A stretch of DNA of 64,000 nt from Leptolyngbyaceae cyanobacterium (GTDB lineage Bacteria > Cyanobacteriota > Cyanobacteriia > Phormidesmidales > Phormidesmidaceae). Position numbers and translations under genes: made by a program. The stretch is taken from the NCBI GenBank assembly GCA_965263355.1, contig CBDHHL010000056.1, positions 1,056,001 through 1,120,000 on the forward strand, written 5' to 3'. Positions within the stretch are counted from its first letter, which is position 1. Every line of letters starts with the position of its first letter. Shown here piece after piece: positions 1 through 64,000 of this stretch. Under the pieces are notes generated by a model. The model was not told the origin of the DNA. It was given only the letters and a program-made list of their open reading frames with translations, and did not search any database.

Positions 1-1412
1 CGTGGGGATGGCGCATCGCCAGACTCTAGGGTGACATGGCAATTACTACCACCAAAGCCCATGGCAGATACACCAGCTCTAAGGGGGGTATCAACGGAGC
101 GACATTCTCCTTGCAAGATAGGATAGAGATGGGTCGCTGTGGCTTCAAACATCTCATTCGGTTCTTTGCAGCCTGCTGTAGGGGGCATTACTCTGCGGTT
201 GACGGCCATGGCGGCTTTAATAAACCCACCGATGCCGGCTGCCGCCTTAGTATGGCCGATAATGGATTTGAGGGACGTCACACCGCAGATGCGTTTTTTC
301 TCTGAATCCCCCATCGCTAGGGCAATAGCGTTGAGTTCGGTACGATCTCCCACGGGGGTGCCTGTTCCGTGTCCTTCAATAAAATCAAGGGTTTTGGGAT
401 CGTATCCCGCCTTGTCATAGGCGCGATTCAAGGCCAGCGCTTGGCCTGTCGCACTAGGTGCAGTAATACCCACACCGGCACCATCCGATGAAATGCCCCA
501 TCCGCGCAAAACAGCGTAAACATAATTGCCATCCCGGCGGGCATCTTCTAAGCGCTTTAAAACAACAAAACCGCACCCTTCTCCAGGAATAAACCCACTC
601 GCTTTAAGATCATAAACAGACATGTCCTTGTTCGTCAGTGCTTTGGTTTTGGCGAAACCAACCATTTCAAAGGGGTCAAGACTAATATCTACTCCCCCTG
701 CCAAAGCAAGGTTTAGCTCGCCATTGTTAAGCCTTTCAGCCGCTGTTGCTATAGCAATAAGAGATGAAGAGCAGGCACCATCGACCGTGTACCCACCACC
801 ATGGAGATCGAGATAATTACAGATCCGACCGGCAATGGTATTGGAGAGAAAACCGGCAAGACTATCTTGAGTAGTCGGTGAGAAAGGTTGTTTGTAATAG
901 CGCTCTAGCGTCTTTTCTAATGCATGTATGGAGCTGGCGTCCAGGCCTAAAGAGTTGCCCGCTGCCCGCAGCGCTTTTGCAACATAGGGCCAGCGTAGCC
1001 GTGAGGAGTTGGAGCGGCTGACTTCACCTGTTAATGTATTGCCAATCACTACTCCAGTTTGGGCAGAAGGGATTGAACCATGGGAATACCCCGCGTCGGT
1101 AAACGCTTTCATAGCCGTATCCAGAGCCAGCCAATGAACAATATCTGTTGCCTCAAAGGTGGGTTTTGGAATCCGTTTGTCGATCCAATCAAATTCGAAC
1201 CCATCCAGAACGGCCACTTGCCGACCGTAGGTTTTGTCAGGTGTCAATGGGTTTGGATCAAAATAATCAGTGATCGGCAGGCGTGAATCTGGTGTGCGCC
1301 GAAACTGGCGACGTCTCGTTAAAATATTTTCCCAAAGCAGCTTCGGATCGGAGGCACCTGGATAATAACAAGCGATGCCTGTGACTGCAATTGCCGAAGA
1401 GTTATTCTGCAT
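1..1412 (-). CDS. pksE: Iterative type I PKS, enediyne PksE-like, N-terminal ketosynthase domain (partial, continues beyond left edge)
   Basis: Manual translation from ATG at 1412 is open to position 1: MQNNSSAIAVTGIACYYPGA...WENILTRRRQFRR...GNTLTGEVSRSNSSRLRWPYV...DSLAGFLSNTIAGRICNYLDLHGGGYTVDGACSSSL...EGHGTGTPVGD...IGHTKAAAG...RAGVSAMGFGG. The Cys-His-His triad is intact; GNTLTGE..R....RLRWPYV and GYTVDGACSSS are PksE-type KS signatures. Confidence 0.88.
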   Translation of the reverse strand, partial: MQNNSSAIAVTGIACYYPGASDPKLLWENILTRRRQFRRTPDSRLPITDYFDPNPLTPDKTYGRQVAVLDGFEFDWIDKRIPKPTFEATDIVHWLALDTAMKAFTDAGYSHGSIPSAQTGVVIGNTLTGEVSRSNSSRLRWPYVAKALRAAGNSLGLDASSIHALEKTLERYYKQPFSPTTQDSLAGFLSNTIAGRICNYLDLHGGGYTVDGACSSSLIAIATAAERLNNGELNLALAGGVDISLDPFEMVGFAKTKALTNKDMSVYDLKASGFIPGEGCGFVVLKRLEDARRDGNYVYAVLRGWGISSDGAGVGITAPSATGQALALNRAYDKAGYDPKTLDFIEGHGTGTPVGDRTELNAIALAMGDSEKKRICGVTSLKSIIGHTKAAAGIGGFIKAAMAVNRRVMPPTAGCKEPNEMFEATATHLYPILQGECRSVDTPLRAGVSAMGFGGSNCHVTLESGDAPSP

Positions 1413-1863
1413 AGGTCAATAAGAAGATTCCAATGTTTTGATAGAAAATTAGATGAAGCACTTAAACATACCTTCACCAATGGATTGAATCTAATTGATT
1501 AAAAACAGTCTTATTTCTTAGATTCAATAATTTTCCTATGCTATTATTCCCAAACGTCAGTATTCTTTTGGTCTGCTTATTATTACCTAGATTAAATATA
1601 GATCTAAAATTAAATAGCCCCCTTTTTATGAGGTTTTGCCAAGATTCTTTAGACATCATCTTGGTCCGATAGTTCTGGATCTACACATATTATTTTCGAT
1701 GTATTTACATTGGGCTAATTTGGGGAAATCTTGGATTGAAATAGCCTCAGTTTTAGTTGGGGAAATCGACTGTGACTGTTATATCTAGATATCTAATTTA
1801 TTAGCTTAATGCTTTGGCGAATATACACCTAGCTAAACAGTCATTTATTTTGGAGATGGTTTT

Positions 1864-2292
1864 ATGCCAGAGCAGTATTCTGAGAAACAAGTAAAGGAGA
1901 TCTTGTTTGAGGCCATGAATGGCTCAGAACAAAAAGTATTTTCTCGTACACAGTTGGAAGAAATGGCTGTAGAACTCGGTATTAGTCCAACCGCCTTAGA
2001 CCAAGCAATTACATCTGCTACGGCGAAACAACCATTCCCTCCAACTCAAGCCTATACTTCAAATCCATTCTCCCAGCTATCTGTGCCAAATCGGTTAGCA
2101 TCTGTTCCGCCAGTAAACCAGGTTGGATTTAATATCCACTTGAAAGTTTATTGCGCTGTGAATATCTTTTTGCTGCTGCTGAATTTTACCCTAGCGGGGA
2201 CAATTACTTGGGCTGTCTTTCCCCTGCTAGGCTGGGGCCTAGGTGTTTCATTACATTCAATCAGCGGAATTTCTAAGCGTTCAAGGCGCTAA
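1864..2292 (+). CDS. 2TM-domain membrane protein
   Basis: N-terminal 'YSEKQVKEIL...LEEMAVELGIS' and C-terminal 'HLKVYCAVNIFLLLLN...WAVFPLLGWGLGVSLH' (2TM pattern); GGAG RBS upstream. Confidence 0.75.
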   Translation: MPEQYSEKQVKEILFEAMNGSEQKVFSRTQLEEMAVELGISPTALDQAITSATAKQPFPPTQAYTSNPFSQLSVPNRLASVPPVNQVGFNIHLKVYCAVNIFLLLLNFTLAGTITWAVFPLLGWGLGVSLHSISGISKRSRR

Positions 2293-2355
2293 TTTAAAGC
2301 TGTATTTATTTAGGCTTAGTCTGCGGCATAACGCTTTCAAAAACAAGGAAAATCA

Positions 2356-4164
2356 ATGTTAAACACTCCAGAAAAGGCAGCTGACAATTTGGTTTATGAT
2401 GTCGTAATTATGGGGGCAGGTTTTGCCGGTAATTGCCAAGCGCGACATTTACTGTTGAACATTCCAGGAATTAAAATTGCGTTAATAGATCCCCGTCCTC
2501 CAGAGCGCTCTGAAAAAGACTTAAAGGTGGGAGAGGCGACGGTAGAAATCGCTTCAATGTTTCTTACAACTTCATTGAAACTGCACCAGTACTTGATTGA
2601 AAATCATTTCCCAAAATATGGGCTTACTTTTCATTGGGCGAAAGATCCAGCAAAAACAACAAATGTGGAAGATTATCACAACATTTGGGTGAATGGCTTA
2701 CCTGCAATCGAAGCCTTTCACTTAAATCGCGCTACATTTGAGCAAGATGTCTTAAAAATGAATCAGGATATGGGAGCGACATTTTACAATGGTCGTGTTA
2801 CCCAGTTTGATTTAGCTTCAGACAATAGCTTGCACACCATTACTGTCAAGTTAAATGAAGGATATACTACCTTAAAATCATCACACTTAGTGGATGCAGC
2901 TGGTCGACGGTTTCTCATTGGGAAGAAAACCGACAATTTAATTTCCAATAACGAGAAGTTACTCAATATTAATACGGGAGCAGCTTGGCTACGAGTCAAA
3001 AATTTCAAGCCTAATCTTTACGATGGCGTTGAAGATCCGTCCTTTGGTAATGTGAATCGACACTATACAACACATCACTGGATGGGACATGGGCATTGGG
3101 TATGGACAATACCTATTAGCAATGCACCCAATGAGCTATCCATTGGTATTGCACACCATAAGGACGCAATTGCATCCAAAGATATTAATACGCTTTCCAA
3201 GTTCAAAGATTTTTTGAAGGCCAACCACACCTTTCTTTTTAAATTTGTTGAAAGTGGAGAGATTGTTGATTTTCATTATTTGCCTAAGGTTGCTCATATG
3301 AGCAAACAGCTCGTATCAAAAAATAATTGGTATGTGCTAGGCGATGCTGCTTACATGTTTGACCCATTTTACTCGTCAGGACACAGCATAACTGCCATAG
3401 CAGTTGAAAGTGTGACGGAAGTAATTCGAGCCAAACTTGCTAAGGAAGCAGATGCTGACAAAAAACAGGAACTATACAATCAATTCTTGGTACAGCACGA
3501 AAAGATGTATCGTCAGTTCTACCAAAAACATGAAGCCCATCTAGGCCATGCAAGCATAATGAGCTGGCGAATATATCTGGAAAATATGCTTTGGTTTGGA
3601 ATGCTGGTTCCCATGTTTGCTGGCAAATGGTTCCTCGATCCTCAATTCCTTAAAAGCAGTGAGAAGCTCAGTGAATACCTTGTTTGGGGGAAGGACTATA
3701 ATCTTTGTCAAGATATTTACGACCAGTTTGATGAATTAATCAAACGCGACATCAACATTGGTTTTATGGACTATACCAGAGCCGATCAACTGGCATTTGG
3801 ATATGGTCCACACAAATCTATTTTTACAGGAGATTGGACACACAACTGTAAAGTAGAACCTTTACGCTTAAATATTTTTAATAGTATGAAACAGGCCTTA
3901 TTTTATCTCGCCATTTTCTATTTTAAATTGCGATTAAAAGGGTTTGGCCTTAAGGGTGTTTTTAATCTTCAAACGTTGTGGCAAGTCTCTCGAATACTTT
4001 CATGGGCAATTTACTGTGCAATGGGGGAACAGATTTATCTAGTAAAAACGCGTAATCTTGCTAGCAACTCTATTATCGAAAAAAACAGAAAAGAATTTAC
4101 TACGTATCACTATCAACCCCAACTACAACCCTGGATTTCCCAGGATTCCAGCAAAACAGCATAA
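2356..4164 (+). CDS. Flavin-dependent halogenase-like FAD enzyme
   Basis: GAGFAG FAD motif, KVGEAT, WxWxIP halogenase motif (WVWTIP), GDAAYMFDPFYSSG. Confidence 0.75.
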   Translation: MLNTPEKAADNLVYDVVIMGAGFAGNCQARHLLLNIPGIKIALIDPRPPERSEKDLKVGEATVEIASMFLTTSLKLHQYLIENHFPKYGLTFHWAKDPAKTTNVEDYHNIWVNGLPAIEAFHLNRATFEQDVLKMNQDMGATFYNGRVTQFDLASDNSLHTITVKLNEGYTTLKSSHLVDAAGRRFLIGKKTDNLISNNEKLLNINTGAAWLRVKNFKPNLYDGVEDPSFGNVNRHYTTHHWMGHGHWVWTIPISNAPNELSIGIAHHKDAIASKDINTLSKFKDFLKANHTFLFKFVESGEIVDFHYLPKVAHMSKQLVSKNNWYVLGDAAYMFDPFYSSGHSITAIAVESVTEVIRAKLAKEADADKKQELYNQFLVQHEKMYRQFYQKHEAHLGHASIMSWRIYLENMLWFGMLVPMFAGKWFLDPQFLKSSEKLSEYLVWGKDYNLCQDIYDQFDELIKRDINIGFMDYTRADQLAFGYGPHKSIFTGDWTHNCKVEPLRLNIFNSMKQALFYLAIFYFKLRLKGFGLKGVFNLQTLWQVSRILSWAIYCAMGEQIYLVKTRNLASNSIIEKNRKEFTTYHYQPQLQPWISQDSSKTA

Positions 4165-4338
4165 GTTTTAGGGGTAAGATGTTTGATAAAATAATGCCTG
4201 GTTCCTCCCTTGGCGTTGCATTACATCCTGTCCAATTCAAAGTCTCCACACTCAAGGGGATAGGCATGTATCAGGCTATCTAGAGGTTAAACAGCTGTCT
4301 TCGAATACGGACAGTCATCGCGAGAAAAAGGCAACACC

Positions 4339-5301
4339 ATGGTTTTAAAGATAGGGTCCTTGCGGCAACGTTTGTTTGGTCGGCCCCTGGTGGACATTAA
4401 TGACATATGGCAAGATTCTGATGTTGAAACTAGGCTACGTCAACAGCTGATCGCAGGTATTAACTCATTTATTACGGGGTATAATACCGCCCTTGAAGTA
4501 GGGCTAACCCCATCTCTATATGGTCAGTTGCAATCAACAGCACCTGATTTTCGCACCTTTGCCTATGAAGGGGCCGGCATGGGCATGGCCATGATAGACT
4601 GCACCACCCCCGGCAAGGGTAAACGCCTACTGACATTTGCAGAACAAGCTTCTAATTACACAAACCTGGCCTATATTGGCGCGGGCTTTACCATGGCCGT
4701 ACTGAATCGGAGTTTGAAAAGTACCCTAGGGCCAATCGATCCTATGTATCGCTGGTGGGTCGTGGATGGGTGTGGGTTTTATCATGGTCTTTTCCATTGG
4801 GAAAAAGCGGTTGTCAATCAGTGGGTTCCTCCAAAGATAAATGGATATGGACAACGAGCCTTCGACCGGGGAATTGGTCGCAGTTTATGGTTTAAAATCA
4901 ACGACAATATTGACAAACTTATTCATATAGTCCAAGCGTTTCCCGAACATCGCCGGGCGGATCTTTGGAGTGGTATTGGGGTGATGAGCACCTATTTGGG
5001 AGACTGCGATAAGGATAACCTGCTTGCTGTCAAAACTGCGGCTGGCACTTATGCATCCTACGTAGCCTTAGGGGCAGCCCTGTCCGCTACAGCACGACAC
5101 TTTGCCAACAATATTAGCGAACATCATAATGTAGCCTGTGCTGTCTATTGTGGAATGTCAGCAGAAACAGCTGCTAAGCTTGCTATTGAACTGGAACAGA
5201 CGTTGACGATTGACCCTGACGAATCTGTTTTTGAGTCTCATCCAATTTTTGAGACCCATCGCGAGAAAATTCGATCATGTTTTGTTTCACTTGAATCATG
5301 A
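4339..5301 (+). CDS. DUF1702 family protein (UnbL-like enediyne cassette protein)
   Basis: FAYEGAGM, DGCGFYHG, DRGIGRSLWF and DLWSGIG motifs; adjacent to a PksE-like gene. Confidence 0.8.
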   Translation: MVLKIGSLRQRLFGRPLVDINDIWQDSDVETRLRQQLIAGINSFITGYNTALEVGLTPSLYGQLQSTAPDFRTFAYEGAGMGMAMIDCTTPGKGKRLLTFAEQASNYTNLAYIGAGFTMAVLNRSLKSTLGPIDPMYRWWVVDGCGFYHGLFHWEKAVVNQWVPPKINGYGQRAFDRGIGRSLWFKINDNIDKLIHIVQAFPEHRRADLWSGIGVMSTYLGDCDKDNLLAVKTAAGTYASYVALGAALSATARHFANNISEHHNVACAVYCGMSAETAAKLAIELEQTLTIDPDESVFESHPIFETHREKIRSCFVSLES

Positions 5302-5402
5302 TTATGACTGATGAAAACCCTACAGAGCATACGCCAGGAAACCATCGAGCGAGCTGCCTGATGATTACGGGCTAAGCTCTACGTTTTTAGGGTATCAACT
5401 CT

Positions 5403-5438
5403 CCAAAGCCCCGGTGAACTAGTTCACCGGGGCTTTGG
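5403..5438. terminator. Perfect 36-bp palindrome between convergent genes, probable bidirectional terminator
   Basis: ccaaagccccggtgaact|agttcaccggggctttgg is an exact inverted repeat. Confidence 0.65.
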
Positions 5439-5489
5439 GGCTCTGATTAAGAATCGAATAGCCATAGCGGCTATGGCAGGGCACGCTTG

Positions 5490-6332
5490 TTAGCTTGCTG
5501 ACCGACGTAGTTTACGACTTGCCAAGAGAGCAACTGCACCAAAGCTCAGTACAGCAGACGGTTCAGGTACATCCTGAGGATTCTCATTTTGAGGTTTCAA
5601 GTTGCTAATAAGGGCAATGCCGTCATTAGCGCATTCCATTAGGAGTGTGGCAATAAACTCTCCCCCTGGTAATAGAGAACGGTTGAAACGAAAGGTGTGA
5701 GTATCGTTACCAACAGCATCAAAATGCTCAAAATCCAGACCTTCAGTAGCTGCATCCTGTTTTGATAGGAAGTCAATACCGCCGATCAATGTGCCATCGG
5801 CAATAGAGTTCAATACAGGAGCGGTCTCACCCATATAGTCATAGGCCTCTTGCTTAGTGGCCAGGTCACCCATCGTATTTTGACGTTCATAAGAGCGGTA
5901 ATATTTCTTCAGGTGCCTATAACCTACATTGCTTAAGGCAACCGCTTGAGCGGTTACATCACTAAAAACACCTACTTGATCGACACCAGCATCATTGGTC
6001 TCCGCAAAGCGTACGCCAAACAGAGAACCGTTAGCCGTATTGATATCGTTACCAGTGAAATTGAAGAAAAGATCTCCCCAGCCCACATTGCCATCAGCTG
6101 CGCCACCATGGCTTTTACCGGTCAGAGGACTACCACCACTAATGGAAACATAAACGTGGTCTTGGGTCTCTTTCATTGCTAAGCCTTTAATTTCGTAGGG
6201 ACTGCCACCAGACGCATCGTCAAATGCATCGATACTGTAGTTCCAACCTTGGTGAAAGGTACCGGCATGGGCCGCATGGGCAACAGTAAAGCTGCATACA
6301 GCAGAGCCAATGAGTAAAGCTAAACGTTTCAT
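5490..6332 (-). CDS. PEP-CTERM exosortase-dependent surface protein (XDD3-like)
   Basis: Signal peptide ending AHA, N-terminal WNYSIDAFDD, ECAND motif, C-terminal VPEPS + hydrophobic helix + basic tail RKLRR. Confidence 0.85.
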   Translation of the reverse strand: MKRLALLIGSAVCSFTVAHAAHAGTFHQGWNYSIDAFDDASGGSPYEIKGLAMKETQDHVYVSISGGSPLTGKSHGGAADGNVGWGDLFFNFTGNDINTANGSLFGVRFAETNDAGVDQVGVFSDVTAQAVALSNVGYRHLKKYYRSYERQNTMGDLATKQEAYDYMGETAPVLNSIADGTLIGGIDFLSKQDAATEGLDFEHFDAVGNDTHTFRFNRSLLPGGEFIATLLMECANDGIALISNLKPQNENPQDVPEPSAVLSFGAVALLASRKLRRSAS

Positions 6333-6611
6333 AGTGGTGTGGTTCAGGAAATACTGAAGGGTTTTGTGTTTAGGTCACACTATAGGTATAACCGCTCCAT
6401 AAGAGTGTTGCCTTCCGCAATATGACTTTACTGTTATCCAGATGTCAGAGTAACGTCTCTCGCAAAATTACTGGCTTAATAGGTAAAATTTTACCCAAAT
6501 TGCAAAGGGTCTTTCAAGCTACTTAAAGTCATTATGTCTTTGAAGGGAATATTTTGTTCTGTTGATGTAAATACTTATTTTTGACCGTGTATTTACTTGT
6601 TGAGCACGCAA

Positions 6612-7598
6612 TTACACCCTTCTAGTTGATGGGATAACTAAGTCTACAACAATCGGTGCATGGTCAGAGCCTGTATCAGTACCGGTGTGAATGTCTGTGA
6701 CCTTAATCTCTGGGCTGACTAAACAATGATCGATGGGAATCTGTAGCGGCATCACTAACCATTGGAACCAGGCCGGTAAGCCATAGTAGCTGCTTAGCCT
6801 GGGCCAAGTGGGTTGAATACCAAACCCCTTACGTGCATTCTTTAGATGGGTTTGCCGAATCAGGGACTGATAATAAGGGGACCACATTGTGATATTCAAA
6901 TCACCCAGTAGTAAAACTGGATCGGTTTGGGTTTTAATGTAATTCCCGACATCGGCTAACAGCGTATTGCGAGATTGGAACATTTTATGTTCTATAGGTG
7001 GTAGAGGATGGACGGCAGCAAGAGAAAGTTGCTGTCCGGCTACTGTCAAATTTACCACCAACGATTTCCGGGCATGAAGACCAAATTGTTGGAGTTGTAT
7101 ATTGGATAGGGGAAACTTGCTGTATAGGATAATTCCCTCCTCTGAAGCAATATGGGTACTGTAAGGGAACTCCGTTTTCAGCGCATCTAGCTGATTCTCC
7201 ATCGCTTGACTGACTTCTATAAATAGGGCCAAATCGGGACGTTCAGTGGCCATAAGTGACAATGTTCGGGTGGCATCGTGATTGCTGAAATTTAGATTAG
7301 CTACAAGCACTCGATAATTGGCAGGCTGATTTCCCAAGTGCAATGGTAGATACCAGGGGATAACCTGGGCCGATAGAATAGCTGTACAGAAAAGGATGAT
7401 TAATACGTGACGTGTATGCCTTAAGAATAGGGCAATGGTTGCCAGTAGGAGTGTAGCTGTAAAATATTGGACTTGGAAATGAGAGAACACCTCTAAATAT
7501 AGGGACCAACCAAACCGATTTGTCAGTAAGGCAAAGCCTGTGATAACGACAACAATAATTGGACAGATGTATCTAAGGGTGCGAGAGACTTGTTTCAT
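6612..7598 (-). CDS. Membrane-anchored endonuclease/exonuclease/phosphatase family protein
   Basis: N-terminal TM helices; GDLN, IDHCLVS and SDHAPI EEP motifs. Confidence 0.85.
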   Translation of the reverse strand: MKQVSRTLRYICPIIVVVITGFALLTNRFGWSLYLEVFSHFQVQYFTATLLLATIALFLRHTRHVLIILFCTAILSAQVIPWYLPLHLGNQPANYRVLVANLNFSNHDATRTLSLMATERPDLALFIEVSQAMENQLDALKTEFPYSTHIASEEGIILYSKFPLSNIQLQQFGLHARKSLVVNLTVAGQQLSLAAVHPLPPIEHKMFQSRNTLLADVGNYIKTQTDPVLLLGDLNITMWSPYYQSLIRQTHLKNARKGFGIQPTWPRLSSYYGLPAWFQWLVMPLQIPIDHCLVSPEIKVTDIHTGTDTGSDHAPIVVDLVIPSTRRV

Positions 7599-7809
7599 CG
7601 GCTTTGAGCAGAAAACATTGCATTACATAACAGCAGGCTCGTAAACCACGCCCCAATTACAATCTGTTTCTGCGGTTACAGAAAAACTAACGTTTTTAAC
7701 CTGGACAAGGTTTAATCAGTCTGGGCTACAGCATTGGGCTATCAATTCCAGAGTAACAGCAGGCAATTTGCAAACTCTTGACTATTGTGGGATATCTGCT
7801 CTGTATACT

Positions 7810-10581
7810 CTACGACCAATTTCCGACTAACACATAGGGGGCCCAATAAAAGGGACCTTGATAGCCAGGGGTATGGAGTAGGTCAAGCTGAGCCTGTCGT
7901 AAAGCTTCAGCACGGGTCAGTGGCTCGGTGGGGTTACCTAAAATTTCATACAATCGCGTCATCAATACTGCCGTTGATTGATCGTCTACAAACCAGAGAG
8001 AGGCAATGGTACTGCGTGCTCCGGCCTGGATAGCTACACCAGCTAAGCCCAGGGTGGCACGATTATCACCGCTAGCGGTTTTACAAGCACTGAGAATCAA
8101 GAGTTCAATATCAGTGGCATCTGACGTAGTCTGGCGCTGAAGAATTTGGCTGAAATCGTTAAGGGTAATGCGCTGATCCCAGGCCAGCAGGAATGTTTCA
8201 CTAGGGTCAGAGCTAAACTGACCGTGGGTAGCCAGGTGAACTACGGGAGAACCGCTGCTATCGCCTAGGGTTTGTAGGTTGGGCGTAGTAAAGTCTTGGT
8301 TCAAAAACTGACGGCTGGATACCTGGGTTTGAATGGCGGCTAGTTCGGTCTCAACATTAACCAAAGGGGCAAACCCTTGGTGGGGTTCAAAGTCTGGTCG
8401 AATATCTGATAGACCAAATGCGATCGCATCTAACTGAATCTGACTCAATGGTTTAGACTCCGGCAACTGCAGTCCGGGACTCAGGGCAAGACTGTAGTCT
8501 TCGATCAGAAACCGTTCGCCATTGTACAGTACCGCCATGGGCACATTGCGTAGGGCTCCATCGGAGACAAACACCAGTGTGTGAATTTGCTGCTGTGTTA
8601 AAACAGCCTCAAAAGGACGAATCAGCCAGTCGTAAACTTGTTCAGCCCTTTCTAAAAAAATAGGAGAACGAAAACGCTTTTCAGTCTGTTGCCGTAGCTG
8701 TGTGAGCGCCTGATTAACCTCGCCTTCAGCGATAGCCACACTATGAAACTGTAACTCATTTGACTGAGGCAAACGCACAATCACAGCCACCTGATCTGCC
8801 AAAATGATGGGGTAGATTATGGCGGTGGACATATCAACCTGGGGTTCGCTGAGAGTAAAGGTTTGGGCCAGGTTACAGCTCAAAAAGTTTTCTAATTCTG
8901 TCAGTTGTAGTGCATCCACATCTTGAATCGCCTGTAGCAGGCTCTCTTGGGATGGAGTAGCAGTCTGTTTAAGTCGCAGTGCTACTAGTTCTCGGTAAAG
9001 GGGTTCTACCGTATCCCGAAATGAAAACTGTGCATCGGATTCAATGGCAACTAGATCTTGTCGTAACGTCCGCAATGTGTCAGTAGCAGCTTGGTAATAG
9101 GTGATAGCCTGATCGGTGGACTGCTGAGCTGCATAAATACGGCCCAACTGCCATTGCCATTGATAGGCAATGTGGTCATCCTGGTGGGTAAGGTCTAGGG
9201 CTTTACTAGTCAGGGTTTGCGCCTGTTGTAGAAGTCTAGTGTCATTGTGAGATTGTTGCGCTACTTGTTCGTAGAGTTCACCTAATGTACCCAGGGCATA
9301 GGACTCAACGTCAGGATCATTGATGGTAATGGCCTGTTGCTGCACCTGACTCAGCAGGTCAAAAATTTCTGTAGTGGCTGGTCTAATAGACATCTGGGGA
9401 GATTGTCGGAGGGCAATGTAGGCTTTGGCTAAATTTATCTGGGTGTAGAGATTGGTGCGGTTAGGGGATGGAGACGGTAGACGTTTTACTGTTGATAGCT
9501 GTTTTTTTAGTTGGGGTAGGAGTTCCGGAAACAGCTCCTGGGAAAATGGTTCCAAATGCAGATTTACTAGCAGGGCAAACCGCTGAACGTCAGTTTGACT
9601 AACTAAGTCTGGAGTCTCTTGGACGAGGGTTTGGGCAATGGTCTGCGCACTTGTATATTGGGTTAATGCTTGTTCGGCATGGGTTTTAAGGGTTGTTTTA
9701 TCTGCCAACAAACTAGTTTGACCGTAGCGATAGGCGGCTTGTTCATAGAGGGCCTGTTCTGTTTTACCCAAGCTCAATAGCGATAACAGTTTGTGCTGTG
9801 GGTTCTCCTGATGATTGGCCCAGGCTACACTTTGTTTTAGTAACTGTTGTGCTTCAGAGAGCCGTCCTGTTAAACGTAGAACATTGCCTAAACTGCGTAA
9901 ACCGAGAATTTTGAGGGTGGTGTCAGACGTTTGTTCAAAGGCGTGGATAACCTTATCTAGGTCTAAGTTGTTGTGGCTAAAGTCGCAGCTTGGTTCTGTG
10001 AGGTCAATGGCATTTAGGAGACGTTGGCAAGCCCGACGATAGTGGCCGATGGTTTCCAGGGCTCTTGCTTGATTGATCAGGCTGCCGGTAATCCCTGGTT
10101 GATGGCCTAGGTCTTGATAGATTTGGGTGGTCTGTTGCCAGATTTGGAGGGCGGTTTCGGTGTGCCCCTGGGCAAAGGCTAACTGGCCTTGGGCATTTAG
10201 GGTTTGAGCCATCAGACGAGCCCGCTCACTGATTTGGGGTAAACGGTCTAAGCTGGCAAAGCTATTGGCGATCGCACGCTCGCCTGCTTCCCATTGTCCT
10301 GTTTTTTGATAGGCCAGGGCTAAATAGGTCCAGAGGGCTGCTTGCTCAGAGTCACTAATAGTCGGGTTGTCCAGGGCGGTTTGCCAGGTTGCGATCGCGC
10401 GCCCATACTGCCTTTGTTGATATAAATCTTTTCCCTGCTCCAGTAGTAACGCTGGGGTAGCCGCAACGGATATTTCTGGTGACTGAATTACTGGCAGTGT
10501 CTGTGACAGAGCAGGCACACCCATAAGGACTAAACACAGGCTTAGGGCGAAGATGCACAGGTTACGGAGTGGATGTCGCAT
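7810..10581 (-). CDS. TPR + CHAT (caspase/HetF-like) domain protease with N-terminal signal peptide
   Basis: TPR repeats; catalytic His (VHLATHGQF) and Cys (LSACKTA); C-terminal WAPYVLVGNW. ORF extends to 10608; ATG 10581 gives a clean signal peptide. Confidence 0.9.
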   Translation of the reverse strand: MRHPLRNLCIFALSLCLVLMGVPALSQTLPVIQSPEISVAATPALLLEQGKDLYQQRQYGRAIATWQTALDNPTISDSEQAALWTYLALAYQKTGQWEAGERAIANSFASLDRLPQISERARLMAQTLNAQGQLAFAQGHTETALQIWQQTTQIYQDLGHQPGITGSLINQARALETIGHYRRACQRLLNAIDLTEPSCDFSHNNLDLDKVIHAFEQTSDTTLKILGLRSLGNVLRLTGRLSEAQQLLKQSVAWANHQENPQHKLLSLLSLGKTEQALYEQAAYRYGQTSLLADKTTLKTHAEQALTQYTSAQTIAQTLVQETPDLVSQTDVQRFALLVNLHLEPFSQELFPELLPQLKKQLSTVKRLPSPSPNRTNLYTQINLAKAYIALRQSPQMSIRPATTEIFDLLSQVQQQAITINDPDVESYALGTLGELYEQVAQQSHNDTRLLQQAQTLTSKALDLTHQDDHIAYQWQWQLGRIYAAQQSTDQAITYYQAATDTLRTLRQDLVAIESDAQFSFRDTVEPLYRELVALRLKQTATPSQESLLQAIQDVDALQLTELENFLSCNLAQTFTLSEPQVDMSTAIIYPIILADQVAVIVRLPQSNELQFHSVAIAEGEVNQALTQLRQQTEKRFRSPIFLERAEQVYDWLIRPFEAVLTQQQIHTLVFVSDGALRNVPMAVLYNGERFLIEDYSLALSPGLQLPESKPLSQIQLDAIAFGLSDIRPDFEPHQGFAPLVNVETELAAIQTQVSSRQFLNQDFTTPNLQTLGDSSGSPVVHLATHGQFSSDPSETFLLAWDQRITLNDFSQILQRQTTSDATDIELLILSACKTASGDNRATLGLAGVAIQAGARSTIASLWFVDDQSTAVLMTRLYEILGNPTEPLTRAEALRQAQLDLLHTPGYQGPFYWAPYVLVGNWS

Positions 10582-10713
10582 AATTAATCGACCAGGGCAA
10601 GGGGGCATTTGAGCTGAGGCTCATTTGAATAACTAGTCTGAAAGGCTATTCAATCCTAGTCAGAATCATAATAGGATCATGGCGGCTGATTCAGTTTCTT
10701 AACAGACCGATAA

Positions 10714-10802
10714 CCAGACATTTTCGATAACAGGAATTAACGTAACCGATCCAGACTCCAGACATTTCCTGTAACGACAACGATGGGAAAACTATCTATC
10801 GT
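10714..10802 (+). promoter_or_regulatory. Two copies of the island box plus putative -10 (TATCGT 10797-10802)
   Basis: ccagacattttcgataac (10714) and ccagacatttcctgtaacgacaa (10758); TANNNT lies 17 bp after ACGACA. Confidence 0.7.
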
Positions 10803-10956
10803 TATAGTTAGTTGCTTGAGAGAATTGTGTTCTAGAGCAATTGATTGTAACCATCTCATGGTTTAGCTTACTTATGAATCGCGGTTCTGCTTAATGGGCC
10901 AATGCCGCGTTTTTTCTCTTTTGTGATCTGACAAAATTATTTTTGGGAGCCAAACA

Positions 10957-11172
10957 ATGCTATTAACCGAGCAACTTTATGGCGCAGTCGCCCCACAGGA
11001 ACAAGACCATGCGCTTACGCGTATCACCCCTCACGACTCATTAGTTACTATCTTCAACTTAATTGTTAGCTGCAATGCTACGCTAATAATTTTTATTTTG
11101 GAAGTTAGTCAAAATGTCGTTGTTTTAACCTTTAGACATTATGGGAAAATCACGTCTCTATCGACTCTTTAA
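10957..11172 (+). CDS. Hypothetical small protein (71 aa) or decayed gene
   Basis: GGGAG RBS before the ATG, downstream of a box-associated promoter; no recognisable domain. Confidence 0.35.
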   Translation: MLLTEQLYGAVAPQEQDHALTRITPHDSLVTIFNLIVSCNATLIIFILEVSQNVVVLTFRHYGKITSLSTL

Positions 11173-11243
11173 GGCTAGAAAGAAAATACCAACCCAAAGT
11201 AGGCTGTTCTCCCAAGGAAAATATTTGGGTATTCCTGACTATA

Positions 11244-11333
11244 CCAGACATTTTCTGTAACAGCGATTGGTTTTTACTGATGCACCCTTCAGACATTTTC
11301 TGTAATGACAATATTTAAAGGTGTACCTATGAT
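11244..11333 (+). promoter_or_regulatory. Two copies of the island box plus putative -10 (TATGAT 11328-11333)
   Basis: ccagacattttctgtaacagcg (11244) and tcagacattttctgtaatgacaa (11289); 17-bp spacer to TATGAT. Confidence 0.72.
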
Positions 11334-11481
11334 TTGAATATAAACCTTGTCCACGTCCAGAACTGTAGTTTTGCCGTAGAAGAAATTCCAGGTTTCAACT
11401 TGGACGTGGTTTAGGTGACCGCAATGGTTGTTGTTTAAGTCAATCATTTAATTAACCAATCAATTTGTTAGGATATTCGTT

Positions 11482-11718
11482 ATGTACAATTCTACATTTC
11501 ATACAATTTTGATTGCAGTAAGTATCACCACTGCCTTCACACTATTTCTCAATGGAGTTGAGGATACGTTTACTACGAGAAAACCCCTTCCAGTAAATGG
11601 TCCATCTTTGAGGGAACAAAACTATAAAGGAAATGATGTGAATAGACCCTTCCCTTATGGTTATGGATCTAAAGGAAGGTTAGACAATGGCACTTCCCTT
11701 GAGGGCCAAGTTCTTTAA
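11482..11718 (+). CDS. Small putative secreted or membrane-anchored peptide (78 aa)
   Basis: AGGA RBS, hydrophobic N-terminus, Pro/Gly-rich polar C-terminus, downstream of a box promoter. Confidence 0.55.
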   Translation: MYNSTFHTILIAVSITTAFTLFLNGVEDTFTTRKPLPVNGPSLREQNYKGNDVNRPFPYGYGSKGRLDNGTSLEGQVL

Positions 11719-11752
11719 GAAAAGAGTATTGTGGTCAAAATGGTCTGTTAGA

Positions 11753-14700
11753 TTACCCCTGATGTGAACAAATTGCAGGTGTGGGTATTGACTCGGCAAG
11801 TCTCTCTGCTATAGCAAAAAGTTCTATATGGCCGTTAACGTTTCTTGCCCAATCGTTAGCTTCTGTTAATGCTGGCTCAGGGGTTATGGGCTGTGTGACT
11901 GGCTCAACAGCTGTGGTGGTTTCTGTACTTGGCGTATAGAGGTCTTCCCAGAGATCTTGGGATGAGATCGCATCCTCTGGCCCTAACGGTATTCCCCCGC
12001 GCCCGGTCGCTACAAAGCTAGAAATACCCTGACTGGGGTTACAACGCTGGCTAATGCGCGGTACACCCGTTTCATTCGGCAAGTCAGTCGTGTCCCTTGT
12101 GGGATCTAAGGCAAGGGTATCAATATCTACTTCGCCTGCAGCCCCAAAGGCAGAACTGGCAGTAATGTCATTGCGAACAGGTATCTCATCGGTCTGAAAC
12201 TCGATACCGTAGATTCCTGATGCTGTTATCTGTACATTTCCCCCCTGCCCCAAAAATGCATTGGCAGTAATGTTGCTATCTTCGTCTGGGACAGCAACCA
12301 AAAAATCTGTTGTGATATTGACATTCCCTCCGTCGCCTTCAGCTTCGGCAAGACCTGCTGTTGCCGAAAGATTACTGCCATTGCGTAACAACACCACATC
12401 GTCAATGACTAGGGTAATGATGCCACCCTGGTTGCTGGCTGTTTCAGTTGAGATCAGTGCATTATTCTTGAGGGTTAAAAAGTCTGCATTGAGTTCAATA
12501 TCGCCACCTCTGCCGGTCCCCTGACTATCCAGTGCAATCTTTGCCCCATCCTGGATAGTCACTGTGTTAGAGTCCACAAAGATGCTGCCACTATTGCCAG
12601 TAGATACTACCGTAGTATTCGCAAACAAACCACTATTCTCACCAGCAAGAATAATACTATTTGTATCCAGTACTCTGATATCACCTGCATTACCTGCACC
12701 TGATGTTGTGACAGTAATCTGTCCACCTTCTAAGATTTCTAAATTATTGGTGTTGAGCAAAATCTCACCAGCTATCCCATCGTTAGCGATACTGGCATTG
12801 AGCGCCCCCCCTTGACTGACCCTGAGTGTCTCTGCTGATATCTGGATATCGCTAGCGTTACCCCTCGCTCCAGGCTGTATGTCTGCGAGAATACCACTTT
12901 CCTCTACCACAGGGTTCACACCATCCACGATAATATCTTCTTGAACCGTGACTATAATCGGTGCGGCATTACCAATGCTATCAGTAATAACAGAGGTGGC
13001 TAATTTACCACCATTGGTCAGTGAAAGGCTATTGGCCGTAAGCATGATTGTGCCTCCATTACCAAAAGCTGGTACGGTTTGGTCTTTGTCCAAACGTTCA
13101 CCAACACTGCTAAAGAAGCCACTAGTTGCTGACACTAATGCGTCTGGCGTAGAGCCCGTAGTTAGACCGTCAACATTGGCTCCATCGATGCTAACGGCAC
13201 CTTGAACATTAACCGTAATATCGCCAGCGTCCCCTATGGAAAAGGTATTGGCTGTAAACTGCCCCCCATTTTTTAAGGTGAGAGTACCTGCCGTGACTTG
13301 AATATCACCCCCTTCACCAATACCGTCTGTATCAAGGTCGGTAAAAATGCCTGTAACAGCCCCGCTAGAATCAGAGCCATCTAAGAAAAATGCCTCTTCT
13401 ATCTCAATCGTGACATTGCCAGCGTTACCTAAACCTCGCGTACCGGTTTGAATTCTTCCTCCCCGCGTAATCGCTAGGGAATTAGCAGAAACAAACACAT
13501 CACCAGAAAAACCAACTGCGCCTGGCCGAGTTGTGGCAAATAGACCGCTGGAATATCCATCTACATCCACCCCATCGATAACAATATCATCACGCACCTT
13601 AAGCTGGATACCTTCTGCCTGCCCAACGGCCCCACCACGGACACTTGAAATCAACTCGGCACCATCTAACAACGCAAGAGAACCAGCTTGAATCGTAATT
13701 CCCCCAGCGTCAACATCATCTAGAGAACTGACGTTATTAAAAATGGTACTTGACTCAGTGAGCGTCACCTTATTCTGGACTTCCACGAAGGTCTCACCAG
13801 CATTGCCAGCACCAAATGTGTCAATGATAATAAAAGCGATATTTTGAGCCGTGAAGTTATTGGCTTCTATGATTGTGTTGCCACCATTACCGGTTGCTCC
13901 CGTTGCTACGACATTGTAGATTGTCACAAAAGGTCCTTCAATAGTAAGGTCGTCAGTTGCCCTCAGGATAATATCGCCACCCTGACTATCAACGGTACCT
14001 AAACCAGGGGCAATGCCAGCATAGAGTTCACTCCCACCTAAGATGCCAATATTTTGCCCTGTAATAGTAATGCTACCACGATCGCCTGCCGTTACATCCA
14101 ATATGGCTTCATTCTGAACAATTACATTGTTGCGGTTTAGGTCTGGGGAAGCATTGAGTGACAACGGTGCATCGGGTACTCCAGAATCTGGAATATTGTT
14201 ACTTAGACTATTACCATCTCTAATGATCTCGACTTGTCCTGGCCCTGCAATTCCGAGCAGATCAATATGACCGCCCAAGGCGTTGAGCCAACCACCGTCG
14301 ATCAGTACTTCTCCTCCAGCTAACAATAGACTCTCACCATCGGGTACTCTTAGCCCAAAGGTTGGTTCTCCAGATGCATTTATACCCGCAGGCGCGACAG
14401 ATTGGTTAATGATTGGTCCAGGGGCTGTATTATTAAAGAATAACGCTGAGGGAGCAACTGTTAGTAGAGCGGGTACCTGTGGGTTGGATGCGCTGAAAAG
14501 ACCCTGGTCTTCAAATTGAATGCCGTCTGCAGTTGTAGCTAGAAAAGAACCGCCAATATCTAGTTGGGAATCAGGACCAAACAGAATACCGTTGGGATTA
14601 ATCAAAAAGAAATCAGCTTCGCCAAGTACGCCAAGCGTGCCCAGAATGTTGGATGAGCCATTGCCAGTAACGCGAGTCAAAATTGTCTCGATGCCTGCTG

Positions 14701-14977
14701 GATTGGCAAAGTAAACCTCTTGCCCAGTTTCAATAGTAAAGTCTCGAAAACTGTGAAAGAGATTTGTATTATTGACAACCCCACCTTCAATGCGATCGCG
14801 AGTAGCACTTTCTGGTACCACTACCGAGGGGTTTGTCCCTAATGAGCTATCTGGAGTTACTTGGGCACTGGCTAGTTGGGGGAAGGGAGGTATAAGTATG
14901 GTTGAGATCGTAACCACACGTAATGCCAGTAGGGCATTTTTAGTTATAAACCATTTAGGTAGATGGAAGGCGTTCAT
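11753..14977 (-). CDS. Filamentous haemagglutinin/TPS (TpsA-like) exoprotein
   Basis: Signal peptide (ASA-QVTPD), NLFHSF and FLINPNGILFG TPS-domain motifs, GxGGxI beta-helix repeats, C-terminal C...FVATGRGGIP typical of cyanobacterial members. Confidence 0.9.
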   Translation of the reverse strand: MNAFHLPKWFITKNALLALRVVTISTILIPPFPQLASAQVTPDSSLGTNPSVVVPESATRDRIEGGVVNNTNLFHSFRDFTIETGQEVYFANPAGIETILTRVTGNGSSNILGTLGVLGEADFFLINPNGILFGPDSQLDIGGSFLATTADGIQFEDQGLFSASNPQVPALLTVAPSALFFNNTAPGPIINQSVAPAGINASGEPTFGLRVPDGESLLLAGGEVLIDGGWLNALGGHIDLLGIAGPGQVEIIRDGNSLSNNIPDSGVPDAPLSLNASPDLNRNNVIVQNEAILDVTAGDRGSITITGQNIGILGGSELYAGIAPGLGTVDSQGGDIILRATDDLTIEGPFVTIYNVVATGATGNGGNTIIEANNFTAQNIAFIIIDTFGAGNAGETFVEVQNKVTLTESSTIFNNVSSLDDVDAGGITIQAGSLALLDGAELISSVRGGAVGQAEGIQLKVRDDIVIDGVDVDGYSSGLFATTRPGAVGFSGDVFVSANSLAITRGGRIQTGTRGLGNAGNVTIEIEEAFFLDGSDSSGAVTGIFTDLDTDGIGEGGDIQVTAGTLTLKNGGQFTANTFSIGDAGDITVNVQGAVSIDGANVDGLTTGSTPDALVSATSGFFSSVGERLDKDQTVPAFGNGGTIMLTANSLSLTNGGKLATSVITDSIGNAAPIIVTVQEDIIVDGVNPVVEESGILADIQPGARGNASDIQISAETLRVSQGGALNASIANDGIAGEILLNTNNLEILEGGQITVTTSGAGNAGDIRVLDTNSIILAGENSGLFANTTVVSTGNSGSIFVDSNTVTIQDGAKIALDSQGTGRGGDIELNADFLTLKNNALISTETASNQGGIITLVIDDVVLLRNGSNLSATAGLAEAEGDGGNVNITTDFLVAVPDEDSNITANAFLGQGGNVQITASGIYGIEFQTDEIPVRNDITASSAFGAAGEVDIDTLALDPTRDTTDLPNETGVPRISQRCNPSQGISSFVATGRGGIPLGPEDAISSQDLWEDLYTPSTETTTAVEPVTQPITPEPALTEANDWARNVNGHIELFAIAERLAESIPTPAICSHQG

Positions 14978-15099
14978 CTCATTGGGGCCTTAGAGGATCG
15001 GGGGCTACCGTAATGTACGGCTAAGTAATGACTTTCAACGCAGACTATTGCAAAAGTATAGCGATATCTTCAGGAATAACCGCATTAACGGATAAAATT

Positions 15100-16242
15100 C
15101 TAAACGTTTTCTAGATTGCTATACTGTTCTACTGCTGCTGTTGGAGGGAGACTGGCATGGGCAAAAAGTGAAAGAGAACTTGCGTTCGTCTGGCATAGGC
15201 AGGTGTGGGGGTGGTCGGGACCAACGGTAGCGTTAAGAATTGAGAGAGCACGCTCAAATAGTTTAGCCGCTTCGGCTAGGTGATTCGTCTGTTGTAGTAG
15301 AGATGCTAGATTATTTAAACTGATGGCTACTTCAGGATGGTTTAAACCTAATAGGGTTTCTTTAATGGTTAATGTCTGACGATAAGCCTGTTCGGATGGC
15401 TGAAGTTGTCCTTTGGCTTGTAATGATGCGGCCAGGTTGTTGAGGTTAAGGGCGACGTCGTAATGGGTAGGGCCATATTGTTGTTTGAAAAATGCGATCG
15501 CATTCTCAAAATAAACGATGGCCTCATCCCATTGTCCCAGACCGTGTAAAATTGCCCCCAGGGCAGCCCCGTCGGCAATTGTTTGGGCATGGTCTAAACC
15601 GAATAAGTCTAGATGAAGCTGATAGGATTTGCGAGCATAGGGTTCGGCTTCAGCATAGTGACGCCGGGCATGGTTTAGGCCAGCCAGGTTGTGATAAAGG
15701 GTGGCTACTTCCCGATGGTGTTCGCCATAGTGTTGAATCAGATCAGCTAAGGCAGTTTGATAAAGGTTTTCGGCAGTATCAAAACGCCCCCAATATTTAT
15801 ACACAATAGCCAAGTTGTTTATCAGGCCAATCCAAACGGGTTGATGGCGTAGGTCATGATTTTCAGCTAAGGCAATTGCCTGTTGAAATGTCTGTTTAGC
15901 CGGTAAATACTTACCTTGAATACGATATAGATTGCCCTGTTGCGGTAGAATTTTTAACTCCAGAGGAAGAAAGATTTTGGCAGGGTAGATGAGTTTGATG
16001 TTGTTATACAAAGCTGATTGGGCTGATTGCAGCTGAGTTTGGGCCTCATCGTAGCGGGCTTGGGCCTCCAGGCTAGTAATTAGGTGACTTTGCAATTTGA
16101 CTTGAATGACTAAGCCTGCAGGTGGGGGTGGAAGGAGGGGGAGAAGTTGGAGACAGCGTGTTATGGCTTTAGTGTGGTGATGATTTGCCTGATGGTAGAC
16201 GATGTCTTGCAGCTGGTGTTGCCAATTGATTAAGTTGCCCAT
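15100..16242 (-). CDS. Tetratricopeptide repeat protein (kinesin-light-chain-like 42-aa TPRs)
   Basis: Repeats such as HPEVAISLNNLASLL, HREVATLYHNLAGL and HYDVALNLNNLAASL. Confidence 0.85.
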   Translation of the reverse strand: MGNLINWQHQLQDIVYHQANHHHTKAITRCLQLLPLLPPPPAGLVIQVKLQSHLITSLEAQARYDEAQTQLQSAQSALYNNIKLIYPAKIFLPLELKILPQQGNLYRIQGKYLPAKQTFQQAIALAENHDLRHQPVWIGLINNLAIVYKYWGRFDTAENLYQTALADLIQHYGEHHREVATLYHNLAGLNHARRHYAEAEPYARKSYQLHLDLFGLDHAQTIADGAALGAILHGLGQWDEAIVYFENAIAFFKQQYGPTHYDVALNLNNLAASLQAKGQLQPSEQAYRQTLTIKETLLGLNHPEVAISLNNLASLLQQTNHLAEAAKLFERALSILNATVGPDHPHTCLCQTNASSLSLFAHASLPPTAAVEQYSNLENV

Positions 16243-16354
16243 GGTGCTGGCTATAAGTTTTGTTGGGGGTCCCCTTAGCTACAGTGTACACATATCTCAT
16301 TCTGAACACTTTTGTATACACCGTAGCCCAGAAAAAAGAAATTGTTATTCCGGC

Positions 16355-17077
16355 CTATGAAAGTTGTGCTGTTTCAGAAGTCACAAGTATTTCATTATGA
16401 TTCAGAAACATCTGTTCAACCGTAGGTGCATCATCAGGTATACCTTCATGATTACCACCGATGATCGTAGCTAACTCTTGCACACTTAACGGAACAACTA
16501 CTTTATGTCGATTAGTTAAAACAGGCTTCTCATGGGAAACAATTGTTTCATTATGGTTAAACTGAATAGCACTACCACTAATATCGTCCTCAGGTTTGCC
16601 GTCGCCATTACCACCTGCGATCTCCACTAAATCTTCTATACTTAGCAGAACAGCTTTGAGTGGGTGAGCTTGAGCTACATTTTTACGAGAAACTATAGTT
16701 TCATTGTGATTGGCAGAAAGAGCGTCATCCTCATACTCATTTTCGGGTTTGCCTGTACCATTGCCACCTGCGATCATGGCTAAATCAACTAAATTTAGCA
16801 GAACAATTGTGGGTGACTTAGGTTGAGTAGTATTTGGAGAGGAAACAATTATCTCATTATGGTTAAGCGTAATGCCATTATCCTCATACTCATCTTCGGG
16901 TTTGCCTGCGCCATTGCTACCTGCGATCATGGCTAAATCATCCATGCTAAATTCAACAAGATTAGGCTGTTCAACAATATGTGTCAGTAAAATACCCTGA
17001 TCGATTAGATGATTATTGGCTTGGAGCTTTTGACGTTGATTTGGTTTCATTAGTGAATCGGTGATTTGGTTTGTCAT
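16355..17077 (-). CDS. Repetitive multi-cassette peptide precursor: 4 x (double-glycine leader + 21-aa segment ending NHNE)
   Basis: GS/GG at aa 53-54, 104-105, 155-156 and 207-208, each preceded by (L/F)(S/N)xx(D/E)LxxIx; NHNE ends exactly 21 aa after each GG/GS. Confidence 0.75.
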   Translation of the reverse strand: MTNQITDSLMKPNQRQKLQANNHLIDQGILLTHIVEQPNLVEFSMDDLAMIAGSNGAGKPEDEYEDNGITLNHNEIIVSSPNTTQPKSPTIVLLNLVDLAMIAGGNGTGKPENEYEDDALSANHNETIVSRKNVAQAHPLKAVLLSIEDLVEIAGGNGDGKPEDDISGSAIQFNHNETIVSHEKPVLTNRHKVVVPLSVQELATIIGGNHEGIPDDAPTVEQMFLNHNEILVTSETAQLS

Positions 17078-17183
17078 AGTTGTAAATTCGTAAGAGGTCT
17101 GTTTCTAGTTGTCTGACATGAGATGATACATAGGTATCACCAATACTCACCCCATGTCTCTACCTTATAAAGTGTTGTTTGAG

Positions 17184-17243
17184 CAGTCATTACAGGAAAT
17201 GTCTGGTATGTTGAGGCAAGCGGTGTGTCAGCAAATGTCAGGA
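17184..17243 (-). promoter_or_regulatory. Island box upstream of the multi-cassette precursor
   Basis: Sense strand ccagacatttcctgtaatgactg, with TAAGGT 17 bp after ATGACT; auxiliary tcctgacatttgctgaca further upstream. Confidence 0.75.
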
Positions 17244-17390
17244 TTTAAGTCAGTTGATGGGTCCAATTAACTATCCGATATGAACCCCCTTCTCACAATT
17301 CTGGACGTTCGGCGAATGCGGCTCGACTAAGTACTCGCCGAAGTCTCGGTCGAGCTGGGGAAACTGGACTTAAAGCCCCCAGAACTGTAT

Positions 17391-20300
17391 TCACTTCCAA
17401 AGTAGTATAGAAGGCAGTTCATTATGGGCTAATCGCAGCAGCTGATAGCCGATGCCGGCGGTGCCTTGGAAAAATCCAGGGTTGAAAACAGAATTGGGTA
17501 AATTGGCAAATAGCTGATATGCGCCTGCCTGTTGAGCACGGGCAACAACAGCTGTAGCTATTTGCAGGGCTGTCTGCCGCCAGCGGTGGTTTTCTGGAGC
17601 GATGCTGTGATCATATCGTTGAGCGCCAGCTAACAGTACCTCAGCCACACCCAAGTTACCACAACAAAGATGATCAATCGCCTTGATGTCTTGTTTCTCA
17701 GTAGTTTGCAAAGCAATGTGTAAGTCTTGTTCTAGCTCTGCCGAGGCTATAGTCTCCATACTACCGATGCGTCCTAAGCCAATACCGGCAGCACCATGAC
17801 ACCATTGCACGAGAAATGTGGGATTATCGTCACGCAGGTCAGGCCAATTTGCCTGAGACTGAGAAAATACACTGCGCTCATAGGCTATACCTTCCAGAGC
17901 AGCCTCCCGATAACGATTATCATCGGTCACCGCATAAAGGCGCAACAGGGCATAGGCTATACCTGCCGCTCCATGGGAAAAGCCTGTCAAAGGCTTTTCA
18001 GCGACAGTTTTCCAAGCTTTGGGATCTGTCACCGAGGTAACCTGACAGCTAAGCAGGTGGTTACCACAGGCAATTGCCTGCTGTAGGACCATCGCATCAT
18101 CAGTGACCTGATACAGAGACAACAAACCAAGAATGCAGCCTGCTGCTCCGCTAATAATATCCAGGCTTTGGTCAGCCGCAATCAGTTCCGGTGTAATCCC
18201 TGTGGCCAGGGTCTGGGCATAGGCCAGCAATGTCTCATCCTCTAAGAACCGACTGATTTTGATAAAGCTATAGATCAACGAACCGACGCCACCAGCACCA
18301 CCCAGCCCCATTAGCCGCACATAGCGCTGTAGCGACAGTATATCCATGACCTGAAGTCGCTCATTTAAGGGGTGTATCACCCGCAGTGCCAAATCTCGGT
18401 AGTGAGAGTCCTCAGTGACCTGATACAGTGCGGCAAAAAACAGAGCTACTCCACAACGACCATCATACAGACTGTCATTGAGCATCTGTTGCTGAAAACG
18501 CTCTGCCTGGGCCACAAACCCCATGCCAATCCAGTTGAGACTGCCATTGTCATCCTGTAAGGCCCTTGCTTCCAGGTCTGTAGCAATGTCTCGGGCAGCT
18601 TGTATCAGCTGCTGATGGTCTAACACAGGCCCATCACTAGTGATATCAGACTGGTTGTCATGGCTGCCGGGTATCGTCATTGGTTGGGCTACTTTGGCAT
18701 AGAATGCCCCTTGAATAATGGCTACCTGTTGCGCCAGACTCGCCTCATTTAATGTCTGAATTTGTTCAGTAACGGCTTGATAACTGGACTGCTTAAAATA
18801 ATTGGCAATGGTCCGACCCTGATTGAGGGGGAGGACTGCATCACTGGTATTAGCAGTAAAGAAGGGAATATCTAACTGTTCCATTGCCTGCCGTTCAGCC
18901 TGTAGCAGAGGCCAGGCATCTGGTTTTTCATTGGCAAGAACAAAGGCTCGGCTGAGATGATCCAGCTCGATGCTATAGTCAACACCATGCTTGAGATAGC
19001 CTGGTGTACAGGCTTGACGCAACAGGGAAAAATAAATGCGAGTGGCTCGCAGAATAAATCGGACCCGCTGGTGTTGCAGATTGGCCAGGGGGCCATTGGT
19101 GGCCAGCAATTGTGATGTTTGTGACCTAAGGAAGCGATACATTTGCTCAAACCCGTCCACAATTTTAGCCTGATACTCATTGGAAGACAGGGGCATATCT
19201 TCGAGATGGGGGACATTTTTCTCGATGGGCAAGGTCACCATTTCGGAGCGCAGATGCATGTTGTCGGTATTAATCGCTTGCCAGCGCAGCAGTTTACGAA
19301 TATGTTGTCGCTGCTCAGTGTGGCCAAGACCACTGATATCATTGGCGATACGCTGATCGGCACTAAAATCCCAACGAGGCAGAAGACCAGTGCGCAGGAC
19401 TGAATTCTGAAAAAGTTGGGCCGACTCGGTATCCAGAACGTCCATTTCAGGGGAGTTTTCGATTAAGTTGGCATCATGATGCAACAGGGTTTCCATGTCA
19501 ATCAGCACCAGATGTTCGCCACTGGCAATTAAATTTTCATAGTGGCAGTCAGTGCCTCGCAGCACATAGATTAAACATGACAACATGCCTGCCCGTTGGT
19601 AAAACCGATCAACTGCATCAGCATCAGTACAGGGTAAATGCTCAACAAATTCTACCCAGCCGTAGTCCTCGCGGTTAAGCACCTGCAGCACTTTGAAATC
19701 TAGCAGCTGACTGTGGTGATTACACCAGGTGAGAAACTGGTTCCAGGCTACTTCCAGCCCCAGGTCTTTGGGTTTATACACCAGCTTGAGGCCCGAATCA
19801 AAGGCAAGTAAGAATACGGTGCGACCCTGATTGTGGGGATCAGACAGAGAGGTTTGAATGGTGGTGACTTTACCCAGGGGGGTAGAGGTGGAATTTTCCG
19901 ATAAAAACTGTTGTTGAATTTCTCCATAATCTTGGGTTAGCCGCTGAATAAATTCTGTTGTGGCATCTACCCATAGGTCGACGGCAACGGCAACGAGGCG
20001 TCCAAGGACTGGATAGTTTTGAAAGAAATGGATTAAGCCATCCTGTAATAGCTCCTGAACAAACTGTTGATATTGGCTATTGGATATGCCTGATTCAGGA
20101 TCTTCGATGCCCAAGAGGTTTAGTAGGTTTTGACCAAAGCTACGGTCTTTGGCGAATTCAAAGTTGAGGGTTTGGTTGCTTAATCCAGAGAGTCGTTGCA
20201 GTAATGCCCGCTCCAGGGGAATGTAAGCTTGATCTGAAAGGACAGAAATTGGTAATGCGGCTGGATTGAGCTGTGAGGCTCCTAATCGGGTGAGTAATCG

Positions 20301-20735
20301 TTGTCGAGCGACGTGGATAGCCGGTAGCCAAATGTCTTCAAAGGGAATAGGATGGTCTGGATCGGTGGGCCAGGGAAAGATGGGGGCTGATACGTCAGTG
20401 GAGGTGGTTTGGACGATGTGTCGTAGGGTATCTGTCCAGGGGGGTAGAGAGTGCTCTGGAGCAAGCTGAACGTCGCCTAGATAGGGACGTACAGTATCCA
20501 GGGTAAGTCCATCCCACTGGAGGCGTTTGTCTAAAATGTCTCGTTGATTTTCATGGGCTACGGTTTGACACCAGCGATCGCACCGTCGATCAATCTCTGT
20601 TTGGCTGTTTTGATCGGGGTTGGGGATATAGCGATCGCTATCCAGTCGTTCCCAAAGAAAGCTGGCATCGGCAACAATCCGAGCCAGCTCAGCATCGGTT
20701 AAGTGAGCCTTTTCCATGATCAATGTATGAGACAT
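17391..20735 (-). CDS. lanM: Class II lanthipeptide synthetase LanM (ProcM-like, CCG motif)
   Basis: Dehydratase motifs SDPH, YKPK, TDCHYENL, IDMET; cyclase motifs GFSHGAAG, WCHGAAG and HLCCGNLG. Confidence 0.95.
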   Translation of the reverse strand: MSHTLIMEKAHLTDAELARIVADASFLWERLDSDRYIPNPDQNSQTEIDRRCDRWCQTVAHENQRDILDKRLQWDGLTLDTVRPYLGDVQLAPEHSLPPWTDTLRHIVQTTSTDVSAPIFPWPTDPDHPIPFEDIWLPAIHVARQRLLTRLGASQLNPAALPISVLSDQAYIPLERALLQRLSGLSNQTLNFEFAKDRSFGQNLLNLLGIEDPESGISNSQYQQFVQELLQDGLIHFFQNYPVLGRLVAVAVDLWVDATTEFIQRLTQDYGEIQQQFLSENSTSTPLGKVTTIQTSLSDPHNQGRTVFLLAFDSGLKLVYKPKDLGLEVAWNQFLTWCNHHSQLLDFKVLQVLNREDYGWVEFVEHLPCTDADAVDRFYQRAGMLSCLIYVLRGTDCHYENLIASGEHLVLIDMETLLHHDANLIENSPEMDVLDTESAQLFQNSVLRTGLLPRWDFSADQRIANDISGLGHTEQRQHIRKLLRWQAINTDNMHLRSEMVTLPIEKNVPHLEDMPLSSNEYQAKIVDGFEQMYRFLRSQTSQLLATNGPLANLQHQRVRFILRATRIYFSLLRQACTPGYLKHGVDYSIELDHLSRAFVLANEKPDAWPLLQAERQAMEQLDIPFFTANTSDAVLPLNQGRTIANYFKQSSYQAVTEQIQTLNEASLAQQVAIIQGAFYAKVAQPMTIPGSHDNQSDITSDGPVLDHQQLIQAARDIATDLEARALQDDNGSLNWIGMGFVAQAERFQQQMLNDSLYDGRCGVALFFAALYQVTEDSHYRDLALRVIHPLNERLQVMDILSLQRYVRLMGLGGAGGVGSLIYSFIKISRFLEDETLLAYAQTLATGITPELIAADQSLDIISGAAGCILGLLSLYQVTDDAMVLQQAIACGNHLLSCQVTSVTDPKAWKTVAEKPLTGFSHGAAGIAYALLRLYAVTDDNRYREAALEGIAYERSVFSQSQANWPDLRDDNPTFLVQWCHGAAGIGLGRIGSMETIASAELEQDLHIALQTTEKQDIKAIDHLCCGNLGVAEVLLAGAQRYDHSIAPENHRWRQTALQIATAVVARAQQAGAYQLFANLPNSVFNPGFFQGTAGIGYQLLRLAHNELPSILLWK

Positions 20736-20931
20736 TTTAGCTGTCCTCTAAATGTACTTAAGTGGGATAAAAATTGAAGGATAGTAGTCAAGTATTAGAT
20801 GTCAGTGAGGTTCTGGATTCCGACACTTGATCCCCGACACCACACCTAGCCAGGGCTCCTGGCTTATGTTGATGCCTAAATTACTTTCTATGACAAACTT
20901 AGTTATTATTTTACTGAGAGGGGAGCACTGA

Positions 20932-20988
20932 CTGTCGTTACAGAAAATGTCTGGAAAACCAATAAAAATTGTCAGATAATGTCAGAAT
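20932..20988 (-). promoter_or_regulatory. Island box upstream of lanM
   Basis: Sense strand ccagacattttctgtaacgacag; auxiliary ttctgacattatctgaca; TAAAAT 19 bp downstream. Confidence 0.75.
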
Positions 20989-21075
20989 AGTTGGAGAACA
21001 AAACGCGTAGGTTAGTCTGACATAGACGATGTTCTCTTGACTTAGATTGAGAAGACGATTTATTTCTTGGGAGGA

Positions 21076-21103
21076 TGTGTCACGCATCGCGATACGTGAC
21101 ACA
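21076..21103 (-). terminator. Hairpin downstream of the Nif11-type precursor
   Basis: tgtgtcacg...cgtgacaca inverted repeat. Confidence 0.45.
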
Positions 21104-21178
21104 CCTAAATCATATCAGGTGGTGTATTAGGTTAACGCCTTAACACATTCTAAACCTGAGCTTATTAACTATACTTAC

Positions 21179-21460
21179 TTAGCAGACCGCCACGGCATTA
21201 GTTGGGAGACAGTTACTGCTTAGGTCAGCACTATTAATACAAATACGACCACCCGCAACGGCAAGCAAATCCTGCTCACCCAGTTCAGTGGGAGAGGTAA
21301 TCTGCTTTGTCATCATTTGAGAAATATTCTCAAGGGTGAAATCGTGTCCTTTATCTATGCCAGCATCCATGATTAGTGTAATCACCTCTGCTAGATTATT
21401 TGCTTCCTTGATTTGCTGAGACAATTGAGTATCGCCGAGCAATGTTTTGATTTGATTCAT
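21179..21460 (-). CDS. Nif11-like leader lanthipeptide precursor (LanA); core RICINSADLSSNCLPTNAVAVC
   Basis: Leader D.QL.QQIK.A....EVI......GHDFT.E...ELGEQDLLAVAGG; 22-aa core with 3 Cys and 4 Ser/Thr; AAGGAG RBS; next to lanM. Confidence 0.9.
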   Translation of the reverse strand: MNQIKTLLGDTQLSQQIKEANNLAEVITLIMDAGIDKGHDFTLENISQMMTKQITSPTELGEQDLLAVAGGRICINSADLSSNCLPTNAVAVC

Positions 21461-21614
21461 AACTTTTCTCCTTGTTTAATATTGTGAGAGTTTCTGAGTT
21501 CAAGATTTCTCTTTTGCTCACCACCATTATAGCCATGACCCAAGAGAACGAGAAGAGTAAAAAGAGTTTTTTGAGATTATTTTTGAGATTATTTTTATTC
21601 AGCCTCAAACATGA

Positions 21615-21650
21615 AAACTACTGCGCTAAAGCTATTTAGCGCAGTAGTTT
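21615..21650 (-). terminator. 16-bp perfect stem hairpin, terminator-like
   Basis: aaactactgcgctaaa-gcta-tttagcgcagtagttt; T-rich 3' side on the minus strand. Confidence 0.6.
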
Positions 21651-21964
21651 GTTGTTGCAACAGAAGATAGATGGGGTCTACATAGATATAGTCACACTGT
21701 TTTAGAGGAATGTTTTAATGGAATGTTTTAATGGAGAAGCTAACTAGTGTAAGGTGACTCCTCGTCTAAGGTTTTTTCCATAACTTCTTTGAAAAGTGCA
21801 AATGCCTATGGAGAATTACTTGCAGAACAGATTGATGATTGCTTCCCGTAGGAGTTATTTCTAATATAATCAATATTTGGTTAAAGATCAGTTGGCTGAG
21901 ATATGTAAGAGTGCGTTCTGCTATTTATGCACCTTAGTAATCACTTTACCAAGCATGAGACTGA

Positions 21965-22017
21965 CTGTCGTTGCAGGAAATGTCTGGAAAGCGACAAAAA
22001 GTCAGACGATGTCAGGA
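21965..22017 (-). promoter_or_regulatory. Island box with -10 (TAAAGT at 17 bp)
   Basis: Sense strand ccagacatttcctgcaacgacag; auxiliary tcctgacatcgtctgac. Confidence 0.72.
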
Positions 22018-22143
22018 TGACTAGAAAATAAAGAAGGCTATGCAGACATTGCTCGCCTCACATAGCCTTCTCCAGGCTGGAATTGTTGGGATGATAGAAG
22101 GTTTGGTGGAGAGTGAGGGAGGTATGAGGAGGGTTGTCCCAAA

Positions 22144-22265
22144 CTAACGAACCCTGAGCAGATCCGACATAATCCAACCAGTGTTGCAAGCGACTAAATT
22201 AGTCAGGAGAGTCCAACTGAATAACAATTCCCTGACTGAGGATATCCATAGAGTTTATATATCAT
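22144..22265 (-). pseudogene. Glutathione S-transferase remnant (internal deletion)
   Basis: MIYKLYGYPQSGNCY resembles the GST N-terminus (KLYG...SGNCYKV) and stops early; LQHWLDYVGSAQG follows shortly after and resembles a GST C-terminal helix. Confidence 0.5.
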
Positions 22266-23700
22266 GCTCCTGTTTCCATTGATTAACAATGGTCTGGAGA
22301 GTTTGTTGATTAAGTTTTCCCTGGGCATTTCTAGGCAGGCTATCAACGGGGACCCACAGCTTAGGGCACTTAAAACGAGCAATGGTGTCCTGCAGAGCGG
22401 CACAGATCTCTTGGGCTACCAGGGTAGAGGTATAAGGCACATAGACCGCTGTGACACATTGCCCCCAGTAAGGATGTGGCATCCCCAGGACCGCCACATC
22501 GGTCACCAGGCCAGTAGCCCGAATGGCTGCCTCAACTTCAGCTGGAAACACATTTTCGCCACCGGTAATAATTTTGTTACTAAGGCGACCTACTAGGGTG
22601 AGATAACCTTGCTCATCCAGGTATCCCGCATCATCAGTTTTGAAAACAGTTGGTAAGTGGGGATTCTCTATGGACGTTTGTCCACTCCATCCATGGGGAT
22701 AGTAGCCCAGGGCTAAGGAATCCGCTACAATCTGAACCTGCCCCAGAGTCCCGGCAGCAACAGGCTGTCCCTGATCATCCACAATGGTCACCTGGGCATG
22801 GGGCAGCACTTGCCCGACACTTTGGTTGCCCGCCAAAAAATCGGTTGGTTTCAAGGTGGCAATTTGGGCAGCGGTTTCTGTTGCACCATAGCAAGGGGCC
22901 AGGGGCAGACGATTTGAACGAGCCTGGGTAAGTAATTGTGGCCAACTGGGGGCACCACCCAGCAAAATGGTTTTGCATTGGCTTAACCATTGAGCCAATG
23001 CTGGCTGAGCCAGCAATGCTTGCAACTGAGTAGGGACCAGGGAAATAAACCACTCCGATGGGTCAACCGGTAATGCCTGCCCTGTCTTAAGGGCCTTAAA
23101 CGTCATGAGCTGTAGCCTTCCTCCGGAGAGAAAAGAACGCATAAATTGCATTAAGCCACTAACGTGATAAAGGGGTAGAACACATAGGGAATTGACGGTA
23201 TCTATTTGGAAATAGTGCTGAAAGCCATACGCTGCTGCTGCCAGTGTGTCCCAACGATGTATGACAAATCGAATGGTGCCTGAGGATCCCCCAGTTGGAA
23301 TCAAGATTAGATTTTCATCGTGACTTGATGGGTTGAGGGATAATGGCGTGACCCCCTCCGTAAGACCAACGTTTTGACCAGCAGATTGTTGCTTAAAATA
23401 ATCACAATTTCCCCATATCTGGTCTGGTTGGGCAATGGCCAGAGCCTGTTGCCATTCCATCATTCCCCATTGAGAATTACCGAGAAATACCTGAGGATAA
23501 GTGGCCTGAGCCGCCAGGAATCCAGCCAGAAAACGCGTAGGGTCTGGTTCTGCCAACAGGATAGATTGCCCATGGCCAGTTTTCTTGACTGTCGCAAATT
23601 CTTGGGCAAGCGTCTCAACTAGGGTCAGAAATGCTTGGGCATCCTGTCCCACTAGCCAGTTATCCCGAGTTCGTTTTTTCAATAGGTCTAATGTGTTCAC
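22255..23700 (-). CDS. menE: O-succinylbenzoate-CoA ligase (cyanobacterial type)
   Basis: IPTGGSSG, LPLYHVSGLMQFMRSF, YGATET, IITGGENVFPAEVE and LPRNAQGK adenylation motifs; downstream of menD. Confidence 0.85.
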   Translation of the reverse strand: MNTLDLLKKRTRDNWLVGQDAQAFLTLVETLAQEFATVKKTGHGQSILLAEPDPTRFLAGFLAAQATYPQVFLGNSQWGMMEWQQALAIAQPDQIWGNCDYFKQQSAGQNVGLTEGVTPLSLNPSSHDENLILIPTGGSSGTIRFVIHRWDTLAAAAYGFQHYFQIDTVNSLCVLPLYHVSGLMQFMRSFLSGGRLQLMTFKALKTGQALPVDPSEWFISLVPTQLQALLAQPALAQWLSQCKTILLGGAPSWPQLLTQARSNRLPLAPCYGATETAAQIATLKPTDFLAGNQSVGQVLPHAQVTIVDDQGQPVAAGTLGQVQIVADSLALGYYPHGWSGQTSIENPHLPTVFKTDDAGYLDEQGYLTLVGRLSNKIITGGENVFPAEVEAAIRATGLVTDVAVLGMPHPYWGQCVTAVYVPYTSTLVAQEICAALQDTIARFKCPKLWVPVDSLPRNAQGKLNQQTLQTIVNQWKQEHDI

Positions 23701-23774
23701 CGATTGATACCTGAGAGATTTACCCTAATCAGGGGACTTCATCGGCCCCCACAATATGTTGATCTATCTTGGAT

Positions 23775-25565
23775 TTAGATGGGGAAAGCAATAGGCTGTA
23801 GTGCTTTCACAATTTGCTGCTGTAATGTTTGGTGTAGGGCCAGATTCTCACGGCGATTGGTGGCCACCTCAATGACGGCAGAACATTGATGATCTAGGGC
23901 TGTTTTATAAACCTGGGTGAATTCTGTTACTGTTTGAGGACAATAATAGTCGAGATTAAACATCTGGCTGACCGCCTTAAATGTGAACCCATGGGGGGCA
24001 CCAAAATAGGATTCGAATACATCGTCACATTGGGCGACGGGTAAAAAGGAGAAGATGCCGCCACCATCGTTGTTAATGACGATAACAATCACTGGTTGGG
24101 CCAGGCCCTTTAGGATTGCCAGGGAATTCAGGTCATGTAATAGGGATAAGTCTCCCACTAACAGGGTTACCGGTGTTTGTCTTCCCATAGCAAATCCGGC
24201 AGCAGCGGCGATCGCACCTTCAATTCCACTGGTACCGCGATCGCAACCCACTATCCTGGTATTGCCGTCAGGAGCACCGTACATATCCATATCGCGGATT
24301 GGCATACTGTTGGCTAAATAAAGACCATGGTCAGGGGGAAGTTGGCGGGATACCAACCGAGCAATGGCCGGTTCATTGATAGTAGGTTGAGATTGGAGAA
24401 CTTGATCAATGATCTGGTGAATGCGTTGAGATGCGTTTATCAGTTCCGTTACCCAGGCTTCAACACTCCGGGTATGGATTTGAGGCAATAACAGCTTCGT
24501 TAGATAACTCAGATCAGCATCTAGCCGCAAGGAGACCGTGTGGGCAGGATCATGGCGCTCAGGGTTGTTGGCAATTACAATATGGTATTGTGGCTGGCCG
24601 GCTAACCATTGTAAAAAGCGTTTAGAAATCAGTCGCCCCCCAATCTGCAACACTGTGTCCACTGACCATTGTTGATAGTTTTCTAGCAACCAGAGCTGAT
24701 CAAAATAGGGAACAATTGTTGGCAATGTACTATTTAACCGTAGACCTGATTGAATATCAGCAAACACTGGCCAGTTCAAATGTTTAGCCAGGGTCAACAC
24801 CGCTTGTTGCTCGGTCTCATTCGCCAGTTGTCCCACCACCAGTAGTCCCCGTCGGGTCTGATTTAGGATCTCCGCCAGGTTAGCAACATCTGAGGCTAGG
24901 GGAACTGTGACCGATTGTCCATAGTGACTGTAAGCAGTGGACCGGGCCAGCCAGTTTTGTAAGGGCGCTAAATAGTCTCTCTCAAACAGCTCACCCATTT
25001 CAGTTTCAACCGTTTGAACTGTGGGAGCTAAGGGCTCTCGAAATTGGCAATTGAGATGGACAGGACCGCCGGGAGCACGGCAGGCACGATAGACAGCCTG
25101 GTCAACCGTGGTTAAGAGCATCTGGGGGGCGATTTGGAGATCTGGACAGGGTAGTTCAAACTCCCATCGAACATGGTGTCCGTACAAGTGTGTTTGCCGA
25201 ATGGTTTGATTGGCTCCAGTTTGCCTTAGCTCTGGGGGGCGGTCGGCGGACAGAATAATTAGAGGCACGGCATCTGTCGCTGCCTCAATTACTGCTGGGT
25301 AATAGTTGGCGGCAGCGGTACCTGAGGTACACACGAGCACCGCTGGCTGGCCCGTAGCCCGAGCATAGCCCAATGCATGGAAGGCGGCGGCCCGTTCATC
25401 GAAGCATACGATCGTTTGTGCCTGGGCATGGCGTGCGATCTCAATCGTCAGGGGTGTGGAACGAGATCCCAGTGAGATAACGAAATAAGCAATATTATTT
25501 CTGACCAGTTCTTCAATCAATAGAGAGCCCCAAAGACTATTGATGTTGGCAGTATTAATGGCCAT
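23775..25565 (-). CDS. menD: SEPHCHC synthase (ThDP-dependent)
   Basis: GSRSTPL, DERAAAF, CTSGTAAAN, ADRPPEL, GANQTI, NSMPIRD, GDLSLLHDLNSL, NNDGGGIF. ORF extends to 25595. Confidence 0.92.
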   Translation of the reverse strand: MAINTANINSLWGSLLIEELVRNNIAYFVISLGSRSTPLTIEIARHAQAQTIVCFDERAAAFHALGYARATGQPAVLVCTSGTAAANYYPAVIEAATDAVPLIILSADRPPELRQTGANQTIRQTHLYGHHVRWEFELPCPDLQIAPQMLLTTVDQAVYRACRAPGGPVHLNCQFREPLAPTVQTVETEMGELFERDYLAPLQNWLARSTAYSHYGQSVTVPLASDVANLAEILNQTRRGLLVVGQLANETEQQAVLTLAKHLNWPVFADIQSGLRLNSTLPTIVPYFDQLWLLENYQQWSVDTVLQIGGRLISKRFLQWLAGQPQYHIVIANNPERHDPAHTVSLRLDADLSYLTKLLLPQIHTRSVEAWVTELINASQRIHQIIDQVLQSQPTINEPAIARLVSRQLPPDHGLYLANSMPIRDMDMYGAPDGNTRIVGCDRGTSGIEGAIAAAAGFAMGRQTPVTLLVGDLSLLHDLNSLAILKGLAQPVIVIVINNDGGGIFSFLPVAQCDDVFESYFGAPHGFTFKAVSQMFNLDYYCPQTVTEFTQVYKTALDHQCSAVIEVATNRRENLALHQTLQQQIVKALQPIAFPI

Positions 25566-25639
25566 AGTCGGTAATTTAGACAATTTTAGCTTCAATTTTA
25601 GAGTCGATTGTTAATGGTTTACTATTGTGTGTCTCGGAG

Positions 25640-25803
25640 TTCAATGTCGTTGACGACTAACCCTGAGCGAAGGCCACTGCAAATTCAGTGGTATCATTGC
25701 TAACCCAGCCCACAGGGACCACGTATCACCCCCGTTCAAATGGTTTCAGTTGCTCAATAGGCTGCCCATACCGGTTGTTTGGGATACCCCCCCACAGCGG
25801 GGG
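25640..25803 (-). pseudogene. menF: Isochorismate synthase C-terminal remnant
   Basis: Across two frameshifts and one stop the minus strand reads PAVGGYP / IEQLKPFERG*YVVPVGWVSNDTTEFAVA / RSGLV, matching the chorismate-binding C-terminus (PAVGG.P...E.F.RGWY.GPVGW...EFAVA.RS); directly upstream of menD. Confidence 0.8.
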
Positions 25804-25901
25804 AAAGACTAGAATACTCTCCGAGAAACGCAAGGTTCTACAGAATATATGCCCTTTCTAGTTTCCGGTTGCTGTATTCTAACTTCTAGCTGTTGATATT
25901 C

Positions 25902-28103
25902 CTAAACGGCCTGAATCAATTGAGTGTAGATCCCATTGCGTTGCCATAAGGTGTCATGGGTGCCCTGCTCGGCTACTTTGCCATTGTCTAAAACAACAAT
26001 CTGATCACAATCTCGAATGGTACTCAGACGATGGGCCACTATCACATGGGTGCAGCCACGCTGTTGTAGATTATGGCTAATGCGCTGTTCAGTTTCAGCA
26101 TCCAGGGCACTGGTCGCTTCATCCATTACCAAAATTGAAGGATTATGAACCAATGCACGGGCAATTTCTAGGCGTTGGCGTTGTCCGCCGCTGAGATTGT
26201 GTCCCCCTTCCATTAACTCACCCTGAAATCCGCCAGGAATAGTGTGTACTGCTTCAGTGATCAAAGCATCGTCACAGGCTTGGATAAGTTGTGGTTCTGC
26301 CACGCGATGATCCCATAGGGTGAGGTTGTCACGAATGGTACCGCCAAATAAAAAGATATCCTGTTCCACCAGTGCCAGAGATCTGGCCAGAATCGGTCGA
26401 GGGATAGCCGTTATGGGCACACCATCCAGTAAAATTTCGCCGGACCAGGGCTGATAGAGACCACAGATAAGTTTAGCCAGCGTCGATTTACCCGAGCCGC
26501 TGCCCCCTACCAGAGCTAAACGTTCTCCAGGTTGCAGGGTGAGATTAAAATTTTCTAGTAAAGGTGGTGCAACCCGAGAATATCCAAAGGTAACCTGACG
26601 CAGTTCAAGATGACCGCTCAGCTGTTGCGTCTCTGACCATTGCTGAAGAGCTTTTGGTGAGGACTCGATCAATGGTGACTGTAGTTTGCGATCGCTAACA
26701 TCAACCATTGGATCTAACGGATGTTGCAAAACATCTTCTAAAGACGTTAGGTTACCATCTAGTTCCTGTAGACGACTGCCAAAATTAACTAAATCGGTAA
26801 CTGGCATTTGAAACTGTTGCATCAAATGTTGAAACGCCACCACCATACCAATGGTCATTTCACCATTCATAACCCGAAGTCCCCCTATTAGCAAGATTAA
26901 CAATGTTGTTAAAGCCGTTAAAAAAATAGGTAAAATTCCGAGGTTTTGGTTGGAGAGTTCAAGGTCCTGCTGGGTGTTAACTACCTTGGCATAATACCCA
27001 GCCCAGCGAGTAAAAAAGTCGGACTCCATGGCAGAGGCCTTAATGGTTTCTATATTCTTGAGTCCAGTAATGGCCACACTCTGGGCTTTGCCTCTATCCA
27101 ACTGTAACTTGAGGCTAGCATCAATGCGGTGGCGAGAAATCCATTGGAGTACCAACACATTGAGAACGGAAAATACAATCCCAATAATCGTTAGTAGACC
27201 ATCGTAAGCAAACATAATTCCGGCATAGAAAATCAGCATAACACTGCTGATAATGGTGGTGGCCAGTTGTCCAGAGAGGACATCGGCAACTCGATTGTTA
27301 ATCTGCAGACGATTGACCACTTCTCCGGCTAAGCGATGGGCATAAAAGTCCACAGGCAACCGTAGGCTTTGCCAGAGAAAATGACTGGACATGGTGGTGG
27401 CCAGTTTAATCTTGAGTTGTCGCAAAAAGCGTAGTTGTAGCAGCGACAGGATGATTTGGATTGTCAGCGTAAGGAGCATGGCCAGAATTAATGGCCGGAA
27501 CCACTCAGTACGATGGTCAATTAAAATCTGATCGACAAAAATTTGGCTAAAAACCGGTAAAATAATATTGGGAACCGTCAGGAGAAAGCCAGCAATAACA
27601 CAGTAGAGAATCGTCCCTCTAGAGGCCCGCAGACGATCGTTTAAGGCTTTTACTAAATTGGGTTTATGTCCCCCTGGCTGAAAATTGGGTCCTGGGTTTA
27701 AGGTGAGAAGCACTCCAGTAAAGGCTGCGTCAAACTCCTTGAAAGAAACACTGCGGGGACCTGTCGCTGGGTCGTTAATAAATACGCGATCGCGACCAAT
27801 CCCCTCAATTACAACAAAGTGGCCAAAATTCCAGAATACAATGTAGGGGGGCTTAAACTGACTGAGTTGTTCCAGTTCTGCTTTGTAACCATTGGCCTCC
27901 AGACCATAGCGCTGAGCTGCTTTAATAATGTTGCTAGCTTTACTCCCGTCCCGAGAAACCCCGCACTCCACCCGCAACTCGGTCAGGGGAACAATCCGTT
28001 TATAGTAGGCCAAAATAATGCCCAGGGTAGCTGCTCCACATTCCACCATTTCCATTTGAAGTAGGGTGGGAGTAGGTACTCGTTTTGGTTGTAAAAAAAG
28101 CAC
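25902..28103 (-). CDS. NHLP-family peptidase-containing ABC transporter (C39 peptidase/permease/ATPase)
   Basis: QMEMVECGAA (Cys), HFVV (His), NDP; GGSGSGKS, LSGGQRQR, DEATSALD. GTG start at 28103 with GGAG RBS (ORF extends to 28211). Confidence 0.93.
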   Translation of the reverse strand: MLFLQPKRVPTPTLLQMEMVECGAATLGIILAYYKRIVPLTELRVECGVSRDGSKASNIIKAAQRYGLEANGYKAELEQLSQFKPPYIVFWNFGHFVVIEGIGRDRVFINDPATGPRSVSFKEFDAAFTGVLLTLNPGPNFQPGGHKPNLVKALNDRLRASRGTILYCVIAGFLLTVPNIILPVFSQIFVDQILIDHRTEWFRPLILAMLLTLTIQIILSLLQLRFLRQLKIKLATTMSSHFLWQSLRLPVDFYAHRLAGEVVNRLQINNRVADVLSGQLATTIISSVMLIFYAGIMFAYDGLLTIIGIVFSVLNVLVLQWISRHRIDASLKLQLDRGKAQSVAITGLKNIETIKASAMESDFFTRWAGYYAKVVNTQQDLELSNQNLGILPIFLTALTTLLILLIGGLRVMNGEMTIGMVVAFQHLMQQFQMPVTDLVNFGSRLQELDGNLTSLEDVLQHPLDPMVDVSDRKLQSPLIESSPKALQQWSETQQLSGHLELRQVTFGYSRVAPPLLENFNLTLQPGERLALVGGSGSGKSTLAKLICGLYQPWSGEILLDGVPITAIPRPILARSLALVEQDIFLFGGTIRDNLTLWDHRVAEPQLIQACDDALITEAVHTIPGGFQGELMEGGHNLSGGQRQRLEIARALVHNPSILVMDEATSALDAETEQRISHNLQQRGCTHVIVAHRLSTIRDCDQIVVLDNGKVAEQGTHDTLWQRNGIYTQLIQAV

Positions 28104-28201
28104 AATGCTTGGTCTCCAAGAGAGTTTGCAAAAGATAGGTGTCAGAAAATGTCTAATACCAAACCCGAGTTCATTAACCCCGATAAAAAATACATCAGTC
28201 C

Positions 28202-28228
28202 GTAGGGGCAATCCCTTGTGGTTGCCCT
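28202..28228 (+). repeat. GTAG-type REP-like short palindrome
   Basis: gtaggggcaatcccttgtggttgccct; near-identical copy at 41057-41083 (-), related copy at 35765-35790 (-). Confidence 0.65.
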
Positions 28229-28256
28229 GTAATATTGGGTGCAGGTAGAATAAACT

Positions 28257-29702
28257 TTATCCCCTAACCCATTCTCGTAAAATAGGCACTAAAAACGTAA
28301 TTGGAGCCCGTTCTTCCACTGTTACTCGCGCTGTCAATGTCGTGCCTAAGGTCAGCGACTCTTCAGGTCCCTGAGACGATGACCAGGCATACCCACTGGA
28401 TGTCTCAGCATCCGTTTGCAGTTCAACCGTCACCGCCAGATGCCCGGTTCCCCCCGTCATCAGGGTATCCACAATCTCTGGATTACCCACTGCCGCAATT
28501 GCCCCTTCACGGGACACTGGCAACGACGATACCCCCGTTACCGTTCCTCGAATACTGCCAAACCGTTCACGCTTTACCGTATCTGGCGCAATCATAATCT
28601 CCATCCCTGGTTGTACCCGTTTTCCCTGGGCGACAGTAAAGTAGATGACCCCGGTGTCTGGCTGTGTCTGCCCAGGTGCCATCGCTTGTAGACGCCCCAA
28701 TGACATGCCTGGAGCAACTACCTGCCCCACCGTTGCCGTCGTTTCCACAATACAGCCCGACTGAAGACTTCTAATTTCACTATTTTCAATAATCTGCCGT
28801 TTTAGCTGAGAAATTTGCTGCTCTAAAGCTTGTTTTTCTTGCTCATACCCTTGTAGAGCGTTTAAATTCTCCTGTTCTAGTTGCTTTCCTCTGGTTTCTA
28901 AAGCTTGCAAATTAGCCTGCACTTGGGAAATCTGATTCAGATTATTTAAATGCTGTTGCTGAGCTTCCACCATTTGTAAGTTTAATTGCTGTAGCTGGGT
29001 ACCCAGGTCTCCCAGACGGTGCAGATTTTGACGATGTTCTTGTTCTGCCTGTAATACCATATCTGGAGCAATGGCCCCTGCTTTAACCAGGGACTGACGA
29101 CTATGGAGGCGCTGTTCCAAAACAGGTGTCAGTTCTTGGGTATCTTTGAGTTGTTGTTGTAAATTAGTACGCTGTTGCTCTAGCATTAAGGTATTTTGAC
29201 GATTAAGCGCTGGCGTTAAGGATTCTGCATTACTTAGCTGTTGTTCCATCCCCAGACGCTGGGTGGCCATTTCTGCCTGGGCCAGTCCTGTTCGTTGCGT
29301 TCGAATTAACTCGGCCTGATAAAACTGTTGTTGCAGCTGAGCGTGCTTACTCTGTTGTTGCTGTAGCTGCTGATTTAGATCCGTTGGATTAATAGTGGCC
29401 AGCAGCTCTCCGTTTTTCACGCATTGCCCTGCAGTCATCGGTAAAGTCTCTAATTGCCCCGAAATAGGTGATTGGAGGGGGATAACCTGATGTGGGTCTA
29501 GCAAAATACCCTGGCCCGTGACCGTCATGGGCATTTTACCCAACAGACTCCAAGCGGCCCCAGCCCCCAAGAGTAGCGTCATCATGCCCAAGGGTAGCCA
29601 GTCTTTAGGCTTGACCAGTCGGATCGCCTGATCCAACTTTTCAGGTGATTGGAGTCGCTCCAGGGATTGTTTACGAAACAGGTGTGTGTTTTGTTCAAGC
29701 AT
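28257..29702 (-). CDS. NHLP bacteriocin system secretion protein (HlyD family)
   Basis: LFRKQSLERLQSPEKLDQ N-terminus, TM helix, long coiled coil, WSSSQGP, PITFLVP. Confidence 0.92.
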   Translation of the reverse strand: MLEQNTHLFRKQSLERLQSPEKLDQAIRLVKPKDWLPLGMMTLLLGAGAAWSLLGKMPMTVTGQGILLDPHQVIPLQSPISGQLETLPMTAGQCVKNGELLATINPTDLNQQLQQQQSKHAQLQQQFYQAELIRTQRTGLAQAEMATQRLGMEQQLSNAESLTPALNRQNTLMLEQQRTNLQQQLKDTQELTPVLEQRLHSRQSLVKAGAIAPDMVLQAEQEHRQNLHRLGDLGTQLQQLNLQMVEAQQQHLNNLNQISQVQANLQALETRGKQLEQENLNALQGYEQEKQALEQQISQLKRQIIENSEIRSLQSGCIVETTATVGQVVAPGMSLGRLQAMAPGQTQPDTGVIYFTVAQGKRVQPGMEIMIAPDTVKRERFGSIRGTVTGVSSLPVSREGAIAAVGNPEIVDTLMTGGTGHLAVTVELQTDAETSSGYAWSSSQGPEESLTLGTTLTARVTVEERAPITFLVPILREWVRG

Positions 29703-29731
29703 GCTTCCGCCTTTTGCCTTCCTACGTTGTT

Positions 29732-32050
29732 TTAGGTCAATTGTCGATTCATAAGCGTTTTAAACAATCCCGGCTGTTGGGATAATGCTTCAAAGCTGCC
29801 CTGTTGCACGATCTGACCTTGGTCTAATACGTAAATGCGATCGGCATGGCGGATGGTACTGAGACGATGTGCGATCGCAATTCGAGTGATTTTCAACCGT
29901 TCTAAGTTTTGACGCACCGTTGCCTGGGTACAATTGTCCAGCGCGCTGGTCGCTTCATCTAATAACAAAATCTTGGGTTTTAAGATCAGAGCACGGGCAA
30001 GCAGTAGCCGTTGCCGCTGCCCCCCTGAGAGATTTGCCCCCCCTTCAGATATATGGGTATGTAGCCCCATGGGCATGGCCTGAATGTCGTCTGCTAACCC
30101 TGCCATTTGGGCAGCTTGCCAGACATCTGACCGAGTGGTCAGAGACCCCGCTGCAATGTTGTCAAAGATAGAGCCACTATTAATATGACCATGTTGCAAC
30201 ACCACTCCCAACTGTCGCCGTACGGCTGCAACATCCAACCCAGATAGAGCCTGCTGATCGTAAAATACACCACCAGACTCAGGCCATTCGAACCCGAGGA
30301 TCAATCGTAGAAGAGTCGATTTGCCACTGCCAGAGGGGCCTACCAACGCGATAAATTCTCCAGGCTTGGCCTCTAACGTAACCCGATCTAACGTCAGGGG
30401 ACCATCCGCACAATAGCGAAAGGAGAGTCGGTCTAGTAATAAATGGCCAGTCAGGTCACCTGGATGGGCTTTTGTATTGTCTACCTCGGGTTGGGCCTGC
30501 ATAATGGGCTGTGTGCGCTCCCAGAAAACACCCGCTTCCCAGAGTTGCACGATGGCCTCACTTAGGTTTGTGGTGCCCCCAATAAAGATACCAAACGCGC
30601 TATTAAATGCCAGGAAAACCCCTGTAGACATAGGCTTTGCTGTAGCAATGTCTGTTTGTTGCAGACCAACCACGCCAATAAAGAAGAGTATCAAGCTCAG
30701 GGTTGGCAAGGCCTGATTAAATACCCGTAAATAATCAGCTAAACATTGACTGTCGAGGGTTATTTTTAACTGTTGGCGATAATAGCTGGCCCAGTAGGCA
30801 AAGGCTCGATGTTCGGCCCCGGCAACGCGAATTTTAGAGATGCCTTCCAGGATTTGGACCATGGTGCCAAACAGATTTCCCTGAACTAATAGTAAAGCCC
30901 GAAATTTTTGATTCATGGGCAATCGGATCAGGTTTGTAATCAAAAAAGAGACTAAGGCCAACACTATCGCTAATCGGGCTAATCGGGCACTGTAAACGAA
31001 TAAAATGCCACCATTGAGTAGGGCAAAGAGACTGGTTAGGAGGGTAGGCAGAGTTGCCCCTTCTAGGCGATAGCGGATTTGAGTAATGGCTAAAACCCGA
31101 TTCTTAAGATCACCACTGGTATAGTTACGAAAAAAGGATGGCTGTAATTTTAGTAGACGATCCCAAATAGCTGATTGGGTTACTACATCTAAATTGGTCT
31201 GCAGTCGCAGTAGGGCAACCCGTTGCACCCGTTGGAAGACAACAACGCCGAGACTGGCTAGGAGAAGGCCAATGCCAAGTTGGAATAATAAGGTGCGATC
31301 GCTATTGGGAATGGCCTGATCGATTAATATGCCGGTAGCTACCGGAGTCAACACCCCCAACAATGCAATGAGAATACCGCTGCCTGCAATTGTGAGTAGT
31401 GAAGATTGTTGTCCCTGCAGGGCAAATTGCAATACCTCCCAACCGCGCATCAGCTGATCCGGAAAGGACCGATAAAAGACATAGGCGATGGGATCAATCT
31501 GTTGGGCTTGGCTGGCGGTCAGAGGGATGTGCCGTTGCAGCCTTGGAGCAAATACCTGATAACGGCCAGGACGAATAGGTAACAAGGCCACTGGTTGCTG
31601 GTTGATGCTCCCCAGCAATGGGCCTAAATCGGCCTGCCACCAGCCAGGCTCTAACTGTACCTGACGAGTGTGGATCCGAGAGGCGGTTGCGATCGCTCGG
31701 ATCGCATCATTGATGGTTGGTTTGCCTAAGTTTATATCACCTGCAGCTTCATGGTGCTGTAGCGGTGATGCTAGCCAGTCCTGGGGGGGATGAATGTCGA
31801 TGCCCAATGCCTGGCCCACAGCCCCTGCCGCTGCTAGCCAGGGATTTTCTGTACCAGATAGCGAAAACCTGCCCCCTACCTCTGGCTGGGTTAAAACCGA
31901 AGCAAGATCATTGAGGGCCTGGGTTTGGATAGCAAGGTCATAAAGGTCAGCGGGAGTGGTGCAATCGTATTGCGAGTCTACAGAAGGCTGTGGTTTAGGA
32001 GATTGCCCTGAAATAGATAATTGGCACGATTCGAGTATCGGCATACTCAT
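29732..32050 (-). CDS. NHLP bacteriocin export ABC transporter permease/ATPase (no peptidase domain)
   Basis: WWQADLGPLL, GPSGSGKS, LSGGQRQR, DEATSALD; in an operon with HlyD and the C39 transporter. Confidence 0.92.
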   Translation of the reverse strand: MSMPILESCQLSISGQSPKPQPSVDSQYDCTTPADLYDLAIQTQALNDLASVLTQPEVGGRFSLSGTENPWLAAAGAVGQALGIDIHPPQDWLASPLQHHEAAGDINLGKPTINDAIRAIATASRIHTRQVQLEPGWWQADLGPLLGSINQQPVALLPIRPGRYQVFAPRLQRHIPLTASQAQQIDPIAYVFYRSFPDQLMRGWEVLQFALQGQQSSLLTIAGSGILIALLGVLTPVATGILIDQAIPNSDRTLLFQLGIGLLLASLGVVVFQRVQRVALLRLQTNLDVVTQSAIWDRLLKLQPSFFRNYTSGDLKNRVLAITQIRYRLEGATLPTLLTSLFALLNGGILFVYSARLARLAIVLALVSFLITNLIRLPMNQKFRALLLVQGNLFGTMVQILEGISKIRVAGAEHRAFAYWASYYRQQLKITLDSQCLADYLRVFNQALPTLSLILFFIGVVGLQQTDIATAKPMSTGVFLAFNSAFGIFIGGTTNLSEAIVQLWEAGVFWERTQPIMQAQPEVDNTKAHPGDLTGHLLLDRLSFRYCADGPLTLDRVTLEAKPGEFIALVGPSGSGKSTLLRLILGFEWPESGGVFYDQQALSGLDVAAVRRQLGVVLQHGHINSGSIFDNIAAGSLTTRSDVWQAAQMAGLADDIQAMPMGLHTHISEGGANLSGGQRQRLLLARALILKPKILLLDEATSALDNCTQATVRQNLERLKITRIAIAHRLSTIRHADRIYVLDQGQIVQQGSFEALSQQPGLFKTLMNRQLT

Positions 32051-32102
32051 CCTTCCTTATCTATGGAACGAGACACCCCTACGATAGGCATTAAAACTGG
32101 CA

Positions 32103-32148
32103 TTGTCGTTACAGAAAAAGTCTGGTAGTTTGCAACAAGATGTCAGGA
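32103..32148 (-). promoter_or_regulatory. Island box upstream of the NHLP transporter operon
   Basis: Sense strand ccagactttttctgtaacgacaa; TATCGT 17 bp after ACGACA; auxiliary tcctgacatc. Confidence 0.75.
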
Positions 32149-32152
32149 AAAA

Positions 32153-32914
32153 TCAATTAAATGATGCTCCATAGACGCGTGATGGTTGCTTTTGTGCATA
32201 GTTCAGACAGTCGTTGAGCAAGTGGGTAAAAATTTCAAATATTTGTTCAACCCTGTTAAGGGCATGCTTCAGATCAGTTGGAGATAGCTGCGTATGATTG
32301 ATCAGATGCATAGACTCATTTGAATAAAGACTATGCTCAGAGTCAGCCGCAAAATGACTGCTAGCAAAATACTGATACTGTTTTCCTGTTATCGCTTGTA
32401 GCTCTTGGCCAACTTGGGCGGCGGCGGCAAAAAAGACATTGCTTGTTGCTTCTAGAGCCTCAATTACCACCAGTTTCTGGATAGGAGTAGCCTGACAGGA
32501 ATATCGATATAGCTCATACACAACCCAACGAGCCACCTGGGTATTGTCTCCCCACATAAATGTCAAAGCATCACTCAAACGCAAGGTTTGATCCATGCCA
32601 AATCTTTTCAAGTCAGTGAGAAACCATACCCAATGATGGTCATCCTCATAGGTATGGTGATTGATCAGTTGCTGAATTGGATCATGGGTGGGCTCATCTC
32701 GGAAAATAGATGTGTTTAATTCTGCAAACCCCATCACTAGAGGTGCCAGACAGGGCGCAAATGAAAGCCGTTGGGCTGGATCGATTTGCTTATTCAAAAA
32801 GAACTGGAAAAAAGGATGTTGGGCAAATTCTTGCTTGTGATGATCTATGGAAAGCAATACTTGTCGTATGCTGGTCTCTGAAGTCTGGGGGAAATCAATA
32901 CAATTAATAGTCAT
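32153..32914 (-). CDS. Putative heme-oxygenase-like diiron oxidase fold protein
   Basis: HPFF, HTYEDDHHW, EALE and YF..H...D..H arrangement of His/carboxylate residues in a helical protein. Confidence 0.55.
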   Translation of the reverse strand: MTINCIDFPQTSETSIRQVLLSIDHHKQEFAQHPFFQFFLNKQIDPAQRLSFAPCLAPLVMGFAELNTSIFRDEPTHDPIQQLINHHTYEDDHHWVWFLTDLKRFGMDQTLRLSDALTFMWGDNTQVARWVVYELYRYSCQATPIQKLVVIEALEATSNVFFAAAAQVGQELQAITGKQYQYFASSHFAADSEHSLYSNESMHLINHTQLSPTDLKHALNRVEQIFEIFTHLLNDCLNYAQKQPSRVYGASFN

Positions 32915-32992
32915 GTTAGAAGACTTGTAGATTGGAGCTGCAGGATAAAGATATTTTCAGGAAAGAAACGACTCGTTGTCCAAGCCCTCAAA

Positions 32993-34231
32993 TCAAACAG
33001 TAGTGGTATAACTCACCAAGAATGTCACCTCAGCGCGTTGGCTATCGCCATTGCCCATTGTGGTAATAAAGACCCCATCGCCTTTAGGCGTAATCCCACC
33101 ACCAAAGACTTTGCCACTGCGGGTATCGTAGGTTAGATGTAGGTCTCGCTGATTACGAATAGCGCTGATATCCGCATGTTCATCACTACTGCCACCGTCT
33201 GATTCAAAGATTTTGATCGAGATAGGAATTCGGTTTTTAGTCACACTGACCGGCTGCTTAAAGAAGAAATTAGGATAGGCATCATCATCATTGTTAATAC
33301 TCTTTGTACGGGGCTTTGCAACCCCATCAATGGCCACCCTGGCATAGAAATCCGCTTCGCCCCGACCCCAACCTTCAAAATCATCCAGGGCTTTGATCCG
33401 CCGAATCCTAACTGTCAATAGCGCATCCCTGACCGGTGTACCCATTAGCCGTAGATGATAGCGAGTACGCCCCGGCTTTGGTTTGCGTACCTGCACCAGA
33501 TAATGACCAGGAGTAAGTAGGTCACTCTCAACAGTTTCAGACGTTGCGCGCAGGTGTCTAGAATCAATGAGTTTGGTACCCTGTTGGTCATACAGGCTCA
33601 GTTGTACCCTGGCATTAAATTGACTAGCGGTTGCCGAAAATTTGCTGGGGGCGACCAGCTTAAAGCGATAATAGTCACTTCTGTCGCGACTACCGTCAAT
33701 TTCTCCAATCACATCACGCACACCATTGAGGTTGACCAAACCATCTCGATCTAAGCGATGTGCATTAGCTGGAAAATCGTTGTTTTCCCGTTCTGGTTCT
33801 AATACATTAGGTTGCACCGCCAGTTCCATCCGATAGGGGGTATCACCCGGCCCCTGACTTAAAACCTGTAGGTAGTAGGTGCTGTTGCCCAGTCCATGAA
33901 TATCAATGACTTGGTTACCATTGTTATCTAGGCTCGACTGAGTAATCACATCACCTGGGTATACATAGCGATCATTTTGGACATCTCTAATTAGCCGGAC
34001 GGTGGCTGTCGTGCCAACATCGGGAAGTTTACAGGTCAGACTGCCTGTGGCCATCGAAAATTGATAGTTTCTTACTTTACCTGCAGGCAATGTTTCTGCA
34101 AAGATAATGGAATCATTTACCTGACCAACAACGGTAATGGGAGAGAGAATTGATGCCGTTGGAAAGGTACTCTGAGTATCAATTGAGTTGGATACAATTG
34201 TAGTGTTAGGCGTTAGGGGTGTAGAAGCCAT
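32993..34231 (-). CDS. Protein with pre-peptidase C-terminal (PPC)-like domains and a C2-like C-terminal domain
   Basis: EPERENND, DRSDYYRF, GHYLVQV (PPC-like); GEADFYARV...IFESDGG (C2-like). Confidence 0.6.
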   Translation of the reverse strand: MASTPLTPNTTIVSNSIDTQSTFPTASILSPITVVGQVNDSIIFAETLPAGKVRNYQFSMATGSLTCKLPDVGTTATVRLIRDVQNDRYVYPGDVITQSSLDNNGNQVIDIHGLGNSTYYLQVLSQGPGDTPYRMELAVQPNVLEPERENNDFPANAHRLDRDGLVNLNGVRDVIGEIDGSRDRSDYYRFKLVAPSKFSATASQFNARVQLSLYDQQGTKLIDSRHLRATSETVESDLLTPGHYLVQVRKPKPGRTRYHLRLMGTPVRDALLTVRIRRIKALDDFEGWGRGEADFYARVAIDGVAKPRTKSINNDDDAYPNFFFKQPVSVTKNRIPISIKIFESDGGSSDEHADISAIRNQRDLHLTYDTRSGKVFGGGITPKGDGVFITTMGNGDSQRAEVTFLVSYTTTV

Positions 34232-34347
34232 GATAGTAGGAGATAGAATTTACTTGCAGTTTATTGATTTGGCATTTAAGACCAAATCTCTGTTACCAGT
34301 TGTGCGCTCAGACAGGGGTACATTGGCTGAGATAACCTGTCGTTTTA

Positions 34348-34515
34348 CTAACTGAATGTAGTAGGCAACGCTGCTATTAGCCACTTGCAAACCAGACGAT
34401 CGTCTTCAAGTATCCACGTTGCGATAAGCTGAGATTTAGGTTTAACAACAGTAGTCAACTGTTGAGTATGAGACTTATTAGTTTTAGTAGCTAATGTTTT
34501 AATAGTTGCAGTCAT
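34348..34515 (-). CDS. Small hypothetical protein (55 aa), LIATW...LVCKW motif
   Basis: ATG at 34515 with GGAG RBS; downstream of a box promoter. Confidence 0.6.
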   Translation of the reverse strand: MTATIKTLATKTNKSHTQQLTTVVKPKSQLIATWILEDDRLVCKWLIAALPTTFS

Positions 34516-34682
34516 GATACTTTTCTCCAAGTAATATGATGATTGTGATAACCCGCGCAAAACAAATGGATAATTGATTGATTGACCGAAAACGCCTGAC
34601 TTATGAGTGACTTGTTTTGAGATCAAACGTTTTTGAACTGCGTTTGAATCTATATTTACAAGAGTAAATAGAACGCTTAAAT

Positions 34683-34750
34683 TCGTCGTTACAGAAAATG
34701 TCTGGTAAGTTCTAGATCCTGACATTTAACGACATTTCCTGTAATGCCGG
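34683..34750. promoter_or_regulatory. Back-to-back island boxes forming a divergent promoter region
   Basis: Minus-strand box at 34683-34705 (ccagacattttctgtaacgacga); plus-strand tcctgacatttaacgacatttcctgtaatgccgg at 34717-34750. Confidence 0.75.
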
Positions 34751-34811
34751 ACCTCTTAATATGCGCGTAGTCTAGAGCTAATTGCAACTGGGCTCTTCGA
34801 ACAAGATAACA

Positions 34812-35753
34812 ATGACTACACCCTATACCTATGAATCCACCTGGCGAGAGTCTCAAGCAGTCAACTGGCGTGTGGAAGATCTGATTGGTCCTGATAAGCC
34901 AATGGACTTTTGTCTTCCTTTTTTGCCAGATAGCCTGGTCCGTGCGGCGGATAGTGGCTGTTTAAATCTTGAGCAACAACTGGTGCTCAATCATATTCGA
35001 GCCCATAGCTATCTACACCTGTTTGTTTTAGTGGAAGCATTTATTATTCCCATGGTGTTGGAACAGGTTAAACAGATGGGCTATGGCAATATAGTGGCCA
35101 TTCAGGCTCTGCTGGGGTTTGCCGAGGAGGAAGGCAAGCATATTAATATGTTTCAGCAGTTTATGGCAGCCTTTGAGCAGGGAGGCCATTATCGCTGCCA
35201 ATGTGTAGGTCCCCTGGAAGAGGTGGCTCGAAAAATTGGGTCTTATCTCCCCCTTAGTGTGTTGCTGTTGACGCTCCAATTTGAGTGGACAACACAAATT
35301 CACTATTTAGAAAGTATTCGTCAGCACCAGGAGCAGCTTGACCCGCGCTTTTGTGATTTACTCAAGTATCACTGGCTCGAAGAAGCGCAACATACCAAGC
35401 TTGATACCTTGATGGCTTACGGGCTGGTGGACCAGATGTCTGCATCTGAAATTGATATGGCTATTGAAGGGTATTTTGAGCTGGTCCAGATGTTAGAGCA
35501 GACCCTGATAGCCCAGGCGAAATTAGATGTCTCAAGCCTGAGTCAGGCGCTAATGAATTCAACAGATCAGCATACTTCTCAGTTATTAACCAAACGTCAG
35601 CAGCAACGACTCTATGCGTCCCAGGCCGAAACCTATCGCTGGGGGTTTCTCTGTGCAGGGGTGGGGCATCCAAACTTTCTCAACGTTTTGCAGCATATTT
35701 GTCCCGCTGCAAAAGAGCGGGCTATTGGTTTAGTCAAGGCATTGTCTTATTAA
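34812..35753 (+). CDS. Ferritin-like diiron oxygenase (AurF-like)
   Basis: Two E...ExxH sets: LVEAF...EEGKH and QFEW...EEAQH. Confidence 0.7.
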   Translation: MTTPYTYESTWRESQAVNWRVEDLIGPDKPMDFCLPFLPDSLVRAADSGCLNLEQQLVLNHIRAHSYLHLFVLVEAFIIPMVLEQVKQMGYGNIVAIQALLGFAEEEGKHINMFQQFMAAFEQGGHYRCQCVGPLEEVARKIGSYLPLSVLLLTLQFEWTTQIHYLESIRQHQEQLDPRFCDLLKYHWLEEAQHTKLDTLMAYGLVDQMSASEIDMAIEGYFELVQMLEQTLIAQAKLDVSSLSQALMNSTDQHTSQLLTKRQQQRLYASQAETYRWGFLCAGVGHPNFLNVLQHICPAAKERAIGLVKALSY

Positions 35754-35764
35754 GACTAGTTTCT

Positions 35765-35790
35765 GGGCAGGCGCAAGGCACAGCCCCTAT
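35765..35790 (-). repeat. REP-like short palindrome
   Basis: Reverse complement ataggggctgtgccttgcgcctgccc, related to the 28202 copy. Confidence 0.5.
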
Positions 35791-35886
35791 ATTTTTGACT
35801 GACTTGTGCATCAAACTTAGAAAACTTCTGCTAAGGTCAGATGAATGATTCAGATGACCAACGTTATAGTTAGGGTCCCAATCAAC

Positions 35887-37248
35887 ATGATGGATATGGA
35901 ACGTGCGATCGCAGCCGCTAATCACGCCATGGTTCGTCACCTCGGACGCCACCTGAGCGATGTTGAAACTGAAATTCTTAAGGGATCTTGGCAGGGGCAA
36001 ACCTATGATCAAATTGCCTCGGCATCCGGATATTCCGATAGCTATTTGCGTCGGGATGTGGGAACTAAATTTTGGAAAGCATTGGGTCAGTCCCTGGGAG
36101 AAACGGTTAGCAAAAACAACTTTAAGGAAGCCCTGCGCCGCCATGCAGAGCAGTTATTAGAGCCCATTGACCTAACCCCTACGACTAGTGCTGATGTGGC
36201 CGCTAATAAGATATCTGACAAGCCAAAAAGTGTCGTTGTTAGTCGCGATCCCTATGAGTTTTACATTGAGCGTGCACCGTTAGAAACCATTTGCTGTGAT
36301 ACCCTACGTCAGCCTGGTGCCCTGGTACGGGTGAAAGCGCCTTCCCTGATGGGCAAAACCCTGCTGATGGATCATGTGCTATCTCAGCTTGAGACCGAGG
36401 GGCTAAGGACAGTGCGCATTAGTTTGGAACTGGCCGATCGCCAGGTACATTTTTCCAATCTCAATCGGTTTCTGCGCTGGTTATGTATCAACATTACCCG
36501 TGCCCTGGCCCTGCCCAATGAATTGGATGACTATTGGGATGAAGACGGCATGGGCAGTAAGGTGAGCTGTTCTACCTATGTGGAAGACTATTTGTTGGCC
36601 AGCTGTGATGATCCGTTGGTGATCTGTTTAGACGACATAGATTTGTTATTCCCCTACCCTGATATTTACGAAGACTTTTTTGGGTTGTTACGGTCATGGT
36701 ATGAAATGGCCCGTACCCGCAGCCGTCCCCGTTGGAAACAACTCCGTCTCGCCATTGTGCATTCTACGGATGTCTATATCCCGCTAAATATTAATCAATC
36801 CCCCTTTAATGTTGGTGTGCCCATTGAGCTGACCGAATTCACCCCAGAACAAACCGAGCGATTTGCCGCGCTTCATGGACTCACATCATCGTTAGATCTA
36901 CTCCCGTTGATTGCCATGGTGGGGGGACATCCCTATTTACTAGAGCAAGCGTTTGACTATTTAAAGGCCCATCCTGAAGCGTCTTTGGATACGTTGTTAG
37001 CAACAGCGCCCACTGAAGCTGGTATCTATGCGAATCATCTGCGAGAACATTGGATTACCCTGCGGGATGCCCCCGCTCTGACAGAGACCCTATGCCAGAT
37101 AGTACAGGCCAGTAAGCCTATGGTTTTGGAGTCGGTTCAGGCCCATCAACTCCACAGCATGGGGGTGATTAAGCTGACGGGCAATATAGCAGAGCCCCGT
37201 TGTCAACTGTATCGCCAATACTTTGCTACCCAATTGGGAGAGAGATAA
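35887..37248 (+). CDS. N-terminal HTH + AAA_35 NTPase, putative transcription regulator
   Basis: LSDVETEILKGSWQGQTYDQIA...YLRRDVGTKFWK.L...LGE.VSK.NF helix-turn-helix; APSLMGKT, LDDID, SPFNVG, GGHPYL. Start uncertain (ORF from 35845). Confidence 0.8.
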   Translation: MMDMERAIAAANHAMVRHLGRHLSDVETEILKGSWQGQTYDQIASASGYSDSYLRRDVGTKFWKALGQSLGETVSKNNFKEALRRHAEQLLEPIDLTPTTSADVAANKISDKPKSVVVSRDPYEFYIERAPLETICCDTLRQPGALVRVKAPSLMGKTLLMDHVLSQLETEGLRTVRISLELADRQVHFSNLNRFLRWLCINITRALALPNELDDYWDEDGMGSKVSCSTYVEDYLLASCDDPLVICLDDIDLLFPYPDIYEDFFGLLRSWYEMARTRSRPRWKQLRLAIVHSTDVYIPLNINQSPFNVGVPIELTEFTPEQTERFAALHGLTSSLDLLPLIAMVGGHPYLLEQAFDYLKAHPEASLDTLLATAPTEAGIYANHLREHWITLRDAPALTETLCQIVQASKPMVLESVQAHQLHSMGVIKLTGNIAEPRCQLYRQYFATQLGER

Positions 37249-39608
37249 TGGAAGGGGGCTATCTCTATCAGTCGGGGGGGAGTTTACCACCTGATGCCCC
37301 CAGCTATATTCCTCGGCAGGCCGATGATGATCTGTTTAGGGCACTGTTGGCAGGAACCTACTGTTATGTTTTAACCTCTCGCCAAATGGGAAAATCGTCC
37401 CTACGCGTGCGGACCGTAGAGCGTTTGTTTGATGCTGGGGTATGCTGCGCTGAGGTTGAACTATTGGGGATTGGCAGCCAGGAGATTACCACTAGCCAAT
37501 GGTATGGCGGTATTATTCAGGTCCTGATTTCTAGCCTGGGGCTGCGGATCAATCGCCGGCAGTGGCTGCGGGAACATGAAGATCTCTCACCCGTGCAACG
37601 TCTGGGCACGTTTGTGGAACAGGTGGTATTGCCTCAAACTCAGCAGCCGTTGGTGCTCTTTTTTGATGAAATTGACAGTGTTTTGGGCCTGAACTTTTCC
37701 ACGGATGATTTTTTTGGCCTGTTGCGAAACTGGCATGAGCAACGGGCCACTCGACCGGAGTATAAGCGCTTGACGGTGGTGATGCTGGGGGTGGCAACAC
37801 CGTCGGATCTAATGAAAAATTCCCACGCTACCCCGTTTAATATTGGTTGTGCCATTGAACTGCAACCCTTTAGCTATAGAGAGGCACAGCCGCTGCTCGC
37901 GGGTCTGGCAGCCGTTACAGCTGAGCCTAAGGCTGTCCTAAGGGAAATTTTGGCCTGGACTGGGGGACAACCCTTTTTGACTCAAAAGGTTTGTCAGCTG
38001 TTTGTGCAGGAGTCAGGGATCCGGTATCTGGGCTCCGGGACAGGGATCCGCACTCAGGTTTTGCCGTCTGTACAAACGTTGATTCAAACTCGGATTCTTG
38101 AGCATTGGCAGATTCAAGATGAGCCAGAGCATCTGCGGACAATTCAGAATCGGCTATTGCGTAATTCCCGTTCACCCCAGCGGTTGCTGCGTCTTTATCG
38201 CCAGGTGCTTAGGCGAGGGGGAGTTAGCGCTGATGACTCAGCTGACCAAATGGAGCTGAGGCTGACAGGGTTGGTGACCCGACGCCAGGGACGGTTGACT
38301 GTATTTAACCGGATTTATGCGACGGTGTTTGACCAGGCCTGGATCGGGCGGCAGCTGACGGAGTTATCGCCCCAGTCGTCGTTTAGCCTGTGGCCCCTAT
38401 GGCAATCGGCAATCACGGGGGTAGGGGCAGCGCTGCTGGTATTGCTGATACGTTCCCTGGGGGGACTACAGCCAGTAGAATTATTTGCCTTTGACCAGTT
38501 AGTGCGATCGCAACCCCCAGAATCCCCAGATGACCGATTTTTGATCATCACCGTCAGTGAAGCCGATATGCAGTATCAAGATCGTCTAGGGATGACGCGT
38601 CAGGGCTCCCTATCCGATGAGGCATTACTGCAGCTGTGGCAAAAGCTTAAACCCTATAATCCAAGGGTATTTGGGTTAGACCTGTATCATGACTTTGCCT
38701 TTTCACCTCCATTGGCGGCCCAGCTAGACGACCGGTTTATTGCCGTCTGTGAAATTGGTCAAACCATTGATGTCGATACCCCTGTTAGCATTGCATCCCC
38801 CCCTGGGATATCTACCGAACAGGTTGGCTTTACCGACTTTGCCATCGATCCTGACTATCGCATTCGGCGTCAGATTTTAGGCATTGATCGTACAGAGGCT
38901 TGTAATACCAATACAGCCTTTAGTTTAAAGGTGGCGATGCAGTATCTAGCGCCAGAGGGAATTTTTCTAGAATTTCTCTCACCGGATGTGATCCAGCTGG
39001 GGAATGTAAAAGTGCCTAAAATTCCGCCTACGGCTGGCGGGTATCGGCTGCATCCAGAGGAGCAGGCAGGCTACCAAATTTTAGTCAATTACCGTAGCCA
39101 GAGTCCCCGGCAGATTCCCCTCAGGCAAGTATTGGCGGGACAGGTGGATGACCAGCTGGATGAGTGGAGTCGCGATCGCATCGTACTAATTGGCCTAGCT
39201 GACCCCAAAGATGCCCAATTTATCCCCAAACAAGCCGCCCGTATGCTCGGCGTCACCATCCATGCCCAAAAAGCGAGTCAGTTAATAAGCGCCACCCTCG
39301 ATCATCGCCCGTTGATCTGGTGGCTACCGGAATGGGGGGAGGGACTATGGATTTTGGCCTGGACCGTCGGGAGTAACGGTGTGGTCTGGGGCGTTTACTA
39401 TTCGCTACATAACCGTTCTTTGCATAGTCAGTTTGTGCGTAATTATCCCCTGGTATGTGTTGTAGTACTAACAGGTATGACCTTTATTCTTTTAGCTGGA
39501 TGTTACCTAACGCTGTTAACTGGCGGCTGGCTACCACTAGTACCGCCCCTACTTGCAATGGCGCTTTCCCTGGGTAGCTCTACCAAGCTGAATCGTCCCA
39601 AGTTCTAA
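37248..39608 (+). CDS. AAA_35 NTPase + TM + CHASE2 sensor + 3 TM helices
   Basis: YQSGGSL, SRQMGKSS, FDEID, TPFNIG, GGQPFLTQK; ELFAFDQL, GLDLYHD, DRIVLIG, GVTIHAQ (CHASE2). TAATG stop/start overlap with the upstream gene. Confidence 0.88.
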   Translation: MEGGYLYQSGGSLPPDAPSYIPRQADDDLFRALLAGTYCYVLTSRQMGKSSLRVRTVERLFDAGVCCAEVELLGIGSQEITTSQWYGGIIQVLISSLGLRINRRQWLREHEDLSPVQRLGTFVEQVVLPQTQQPLVLFFDEIDSVLGLNFSTDDFFGLLRNWHEQRATRPEYKRLTVVMLGVATPSDLMKNSHATPFNIGCAIELQPFSYREAQPLLAGLAAVTAEPKAVLREILAWTGGQPFLTQKVCQLFVQESGIRYLGSGTGIRTQVLPSVQTLIQTRILEHWQIQDEPEHLRTIQNRLLRNSRSPQRLLRLYRQVLRRGGVSADDSADQMELRLTGLVTRRQGRLTVFNRIYATVFDQAWIGRQLTELSPQSSFSLWPLWQSAITGVGAALLVLLIRSLGGLQPVELFAFDQLVRSQPPESPDDRFLIITVSEADMQYQDRLGMTRQGSLSDEALLQLWQKLKPYNPRVFGLDLYHDFAFSPPLAAQLDDRFIAVCEIGQTIDVDTPVSIASPPGISTEQVGFTDFAIDPDYRIRRQILGIDRTEACNTNTAFSLKVAMQYLAPEGIFLEFLSPDVIQLGNVKVPKIPPTAGGYRLHPEEQAGYQILVNYRSQSPRQIPLRQVLAGQVDDQLDEWSRDRIVLIGLADPKDAQFIPKQAARMLGVTIHAQKASQLISATLDHRPLIWWLPEWGEGLWILAWTVGSNGVVWGVYYSLHNRSLHSQFVRNYPLVCVVVLTGMTFILLAGCYLTLLTGGWLPLVPPLLAMALSLGSSTKLNRPKF

Positions 39609-39698
39609 CATGTCGAAGTTTTGTCTACGCTCAGGTCGATACCCCCTATTCCTTATAATTACATTGAAATGTGAGCGCCATTTAAGAAAAAAGATATT

Positions 39699-40517
39699 AT
39701 GAATCAACTATTACGCGCTTTTGGATTAATAGTTTTACCATTGGGTTGCTTTAGTCTATTGACCAGTCCAGTATCAGCGCAGTCATTTTTTCTCCCAACG
39801 ATAACAAACCAGCTAACCAAACAAACAACCGCACTACCCCTGGAGTTTAATAATAACAGTAGCACTGATGGATTTGATGGTCAGGGACGCCCCCGCAGTC
39901 GGACATCAGGTGGATCGCGGGGGGGCTGTAGCGATTTATTGGTAGCGCTGGTACCCGGCAGTGGTACAGTTGCTGCCAACTCTACAACAGTCTGTAATGC
40001 AGCTTCAACATCAGACTTAGCTACCACATTAGAGAGTAGTCCCACCCTATGGTTTTATATTCCGACACAAACCCAGTCCGCAGTTAGTGCTGAGTTTGTG
40101 TTGTTAGACAACAATGATCGCGTTCTCTCCAGCGAGATGATCACCCTGCCTGATGACGGCGGAGTGATTAGTCTTCAGCTTAGTCACTCCCTAGAAACCG
40201 ATCAGGTTTATCATTGGATATTTTCTATTCTTAACTCTTCGAGCCCGTCTGAAAATCCAACCGTTGAAGGCAGTTTACAGCGCATTGAGGCTCAGCCTGA
40301 GTTATCAGGGGCCCTGGCTGCTGCCCCAGACGCGTTGTCTCGCATTCGAGCCTTATCTCAATATGGTGTTTGGCACGATACTCTCCATGGGTTGGCATTG
40401 TTGTACCAGACTGACCCCAACAATAGTAATTTACAAAACAACTGGGTTACCTTATTAGGGTCTGTTGGCTTAGAGGAGATTGCTAAAGCGGCCCCAGTTA
40501 ATTGTTGTGTCAATTAA
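39699..40517 (+). CDS. DUF928 domain secreted protein
   Basis: Signal peptide, GRP..RTSGGSRGGC, LVALVP, PTLWFYIP, GVWHDTL, W..LL.SVGL. Confidence 0.85.
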   Translation: MNQLLRAFGLIVLPLGCFSLLTSPVSAQSFFLPTITNQLTKQTTALPLEFNNNSSTDGFDGQGRPRSRTSGGSRGGCSDLLVALVPGSGTVAANSTTVCNAASTSDLATTLESSPTLWFYIPTQTQSAVSAEFVLLDNNDRVLSSEMITLPDDGGVISLQLSHSLETDQVYHWIFSILNSSSPSENPTVEGSLQRIEAQPELSGALAAAPDALSRIRALSQYGVWHDTLHGLALLYQTDPNNSNLQNNWVTLLGSVGLEEIAKAAPVNCCVN

Positions 40518-40523
40518 TCACCC

Positions 40524-40544
40524 GTAGGTTGGGCATCGCCCACC
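40524..40544 (+). repeat. GTAG-type REP-like hairpin
   Basis: gtaggttgggcatcgcccacc just after the DUF928 stop codon. Confidence 0.45.
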
Positions 40545-40586
40545 ATCAATGGGCAGTAGTTTTGAATCGATAGAACAGTAAGTAAC

Positions 40587-41045
40587 ATGACAACAACTTG
40601 GACCAGGGTTGCAGGCAAAGTAATTCAAGGGCATGGGGTCGCATCAGGGCAGGCCAATGATCCGCGTTTCCCAGGGGGAACATTGCCAATGCAAATGCCT
40701 CTCTTTGCTACCCAGGGGCTCTGTCTTGATGCCTATTTTCCTGGAACAATTAATGTGTCTATTCACCCAAAATGTTACACGGTGCGTCAGGCAAAGCATA
40801 CGTTTAGGCAGATAAAATGGGCAGACAATGCGCCCCCTGAAGACTTTTCGTTTTTTGACTGTCGATTAGTGTTAGATACAGGGCGACAAGTACCGGGGTT
40901 GATTTATTATCCTCATCCTGAAACCAAGCCTGAACATTTTCAAGACCCTGCCACCCTTGAAGTGTTGACGGAGTTTATCGAAGGACTGAGTTATGGCATG
41001 GCAATTAGCTTAGAACTGGATTCAAGTCAGCTCAAGGTGGAATGA
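40587..41045 (+). CDS. Conserved hypothetical protein (possible CTP-dependent riboflavin-kinase-like fold)
   Basis: GKVIQGHGVASG and FPGTINV motifs; PHPETKPEHFQ. Confidence 0.6.
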   Translation: MTTTWTRVAGKVIQGHGVASGQANDPRFPGGTLPMQMPLFATQGLCLDAYFPGTINVSIHPKCYTVRQAKHTFRQIKWADNAPPEDFSFFDCRLVLDTGRQVPGLIYYPHPETKPEHFQDPATLEVLTEFIEGLSYGMAISLELDSSQLKVE

Positions 41046-41056
41046 TAAAAATCCGA

Positions 41057-41083
41057 AGGGCATCCACAAGGTAATGCCCCTAC
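41057..41083 (-). repeat. GTAG-type REP-like short palindrome
   Basis: Reverse complement gtaggggcattaccttgtggatgccct; lies between convergent genes. Confidence 0.65.
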
Positions 41084-41164
41084 AGGATTGTTCATTCTTA
41101 ATTAATCACATCCTGCCGATTACCTAACAAAATTGCTCAGTGAGGATATCTGGCAGACCTGCCG

Positions 41165-42166
41165 TTATTTGACTGAACTCTCAACCCGAAGATTTATATC
41201 TGACATACCAGAAACAACGTGATTAGTGGTTTTTATTGACGTTGACGTGCCATAAATCGGTGTAATCCCTGCCCGGTCCAAAATCTCTGGAATCAAATCT
41301 TCGCGGCGAATGGCCATAATGTGTACCCCCTGACATAGGGTTTGAGCTAATTTAATTTGCTCAGCCGCGATCGCAATACCTGCTTGCAGAGGGTCTTTGG
41401 CAGTGGCTAGACGATTTATAATCTCGTCTGGAATCTGAACTCCAGGTACGTTGCGATTAAGAAAGGCCGCATTTTTAGCCGATTTGAGTAGGAAGATACC
41501 CGCTAAGACGGGTGTTTGAGTCGGGGTCGCAATCTGGTCCATAAATTTTTCGAGACAATCAAAATCAGAGATTAGCTGACTTTGAAAAAACTGGGCACCG
41601 GCCTCAACCTTGCGCTCAAAGCGCTTTTGCAAGCCTGACCAGCTGCGGCACTGAGGATCAACGGCAGCACCCGCAAAAATATCGAGGGGACCATCGGGTA
41701 GTTTTTTCTCGTTTAGGTCAATACCTTGATTAAGTAGGCCAATGGTACGCAACAGCCGTACAGACTCCAGGTCAAACACGCCGCGAGCTTTGGGATAATC
41801 TCCGGCTTTGACCGGGTCCCCAGTTAAGGCCAACACATTATGAATGCCTAGGGCATTGGCCCCCATCAGGTCGGCCTGGAGCGCGATACGGTTGCGATCG
41901 CGACAGGTCATCTGACAAATTGGCTCAATGCCTACCTGCTTTAGTAACATTGCCGACGCCAAGGACGACATCCGCATGACGGCCCGACTACCATCGGTGA
42001 TATTCACAGCATGGACCCGCCCCTTGAGCATCTGCGCCATTTTGATCATATGACTGGGGTCGCCACCTTTGGGGGGCATGACCTCAGCGGTAATGATGAA
42101 CTGTTTATGTGCGATCGCAGATCGCAAAAGGGAGGAAACCGAATGGGAGCCGTTAGAAATTGTCAT
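41165..42166 (-). CDS. metF: Methylenetetrahydrofolate reductase
   Basis: TAEVMPPKG, NITDGSRA, CRDRNRIALQ, LALTGDP, GAQFFQSQ. Confidence 0.92.
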   Translation of the reverse strand: MTISNGSHSVSSLLRSAIAHKQFIITAEVMPPKGGDPSHMIKMAQMLKGRVHAVNITDGSRAVMRMSSLASAMLLKQVGIEPICQMTCRDRNRIALQADLMGANALGIHNVLALTGDPVKAGDYPKARGVFDLESVRLLRTIGLLNQGIDLNEKKLPDGPLDIFAGAAVDPQCRSWSGLQKRFERKVEAGAQFFQSQLISDFDCLEKFMDQIATPTQTPVLAGIFLLKSAKNAAFLNRNVPGVQIPDEIINRLATAKDPLQAGIAIAAEQIKLAQTLCQGVHIMAIRREDLIPEILDRAGITPIYGTSTSIKTTNHVVSGMSDINLRVESSVK

Positions 42167-42306
42167 CGGAAGAGTAATTATTAAAAACTATATTTGAAGC
42201 CAAACTATAAGGAAAATGGGAATGACCCACTTGCCCAGTCATGTATTCATTATTCTCTATGGTACGAGATGGTACGAGACGATGGATACACCCACTTAGG
42301 CACGCC

Positions 42307-43317
42307 TTAGATCGGCTTGGCATATCCCAGGGCATCCTTAACCTTGGCTAACGTACGATTGGCAATGCTCCGGGCTTTTTCATTCCCCCGTTTGAGGACT
42401 GATTCTAAATAGCTGCGATCGTCCATCAGGGCCTGGTATTTTTCTTGGATGGGTTGTAGGGCTGCGATCGCAGTCTCCGTCAGCAAAGGCTTAAATTGCC
42501 CCCAGCCCATATCCGCACATGCCGCTGCCACCGCTTCCTTTTCTTGCCCCGATAGCAGCATATATAGCGTTAGCAAGTTATTACACTCAGGCCGTTCTGG
42601 ATTCCCAAACTCCAACCCTCGCATAGGGTCAGTCTTACACTTTTTAATTTTCTTTTTAATCAGATCAGGAGTGTCCCCAATCTCAATCCGACTCAGCTCA
42701 GACGGATCTGACTTAGACATTTTCTTAGTACCATCGGTCAGACTCATCACCCGAGCCCCATCAGTCCGAATCAACGCATCCGGCACCTTAAGCACCGGTT
42801 CTTTTTTCTTGCCAAACTGGTGATTAAGCCGCACCGCAATGTCGCGAGTAAGCTCAATATGCTGCTTTTGGTCCTCCCCAACAGGCACGATATCAGGCTC
42901 ATACAGCAAAATGTCCGCCGACTGTAGCACCGGATAATCCAGTAGGCCAACACTGACATTTTCCCCCTGTTTAACCGCCTTTTCCTTAAACTGAATCATC
43001 CGTTCTAACCAGTTCAATGGGGTGATGCAGTTAAACAACCAGGCCAGTTCGCTGTGGGCACTCACATGGGACTGCACAAACACAGTTGAACGGTCTGGAT
43101 CAATGCCACAGGCCAAATACGCTGCTGCCACCTTATACGTATTTTCCGCCAATAGCTTTGGATCATGGGGCACCGTAATTGCGTGTAAATCCGCTAGAAA
43201 CAGGAAACATTCATAATCATCCTGCATCTCTACCCAATTACGAATCGCACCGAGGTAGTTCCCCAAATGTAAATTACCAGTGGTTTGAATGCCTGAAAGA
43301 ATACGTTTTTTAGTCAT
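42307..43317 (-). CDS. trpS: Tryptophan--tRNA ligase
   Basis: HLGNYLGA (HIGH-like), YPVLQSADIL, VPVGEDQKQH, KMSKS. Confidence 0.97.
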   Translation of the reverse strand: MTKKRILSGIQTTGNLHLGNYLGAIRNWVEMQDDYECFLFLADLHAITVPHDPKLLAENTYKVAAAYLACGIDPDRSTVFVQSHVSAHSELAWLFNCITPLNWLERMIQFKEKAVKQGENVSVGLLDYPVLQSADILLYEPDIVPVGEDQKQHIELTRDIAVRLNHQFGKKKEPVLKVPDALIRTDGARVMSLTDGTKKMSKSDPSELSRIEIGDTPDLIKKKIKKCKTDPMRGLEFGNPERPECNNLLTLYMLLSGQEKEAVAAACADMGWGQFKPLLTETAIAALQPIQEKYQALMDDRSYLESVLKRGNEKARSIANRTLAKVKDALGYAKPI

Positions 43318-44072
43318 AGCTGGAGAACGGGGATTATGGCTAGAGATAACGATCTTATAGGACTACCGAGGGGGACTGAGATAGAAATTCAGGGCTTGCA
43401 GTGGACAAGATTTAATAGCCAAAATTTAGAGCTTGATGCAAGACCAAACAAGACCAAAGGAACCTTTATGTTCCTTAACCAGAGAAATATACACATAAAT
43501 TTCATATTATTTCCTGTACACCCCTTCCACCAGGTGTAGTTTTAATTGACTGACAAACGCACGTTCACACTTACGTCACGCCACCTTTTTACAGCTCAAA
43601 TCCCTGATAAATCAACTGTTTGCAGTTTATTCAATATACTTAAGCTGGCATCAATTTATGACCTTCACTGACGTATTAACCCTGGCCTTGTCCGTACTCA
43701 AGGATATGTGACCAAAATTTCCGGATAAATCTTTAGTTAAATTTACTGATGATTTTTACCATTTATGCAAAGACTATGAGACATAAAGTTCCCTATATAA
43801 TTTACCTATGTGGATAATTAGCACGATATTGGAGGGTGGCGATATCGAAGAAGCCATCGCCATGGCCGTGGCGATGAACGCCAAGCGCCCTAGTCATTTA
43901 CCGCCCCAAGGTTTTTTATTATCAATGCTGGCTCGTATTAGCCATAAAAAATCAGAGTTTCAGGGAGCTGTCGACGTGACCGTTCTTGAAGGTAGTCGTA
44001 CCTCGTAACGGCATTCTAGAGAAACTCGATAAGTAAGACATACCCAGCCATCTTCCCCCTAGGGCTCTACAG

Positions 44073-44291
44073 TCAGCTAACGGGAGGGGCTTTGTGTTTT
44101 CTAGCTGAAAGTATCCATAGTTTTTGACTCATCCAAGCCAGTGACCAGACGAGATCAGGATGTTGATAGCCTTCATCAACCCGATGTTCTAACTCGGACA
44201 ATAGCCAATTTGCGACTATTGTTAACTGTTGAGAATCTAAAGACTCAACCAACTGCTGTTCTGCAGAATTTTGGGGCAATCGTTCAACCAT
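44073..44291 (-). CDS. Hypothetical protein (72 aa)
   Basis: ATG-initiated ORF with protein-like composition in an otherwise empty interval; no motif recognised. Confidence 0.4.
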   Translation of the reverse strand: MVERLPQNSAEQQLVESLDSQQLTIVANWLLSELEHRVDEGYQHPDLVWSLAWMSQKLWILSARKHKAPPVS

Positions 44292-44637
44292 GCTCTTAAA
44301 TGCTTAAGATTCTGCTCTTGTTTAGTTTGGCTCGATTTGCTACCGGAGTGCTAGAGCAAGGTAGCTGAATGTTGCAAATGTGGAGTCCATGGTTTACCTT
44401 CCATACCTGTTTGCTGTGGCCATAGTATAAACAGGATATCTTTGGTTCCCCTTGGGGCTAAGGTCCTAATCTGCATGGGACTTTAGTACCATCCTCTATC
44501 TATCAATCTATTAATTCTGTGAGCTTGTTAGTGTAGCAGAATCTTCTAATAGTGTTACGGGCAACCTTGATTGACTGCCAAAGGGTGCAACGGCTTGTGT
44601 CCTATTATGGAAGACTGCTTATTAGTTTTCCTGAGCC

Positions 44638-45027
44638 ATGGCCAAGTGGCCCCTTAAAACAGAATTTACCTTTGATGCCGCCCATTTCATCAAAGACTAT
44701 GCCGGTCCCTGTGAACGAATGCATGGTCACACCTATCGGGTACGGATGGAAGCGATCGCGACCAAGCTACATAGCTCTGAATATTGTCCCCATAAGGTGA
44801 TGGTGACGGATTTTCGCACACTACGTTGGGCCAAGCGTGATGTGGAAAAGGGAGGGTTAGACCATTGTTTACTCAATGATGTACTGCCCGAGGGCTATGA
44901 AACCACAGCGGCAATGATTGCCAAGTTTATTGATGACAAAACGTGCAAAGAGTTGTCCGCAGGCGTCACGTTAAAGGTTTGTGTGTCTGAAACACCGGAC
45001 TCCTGGGTGGAATATGAGGAGGATTGA
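44638..45027 (+). CDS. queD: 6-carboxytetrahydropterin synthase
   Basis: FDAAH, C..MHGHTY, LDH, VSET. Confidence 0.9.
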   Translation: MAKWPLKTEFTFDAAHFIKDYAGPCERMHGHTYRVRMEAIATKLHSSEYCPHKVMVTDFRTLRWAKRDVEKGGLDHCLLNDVLPEGYETTAAMIAKFIDDKTCKELSAGVTLKVCVSETPDSWVEYEED

Positions 45028-45680
45028 TGACTTTGATAAAGCAGAAATCGTCTCAAACGGTGGACAATACCCACCCTACTGCCCATAACCCATATCCCAT
45101 TGTCGAAACGTTTCATTCGGTTCAGGGGGAAGGTCTGTGGACAGGGACCAATGCATTTTTTATTCGTTTAGCAGGATGCGATGTCGGGTGTCCCTGGTGT
45201 GACACAAAGATTTCTTGGAGTCCAAAACCTCACGCTAGCGTTACGGTTGACCATTTAGTGCAACAGGCTCAATCGGCCCAACCATTTATGGTGGTCATTA
45301 CTGGGGGTGAACCCCTAATGCATGATCTGACGCCTCTAACCCAATCTTTAAAGCAAGCGGGGTTACGGCTTCATCTAGAAACCTCAGGGGCCCATCGTCT
45401 TAGTGGTCAATTTGATTGGATATCCCTTTCGCCCAAACGGTTTAAGCCACCTCAGCCAGAGATTTATGCCTATGCTGATGAATTGAAAGTCGTCATTGCC
45501 GAGGCTGATGACCTGGTTTGGGCCGCAGCACAAGCAGCTCAGGTGCCTGCCACTACGGTTAAACTTCTACAGCCAGAGTGGACCAGTGATCAAAGTCAGC
45601 AACTGGTCGTTGACTATGTCAAACAGCATCCAGACTGGCGGATTAGTTTGCAAACTCACAAGTTTTTAGGGGTTAGGTAG
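45024..45680 (+). CDS. queE: 7-carboxy-7-deazaguanine synthase (radical SAM)
   Basis: ETFHSVQGEG, CDVGCPWCD, TGGEP, SLQTHK. Confidence 0.93.
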   Translation: MMTLIKQKSSQTVDNTHPTAHNPYPIVETFHSVQGEGLWTGTNAFFIRLAGCDVGCPWCDTKISWSPKPHASVTVDHLVQQAQSAQPFMVVITGGEPLMHDLTPLTQSLKQAGLRLHLETSGAHRLSGQFDWISLSPKRFKPPQPEIYAYADELKVVIAEADDLVWAAAQAAQVPATTVKLLQPEWTSDQSQQLVVDYVKQHPDWRISLQTHKFLGVR

Positions 45681-45687
45681 GTATTGA

Positions 45688-46362
45688 ATGGAAAAAGCCG
45701 TTATTTTGCTATCCGGTGGGTTAGACTCTGCCACTGCGGCAGCCCAGGCAATTGCCGATGGATATGCCCCGATTGCCCTATCATTTCGCTATGGCCAGCG
45801 TCATGCTCGGGAACTGCTGGCGGCTAAGGTAATCGCTAACCATTTGGGCATTAACCAACATTTTATTGTGGATGTAAATCTAGCCCAGTGGGGAGGATCT
45901 GCGCTTACCGATACCCAGCAAAGCTTGCCCCAGGAGGGGGTGGCACCCAATGTAATTCCATCCACCTATGTGCCGGGACGCAATACGGTATTTATTTCCC
46001 TGGCCCTATCCCTGGCCGAAGCCCAGGCTGCCGAAGCGATTTATCTGGGTATCAATGCAGTGGATTATTCGGGTTATCCAGACTGTCGACCTGAATATTT
46101 AGAGGCGTTTCAAACATTGGCAAACCTATCGTCAAAGGTGGGGGTAGAAGGCAAACCAATTGAGTTAAAAGCGCCGTTAGTAATGGATTCTAAGGTGGAT
46201 ATTGTGAAACGGGCGGTGGCATTGAACGTGCCAATTCCGCAGACCTGGTCTTGTTATGCCGGTGGAGATCGGCCCTGCGGCAAATGTGATTCCTGCCGAA
46301 TTCGCGATCAGGCACTGATCGAAGCAGGATATCCGCAGTGGACTAGTCGAGCTATGGAATAG
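45688..46362 (+). CDS. queC: 7-cyano-7-deazaguanine synthase
   Basis: SGGLDS, YGQRH, TYVPGRN, YPDCR, TWSCY, CGKCDSC. Confidence 0.96.
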
Positions 46363-46513
46363 TCTAAACAGTATTCGTTTTTCTGGTTCCTTAAAGCAAC
46401 AGTAAAGTACGAAATCTTGGCTTTTGCACTTTACTGTGTGAATGTAAGATAGCGCCTATGGGGATAGAGATCTGATTTACGGTAGAAATAACGAAGCTTG
46501 CTTCAAGTTTTCC

Positions 46514-49500
46514 ATGGTTGCTCCCCCATATGCTCGCTGGTTTCAGTTTGGTTTATGTTTCATTGCTGGTCATGTTGCCATAGCGGCCTACGGGACCCCA
46601 TCGATTGCGTCTGAATTGACCCATGATTCTTTCCCTAGGGCAGTGCCGTCATTAAAGGCCCATGAATATGGGCTAGTTGCACAAATTCTTCCAGATAACA
46701 CCCTGAAGAATGAAGGTTCCATCGTTATTGATACCAATACTGGCCGTACCATTGATGGTGGAGCAATTCGGGGCCCTAATCTATTTCACAGTTTTCAAGA
46801 ATTTAACGTTAATACCGATCAGCAGGTCTATTTTGTTAATCCTGATGGTATCGAAACGATTCTGAGCCGAATTACCGGCAACACGATTTCTACAATCGAT
46901 GGTCTGCTGGGGGTAGCGGGGCCAGCTGACTTGTTTTTGATCAATCCCAACGGCGTTATTTTTGGTCCCAACGCCCAGCTGGATATTCGTGGCTCATTTG
47001 CGGTTAGTACGGCAAATACAATTCAGTTTGCGAATGGTAGCCTATTTAGCACTGTAAATCCTAACAGTTCAGCCTTTTTGACGGCGAGCGTGCCGCTGGG
47101 GGTGCAGTTTGGCACAGTTCCCCAAGGAGATATTAGCAACACCGGCATCTTGGCTACCGGAGCAGATCTGACACTGTTGGGCAAGCAGCTGTATTTAGAA
47201 GGAGAACTGATTGCAGGCAATGATTTGACCCTGCAGGCCCAAGACACCGTCACCATTCGAGACAATATCACCAATCCCTTTATTGCTCAGGCAGGCAATG
47301 ATCTAACCGTCCAGGGTAATACAGGTATCGACATTTTCACATTGCAGCACCTGGAGCAAACCCCCTTTGTCAGTGGAGGAAATTTAATTCTCATCAGCGA
47401 TGGAGACATTTCTGGAGATGCCCACTTTGACAGTGGGGGAGACGTACAGTTTCTCACCGTGACGGGCCAACCTGGAAACTTTGTGAGCCTCCACGACCCA
47501 ATTATTTTTGCCAATGGAGATGTCACCTTTGGTGATTATGAAGGTGTGGCCCTAAAGGTAGAAGCCACGGGGAGTATTCAGGCAGGTAAAATCCGCATCA
47601 TAGGACCAGACACCACTTTAACTGCCGATGGGTCTGGATCCGATGAAGATCTGCTTGCCAGCAGTACCGCTTTAATTTTCCGTGCTGGTGTGCAGTCGGT
47701 GAATGGGTCTAAGCTACCCCTATCCACAGGCGGCACCACATTCAGAGAGCAACCGGTGACCAACCAGCCCCCAGGCAACATTGTGGTCACGTCCATCGAT
47801 ACCACTTCCGTCATTGATGGGGGGGACGGGGGACCGATTATCCTGGCAGCCGATGGGAACATCACCACTAACCCAGACCTGGAACCTGGTTTTATCAATT
47901 TAGACTCCTTCTCTCGCACATCGTCAGACAATGACGGTGATGCAGGCAAGGGGGGAGATATTTCCATTACCTCCATATCGGGAGATATTTTACTCAACGG
48001 TAGACTGTCTTCGTTTTCCCAAACCCTGGGCAATGGAAACGCAGGTACAGGCGGAAATATTCTGGTTTCCTCAGAATCGGGAAACATTATCGCTAACGAT
48101 CGGATCAATTCGTTTTCCCTCAGCCAGCGAAATACCCAAGGCAATGCTAGTAATGCCGGGAACATCACCTTCTCGACAATCTCTGGCGAGATTACCACCA
48201 ACGAGCGATTCAATGCATTCTCTAGTGCGTTTGATGGTGACTCAACCAGGGGAGGAGACATTACCATCTCTTCCCAATCTGGCAACATTCAGATAATTGA
48301 AGACTTAGAAACCTTTGCGGAGGCATTTGAAGGTGAAGCTGGTGATGGCGGCAATATCGTCGTAATCTCTGAGACTGGCAATATTGAAGCCCTGGATCAA
48401 ATCGAGTCATTCTCCATAGCGCGACGGGAAGGAAATTCTGGCAACGGTGGTAACATCAGCATTTCAACCAACTCTGGAAATATTCGCACAACAGACTTTG
48501 TGCGATCTTTTTCATTTGTGCGATCGCCCATGGGTGGGACAGCTGGCAATGGTGGCAATATTTCGCTGAGTACCACCTCTGGCAACATTACTACCGAGGG
48601 GCGATTAAGTTCATTTGCCTCCACCCGTTCGGAATTGATTACCGGCGGTGCGGGGGATGCTGGCAACATTGTCATAACTACGGTCTCTGGAGATATTGCC
48701 GTTAATCGTATTGATTCATCGTCCACGTTCTTCCCGTTTGATCCAGAACAAATCTTTACAGAGCTAACGGCGGCTACTGGCAATGGTGGTGATATTACCA
48801 TCACGTCAGTTTCAGGGGACATTACCAATGAGGGATTTATTGTCTCCGAGTCAAGCTCACGCAATGGTGACGTGGGTCGAGGGGGGGATATTGTTATAAC
48901 CACCCAAGAGGGCAGCATCCGTAGCAAGGCTGACGAATTAATTTCAACCATCGCCGTTTCGGAGGTAGATGGAAACACGGGAGCAGGGGGAACCGTTACT
49001 TTACAAGCACCCACCATTTCTAACGTAGAAATAGCAACGATTTCTAGTGGTGATGCCTCGGGCGATGTGACCATCCGAGGGGTTGGTGATAACGCAGTTA
49101 TTAGCAATTTGAAGGTGATTACCAGTGGTCAGCTAGTGGTTGTCAATCCCTCCATTAATGACAGTGAGAGTGACGAGACTGGCCAAACAATCATCCTTGA
49201 TTCCAGTACCTTTGACCGTTCTGGCACCACAGTCATTACCGGTGATGGGGATTTAACCCTGAACAATATTGAAATCCTCAGTGACGCTAATCGATCTGCC
49301 GATGCTGGCGACTTAGAAATTGTCAGTGCCGGAGAGCTACGGATCAACAATAGTCGACTGTTTAGTAATGCTAACCCTGGCAGCAGCGGCAATGGCGGCA
49401 GTGTCAGGGTAACTAGTGCAGATAGCATTACGTTGGATGGTACCGTCATCAATAACCAAACCGATGGCAGCGGTCGAGCAGGAAATATTCGGTTTCGCAC

Positions 49501-50548
49501 TCCACTGCTGCTGATTCAAAATGGTTCCCAGGTGACGGCAGCAACTAGCAGCCCTAACCCTCAGGGGAGTGGTGGTGATATTAGCATTGAGGCAGATACG
49601 GTCAATCTCTCAGGGGATAACACAACAGTATCTGTAAGTACCAGTGGTCCAGCGGTTGCTGGCAGCATCACCCTCACACCCGTTACCCAAGACGGTAATC
49701 TTGAAATCGTCACCATCAATGATGGCCCTCAATTTTCTGCCTCCACTGCGTCAGGTAGCAGTGCTAGAGGGGGAGATATTTTTATTCAAAATGCAGATAT
49801 CGTCTTTTTGCGAAATACTGATCTGGTTACCAGCAGCGATGGTTCGGGTAATGCAGGTAATATTGTTGTGGAAGATGTTAATGTTTTGCTAATGCGTCAA
49901 GGTAGCCTGATTCAAGCAGGGGCTAGTGCCAACGGCGATGGCGGCAGTATTGATATCGATGCAGGACTGGTGCTGACCGTTGTGGGAGAAGACAACGATA
50001 TCCTGGCGGATACCACCTCTGGCACCGGAGGTGATATCAAAATTACGACTGAGCGAATTATTGGCTTTCGAGAGGTTGACACCTTTAGCAATGATCTCAG
50101 GGGAAATGGCTTTAATGATATCAGTGCCCGATCTGAACAGGGGGTAGATGGTGAGGTGACCATTGATAATTTTTCGATTGATCCAAACCAGGGGGTGACA
50201 GCGCTACCCACGGATGTAATCGACCCGACAAATCAAATTGCCCAAGGTTGTAATCTGGAGAATAATGCTGTTGCTGAAACACCTTCAGGAGATCTCATTA
50301 TAACTGGACGTGGAGGACAACTCCCCAGCCCACAGGATCTTACCAGTACCGATATTTCCTTTGATGACCTGGGGCCTACTAATATGACGCCCACTGATAT
50401 TGAAGCACATGTTACATCGATAGAAGATGGTCCTGGTCCCAAAGCCATTGAGGATGCCCAAGACGCAATTGTGACACCGTCAGGAGACGTCTTTCTCATC
50501 GCTGCAGGGAACTGGCAGACGTCGTTATCTTGCAGGTCTTTACGTTAA
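46514..50548 (+). CDS. Filamentous haemagglutinin/TPS exoprotein
   Basis: NLFHSF, FLINPNGVIFG, many G(N/D)GG(N/D)I repeats, C-terminal C...ITGRGG. Confidence 0.9.
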   Translation: MVAPPYARWFQFGLCFIAGHVAIAAYGTPSIASELTHDSFPRAVPSLKAHEYGLVAQILPDNTLKNEGSIVIDTNTGRTIDGGAIRGPNLFHSFQEFNVNTDQQVYFVNPDGIETILSRITGNTISTIDGLLGVAGPADLFLINPNGVIFGPNAQLDIRGSFAVSTANTIQFANGSLFSTVNPNSSAFLTASVPLGVQFGTVPQGDISNTGILATGADLTLLGKQLYLEGELIAGNDLTLQAQDTVTIRDNITNPFIAQAGNDLTVQGNTGIDIFTLQHLEQTPFVSGGNLILISDGDISGDAHFDSGGDVQFLTVTGQPGNFVSLHDPIIFANGDVTFGDYEGVALKVEATGSIQAGKIRIIGPDTTLTADGSGSDEDLLASSTALIFRAGVQSVNGSKLPLSTGGTTFREQPVTNQPPGNIVVTSIDTTSVIDGGDGGPIILAADGNITTNPDLEPGFINLDSFSRTSSDNDGDAGKGGDISITSISGDILLNGRLSSFSQTLGNGNAGTGGNILVSSESGNIIANDRINSFSLSQRNTQGNASNAGNITFSTISGEITTNERFNAFSSAFDGDSTRGGDITISSQSGNIQIIEDLETFAEAFEGEAGDGGNIVVISETGNIEALDQIESFSIARREGNSGNGGNISISTNSGNIRTTDFVRSFSFVRSPMGGTAGNGGNISLSTTSGNITTEGRLSSFASTRSELITGGAGDAGNIVITTVSGDIAVNRIDSSSTFFPFDPEQIFTELTAATGNGGDITITSVSGDITNEGFIVSESSSRNGDVGRGGDIVITTQEGSIRSKADELISTIAVSEVDGNTGAGGTVTLQAPTISNVEIATISSGDASGDVTIRGVGDNAVISNLKVITSGQLVVVNPSINDSESDETGQTIILDSSTFDRSGTTVITGDGDLTLNNIEILSDANRSADAGDLEIVSAGELRINNSRLFSNANPGSSGNGGSVRVTSADSITLDGTVINNQTDGSGRAGNIRFRTPLLLIQNGSQVTAATSSPNPQGSGGDISIEADTVNLSGDNTTVSVSTSGPAVAGSITLTPVTQDGNLEIVTINDGPQFSASTASGSSARGGDIFIQNADIVFLRNTDLVTSSDGSGNAGNIVVEDVNVLLMRQGSLIQAGASANGDGGSIDIDAGLVLTVVGEDNDILADTTSGTGGDIKITTERIIGFREVDTFSNDLRGNGFNDISARSEQGVDGEVTIDNFSIDPNQGVTALPTDVIDPTNQIAQGCNLENNAVAETPSGDLIITGRGGQLPSPQDLTSTDISFDDLGPTNMTPTDIEAHVTSIEDGPGPKAIEDAQDAIVTPSGDVFLIAAGNWQTSLSCRSLR

Positions 50549-50599
50549 TCAATTAATCAATGTGCGGTAATTTGATCCAACAGCTTATCCACCAGCCCC

Positions 50600-53476
50600 A
50601 TGATATACCTCTTTTCTAGACGATTGTTACGATGGCTTGGCCTATTAGGACTGTTACTGACGACTACGATTCTGACGACCCTGTTGGGTATGCAATCCTC
50701 ACTGGGATTCCATAGGGCTGAATCAGTTAGTATTTCTGTGCCTGCCATTGAAGAAATACAGCAAAAACAAGAGAGGCCTATAGCCAGTAATTCCCAGGCA
50801 CTTTTACAAAGGGGGCGAGAGCATTATGAGGCAGAACAATTCTTTGACGCGATCGCAATCTGGCAAGAGGCAGAAAAACAATTTACCGCTCAAAATGATT
50901 CCCTCCATCGGGTCATTACCCTCAGCAATTTGACATTGACCTATCGCCAATTGGGCCGGTGGTCAGAGGCAGAAGGTACCATTCGTAAAAGTCTAGAACT
51001 GCTGGAGCAACAAACCCCATTATCCTCTGAGGGGTTGAGGGTCTATGGCCAAGTGCTCAATACCCAGGGCAGTGTATATTTAGCCCAGGGACAGGCGCAA
51101 CAGGCGTTAGATACCTGGAAGCAGGCCACGGACATTTACACCCAGGCAAACTATGTTGAAGGGATCGCTAAAAGCTTGATGAACCAGAGCCATGCCTTGC
51201 GCAGTCTGGGATTTTTTCGAGAGTCGCAGAATCGTTTATCAGACGTTGCAGCGCTTTTAGACGGTCAAAATGATGTTGCTTTGCGGCTTTTGCTGACCCG
51301 TAGCTTAGGGGATAATCAACGGCTGCTAGGGGATCTAAAGGCGTCTATGGTTACCTTGGAGGAAAGCTTACGCTTAGCAAACGCATGGGCTACTCCAGGG
51401 GAACTGGCAGCCACCCGGTTAAGCTTAGGAAATACCTTAAAAGTTAATGCACAACAGCAGGAAAGCATTGCCCGTCGGACTCGGGCAAGGACCACCTTAG
51501 AAAAGGCCGATACGCTCTATCGGCAAGCGTTAGACACCTATGGGGAGATTGGCGATAACGCGCCTCTGTTGCTCCAAATACGAGCACAGCTGAATCGATT
51601 GGATATCGCTATCCATCGTCAAGATTGGGCGATGGTAGAGACCCTGCAAAAATCCTTGCTGTCTCAAGTCAACAGTCTTCCCGTGGGACGGGCGTCGGCA
51701 TTTGTCCATATGAGATTAGGGCGATTGCTGATGGATGCATGCGCTATGGACTGTCCCCCTGGGCTCAGTCACTCACAGCGGGATGTGTATACGTTATTAG
51801 CCACAGCGAGAAAACAAGCGTTAGACATTCAGGATCCGATTGCAGAATCCTATGCTCTTGGCTATCTTGGGCACCTTTATGAAATTGAAGGACGCTATGG
51901 GGACGCACAGCGTTTTACTGAGGCGGCCTTAGAACAATCTAAACATCAGCCCAGTCTCATCTATCAGTGGGAGTGGCAATTAGGCCGAATTGAGCAGGAT
52001 CTACGGCATGATCTAGCCGATGTGCTTCGACATTATGATGTAGCCTTTCAAAATGTACAGACAGTCAGGACCGATTTACTATATATGGAGCCGGATGTGC
52101 AGTTTGATTTTCGCGATCGCATCGAGCCCCTATATCGTGAGTACATCGGACTACTTTTACCCAAAGACGACAGATCGTTTCAAGGGGACCCGGCCCAATT
52201 AGTTAGGGCTCAGACAGTAATTGATGATCTGCGAGTCGCTGAGCTAGAAAGCTTTTTGGCTTGTGGCCTGATTGAACCTGATGATAATATTCTTCGGACA
52301 TCGATTCAGCAAGTGGCCAATACCGACAAAACAACGGCAATTATTTATCCAATTATTGTGCCAGATGGAGCTAACGGAGAGCGGCTGGAGGTGCTGCTCC
52401 AATTGCCAAATCAAGCCATTAAACGCTATCCCTCCAGGAGTTTTTTAGCAGAGACTACTAATAAAGACGCTGTTAAAGACTCGGCCATTGAAAAAAAGCT
52501 AGAGCGGTTCCGTGTTTTCTTAAACCGACAAACCTTTATTTTCCCTAAACCAGGTCGGCTACTTGCTGGAGAGATCTACGACTGGCTAATTCGTCCCGCT
52601 GAAGAACAAGGCTTATTAGAGTCCATGGATACCCTGGTCTTTGTCCTGGATGGTGCCTTTCGAAAGATACCCATGGCAGCATTATACGACCAGCAAACAG
52701 AGCAGTTTTTAATCGAGAAATATGCGATCGCAGTCACCTTTGGTGATTTAGAAATTCCTGCAGCCCCTCCTGCCAAAACATTTAACGTCCTAGCCGCAGG
52801 GCTATCGTCCCCCAGTGTTTTACCCACAGACCCCAGTCGCATTGCATCCCGTGGAACTAGGGTTAATTCTGAGACGGCGTTTGTACCCTTACCATTTGTG
52901 GAAAAAGAAATCGAATCGATTGTAGCCATTGTCGAAGACACAGAACACTTGTTGAACGGTAAGTTCACTAAAAAAAGCGTTCAAACAAAAATGCGTTCTG
53001 CCGATTATAGTGTTGTGCATTTGGCTACCCATGGGGTATTTGGCTTTACCCGTGATGAGACTTTTTTGCTAGTGGCTGCTCCGGAAAATGGCCAGCCCAT
53101 CAATAGTGACTTAGCTGAGCCCATTGAGGTCGGTAAAATTGATCTCAACGAGTTTGATAGTTTGCTCAAAACCCGCAATCAAAAACCGTTAGAATTGCTC
53201 GTACTCAGTGCCTGTGAAACCGCCACCGGGGATAGTCGTGAACTATTGGGCATTGCGGGACTGGCGGTACAATCTGGGGCTCGTAGTACCCTAGCTACTC
53301 TCTGGCGAATTAATGATCTGTCCACATCGTTGTTGATGGAAGATTTTTATAAACAAATGGTAAATAACGGCTTTTCCAAAGCCAAAGCTCTACAAAAGGC
53401 GCAGATTGAGCTTTTAAGGCGAAAGCCACACCCATTTCAATGGGCTCCATATTTACTGGTGGGTGATTGGCGCTAA
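50600..53476 (+). CDS. TPR + CHAT domain protease
   Basis: Signal or TM N-terminus, TPRs, VHLATHG, LSACETA, WAPYLLVGDW. Confidence 0.9.
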   Translation: MIYLFSRRLLRWLGLLGLLLTTTILTTLLGMQSSLGFHRAESVSISVPAIEEIQQKQERPIASNSQALLQRGREHYEAEQFFDAIAIWQEAEKQFTAQNDSLHRVITLSNLTLTYRQLGRWSEAEGTIRKSLELLEQQTPLSSEGLRVYGQVLNTQGSVYLAQGQAQQALDTWKQATDIYTQANYVEGIAKSLMNQSHALRSLGFFRESQNRLSDVAALLDGQNDVALRLLLTRSLGDNQRLLGDLKASMVTLEESLRLANAWATPGELAATRLSLGNTLKVNAQQQESIARRTRARTTLEKADTLYRQALDTYGEIGDNAPLLLQIRAQLNRLDIAIHRQDWAMVETLQKSLLSQVNSLPVGRASAFVHMRLGRLLMDACAMDCPPGLSHSQRDVYTLLATARKQALDIQDPIAESYALGYLGHLYEIEGRYGDAQRFTEAALEQSKHQPSLIYQWEWQLGRIEQDLRHDLADVLRHYDVAFQNVQTVRTDLLYMEPDVQFDFRDRIEPLYREYIGLLLPKDDRSFQGDPAQLVRAQTVIDDLRVAELESFLACGLIEPDDNILRTSIQQVANTDKTTAIIYPIIVPDGANGERLEVLLQLPNQAIKRYPSRSFLAETTNKDAVKDSAIEKKLERFRVFLNRQTFIFPKPGRLLAGEIYDWLIRPAEEQGLLESMDTLVFVLDGAFRKIPMAALYDQQTEQFLIEKYAIAVTFGDLEIPAAPPAKTFNVLAAGLSSPSVLPTDPSRIASRGTRVNSETAFVPLPFVEKEIESIVAIVEDTEHLLNGKFTKKSVQTKMRSADYSVVHLATHGVFGFTRDETFLLVAAPENGQPINSDLAEPIEVGKIDLNEFDSLLKTRNQKPLELLVLSACETATGDSRELLGIAGLAVQSGARSTLATLWRINDLSTSLLMEDFYKQMVNNGFSKAKALQKAQIELLRRKPHPFQWAPYLLVGDWR

Positions 53477-53494
53477 GTCATCCTAGAGTTCGCA

Positions 53495-56400
53495 CTACAG
53501 GGGCAGTCGAATACAAAACTCACTACCCTGACCCACCTCAGATTGTACGTCTAAGCTGCCACCATGGGTATCGACTATGATTTGACGTGCGATCGCTAAT
53601 CCCAAGCCAGTTCCTTTTCCAACTGCCTTTGTTGTGAAGGAATGGTCAAATATCCTGGACTTCACCTCATCTGGCATCCCCCAGCCATTATCTGAAATCC
53701 GCACCTCAATCGCATCCTGGTCAGCCAAATGAGCAGTCGCAATCGTGATTTGCTGAGGATGATTCTTCAGATCTTTGAGGGGCATTGACTGAGCCATCTC
53801 ATCGAACATATCAATCGCATTGGCCAGAATATTCATAAATACCTGGTTTAGCTGTCCAGGAAAGCAGGTAATCTCAGGTAACTCACCATAGTTTTTCATT
53901 ACGTCGATGGCAGGACGTTGCTCATTCGCTTTCAAACGATATTTGAGAATTAATAGGGTACTGTCGAGCCCTTCGTGCAGGTTGGCACTTACCTTATTTT
54001 CCGTATCGGCACGGGAGAACGTACGCAAACTAGTACTAATGCCCTTAATGCGGTTGGTGGCCCCTTTCATGGAATCTAGCAGCTTAGGCAAGTCTGCCAA
54101 CACAAACTCCAGGTCAATGTCCTCGGCATTTTCTTGCACTGGTCCAGTAGGTGGATGGTATTTTTGATAGCATTCTAAATGCTCGAACAGATCTTGGAGA
54201 TAGTCCTTAACGTTTTGGATGCTACCGTTAAGAAAGCCAATGGGGTTGTTAACTTCATGAGCTACCCCTGCTACTAAGTTCCCCAGGGTGGCCATTTTCT
54301 CATTTTGTACCAGCTGTAGTTGAGACTGTTCCAGTTGTTCGGCATAGTGTTGAGACTGTTGATACAGTCGAGCATTTTCCAAGGAAATCGCTGCCTGGGC
54401 ACAGAGGAAATTGAGGACTAAAATTCGCTCTTTAGTAAACACCCCACTCGTGAGATTATTTTTGAGATACAAAATACCAATGAGACTGCCTTGATTGAGA
54501 ATTGGCAAACATAGCACACTTTTTGGCTGCTGCGCTCTGAGATAGTCATCAACCACTGGCAAATCGGTTACCAGATCGTCAATAACGATAATCTCCTGAG
54601 TGTTTTTAACATATTGAATTAATTTGACTGGCAAATTTGGATTGTTGGCCAAGGGTTCTGTCTGAAGCCGTGTCTCCTCAGGACTGGCGATTGCCTGCAC
54701 CTGCCAGTCTCCTTGCTCCGTTGGTAAAACTAGGGCACAGTAATCACCCCCAGAGTTTTGCAAAATAATTTGGGTCAATTGCCGTAGTAACTCATCCAGT
54801 TTAATAACGCTAGAAAGGACCTGAGAGGCTTTAAGGATACTTGCAAAGTCGAAGGTCTGGTTAAAGTCGTTGTTACTAGAACTATTATGTGTACCGGTAT
54901 TAGCTGAGGCAGTCGGCGCGGCTATGGTCATCAGAGTAGTCAGCATATATTCTGATGTCGCTGACGATTGTAGAATTACTCGAAGTAGGTCGGGATAGCG
55001 GGTTTCTAAATCAATGACTTTAGCTTTGGCCCCCCAACGGGAATAGCAGTAGTACGCTTCTTGCATATAGCCTGCGGCGACTTTTTCTTTACCCCAATTC
55101 AGGTAGAACTTGGCAGCAAGTTCATTGGCTAACGCTTCTTCTTGAATGTAGTGGTTGGCGTTAGCTCCAGCGATCGCCCGATCATATCGCTCCATTGCTT
55201 CAAGCGGGTTATCATTCAGACGAGCCATTTCCGCTGATACTAAATCATATTTATGCTGAAACGTAGAAGGGCAGGTCTGAGACCATGTTTCCAGGATTTG
55301 TTGTTGCTCCTGGATGATGTTCCAATAACTATTTTGAGTGTGCTTATCAACTTCAGGATAAACAGCGAGCAAGCTTAGGGGGTAATACAGGTGATAAAGA
55401 ATAATGGGAAAGAATCCAAAATTTGTAGGCAGTGTAGATTCAATGTGTTGGGATACTTGTAGGGCGTGAATATAGTTACCCTGCAGATAAAGCCGATACA
55501 ACACCAAAAAGCCATACCAGTTAATCCCATGCTCAAACTTATTCTGAAGCCATTGCTCTAAGGATGGATTATCCATAAACCCCTGGTACGTCAAAAGATG
55601 CTCACTAGAGTCACCCTTAACTAAACTGTGGATGAATTTTTGTTGGAGTTGGAAAACATAGAGGATATTTTGATCATTACATCTATGAACATAATCAAGG
55701 TATTGTTGGCTTTGTTCTTCTATCTCTGATAAGACCTTACCTTGGAGGATCTGGGTCCAGATGATAAATAAAATGGCCCACACCCCATAAACCAAATCAC
55801 CAACTTCGCTACAAATGGCTACTGATTCTTGATATAGGAAAAGATTTTCTTTGAGTGGACGAACATAGGGGCTGATAGAATGGGCAAAAAGATTGTTATT
55901 CTTGCCCATGAATTTGGTATTTTGCAATGTGCGATCAACAGATAATGCAACTTTTCCAAACTGATAGGCTTGTTCGTAATCACCTTGAAATGCTAAGACC
56001 ATGCCATAACATGTGTAGGCCAAACTAGACCCTTCTGCTTGTCCATATTCAAGCGAAAGGTTAATCGTACGTAGGGTTGTTAGGAAATTGAGGGTCGTCT
56101 TCCCTACAATATAAGATGCTGTCCATAAAGACCCTAGAAGTTTCATGCAATTGCGCTGAATGAGATCGCTGATCGGTGGAAGATCTAGAAGGGCATCTGG
56201 GGACATCTGTTCAAAAACCCGTTGCACCTTTTGAAGTTCTTGATTAGTTAACGATTCTAATGCCTCTGAATGGGTGGGAATGTTAATCCCTAACATCGCC
56301 AATCCTTCTAGAGCTGCATCAATACTCGATTGAATATCAATGCCACGAGTGATACGTTGATTCGTCAAAATTTCATATATTTGAGCTGCATCTAGGGGAG

Positions 56401-58906
56401 CTTTAACATGCTTTAAGGTTGTATTAAGCCGAGTTTCAGAGGCTTCAAATTGACCTAAAAAATACTCACATTCTCCATATTCTCGATTCAGATCTAGCGT
56501 CACACGATAATGCACATCCCAAGCAGTTTCAAGCAAACGGGAGAGGCCAAACTCAAAATAATCAATGGCGGATTGATAGGCTACAGATAATTTAGCTTTT
56601 ATCCCTGCACGTAAGGAAAGATCTGCTAGTTCTGTCACAGGAATCGACTCTGGATCCGCCTCTATACCCATCATTAAATGATTCAGGATATTAAAAATAT
56701 TATCTTCGCGCTCACTCGGAGATTGATGGGCTAGTAATAATTGTCCAATTTGTAAATGCGTAGACTGTTTTTGATAGCCATCAGGGATAAGAGAATAGGT
56801 GGCTTGTTGTACCCGATCATGTAAAAAGCGATAGCCAACAACAATATCCTCTGAATAGACTTCGTTTTGTGCCCTATCTTGAAAAAACTTATAGGCTTCA
56901 GTTATTGGAATAATTAAGCCTTCTTGAAGGGCAGGCCACAGCTCGGTTGCCACAACCTCGACAGGGGATTTACAGACAATAGCTAAGGTTTCCAATTCAA
57001 ATTGATTACCAATACATGCGGCTAGCGCCATTGCATTTTGGGTGTTTTGGGGCAATTGTTGTAACCGACTGGTCATAAAGACTACAACGTCATCCGTGAG
57101 GATTGCCCCTTGAATCTGTCCGAAGTCGTAATCCCACCTCCCCTGGGCAGCATTGAAGACAATCAGATTGTCGTCGTATAACCCTTTCAATAACTGGGTA
57201 GTAAAAAAGGGATTCCCTTGCGTCTTGTGATAGATTAGGTCCGTCAACGGCTGTACCATGTCAGATGGATAGCTCAAGGTTTCAACCACAAGCTGATGAA
57301 TATGAAGCGAGGATAATGGCGTTAACGTAATAGTTGAGATAGCCGTAGCTTGATTTTCCAATTTCTCCAAGGTTAGCATTAACGGGTGTGCAGGAAACAC
57401 TTCGTTATCACGGTATGCCCCGAGTAAGAGCATGTAGGTGGTCTCACTCTCTCCCATCAATACCTGCATCAAGTTGAGTGATGCCGAATCTGCCCATTGC
57501 AGGTCATCCAAAAATATCACCAGCGGATGCTCTGGGGTAGTAAAAACCGCAATAAATTTTTGAAATAATACATTAAACCGATTTTGCGCTGCGGCCCCGG
57601 AAAGTTCTGTTGCAGCAGGTTGAGTGCCAATGATATGTTCTAGTTCCGGAATCACTTCGATCAATACCTGGCCACTATCCCCGACAACATTGAGGATTCG
57701 CTTACTCCAACAGGCTAACGCTTCATCCGATTCACTCAGCAACTGTCCCATCAAATTCCGAAAGGCTTGCACAAAAGCAGACAAGGGAATGTTGCGATTG
57801 AACTGGTCAAATTTACCTTTGATGAAATAGCCACGCTGTCGCACAATGGGCTTATACACTTCGTTGATCACGGCGGTCTTACCAATGCCGGAGAAACCGG
57901 CCACCAGCATCAGTTTCGAGGCTCCCTTAGCCACTTGATCAAACGCATCTAGCAAGGTTTGCACTTCGCCGTCCCGTCCGTAGAGCTTTTCAGGGATGAG
58001 GAAGCGATCGCACAAATCCCGCTGCCCCAATTTAAATTCATCAATTTTTCCTTGCTCTTTCCACTGAATCAGGCAGTGCTTAAGATCGTGTTTCAAGCCA
58101 AGGGCGCTCTGGTAGCGATCTTCCGCATTTTTGGCCATCAGCTTAGAGACAATCGCTACGACCATTGCAGGTATGTCTGGCCTGATCTGCTCAATGTCAG
58201 TGGGCAACTGCGCCATATGGCAGTGGATTAGCTCCAGCGGGTCATCGCTAGCGAAAGGTAACTGCCCTGTGAGCAGTTCGTAGAGGGTGACCCCCAGAGC
58301 GTAAAAGTCTGTGCGATAGTCAATGGCCCGGTTCATGCGTCCAGTCTGTTCTGGAGCCAAGTAAGCCAATGTGCCTTCCAAGCTCTGCGGACTTTGGATC
58401 GCCTGGGTTTCTTTGGGCAGCAGCGACGCGATGCTAAAGTCGATGAGTTTGAGCTGCTTGGAGTCTGGATGAATCAGAATATTGGCGGGTTTAATATCTT
58501 TATGGATGACCCGGTGCTGGTGCAGCTCGTGGAGAATCTCAGCCAGCTGAGTTGCGATGCTAAGGATCTCCACAAGATCTAGGGAGTATTGCTGCGCATA
58601 TTGCCCCAGGTCAATTCCGGCAATGTCTTCCATCACTAGGGCATAGCCGTTACCGCAGGGCTCTAGGCGGTGAGGACGGATGATACCTGCTATTGGTAAG
58701 TTTTTCGCCACCGTGTACTGATTGCGAAACTGTACTAGTTCTGCAAAGCTCGGATACTCCTGAGACAGTACCTTAATCACCACCGACTGCTGGGTTGCTG
58801 TTTCTATGGCCCGGTATACCGTCGTTCGAGTCCCTTGATAAATTGTTTCTGTAAACGAATAACCAGCCAGTTGATGGGAAGAGAGCGGCGCTGCAGTAAT
58901 GTTCAT
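53495..58906 (-). CDS. Hybrid Ser/Thr kinase - AAA ATPase - GAF - histidine kinase
   Basis: HKDIKPAN, DFS, APEQTGR; GFSGIGKT, LDDLQWAD; GAF domain; HEVNNP, NAID, DNG, GTGLGL. Confidence 0.95.
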   Translation of the reverse strand: MNITAAPLSSHQLAGYSFTETIYQGTRTTVYRAIETATQQSVVIKVLSQEYPSFAELVQFRNQYTVAKNLPIAGIIRPHRLEPCGNGYALVMEDIAGIDLGQYAQQYSLDLVEILSIATQLAEILHELHQHRVIHKDIKPANILIHPDSKQLKLIDFSIASLLPKETQAIQSPQSLEGTLAYLAPEQTGRMNRAIDYRTDFYALGVTLYELLTGQLPFASDDPLELIHCHMAQLPTDIEQIRPDIPAMVVAIVSKLMAKNAEDRYQSALGLKHDLKHCLIQWKEQGKIDEFKLGQRDLCDRFLIPEKLYGRDGEVQTLLDAFDQVAKGASKLMLVAGFSGIGKTAVINEVYKPIVRQRGYFIKGKFDQFNRNIPLSAFVQAFRNLMGQLLSESDEALACWSKRILNVVGDSGQVLIEVIPELEHIIGTQPAATELSGAAAQNRFNVLFQKFIAVFTTPEHPLVIFLDDLQWADSASLNLMQVLMGESETTYMLLLGAYRDNEVFPAHPLMLTLEKLENQATAISTITLTPLSSLHIHQLVVETLSYPSDMVQPLTDLIYHKTQGNPFFTTQLLKGLYDDNLIVFNAAQGRWDYDFGQIQGAILTDDVVVFMTSRLQQLPQNTQNAMALAACIGNQFELETLAIVCKSPVEVVATELWPALQEGLIIPITEAYKFFQDRAQNEVYSEDIVVGYRFLHDRVQQATYSLIPDGYQKQSTHLQIGQLLLAHQSPSEREDNIFNILNHLMMGIEADPESIPVTELADLSLRAGIKAKLSVAYQSAIDYFEFGLSRLLETAWDVHYRVTLDLNREYGECEYFLGQFEASETRLNTTLKHVKAPLDAAQIYEILTNQRITRGIDIQSSIDAALEGLAMLGINIPTHSEALESLTNQELQKVQRVFEQMSPDALLDLPPISDLIQRNCMKLLGSLWTASYIVGKTTLNFLTTLRTINLSLEYGQAEGSSLAYTCYGMVLAFQGDYEQAYQFGKVALSVDRTLQNTKFMGKNNNLFAHSISPYVRPLKENLFLYQESVAICSEVGDLVYGVWAILFIIWTQILQGKVLSEIEEQSQQYLDYVHRCNDQNILYVFQLQQKFIHSLVKGDSSEHLLTYQGFMDNPSLEQWLQNKFEHGINWYGFLVLYRLYLQGNYIHALQVSQHIESTLPTNFGFFPIILYHLYYPLSLLAVYPEVDKHTQNSYWNIIQEQQQILETWSQTCPSTFQHKYDLVSAEMARLNDNPLEAMERYDRAIAGANANHYIQEEALANELAAKFYLNWGKEKVAAGYMQEAYYCYSRWGAKAKVIDLETRYPDLLRVILQSSATSEYMLTTLMTIAAPTASANTGTHNSSSNNDFNQTFDFASILKASQVLSSVIKLDELLRQLTQIILQNSGGDYCALVLPTEQGDWQVQAIASPEETRLQTEPLANNPNLPVKLIQYVKNTQEIIVIDDLVTDLPVVDDYLRAQQPKSVLCLPILNQGSLIGILYLKNNLTSGVFTKERILVLNFLCAQAAISLENARLYQQSQHYAEQLEQSQLQLVQNEKMATLGNLVAGVAHEVNNPIGFLNGSIQNVKDYLQDLFEHLECYQKYHPPTGPVQENAEDIDLEFVLADLPKLLDSMKGATNRIKGISTSLRTFSRADTENKVSANLHEGLDSTLLILKYRLKANEQRPAIDVMKNYGELPEITCFPGQLNQVFMNILANAIDMFDEMAQSMPLKDLKNHPQQITIATAHLADQDAIEVRISDNGWGMPDEVKSRIFDHSFTTKAVGKGTGLGLAIARQIIVDTHGGSLDVQSEVGQGSEFCIRLPL
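53589..53896. repeat. 308-bp identical repeat, copy 1 (HATPase coding region)
   Basis: Identical by eye to 59118-59425. Confidence 0.85.
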
Positions 58907-59023
58907 GAGTTGGACTATTCAGGCAATTCAGACTGCTCTTAAATTTCCCAAAATCCGACCTGACAGTATTGGCTATCGAAGCTGATCAACCTTTCCGCCA
59001 ACTAACCCAACGTTTAGTTCGTG

Positions 59024-62000
59024 TCAGCAGGGTAGTCGAATACAAAATTCTGTGCCCTGACCCACCTCAGACTGTACGTTTAAGCTGCCACCATGGGTAT
59101 CGACTATGATCTGGCGGGCGATCGCTAATCCCAAGCCAGTTCCTTTTCCAACTGCCTTTGTTGTGAAGGAATGGTCAAATATCCTGGACTTCACCTCATC
59201 TGGCATCCCCCAGCCATTATCTGAAATCCGCACCTCAATCGCATCCTGGTCAGCCAAATGAGCAGTCGCAATCGTGATTTGCTGAGGATGATTCTTCAGA
59301 TCTTTGAGGGGCATTGACTGAGCCATCTCATCGAACATATCAATCGCATTGGCCAGAATATTCATAAATACCTGGTTTAGCTGTCCAGGAAAGCAGGTAA
59401 TCTCAGGTAACTCACCATAGTTTTTAATCACTGCGATCGCCGGACGTTTCTCATTCGCTTTGAGCCGATATTTGAGAATTAGTAGCGTGCTATTTAGACC
59501 ATCATGCAAATTAGCACTGACTTTATATTCCGTATCGGCACGGGAGAATGTGCGGAGACTGGTACTGATACCTTTAATGCGATCCGTTGCGTCTTTCATC
59601 GAGCCTAGAAGCTTGGGTAAATCCTCCAGCACAAATTCTAGATCAAGGTCTTCAGCTAAATCTTGCAGCACGGTTGTGGGGGGCTGCTGTTGTTGATACA
59701 TCTCTATATACTTGAACAAATCCTGCACATAGTCTTTAGCATTGCCAATGCTACCGTTGAGGAAACCAATGGGATTATTAACTTCATGGGCCACACCCGC
59801 AACTAAGTTACCCAGCGTGGCCATCTTTTCATTTTGTACAATCTGCAGTTGGGACTGTTCTAGTTGCTGGGCATAGTGTTGAGCCTGTTGATATAGGCGA
59901 GCGTTTTCTAGGGAAATTGCAGCCTGAGAGCAGAGGAAGTTGAGGACTTGAATACGATCCTGGTTAAACACATCTCTGGTGAGATAATTGTTGAGATACA
60001 AAATACCGATGAGCTTTCCTTGATTTAGCAGGGGGAAACACAGAATGCTTTTGGGCTTATGTTCTCTGAGATAATCATCAATCACAGGCAAATCGGTTTC
60101 TAAATCGTTGATGATAATTGTTTCCTGAGTATTCTTGACATATTGGATCAATTTGACTGGCAAATTAAGATTGTTGTCTAGGGGATCCGCATGGAGCTGG
60201 GTGTCTTCGGCCATGGCAATAGCTCGCACCTGCCATTTTTTATGTTCATCAGGGAGAATCAGAGCACAACGATCACCGCCTAAGTTTTGCAGAATAATTT
60301 GGGTTAATTGACGCAGGAGTTCATCTAATTGAATAGTGCTTGAGAGTGCCTGAGACGCCTTTAGAATACTAGAGAAATCAATAGTCTGGTTGAGATTTAA
60401 ACCATTGGAGCTGTGGTGGGTATCGGTATGGGTTAACGTTGTCGAGGTAGCAGAGGTCATAAAGGTGTTCAAAGAATTCTTTGATGACGCTAACGATTGC
60501 AAAATGGGGCGCAGCAATTCAGGATAGCGGGCTTCTAAATCGACAACCTTAGCCTTAGCACCCCAACGAGAATAACAATAGTATGCTTCTTGCATATAGC
60601 CTGCGGCCACTTTCTCTTTGCCCCAGTTCAGGTAAAAATTAGCGGCTAATTCGTTAGCTAATGCTTCCTCTTGTACAAAACCATTTTTCTTAGCGCCAGC
60701 AATTGCAAGATCGTATAGCTCAATAGCTTCAGCCGTTTCCCCCCGTAGTCTAGTGAGTTCTGCCTTCACCATCTGATATTTGTGTAAATAGTTCATGGGG
60801 GCATCACAGCTCCATTGATACAGCTTTTGTAGGCTGTCTTCAATGGAGTTCAGAACTGAGGGGGGTAATTCTTCTGGTGATGCATGGGCCTCTTGTAACT
60901 GGGCTAGAGCCCCATAAAAGTAAGCCAACGGAACATATAGCAACCCAACTGCATCGCTTAAATTGTCCTTTACCCGCTTAGCAAGTTCAAGCGATTGCTT
61001 ATTTTTTCCAAACAAGAAACACAAGATTAACCGATGTAAATCATACTCAAGGGCATACATCCCTTCGAGATCTGGCCGAGGCTGGTAAATATGTCCCGCT
61101 AACTCCCAAGGCTTCTGACAGTCTCCCATCAAATTTACAACAGCTTGGTAATATATGCGGTGGGAACCCAGACTTTGTTCTTGATTGAGCTGTACCATAA
61201 CCCGATCGTAGTTTTCCATATCCGCAATCAAGGTGGTCAAAGACAACCCACAAAAATAGGCATGGGCACAGTAAACCTGAGCTGAAATGGTAGCCGTTTC
61301 GAGATCACCTAAGGTCAAACCCAGTTGATAGGCGTCTAAAAACGGCTGTAGTGTAGAGACAAGCGAGTCATGCCAATGGGTAATAAACAGATGACAATAC
61401 ATTAGGGTTTTCACCTTAATGGTTGGGGAGGGTATCTTTTCCAACAGATTGAGTCCAAGCTGAGAAAATTCATACCCTGCCGCTGTTTTATTACCCGTCA
61501 TGCAGAGCACAATGCCATAACAGACATAGGCAAAGGGAGATGTTTCTGTGTTTCCATAGGCCATCGCAATGTCAATTTGCTTAAGGCTCACGATGCCAAA
61601 CAGATGGGGATCATGGAAAAATGATGGCGTCGTTATACTGGATAAAATTTCCAAAATAGCCTTAGCATAGGGGTCGTCTGTCACTGGAAAATTAAACAGA
61701 TCGCCACTAGAGTACTGGGAAAGCTTTTGGACAGTCAGCTGTTCTGCTTGGAGAAAAGCATCGTGGTCAGGATTTTCGGGTAGGGTGACCCCCAATTTTA
61801 TTAAAATCTCTCGCCCCGTTTGAATAGCTGTAGCTAGCTGTTCTTGAGCTGAGTATGCCTGAATCTTAATGGCGTAGGTTTTGACTTGATCTAACGCTGT
61901 TTTTACATTAGATAAAAAATCGGTAGCTAAGGCTTCCATTAAATCAAAATCACCTTGCAAACAGGCCACTTCTGTTGCTAGTTCATATAACCGTCGGGTA

Positions 62001-64000
62001 AACCCATACTGGGTTTGCCAACTATCGGGAGATTGTAGCCTCAGTGCCATATCAACATACTGTCTAGCTGCACTGTAGGCTGTTGCCAGTTTGGCTTTAT
62101 GGGCCGCCTCAAAATTTAGCTGGGCCAGTTGCTGACGTTGAGGAAGATCGCTCACCAAGTCCACTGCATAATTAAACTGATTGGCAATCTCAAACAAACG
62201 AGTCTCTCGTTGGTGAGCTGGCGTATTACATAATAACAATTGACCAATGTTGAGGTGAGTTTGTTGCTTTTGGTCGTGGGCGATTAAGTCATAGGCAGCT
62301 TGCTGAACATGATCGTGGAGGAAACGATACCCGGCCCGACTGTCACTGACGGGATCTTCCACCTGGCTATCATTGTCTTGAAAGAACTTATAGATATCAT
62401 TTTCTGGAATCATTAAGCCATTCTGAAGAACAGGCCATAGTTCAGCGGCCAATTGTCCCTGGGGCGATCACAGGCAACGGCTAAGGTCTCTAAATCAAAC
62501 TGATTACCAATACAAGCTGCCAGCGTCAGTATTGATTGGGTAGCAGCAGGTAGCTTTTGTAAGCGCTGCCCCACAAACTGGATTACATCCTCGGTGAGGG
62601 ATAACTGTCGGAGCTGCGTTAGGTCAAATTGCCAATAGCCTACCGTGGAGTCAAAGGTGATGAGATTTTCTTCATATAGCCCCTGTAGAAACTGGGTAGT
62701 AAAAAAAGGATTTCCCTGAGTTTTTTGATAAATCAGGTCCGCTAATGGTGCAGCCAACTCCATCGAACACTGCAGTGTATCAGCCACCAAATGGTGAATG
62801 TGTTCGGTGCCCAGTGGCTCTAGGCTCAGTCTATGAATAGTTGCTGGGTGTTGCTTGATAGTCTCCAAGGTCAGCATCAGGGGATGGGTTGGAGATACCT
62901 CATTATCTCGATAAGCACCCAGGACCATCAGATAGCCTATCTCTGAATCTATCATCAGCAGATTTAGTAGGTTAAAGGATGCGGCATCGGCCCATTGCCA
63001 ATCGTCAAGAAAAATGACCAGGGGATGTTCTTTTGCTGTAAACACTCGAACGAACTTGCCAAAGAGTAAATTGAATCGTTTTTGGGCGGCATTACCTGAT
63101 AGTTCTGGGATAGGTGGCTGAGTACCCAAGATTGTTTCTAGTTCTGGAATTAAGTCGATAAGCACCTGGGCATTTTCACCCAAGGCACCTAAAATTCGGG
63201 TCTTCCAGGTTTGCAACTCAGCATCGCTCTCGCTGAGCAATTGCCCTACTAGATCTCGAAATGCTTGGATAAAGGCGCTGAAGGGAATATTGCGGTTGAA
63301 CTGGTCAAACTTACCTTTGATAAAATAGCCCCGTTGCCGCACGATAGGCTTGTGGATTTCGTTCACCACAGCCGTTTTGCCAATGCCAGAAAAGCCTGCT
63401 ACCAGCAGCAACTCTGGAGCACCTTGGGCAGCCCGTTCAAAGGCTTCTAGCAATGCCTGGACTTCAGCCTCGCGACCGTAGAGCTTTTCGGGGATGAGGA
63501 AGCGATCGCAAACATCCCGCTGACCCAAGCTAAAGCTAGCGATTTTTCTTTGCTCTTTCCATTGAGTCAAGCATCGTTCAAGGTCGTATTTCAGACCGTG
63601 GGTGCTTTGGTAGCGGTCCTCCGCATTCTTGCCCATCAGTTTAGTAACAATGGCGGCCACCATGGCTGGCAACCCTGGTTTGACTTGATTGACGGCAATG
63701 GGTAACTGCGTCATGTGACAATGGATCAATTCCAATGGATCGCTACTGGTAAACGGTAGTTTTCCTGTCAGTAGTTGATATAGGGTTATCCCCAGAGCGT
63801 AAAAGTCAGCGCGATAGTCAATGGCCCGGTTCATGCGTCCAGTCTGTTCTGGAGCCAAGTAAGCTAGGGTACCTTCTAAGCTCTTGGGACTTTGAATAAC
63901 CTGAGTTTCTTTAGGCAGCAGCGACGCGATGCTGAAGTCAATTAGTTTGATTTGCTTAGAGTCCGGATGAATCAGAATATTAGCGGGTTTGATATCTTTA
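59024..64000 (-). pseudogene. Second hybrid Ser/Thr kinase-AAA-GAF-His kinase, frameshifted at about 62461 (5' end beyond window)
   Basis: ORFs 62413-63858 and 59024-62452 are consecutive halves collinear with the paralogue at 53495-58906; the reading frame continues to the window edge (KDIKPAN). Confidence 0.8.
59118..59425. repeat. 308-bp identical repeat, copy 2
   Basis: Identical by eye to 53589-53896. Confidence 0.85.

Follow-up and report, generated by a model that had tools for sequence, protein, structure and literature searches.

A conserved 22-bp box followed at 17 bp by TANNNT as a putative promoter type of a cyanobacterial lanthipeptide island, with a candidate HTH-NTPase regulator

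Described systems in comparison with the island

MalT and the LAL proteins (large ATP-binding LuxR-type regulators of Streptomyces clusters) have their LuxR HTH at the C-terminus, behind a STAND NTPase that bears a sensor/TPR arm. The SARP/AfsR sites of actinomycete antibiotic clusters are heptamer direct repeats about one helical turn apart that reach the -35 region. NisRK and SpaRK are two-component systems that autoinduce lantibiotic operons, and the class II promoters of cyanobacterial NtcA combine the motif GTAN8TAC with an activator site at -35.

The DNA analyzed here is a stretch of 64 kb (the window; all coordinates are positions within it). The candidate regulator of its island resembles MalT and the LAL proteins in joining a P-loop NTPase and a putatively LuxR-like HTH in one polypeptide, in being encoded in or beside a biosynthetic cluster, and in having several asymmetric candidate sites, the proximal one overlapping -35. 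It differs from them in that the HTH is N-terminal and matches PF26355 instead of GerE, the NTPase is of the AAA_35 type without a TPR or sensor arm in the protein, a separate AAA_35-CHASE2 membrane protein is co-encoded, and its presumed DNA word shows no relation to that of MalT. As with SARP/AfsR, helically phased heptamer direct repeats reach into the -35 of cluster promoters, and the candidate regulator has NB-ARC/WD40 relatives that recall AfsR (DNA-binding domain plus NB-ARC ATPase); whereas SARP proteins use an OmpR-type winged helix, the nearest structural neighbors here are of the NarL/GerE type, and phylum and motif differ as well. With NisRK/SpaRK the island shares one (here candidate) regulator, a common promoter box and operons for lanthipeptide precursor, modification and export, but Pfam revealed no histidine kinase or response regulator in it. 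Like NtcA promoters, those of the island have a putative activator site that replaces or overlaps -35, 17-22 bp upstream of TANNNT; unlike at NtcA promoters, this site is asymmetric and its candidate binder is not of the CRP family. GTA stands at box positions 14-16, but the TAC of an NtcA site would have to follow at 25-27, and these positions are unconserved (≤0.37 bits).

Literature searches on these HTH-NTPase/CHASE2/DUF928 families and on Nif11/LanM promoters (PMC7159879 and PMC5587647 included) brought up neither the box nor the regulator.

The box and its promoters

The 22-bp sequence CCAGACATTTYCTGTAAYGACA has eight matches in the window at up to three mismatches (10758+, 11244+, 11289+, 17185-, 20933-, 21966-, 32104- and 34684-); no match at this threshold occurred in 100 dinucleotide-preserving shuffles of the window. 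Scanning all 64 kb with a weight matrix gave exactly ten box sites above 8 bits, the eight stronger ones with 28-40 bits and two weak ones with 8.6 bits (10714+) and 13.0 bits (34728+), and none above 8 bits outside 10.7-34.8 kb. All ten are intergenic, outside long ORFs, and each faces a same-strand ORF 54-506 nt downstream. A preliminary description of this DNA had reported ten intergenic boxes in the sense of the downstream gene, confined to 10.7-34.8 kb, and the eight matches, the two weaker sites and the 64-kb scan bear this out; its minus-strand positions show a trivial shift of one base. Some copies are tandem (10714/10758 and 11244/11289). Rfam gave no family at gathering score for 10-36 kb.

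For the architecture around the box, 75 unique copies were pooled, those of the window together with copies from eight further cyanobacterial genomes and from metagenome contigs. TANNNT stands exactly 17 bp past the box in 69 of them, and every other spacing from 10 to 25 bp is represented by at most two copies; since many copies are orthologues of one another or stem from related samples, these counts overstate independence. When the copies are grouped by the similarity of their spacers, 34 of 39 groups keep the 17-bp spacing. Information content amounts to about 0-0.26 bits at spacer positions 26-34, as against 1-2.1 bits in the box. An unconserved 17-bp spacer between box and TANNNT in 69/75 copies strongly supports the earlier view of the box as a promoter element. 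The last four box bases, GACA, occupy the place of the -35 hexamer, which reads AYGACA, and from this layout we infer class II architecture, with an activator site overlapping -35. An invariant A occupies box position 17, and 75% of copies have C at position 18. A sigma-70 -35 element has TT at these two positions; dependence on an activator would fit, because an invariant A and mostly C stand there. The bases ahead of GACA, CWGASATTTYCTGTAAY, exceed in both length and conservation what a sigma contact would account for.

Relative to the CAGAC within the box, phased CTGAC half-sites occur 21-22 and 31-32 bp further upstream. Such a half-site was found within 50 bp of 22 of 44 box copies; counted from the box start, the peaks are at -30/-29 (9 copies) and -20/-19 (12 copies), and the CTGACAT-like upstream words share a helix face with the box. 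The extra half-sites reported earlier upstream of most copies were found again: words of the form C[TA]GAC[AT] precede seven of the eight window promoters, and at the eighth (34684) the orientation is inverted. Lineages differ at box position 6, which is either C or G, and for the most part the half-sites change with it.

Eight promoters, P1 to P8, can be proposed in the window. The preliminary description had listed ten box copies; two of them, 10714 and 11244, appear to serve as auxiliary sites upstream, not as promoters themselves. The first (10714..10735, +) has the sequence CCAGACATTTTCGATAACAGGA and the second (11244..11265, +), 45 bp upstream of P2, ends in AACAGCG; neither has the GACA end or a -10 element at 17 bp. 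Regarding the seven full boxes, six have TANNNT at exactly 17 bp. The -10 spacings given before stood at 17 bp for the boxes then placed at 10758, 11289, 17184, 21965 and 32103, at 19 bp for 20932 and at 18 bp for 34730; for 34683 the value of 16 bp had to be corrected, as TACTCT sits at 17 bp.

P1 (10758..10802, +) consists of the box at 10758-10779, the 17-bp spacer and TATCGT at 10797-10802; it is followed by a region of about 105 nt that ends in a hairpin and U-run, possibly a small RNA. P2 (11289..11333, +; box, 17 bp, TATGAT) precedes a 78-aa ORF with a signal-peptide-like N-terminus (11482-11718, +). P3 (17162..17253, -; half-sites 17225-17253, box 17185-17206, TAAGGT 17162-17167) faces genes for a 240-aa GG-motif protein of four repeats (16355-17077), a TPR protein (15100-16242) and a TPS-domain protein (11753-14977), all on the minus strand. 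P4 (20908..20985, -; half-sites 20969-20985, box 20933-20954) has its -10 element, TAAAAT at 20908-20913, at 19 bp and faces lanM (17391-20735, -). P5 (21943..22015, -; half-sites 21999-22015, box 21966-21987, TAAAGT 21943-21948) faces the Nif11-leader lanthipeptide precursor gene (21179-21460, -), and the transcript leader between the two holds a 16-bp hairpin (21615-21650). P6 (32081..32146, -; half-site 32140-32146, box 32104-32125, TATCGT 32081-32086) faces minus-strand genes for an ABC protein (29732-32050), an HlyD protein (28257-29702), a C39-peptidase ABC exporter (25902-28211), a TPP enzyme (23775-25595) and an AMP-binding enzyme (22255-23700). P7 (34661..34705, -; box 34684-34705, TACTCT 34661-34666) faces the conserved ORF of a 55-aa peptide (34351-34515) and genes for proteins of 412 aa (PPC-like, 32993-34231) and 253 aa (unknown family, 32153-32914), again on the minus strand. 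The weak, divergent P8 (34719..34773, +) has a half-site at 34719-34725, a degenerate box at 34728-34749 and TAGTCT at 18 bp; it faces an AurF-like gene (34782-35753, +) and the regulator operon, and the orthologous sites in relatives have better boxes. Two oxidases had been named before among the genes concerned: one is a weak AurF match below the Pfam cut-off, and the other protein has no family match.

The candidate regulator and the distribution of the box

The candidate regulator gene (35845..37248, +) encodes an N-terminal HTH (PF26355, HTH_VMAP-M9) followed by an AAA_35 P-loop NTPase; its true start is probably near 35887. It overlaps by 49 nt the gene for an AAA_35 NTPase fused to a membrane CHASE2 sensor domain (37200..39608, +), which is followed by the gene for a DUF928 protein with a signal peptide (39699..40517, +). 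The DUF928 gene is syntenic with both AAA_35 genes in all relatives examined. NCBIfam gave no match for the regulator, the AAA_35-CHASE2 partner, the DUF928 protein or the AurF-like protein.

More than 3,700 homologues of the regulator were found. A PF26355 match is recorded (precomputed, Pfam 38.1) for the window protein and for 118 of the 120 homologues among those listed, and the nearest Atlas clusters are 99-100% PF26355. A Pfam search of the N-terminal 142 aa with a model set lacking PF26355 gave nothing meaningful, and GerE did not match this segment even at E 10. Residues 1-92 of the AF2 model have a pLDDT of at least 85. The 11 best of 48,161 chains compared with the HTH were DNA-binding domains of the NarL/RcsB/GerE/DosR type (Z 6.2-6.9, rmsd 2.1-3.0, 63-68 residues aligned), which, with Z below 8, rate as middling matches; structural neighbors of lower score include sigma region 4 domains (Z 5.4-5.9). 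Foldseek against PDB gave nothing for the HTH at E ≤0.001, and a PDB profile search yielded no HTH, only a weak DnaB-like P-loop match (E 0.12).

The box is conserved in several cyanobacterial lineages; Leptothoe spongobia TAU-MAC 1115 and Leptolyngbya sp. JSC-1 are culturable relatives that have it. A relative with a genome of 5.2 Mb has 24 copies on 4 contigs, and four other genomes have 2-5 copies each; matches were confined to 5 of 401 sampled cyanobacterial genomes. A scan of genome contigs with a 17-nt core gave at least 114 loci; among the matches listed, most are chance matches in unrelated phyla, and the full box was present in cyanobacterial loci only.

The HTH-AAA_35 gene adjoins boxes in all five genomes first examined and also in G016, which among the genomes with variant boxes is the only one with the regulator adjacent to a box; in G007 and G317 the variant boxes and the best regulator homologues are on different contigs. 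Regarding the metagenome, a regulator homologue was present within the flanks of 12 of 33 box loci, divergently transcribed in all 12 and 81-473 nt from the box. At five of these 12 loci the same HTH, with its GYSDSYLRRDVG-type helix, is fused to NB-ARC/NACHT instead of AAA_35, and ORFs of sufficient length also encode WD40 repeats; thus the HTH, which is nearly invariant across box-bearing genomes, tracks the box and not the type of ATPase. (A recognition helix covarying with box position 6 was considered and dropped: one lineage mixes C and G forms, and the loci L184 (C) and L190 (G) share identical recognition helices, so that there is no clean protein-DNA covariation.)

Proposed mechanism and alternative readings

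The reading favored here, with moderate confidence, is that box, 17-bp spacer and TANNNT form a conserved promoter type to which the putatively LuxR-like HTH at the N-terminus of the NTPase encoded at 35845-37248 binds as an activator. Several copies of the HTH-NTPase would assemble on the array of phased half-sites and recruit RNA polymerase to a -35 element (AYGACA) that is poor at its TT positions. The eight window promoters would thereby be co-induced, and with them the lanthipeptide precursor, lanM, the genes for the GG-motif repeat protein and the TPR and TPS proteins, the C39/HlyD/ABC exporter operon with its two tailoring-type enzymes, and several small ORFs. Through the weaker box of P8 the regulator's own operon would be induced too, which would give positive feedback. 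More speculatively, the co-transcribed AAA_35-CHASE2 membrane protein is the predicted sensing partner that would supply an outside signal; autoinduction by the lanthipeptide is only a possibility. Control of the whole island by one regulator had been inferred before, and the co-occurring HTH-NTPase gene now lends this suggestion backing.

In a reading that we consider unlikely, the gene of the factor that recognizes the box lies elsewhere; this factor would be a dedicated sigma factor or an unlinked transcription factor, and the HTH-NTPase gene a mere member of the regulon. CTGTAAYGACA-17-TANNNT stays constant while the 5' heptamer and the half-sites change, and the 3' part of the box, CTGTAAY, may accordingly be read by another factor; the sigma region 4 neighbors of the HTH and the separation of variant boxes from the best regulator homologue in G007 and G317 point the same way. 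However, Pfam shows no sigma factor or other DNA-binding protein besides the HTH-NTPase in the window island, the -10 hexamer is the ordinary TANNNT of primary-type sigma factors, and the HTH gene stands divergently beside the box in 12/12 metagenome loci that contain the HTH, whatever ATPase is fused to it.

Rather improbable, too, is that the HTH-NTPase is a repressor whose operator overlaps -35, the promoters firing once the protein leaves. A site that covers -35 is a classic repressor position, and RNA polymerase might use the box promoters unaided (basal activity), because GACA and the -10 element at the optimal 17 bp are well conserved. Against repression, an invariant A and mostly C take the place of the key TT of -35, and the phased half-sites lie upstream, at about -60 to -75 from the predicted start, and not on the core promoter or past it, which would correspond to the layout of an activator array.

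Activation by the HTH-NTPase would provide the first candidate DNA target for a large uncharacterized cyanobacterial family (the >3,700 homologues), and with a target named, the family has a testable function. Box, 17 bp and TANNNT give a sequence rule for finding co-regulated genes of secreted peptides and RTX proteins in genomes and metagenomes, and a single candidate switch might turn on a silent lanthipeptide cluster in a native or heterologous host. HTH_VMAP-M9 stands N-terminally in thousands of cyanobacterial AAA_35 and NB-ARC/WD40 NTPases. NTPases with this domain are discussed as components of 'conflict systems'. As a wider and more tentative proposal, HTH_VMAP-M9 could be a module that binds DNA sequence-specifically, with phased CWGASAT heptamers as its target, and its NTPases could be signal-gated transcription activators; the HTH-AAA_35/AAA_35-CHASE2/DUF928 trio might then represent a new signaling route, distinct from two-component systems, that responds to an external cue, perhaps the exported peptides, and uses a single promoter design to switch on whole regulons for secreted RiPPs, RTX proteins and exporters.

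The many and partly tandem copies could also suggest that the box is a short repeat of dispersed type, or what is left of a mobile element (MITE), without a regulatory role. This is effectively refuted, and with it the refuting case named in the preliminary description, because copies are clustered in islands, always oriented with the downstream gene, never inside long ORFs and missing from most cyanobacterial genomes sampled, and because a reversed-pattern control gave no match in the relatives' genomes or the 401-genome sample. Conservation stops at the box, the half-sites and the -10 element, and the box is retained at orthologous promoters across genera: between the window and Leptothoe these three elements are kept while the flanks decay.

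Box copies and promoter geometry

A search of the 64-kb window with CCAGACATTTYCTGTAAYGACA (up to three mismatches) yielded eight matches, at 10758 (+), 11244 (+), 11289 (+), 17185 (-), 20933 (-), 21966 (-), 32104 (-) and 34684 (-), as against none in 100 dinucleotide-preserving shuffles. Exactly ten sites in the window scored above 8 bits with a weight matrix, namely these eight (28-40 bits) and two weak ones at 10714 (+; 8.6 bits) and 34728 (+; 13.0 bits); the matrix was trained on box copies including the window's own, so that the strong scores are partly circular and the absence of sites beyond 10.7-34.8 kb is the informative part. Every copy lies outside long ORFs and is aimed at a same-strand ORF 54-506 nt away. 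The preliminary description had reported ten intergenic, sense-oriented copies confined to 10.7-34.8 kb; they are real, oriented and confined as claimed, and the coordinates were correct to within one base. Their reading as promoter boxes holds for most of them but not for 10714 and 11244, which lack the GACA end and, as the two tandem copies checked, also a -10 hexamer. Together with position 19009 of L158, a locus from outside the window, these are three upstream tandem copies which keep CCAGACATTTTC..TAAC without GACA; the three cases hint that the protein site comprises approximately the first 18 bp of the box, GACA being the polymerase's part.

Conservation was determined on 44 copies (up to four mismatches), taken from 16 stretches of five other genomes and from the window itself. 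As the copies were picked by box match, the conservation of the box itself is circular; independent evidence comes from the -10 spacing, from the half-sites and from the orientation and the neighbouring gene. Information content is 1-2.1 bits at the box positions and about 0-0.26 bits at the following positions 26-34; beyond this spacer, T occurs at position 36 (75%), TA at 40-41 (84% and 86%) and T at 45 (91%), positions 40-45 thus forming TANNNT exactly 17 bp 3' of the box. A pooled set of 75 unique copies was collected with a loosened pattern from the window, the five genomes, three variant-box genomes and metagenome contigs, omitting copies less than 60 nt from a locus end. TANNNT was found at exactly 17 bp in 69 of them, and at any other spacing from 10 to 25 bp in at most two; since many copies are orthologous or from related samples, they were also grouped by spacer similarity, with the hexamer at 17 bp in 34 of 39 groups. 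The 17-bp spacing noted earlier is borne out in six of the seven full boxes of the window, but not at P4, the lanM promoter at 20933 (TAAAAT at 19 bp), nor at the weak P8 at 34728 (TAGTCT at 18 bp).

The final six bases of the box, AYGACA, occupy the place of the -35 hexamer. All 44 copies have A at position 17, and 75% have C at position 18; primary-sigma -35 elements have TT at those two positions. Upstream, CTGAC words in the 44-copy set are most frequent at -30/-29 (9 copies) and at -20/-19 (12 copies) from box position 1, that is 31-32 and 21-22 bp from the CAGAC within the box, on one helix face. Extra half-sites had been noted upstream of most copies in the window; across genomes, half of the copies (22 of 44) have a CTGAC word within 50 bp. 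At divergent promoter pairs the half-sites appear inverted and probably serve the opposite promoter. Pairwise comparison of orthologous promoters in the window and Leptothoe spongobia showed that half-sites, box and -10 were retained and the flanks decayed. Judged from these sequence features, the box is half of a promoter.

Distribution of the box

A scan of a species-representative genome collection with the 17-nt core gave mostly chance hits; among the matches listed, the full box with half-sites and -10 was present in Leptothoe spongobia TAU-MAC 1115, Leptolyngbya sp. JSC-1, the 'Cyanobacteria bacterium' MAGs P01_F01_bin.13 and J06635_1 and Leptolyngbya cf. ectocarpi LEGE 11479. The core-scan copy of the last is off-consensus at its 3' end (GTCG), and a perfect copy was found in the whole-genome scan. 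Copies per whole genome (five genomes, up to three mismatches) numbered 24, 5, 2, 2 and 4, with no match of the reversed control pattern in any of the five; the 24 copies of Leptothoe lie on four contigs, 15 of them on a single strand of one 99-kb scaffold. In an even sample of 401 cyanobacterial genomes (up to two mismatches), matches occurred in only five, with zero in the controls. Three of these five carry a variant box, CCAGAGATTTTCTGTAAYGACA, with G at position 6; its copies have TANNNT at 17 bp in six of six cases, and the nearby upstream words are CTGAGAT/CAGAGAT-like, i.e. they track the box. A metagenome scan with CWGASATTTYCTGTAAYGACA gave 34 matches at 33 loci, 32 of them with TANNNT at 17 bp; the other two likewise have no half-sites and are probably chance hits.

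For the window and the other genomes scanned, a dispersed repeat is ruled out by the island clustering, the gene orientation, the five of 401 genomes, the empty controls and the -10 spacing. By this genome and metagenome distribution the box is a lineage-restricted, island-associated promoter type.

Candidate regulator and proposed mechanism

Neither a sigma factor nor a response regulator nor another recognisable DNA-binding protein was found in the window's island. The genes adjoining boxes in other box-bearing genomes were determined by tblastn with the window's island proteins. Three adjoin boxes in all five other genomes, with two copies in Leptothoe: those for a 467-aa protein with an N-terminal HTH and an AAA_35 NTPase domain (35845-37248, +; the candidate regulator), an AAA_35-CHASE2 membrane protein (37200-39608, +) and a DUF928 protein with a signal peptide (39699-40517, +). 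CHAT and TPS-domain matches lie near boxes in four of the five; LanM genes show no such common occurrence. In the variant-box genomes, the box stands about 200 bp from a divergent regulator orthologue (46-48% identity) in G016, and in G007 and G317 boxes and best homologues are on different contigs. Homologues were present at 12 of the 33 metagenome loci (flanks up to 3 kb), several of them short contigs and some near-duplicates, and were divergent from the box in all 12, at 81-473 nt.

At five of these 12 loci (L172, L178, L186, L188, L200) the match is confined to the first approximately 100 residues, extending in L172 to about residue 185 at 37% identity, and beyond it the protein continues as an NB-ARC/NACHT NTPase, to which WD40 repeats are added if the ORF is long enough. 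The part common to all is the N-terminal domain, nearly invariant in box-bearing genomes (...GRHLSDVETEILKGSWQG.TYDQIA..SGYSDSYLRRDVG.K.W..L...) and annotated (precomputed) as PF26355, named HTH_VMAP-M9 in Pfam 38.1; over 3,700 hits, in Nostoc, Calothrix, Coleofasciculus and others, make this a large family. An AlphaFold2 model (29-row alignment) is confident for residues 1-92, which form five helices. Foldseek against the PDB gave no significant match for the regulator model. In an exhaustive structural comparison, the best 11 of 48,161 chains were all NarL/RcsB/GerE/DosR/TraR-type DNA-binding domains (Z 6.2-6.9, rmsd 2.1-3.0 Å, 63-68 residues aligned), followed by sigma region 4 domains (Z 5.4-5.9). 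As these Z values are middling by the tool's grading, a NarL/GerE-type HTH fold is likely but not certain; Pfam and PDB profile searches gave no sequence link to GerE.

The promoter geometry, the phasing of the array, the orientation towards genes, the confinement to islands and the company of the HTH gene are observed. In the mechanism we propose, the HTH-NTPase would bind as an oligomer to the array of heptamers and to 18 bp at the 5' end of the box, from where it would recruit RNA polymerase to the weak -35 in a class II-like layout. Another factor could recognise the constant CTGTAAY segment. Box position 6 (C or G) and the recognition helix do not co-vary cleanly: the metagenome loci L184 and L190 differ in their boxes with identical helices, and both forms occur in one lineage. 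With the HTH-NTPase as activator, the box before the operon of the AurF-like protein and the regulator would provide positive feedback; it is weak in the window, and better boxes occupy the orthologous sites in L150, L159 and L153. Four membrane helices are predicted for the AAA_35-CHASE2 protein, which also has Walker A and B motifs and a periplasmic CHASE2 domain; it is encoded with a 49-nt overlap with the regulator gene and would be the sensor, its interaction with the regulator being a prediction.

MalT/LAL regulators combine an ATPase with a LuxR HTH, use site arrays reaching the -35 and are cluster-situated; SARP/AfsR regulators recognise heptamers that are repeated at a distance of one helical turn and overlap the -35, and they include an NB-ARC fusion. 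In these features both are among the nearest to the box system in working principle, as is NisRK-type lantibiotic autoinduction. The box system is a member of none of these, because its HTH is N-terminal and of the PF26355 family, its NTPase is AAA_35 and its partner is a CHASE2 protein. In a full-text literature search (main texts), neither the box nor a DNA target of HTH_VMAP-M9 was found to be described. In passages of Kaur et al. 2020 (PMC7159879), VMAP-M regions are regarded as variable modules with a probable sensing role, HTH domains being mentioned there only generally, and a passage of Hu et al. 2017 (PMC5587647) records only that Nostoc punctiforme has a WD40/CHASE2/DUF928 neighbourhood. 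An activator that joins ATPase and HTH, lies with its cluster and acts through a common promoter box would be known in principle; what appears new is the cis-element, here linked to an uncharacterised regulator family.

Gene content of island and regulon

The region is a cyanobacterial island, tiled over its whole stretch by eight box promoters. On the reverse strand it encodes a CHAT/TPR protease (7810-10608), a TPS-domain exoprotein (11753-14977), a TPR protein (15100-16242), a 240-aa protein (16355-17077), LanM (17391-20735), a Nif11-leader precursor (21179-21460), an AMP-binding and a TPP enzyme (22255-25595), a C39-peptidase ABC exporter with HlyD and a second ABC protein (25902-32050) and two proteins of unclear family (32153-34231); on the forward strand, an AurF-like protein (34782-35753; weak match under the Pfam cut-off) precedes the regulator.

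Across genomes, most ORFs 3' of boxes encode products that are exported, or the machinery for them. RTX-repeat proteins are numerous; the others are GG-leader peptides (Nif11 and further types), ABC/HlyD exporters, CHAT proteases, signal-peptide proteins, a peptidoglycan-binding protein, an M23 peptidase and a peptide of about 50 aa that recurs next to the regulator and has W-x7-L-x-C-x-W at its end. This spectrum fits a switch for secreted products. In the window the short peptide is encoded at 34351-34515 (-; ...LIATWILEDDRLVCKWLIAAL...), the mechanically called 125-aa ORF 34348-34725 being probably too long; with L150, L184 and L190 this makes four loci of different lineages in which it is the first gene behind the regulator-divergent box. 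The orthologous island of Leptothoe spongobia (L147-L148, about 56-64 kb on the 99-kb scaffold G001:C7) has at least eight Nif11-leader precursor genes, several with their own box, versus one such gene in the window.

The 240-aa protein consists of four repeats of about 55 aa, each with a leader-like 'DLAMIAGGNG.GKPE' double-glycine motif and terminating in 'NHNE(I/T)IVS'. It is cysteine-free, has a weak sub-threshold match to the lichenicidin A2 leader family and a homologue in Leptothoe, and resembles a multi-core precursor of peptides for export through the C39 exporter. The TPP enzyme, with a MenD-like middle domain, and the AMP-binding enzyme end the exporter operon and are unusual company for a LanM cluster. 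A second, paralogous TPS-exoprotein and CHAT/TPR pair (46514-53476, +) has no box in front and would fall outside the regulon. Left of the island, 3-5301 encodes a ketosynthase, a Trp-halogenase-like protein and a DUF1702 protein, has no box and may be another biosynthetic locus. Downstream of P1 (10758, +), 10809-10917 (+) has no convincing ORF and no Rfam match; its approximately 105 nt form two hairpins, and UUUUUU behind the second gives this the look of an intrinsic terminator. The region is a possible box-dependent small RNA. A perfect 16-bp hairpin at 21615-21650 (-), within the approximately 480-nt leader from P5 (21966, -) to the Nif11 precursor gene, may serve in attenuation or as a processing site.

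Follow-up and report, generated by a model that had tools for sequence, protein, structure and literature searches.

A four-cassette NHNE-tagged precursor and its TPR partner in a Leptolyngbyaceae cyanobacterium: a probable RiPP-like system

What kind of peptide does a protein give rise to when a double-glycine leader, a variable segment and the tetrapeptide NHNE recur in it four times, and which gene product acts on it? The question is raised by a gene in a 64,000-nucleotide stretch of Leptolyngbyaceae DNA, which was analysed as a whole and is called the window here. Sequence comparison and structure modelling suggest that the gene probably encodes the precursor of an undescribed RiPP-like system, in which an NHN[E/Q](T) tag would be read on the precursor before export by a dedicated TPR protein, as enzyme or adaptor. 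About half of that probability falls to catalysis at the His-Asn bond or the Asn side chain, and half to an adaptor or chaperone. The precursor and its cassettes are the following.

Positions 16355-17077, minus strand: four-cassette precursor, 240 aa, no Cys
Positions 16841-16954, minus strand: cassette 1, with a 13-aa leader end (GS) at 16916-16954, a 17-aa core, NHNE at 16853-16864 and the follower IIVS
Positions 16688-16801, minus strand: cassette 2, with the leader end (GG) at 16763-16801, core, NHNE at 16700-16711 and the follower TIVS; used in the complex model
Positions 16535-16648, minus strand: cassette 3, with the leader end (GG) at 16610-16648, core, NHNE at 16547-16558 and the follower TIVS
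Positions 16379-16492, minus strand: cassette 4, with the leader end (GG) at 16454-16492, core, NHNE at 16391-16402 and the follower ILVT

Each cassette can be read as a leader, a variable core, NHNE and a short follower. The NHNE motifs are at residues 72, 123, 174 and 226 and the G[GS]|N junctions lie at 53, 104, 155 and 207, with unit spacings of 51, 51 and 52. The segments from GG or GS to NHNE are 21 aa each, and carry net charges of -5, -5, -4 and -5. In the six frames of the window, NHN[EQ] occurs only at these four places, and three or more NHNE motifs appear in 0 of 200,000 residue shuffles of the precursor. The four NHNE copies show 100% identity as protein and 86% as nucleotides, the codon differences being synonymous. 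Identity across the units is 49% in the leaders, 62% in core residues 1-8, 13% in the last nine core residues and 7% in the linkers. The fourfold repeat reported in an earlier note on this DNA, with its spacings, segment lengths and followers, is thus real, and the absence of Cys, on which the note excluded lanthionine formation by LanM, is borne out. Its contrast between diverged linkers and fixed GG/GS and NHNE also holds, with the refinement that the last part of the core has diverged as well.

The units are 59-72% alike at the DNA level, and the stretch lies within one contig in two DNA runs with 0 and 1 differences (the runs are from one study, possibly the window's own source), which makes an assembly artefact unlikely. 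AlphaFold2 gives a mean pLDDT of 42 and no confident fold; each of the four leaders is drawn as a short helix and each of the tags as a strand. The closest homologue, at 66% identity, comes from Leptothoe spongobia and has two cassettes. No Pfam or NCBIfam model matches the precursor at cut-off, and only weak leader matches to TIGR03893 and PF16934 lie below it; ten related tagged proteins likewise match no Pfam or NCBIfam model at cut-off. A homologue search at shorter lengths leaves 0 of 30 candidates at E <= 1, and the ESM Atlas contains nothing at 0.9 for the window's precursor and nothing usable for that of locus L003. Rfam gives no match in positions 10000-36000 of the window, and the promoter and terminator scans are at chance level.

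The family that shares the tag comprises 91 loci with 131 precursor ORFs and 433 cassettes, at 1-19 per ORF. A single genome scan gives four of these loci, in Leptothoe, one Pyrinomonadaceae and two Blastocatellia. The genome hosts are Leptothoe and Acidobacteriota only, and the other loci are metagenome contigs. The NHNET pattern is present in 17 of 151 Blastocatellia genomes and 0 in the control. The tandem pattern has matches in 96 metagenome stretches, of which 80 were examined and 44 kept. Left out were 18 without an in-frame tandem, 12 that were CRISPR-like, of low complexity or unrelated, 5 duplicates and 1 missed by the motif filter (36 of the 80). This metagenome sample is biased, because the tandem pattern required a Gly-containing spacer. 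Among the genome stretches, L033, L034, L054 and L061-L063 lack a tagged ORF, L064 has an unrelated protein, L039 (883 aa) is beyond the length filter and L057 duplicates L056. The false matches L071, L074, L081, L101, L115, L118 and L141 are CRISPR-like repeat-spacer arrays whose repeat reads NHN in one frame.

The tag is NHNE in 347 cassettes, NHNQ in 49, QHNE in 25 and QHNQ in 11, and in most cases T plus two hydrophobic residues come next. Of the 130 complete ORFs, 88 stop no more than 15 residues after their last tag. Cores are 8-34 aa long in the family, the shortest being 4 residues plus the tag, and some have Cys pairs; core length, acidity and the lack of Cys are not conserved. Two Sec-type proteins, of 201 aa (L051:7430-8035) and 507 aa (L163:8568-10091), end in NHNETLV, and each is followed by a TPR protein with a hydrophobic N-terminus. 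In L. spongobia TAU-MAC 1115, three precursor genes are accompanied by a single signature TPR. Its nine-cassette precursor (L056:15316-16809) has GG leaders and cores that are mostly C-x-P-W-x-C before the tag; no TPR gene adjoins it, but its contig also carries the single signature TPR of the genome. In Cyanobacteriota the single-motif scan matches 9 of 401 genomes, those beyond L. spongobia being single matches at control level, and of these 8 non-spongobia matches, the 4 examined contain no precursor. The TPR signature is matched in 3 of 120 genomes of L. spongobia's order, two being wrong-frame chance matches. The NHNE system is accordingly rare among the cyanobacteria searched.

The constant partner of the tag is a TPR gene, which the earlier note does not mention.

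Positions 15100-16242, minus strand: dedicated TPR protein of the TPR_10/TPR_12 type with 380 aa, separated by 112 nt from the precursor upstream (Pfam, adjacency, invariant residues, fold, complex model)
Positions 15664-15693, minus strand: signature of the TPR, His184-Arg193 (HNLGGLEHAR in the family consensus), the pocket into which the second Asn of NHNE is predicted to fit

A TPR_10/TPR_12 gene lies directly behind the precursor in all four of the first loci. At 51 loci there is 1 kb or more of sequence downstream of the precursor; 32 of them have a same-strand TPR start within 600 nt and 19 do not, and over all 72 loci the figure is 40. In the reverse direction, loci fetched by the TPR signature alone contain an NHN[EQ] ORF in 19 of 24 cases, within 1.8 kb in 18. 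The five signature loci without a tagged ORF comprise a non-TPR frame, a locus with 252 nt of room, an 83-aa TPR fragment, a leader-only ORF and one with nothing. The signature is present in 27 of 151 Blastocatellia genomes and 4 of 301 Acidobacteriota genomes, with controls at 0.

Residues N142, K149, Y161, H184, N185, G188, H191, N269 and N311 are invariant in the 48 partner TPRs, which form 28 clusters at 70% identity, and R193, R204 and D224 are kept in 47. Among 1,041 generic TPR repeats, His has a frequency of 3.7% at the position of 184 and 4.9% at that of 191. The signature is loosely matched by 1 of 150 generic TPR proteins and by none of seven long TPR-bearing neighbours. A representative-protein search with the TPR profile is dominated by long generic TPR proteins and serves as a control only; tblastn against plasmids gives 31 records, each below 60% identity. 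The partner TPRs contain no conserved Cys or Ser. The window's TPR, on a long branch, differs from the consensus at 187, 190, 210 and 233. Tyr150 is replaced by Phe in 5 of 7 NHNQ-type TPRs versus 0 of 41 NHNE-type ones, a hint only, as they form one clade.

The TPR is modelled as a confident superhelix (pLDDT 95) with kinesin-light-chain-type repeats of 42 residues. Its structural neighbours are APPBP2 (Z 35.4, TM 0.83), MalT domain III (28.5), Rap (25.9) and NprR (23.3), with kinesin light chain close beside APPBP2, and these are binders, not enzymes. Pfam finds no HTH in it, and SET is the only output domain in the family. At least 42 of the 120 homologues listed, out of 883 for the signature region, have a fused SET methyltransferase domain, 41 of them with the signature; SET is C-terminal on the signature TPRs P0007, P0012 and 40 more. 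Stand-alone SET genes (L109, L171), a JmjC gene (L161) and a TIGR03975 RiPP radical-SAM methyltransferase gene (L040, with a related gene at L041) also lie beside precursors. The SET fusions and occasional tailoring neighbours look like the behaviour of a RiPP recognition module with optional tailoring. A Sec-like hydrophobic start is present on the precursor in 5 of 42 pairs, and in those five, as in L163, the TPR has one too, which indicates that the TPR follows its substrate's compartment.

A complex of TPR residues 85-365 with 40 residues around cassette 2 is modelled with a score of 0.75, versus 0.02 for the best of three controls. In the tool's calibration this mark was attained by 116 of the 157 solved pairs and by 2 of the 215 mismatched ones; the alignments used here fall outside that calibration, and the score may be helped by memory of solved TPR-peptide complexes. 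At least 66% of contacts are shared between runs, and the partner pLDDT is 48-52. On the peptide, contact is confined to residues 25-37, which comprise the tag and its flanks; the leader and most of the core stay apart. The modelled second Asn of NHNE packs against H191, G188, A187, A192, A226, A227 and A230, the first Asn against N185, G188 and I146, and Glu-Thr against N268/N269. The interface includes N142, K149, H184, N185, G188, H191, N269 and N311, the same residues that were found invariant independently. The model supports predicted binding of the TPR to the NHNE stretch, and a role for NHNE as a recognition site, as the earlier note had proposed, agrees with the prediction that this stretch alone docks into the invariant pocket.

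Export would fall to a gene trio farther upstream.

Positions 25902-28211, minus strand: C39 peptidase-ABC transporter (TIGR03796), the likely leader peptidase and exporter, probably shared with the lanthipeptide
Positions 28257-29702, minus strand: HlyD-type secretion protein (TIGR03794)
Positions 29732-32050, minus strand: second ABC subunit of the NHLP export cassette (TIGR03797)

The minus-strand order in the window is the NHLP-type export trio (25902-32050), menD, menE, a Nif11-like peptide gene, LanM, the precursor, the TPR gene, and genes for a TPS-domain and a TPR-CHAT protein. The L. spongobia cluster runs from the precursor through TPR, C39 transporter and TPS to CHAT, with the transporter orthologue directly behind the TPR gene (L001). 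The window's menE and menD (22255-25595) lie inside the peptide cluster, and L. spongobia has their orthologues in its corresponding large NRPS/LanM cluster. Beside the export trio, 32153-32914 and 34782-35753 encode His/Glu-rich helical proteins, the first without a convincing Pfam family and the second with a weak AurF match. The edge of a polyketide cluster occupies positions 1-5301, with a ketosynthase start (1-1412, minus strand), a flavin halogenase-like protein (2356-4164) and DUF1702 (4339-5301), a domain known from enediyne clusters.

The C39 domain, at about aa 45-178 of the transporter, has the Cys58/His131/Asp147 triad. PCAT leaders, according to passages of PMC6363468, have hydrophobic residues at -12, -7 and -4 followed by GG, GA or GS at -2/-1, and all four window leaders fit this pattern. 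The leader of cassette 1 has Phe at -12, a substitution that impaired LahT150 cleavage (passages of PMC6363468). The tag is combined with four leader types in the family: GG, K(T/S)xVKAG, acidic IAP and Sec. At loci of at least 6 kb, C39 is present with GG leaders in 8 of 11 cases and with VKAG leaders in 10 of 11, M50 being absent from both; 14 of the 20 IAP-type loci have an M50-HlyD fusion and none of the 20 has C39, and Sec-type loci have neither (3 of 3). The 14 unclassified loci of that size include three with C39 and one with M50. C39 therefore goes with GG or VKAG in 18 cases versus 0, and M50-HlyD with IAP in 14 versus 0. These pairings represent few independent events, since the leader labels cluster on a quick tree, with GG in at least two places and the Sec group as one clade. 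The M50 fusions have HExxH at 14 of 16 loci checked, and an M50-HlyD neighbour matches NF041824 at E 5e-53 and 181 bits, below the 300 cut-off. As far as sequence comparison goes, NHNE is the constant element, and the leader is swappable and tracks the protease.

The claim of a C39/PCAT-type leader is strengthened by the pattern in 4/4 leaders, the intact triad and the C39 genes at GG-type loci. The transporter, described in the note as neighbouring, is 8.8 kb from the precursor and not adjacent. The note's polyprotein, cut into four related acidic peptides, is supported as to the GG leader motif; cuts by C39 alone would give pieces of 51, 51, 52 and 32 aa and no 21-mers, and acidity is not conserved. 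The 21-mers need a second cut, which no conserved protease explains. NHNE is kept in homologues, as the note's reading requires; GG is not family-wide, given the three other leader types. At L091:1671-2636, L109, L120, L171 and L184, a protein of about 320 aa without a Pfam or NCBIfam family is encoded between a GG-type precursor and the C39 transporter (five loci). A DUF5819 and HTTM pair, which we take to resemble the SdpA/SdpB pair, lies directly upstream of GG-type precursors at L004:8210-9690, L182 and L184, which are related loci.

The favoured reading has three steps. As the model predicts, the TPR would bind each NHNE stretch, in the cytoplasm, with the second Asn buried beside the invariant His191. 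The TPR would then act on the tag, most likely by His-assisted chemistry at the second Asn that cuts or caps the C-terminal end of the core; alternatively it would hold the precursor for tailoring and export. Finally, as motif and gene linkage suggest, the C39 domain of the NHLP-type transporter would cut after each GG/GS, with export through HlyD. The products would be four acidic 18-21-mers if the tag is cut, and otherwise the 51-, 51-, 52- and 32-mers; their likeliest role is signalling between cells. A class-defining TPR enzyme, in which invariant His184, His191 and Lys149 activate the Asn of His-Asn and the C-terminus preceding the tag is cut, capped or ligated, is conceivable and somewhat doubtful. 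The same doubt applies to its cargo range, which would extend from cores of 4 residues to secreted proteins of 500. The cyclisation of Asn at the C-termini of inteins offers an analogy for such chemistry, and the Asn-His-Val site of butelase one for chemistry at His-Asn. A zinc site in the APPBP2 groove was considered as a metal precedent and rejected, the zinc being at the dimer interface (passages of PMC10614623).

Three other readings compete with this one. The earlier note looked to LanM, oxidases or CHAT as partners, and the genes concerned are the following.

Positions 17391-20735, minus strand: LanM (TIGR03897), the next gene upstream of the precursor, which looks intact and is judged to be outside the NHNE system
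Positions 21179-21460, minus strand: Nif11-like precursor with three Cys in a 22-aa core (TIGR03798, E 2e-6, 27.9 bits, below the 32.3 cut-off)

It is very improbable that the adjacent LanM (by dehydration without ring formation), diiron-type oxidases or the CHAT protease act on the precursor, even though LanM lies next to it, each core has Ser or Thr, and TPS-CHAT genes come next in both the window and L001, with a TPR-CHAT gene in L003. LanM is found at 2 of 90 loci, both Leptothoe-type clusters, and in L. spongobia some 12 kb separate it from the precursor, and a Nif11-like gene of its own lies next to it. The Cys-bearing Nif11-like precursor in the window is likely the LanM substrate. A second TPS-domain and TPR-CHAT pair at 46514-53476 has no precursor nearby, and no oxidase recurs among the neighbours of family loci. 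This layout gives LanM a substrate of its own and makes CHAT a neighbour of a general kind; the conserved partner is the TPR gene, and CHAT was dropped as an Asn-specific protease. An unprocessed polymer is improbable too, though less so. Only the first leader would be removed, the repeats would stack through NHNET strands into a surface or amyloid-like material, and the TPR would be an export chaperone against aggregation. ORFs with up to 19 cassettes, VKAG-type repeats that look strand-turn-strand on inspection of the sequence, and the strand at each NHNET stretch of the precursor model are consistent with it, although a mean pLDDT of 42 makes those strands weak evidence. A polymer is hard to reconcile with ORFs of one cassette (23 of 131) or two (42 of 131), with the -12/-7/-4/GG pattern kept by every internal leader, and with repeats that vary widely in length and composition between leader types.

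A receptor role for the TPR, as in Rap-Phr, NprR-NprX and AimR, is unlikely, yet the likeliest of these rivals. The exported cassettes would be trimmed by general proteases to short NHNE-containing peptides, which would be taken up again or sensed in the periplasm; the TPR, once bound, would control a partner protein. Rap, NprR, AimR and PlcR are in the top 20 structural matches of the TPR, and the smallest cores, of 4 residues plus NHNE, are in line with such a ligand. Within 4 kb of Blastocatellia loci a membrane Ser/Thr kinase is found at 21 of 41 and an ECF sigma factor at 18 of 41, versus 0 of 20 control stretches, hand-picked from eight genomes, which points to regulated expression or signalling; at L112:595-12232 the tagged precursors alternate with three paralogous kinase-PD40 genes. 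No such kinase-ECF pair adjoins the window's locus, however, no importer recurs among the neighbours of family loci, and the TPR has no DNA-binding or other output domain besides SET; an output of the Rap type, by binding of a regulator, is conceivable. The tag also ends the 201- and 507-aa secreted proteins of L051 and L163. Pocket and tag are invariant across phyla while cores vary even inside one precursor, which is a poor design for a signal and its receptor. A TPR that reads the tag before export, as enzyme or adaptor, is the reading preferred here.

The system would work like a multi-cassette RiPP, by analogy with the leader-core-follower layout of cyanobactins and with PCAT export. A multi-cassette layout is known from PatE in cyanobactins. 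As there, variable cores are flanked upstream by a constant protease site and downstream by another constant site (passages of PMC10885120). In contrast to cyanobactins, the locus lacks a subtilisin-type PatA/PatG pair and a heterocyclase (no S8 protease of this kind is among the window ORFs scanned around the locus, and S8 genes lie beside few relatives only), the motifs differ, and the downstream site is predicted to be read by the TPR. The double-glycine PCAT/AMS peptides of the NHLP/Nif11 export cassette (TIGR03794/03796/03797) resemble the precursor in the -12/-7/-4/GG pattern of all four cassettes and in the linked C39-ABC transporter trio, which is intact and has the triad. Here, however, the leader recurs inside the chain and a second constant tag follows each core, and other NHNE family members use other leaders and proteases. 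Pfam and NCBIfam find no Nif11 or nitrile-hydratase-like leader domain in the precursor, and its lack of Cys and the LanM linkage at two loci set it apart from class II lanthipeptides. The IAP-type leaders of relatives, and not the window's GG-type gene, resemble the ELExMEAP leader of daptides (passages of PMC10036551), and the M50-HlyD neighbours of these relatives resemble the daptide leader peptidase. The DUF-RRE, oxidative decarboxylase and aminotransferase of daptides are absent from the recurrent neighbours, and the invariant C-terminal Thr is lacking (definition in passages of PMC10036551). The NHNE system therefore falls outside the lanthipeptides, the Nif11/NHLP precursors, the cyanobactins and the daptides.

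When compared to known TPR proteins, the partner combines familiar and unfamiliar features. It shares with the RRNPP pairs (Rap-Phr, NprR-NprX, AimR-AimP) an adjoining small peptide gene, probable peptide export and a matching fold. It differs in its 42-residue KLC-type repeats, the lack of an HTH, the diderm hosts, the invariant tag beside a variable core and the multi-cassette precursors. The rap-phr gene order is the reverse of the precursor-TPR order. APPBP2 and kinesin light chain give the best fold matches, and APPBP2 reads a short linear motif in its TPR pocket (passages of PMC10614623); these are eukaryotic adaptors, with 19-28% identity and no link to peptide export. The best NCBIfam match is the FxSxx-COOH TPR FxsT (NF040586), which has the same repeat type and a putative RiPP setting. 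Unlike FxsT, the partner TPR is far shorter, scores 117-148 bits against a cut-off of 300 and goes with another precursor motif.

No description of an NHNE-tagged system was found in the literature, including passages of PMC12710340 and PMC12452194, and motifs given only in figures or supplements, like papers under subscription, would escape such a search. Two RiPP surveys, in the passages covered, contain nothing on a TPR or a tag motif. The widespread bacterial NHNE tag-TPR system is thus apparently undescribed. Its class-defining tag-TPR pair is new, and the leader-dependent exported peptides are of a known kind; should the TPR prove to be an enzyme, the system would be new in category.

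The finding adds an unannotated peptide family that is common in soil Blastocatellia (27/151 genomes) and present in Leptothoe. Enzyme-based genome mining would miss this family, because its sole constant partner is annotated as a TPR protein. The family shows cleanly how, in nature, a single tag-reader pair has been joined to four leader and export systems. If the TPR is a receptor, RRNPP-like signalling would extend to diderm bacteria. If it is catalytic, it would be a new kind of peptide-processing enzyme, in which a TPR fold carries out backbone chemistry on a portable, cargo-independent tag that is plugged into four export routes, and the short tag may be useful in protein engineering.
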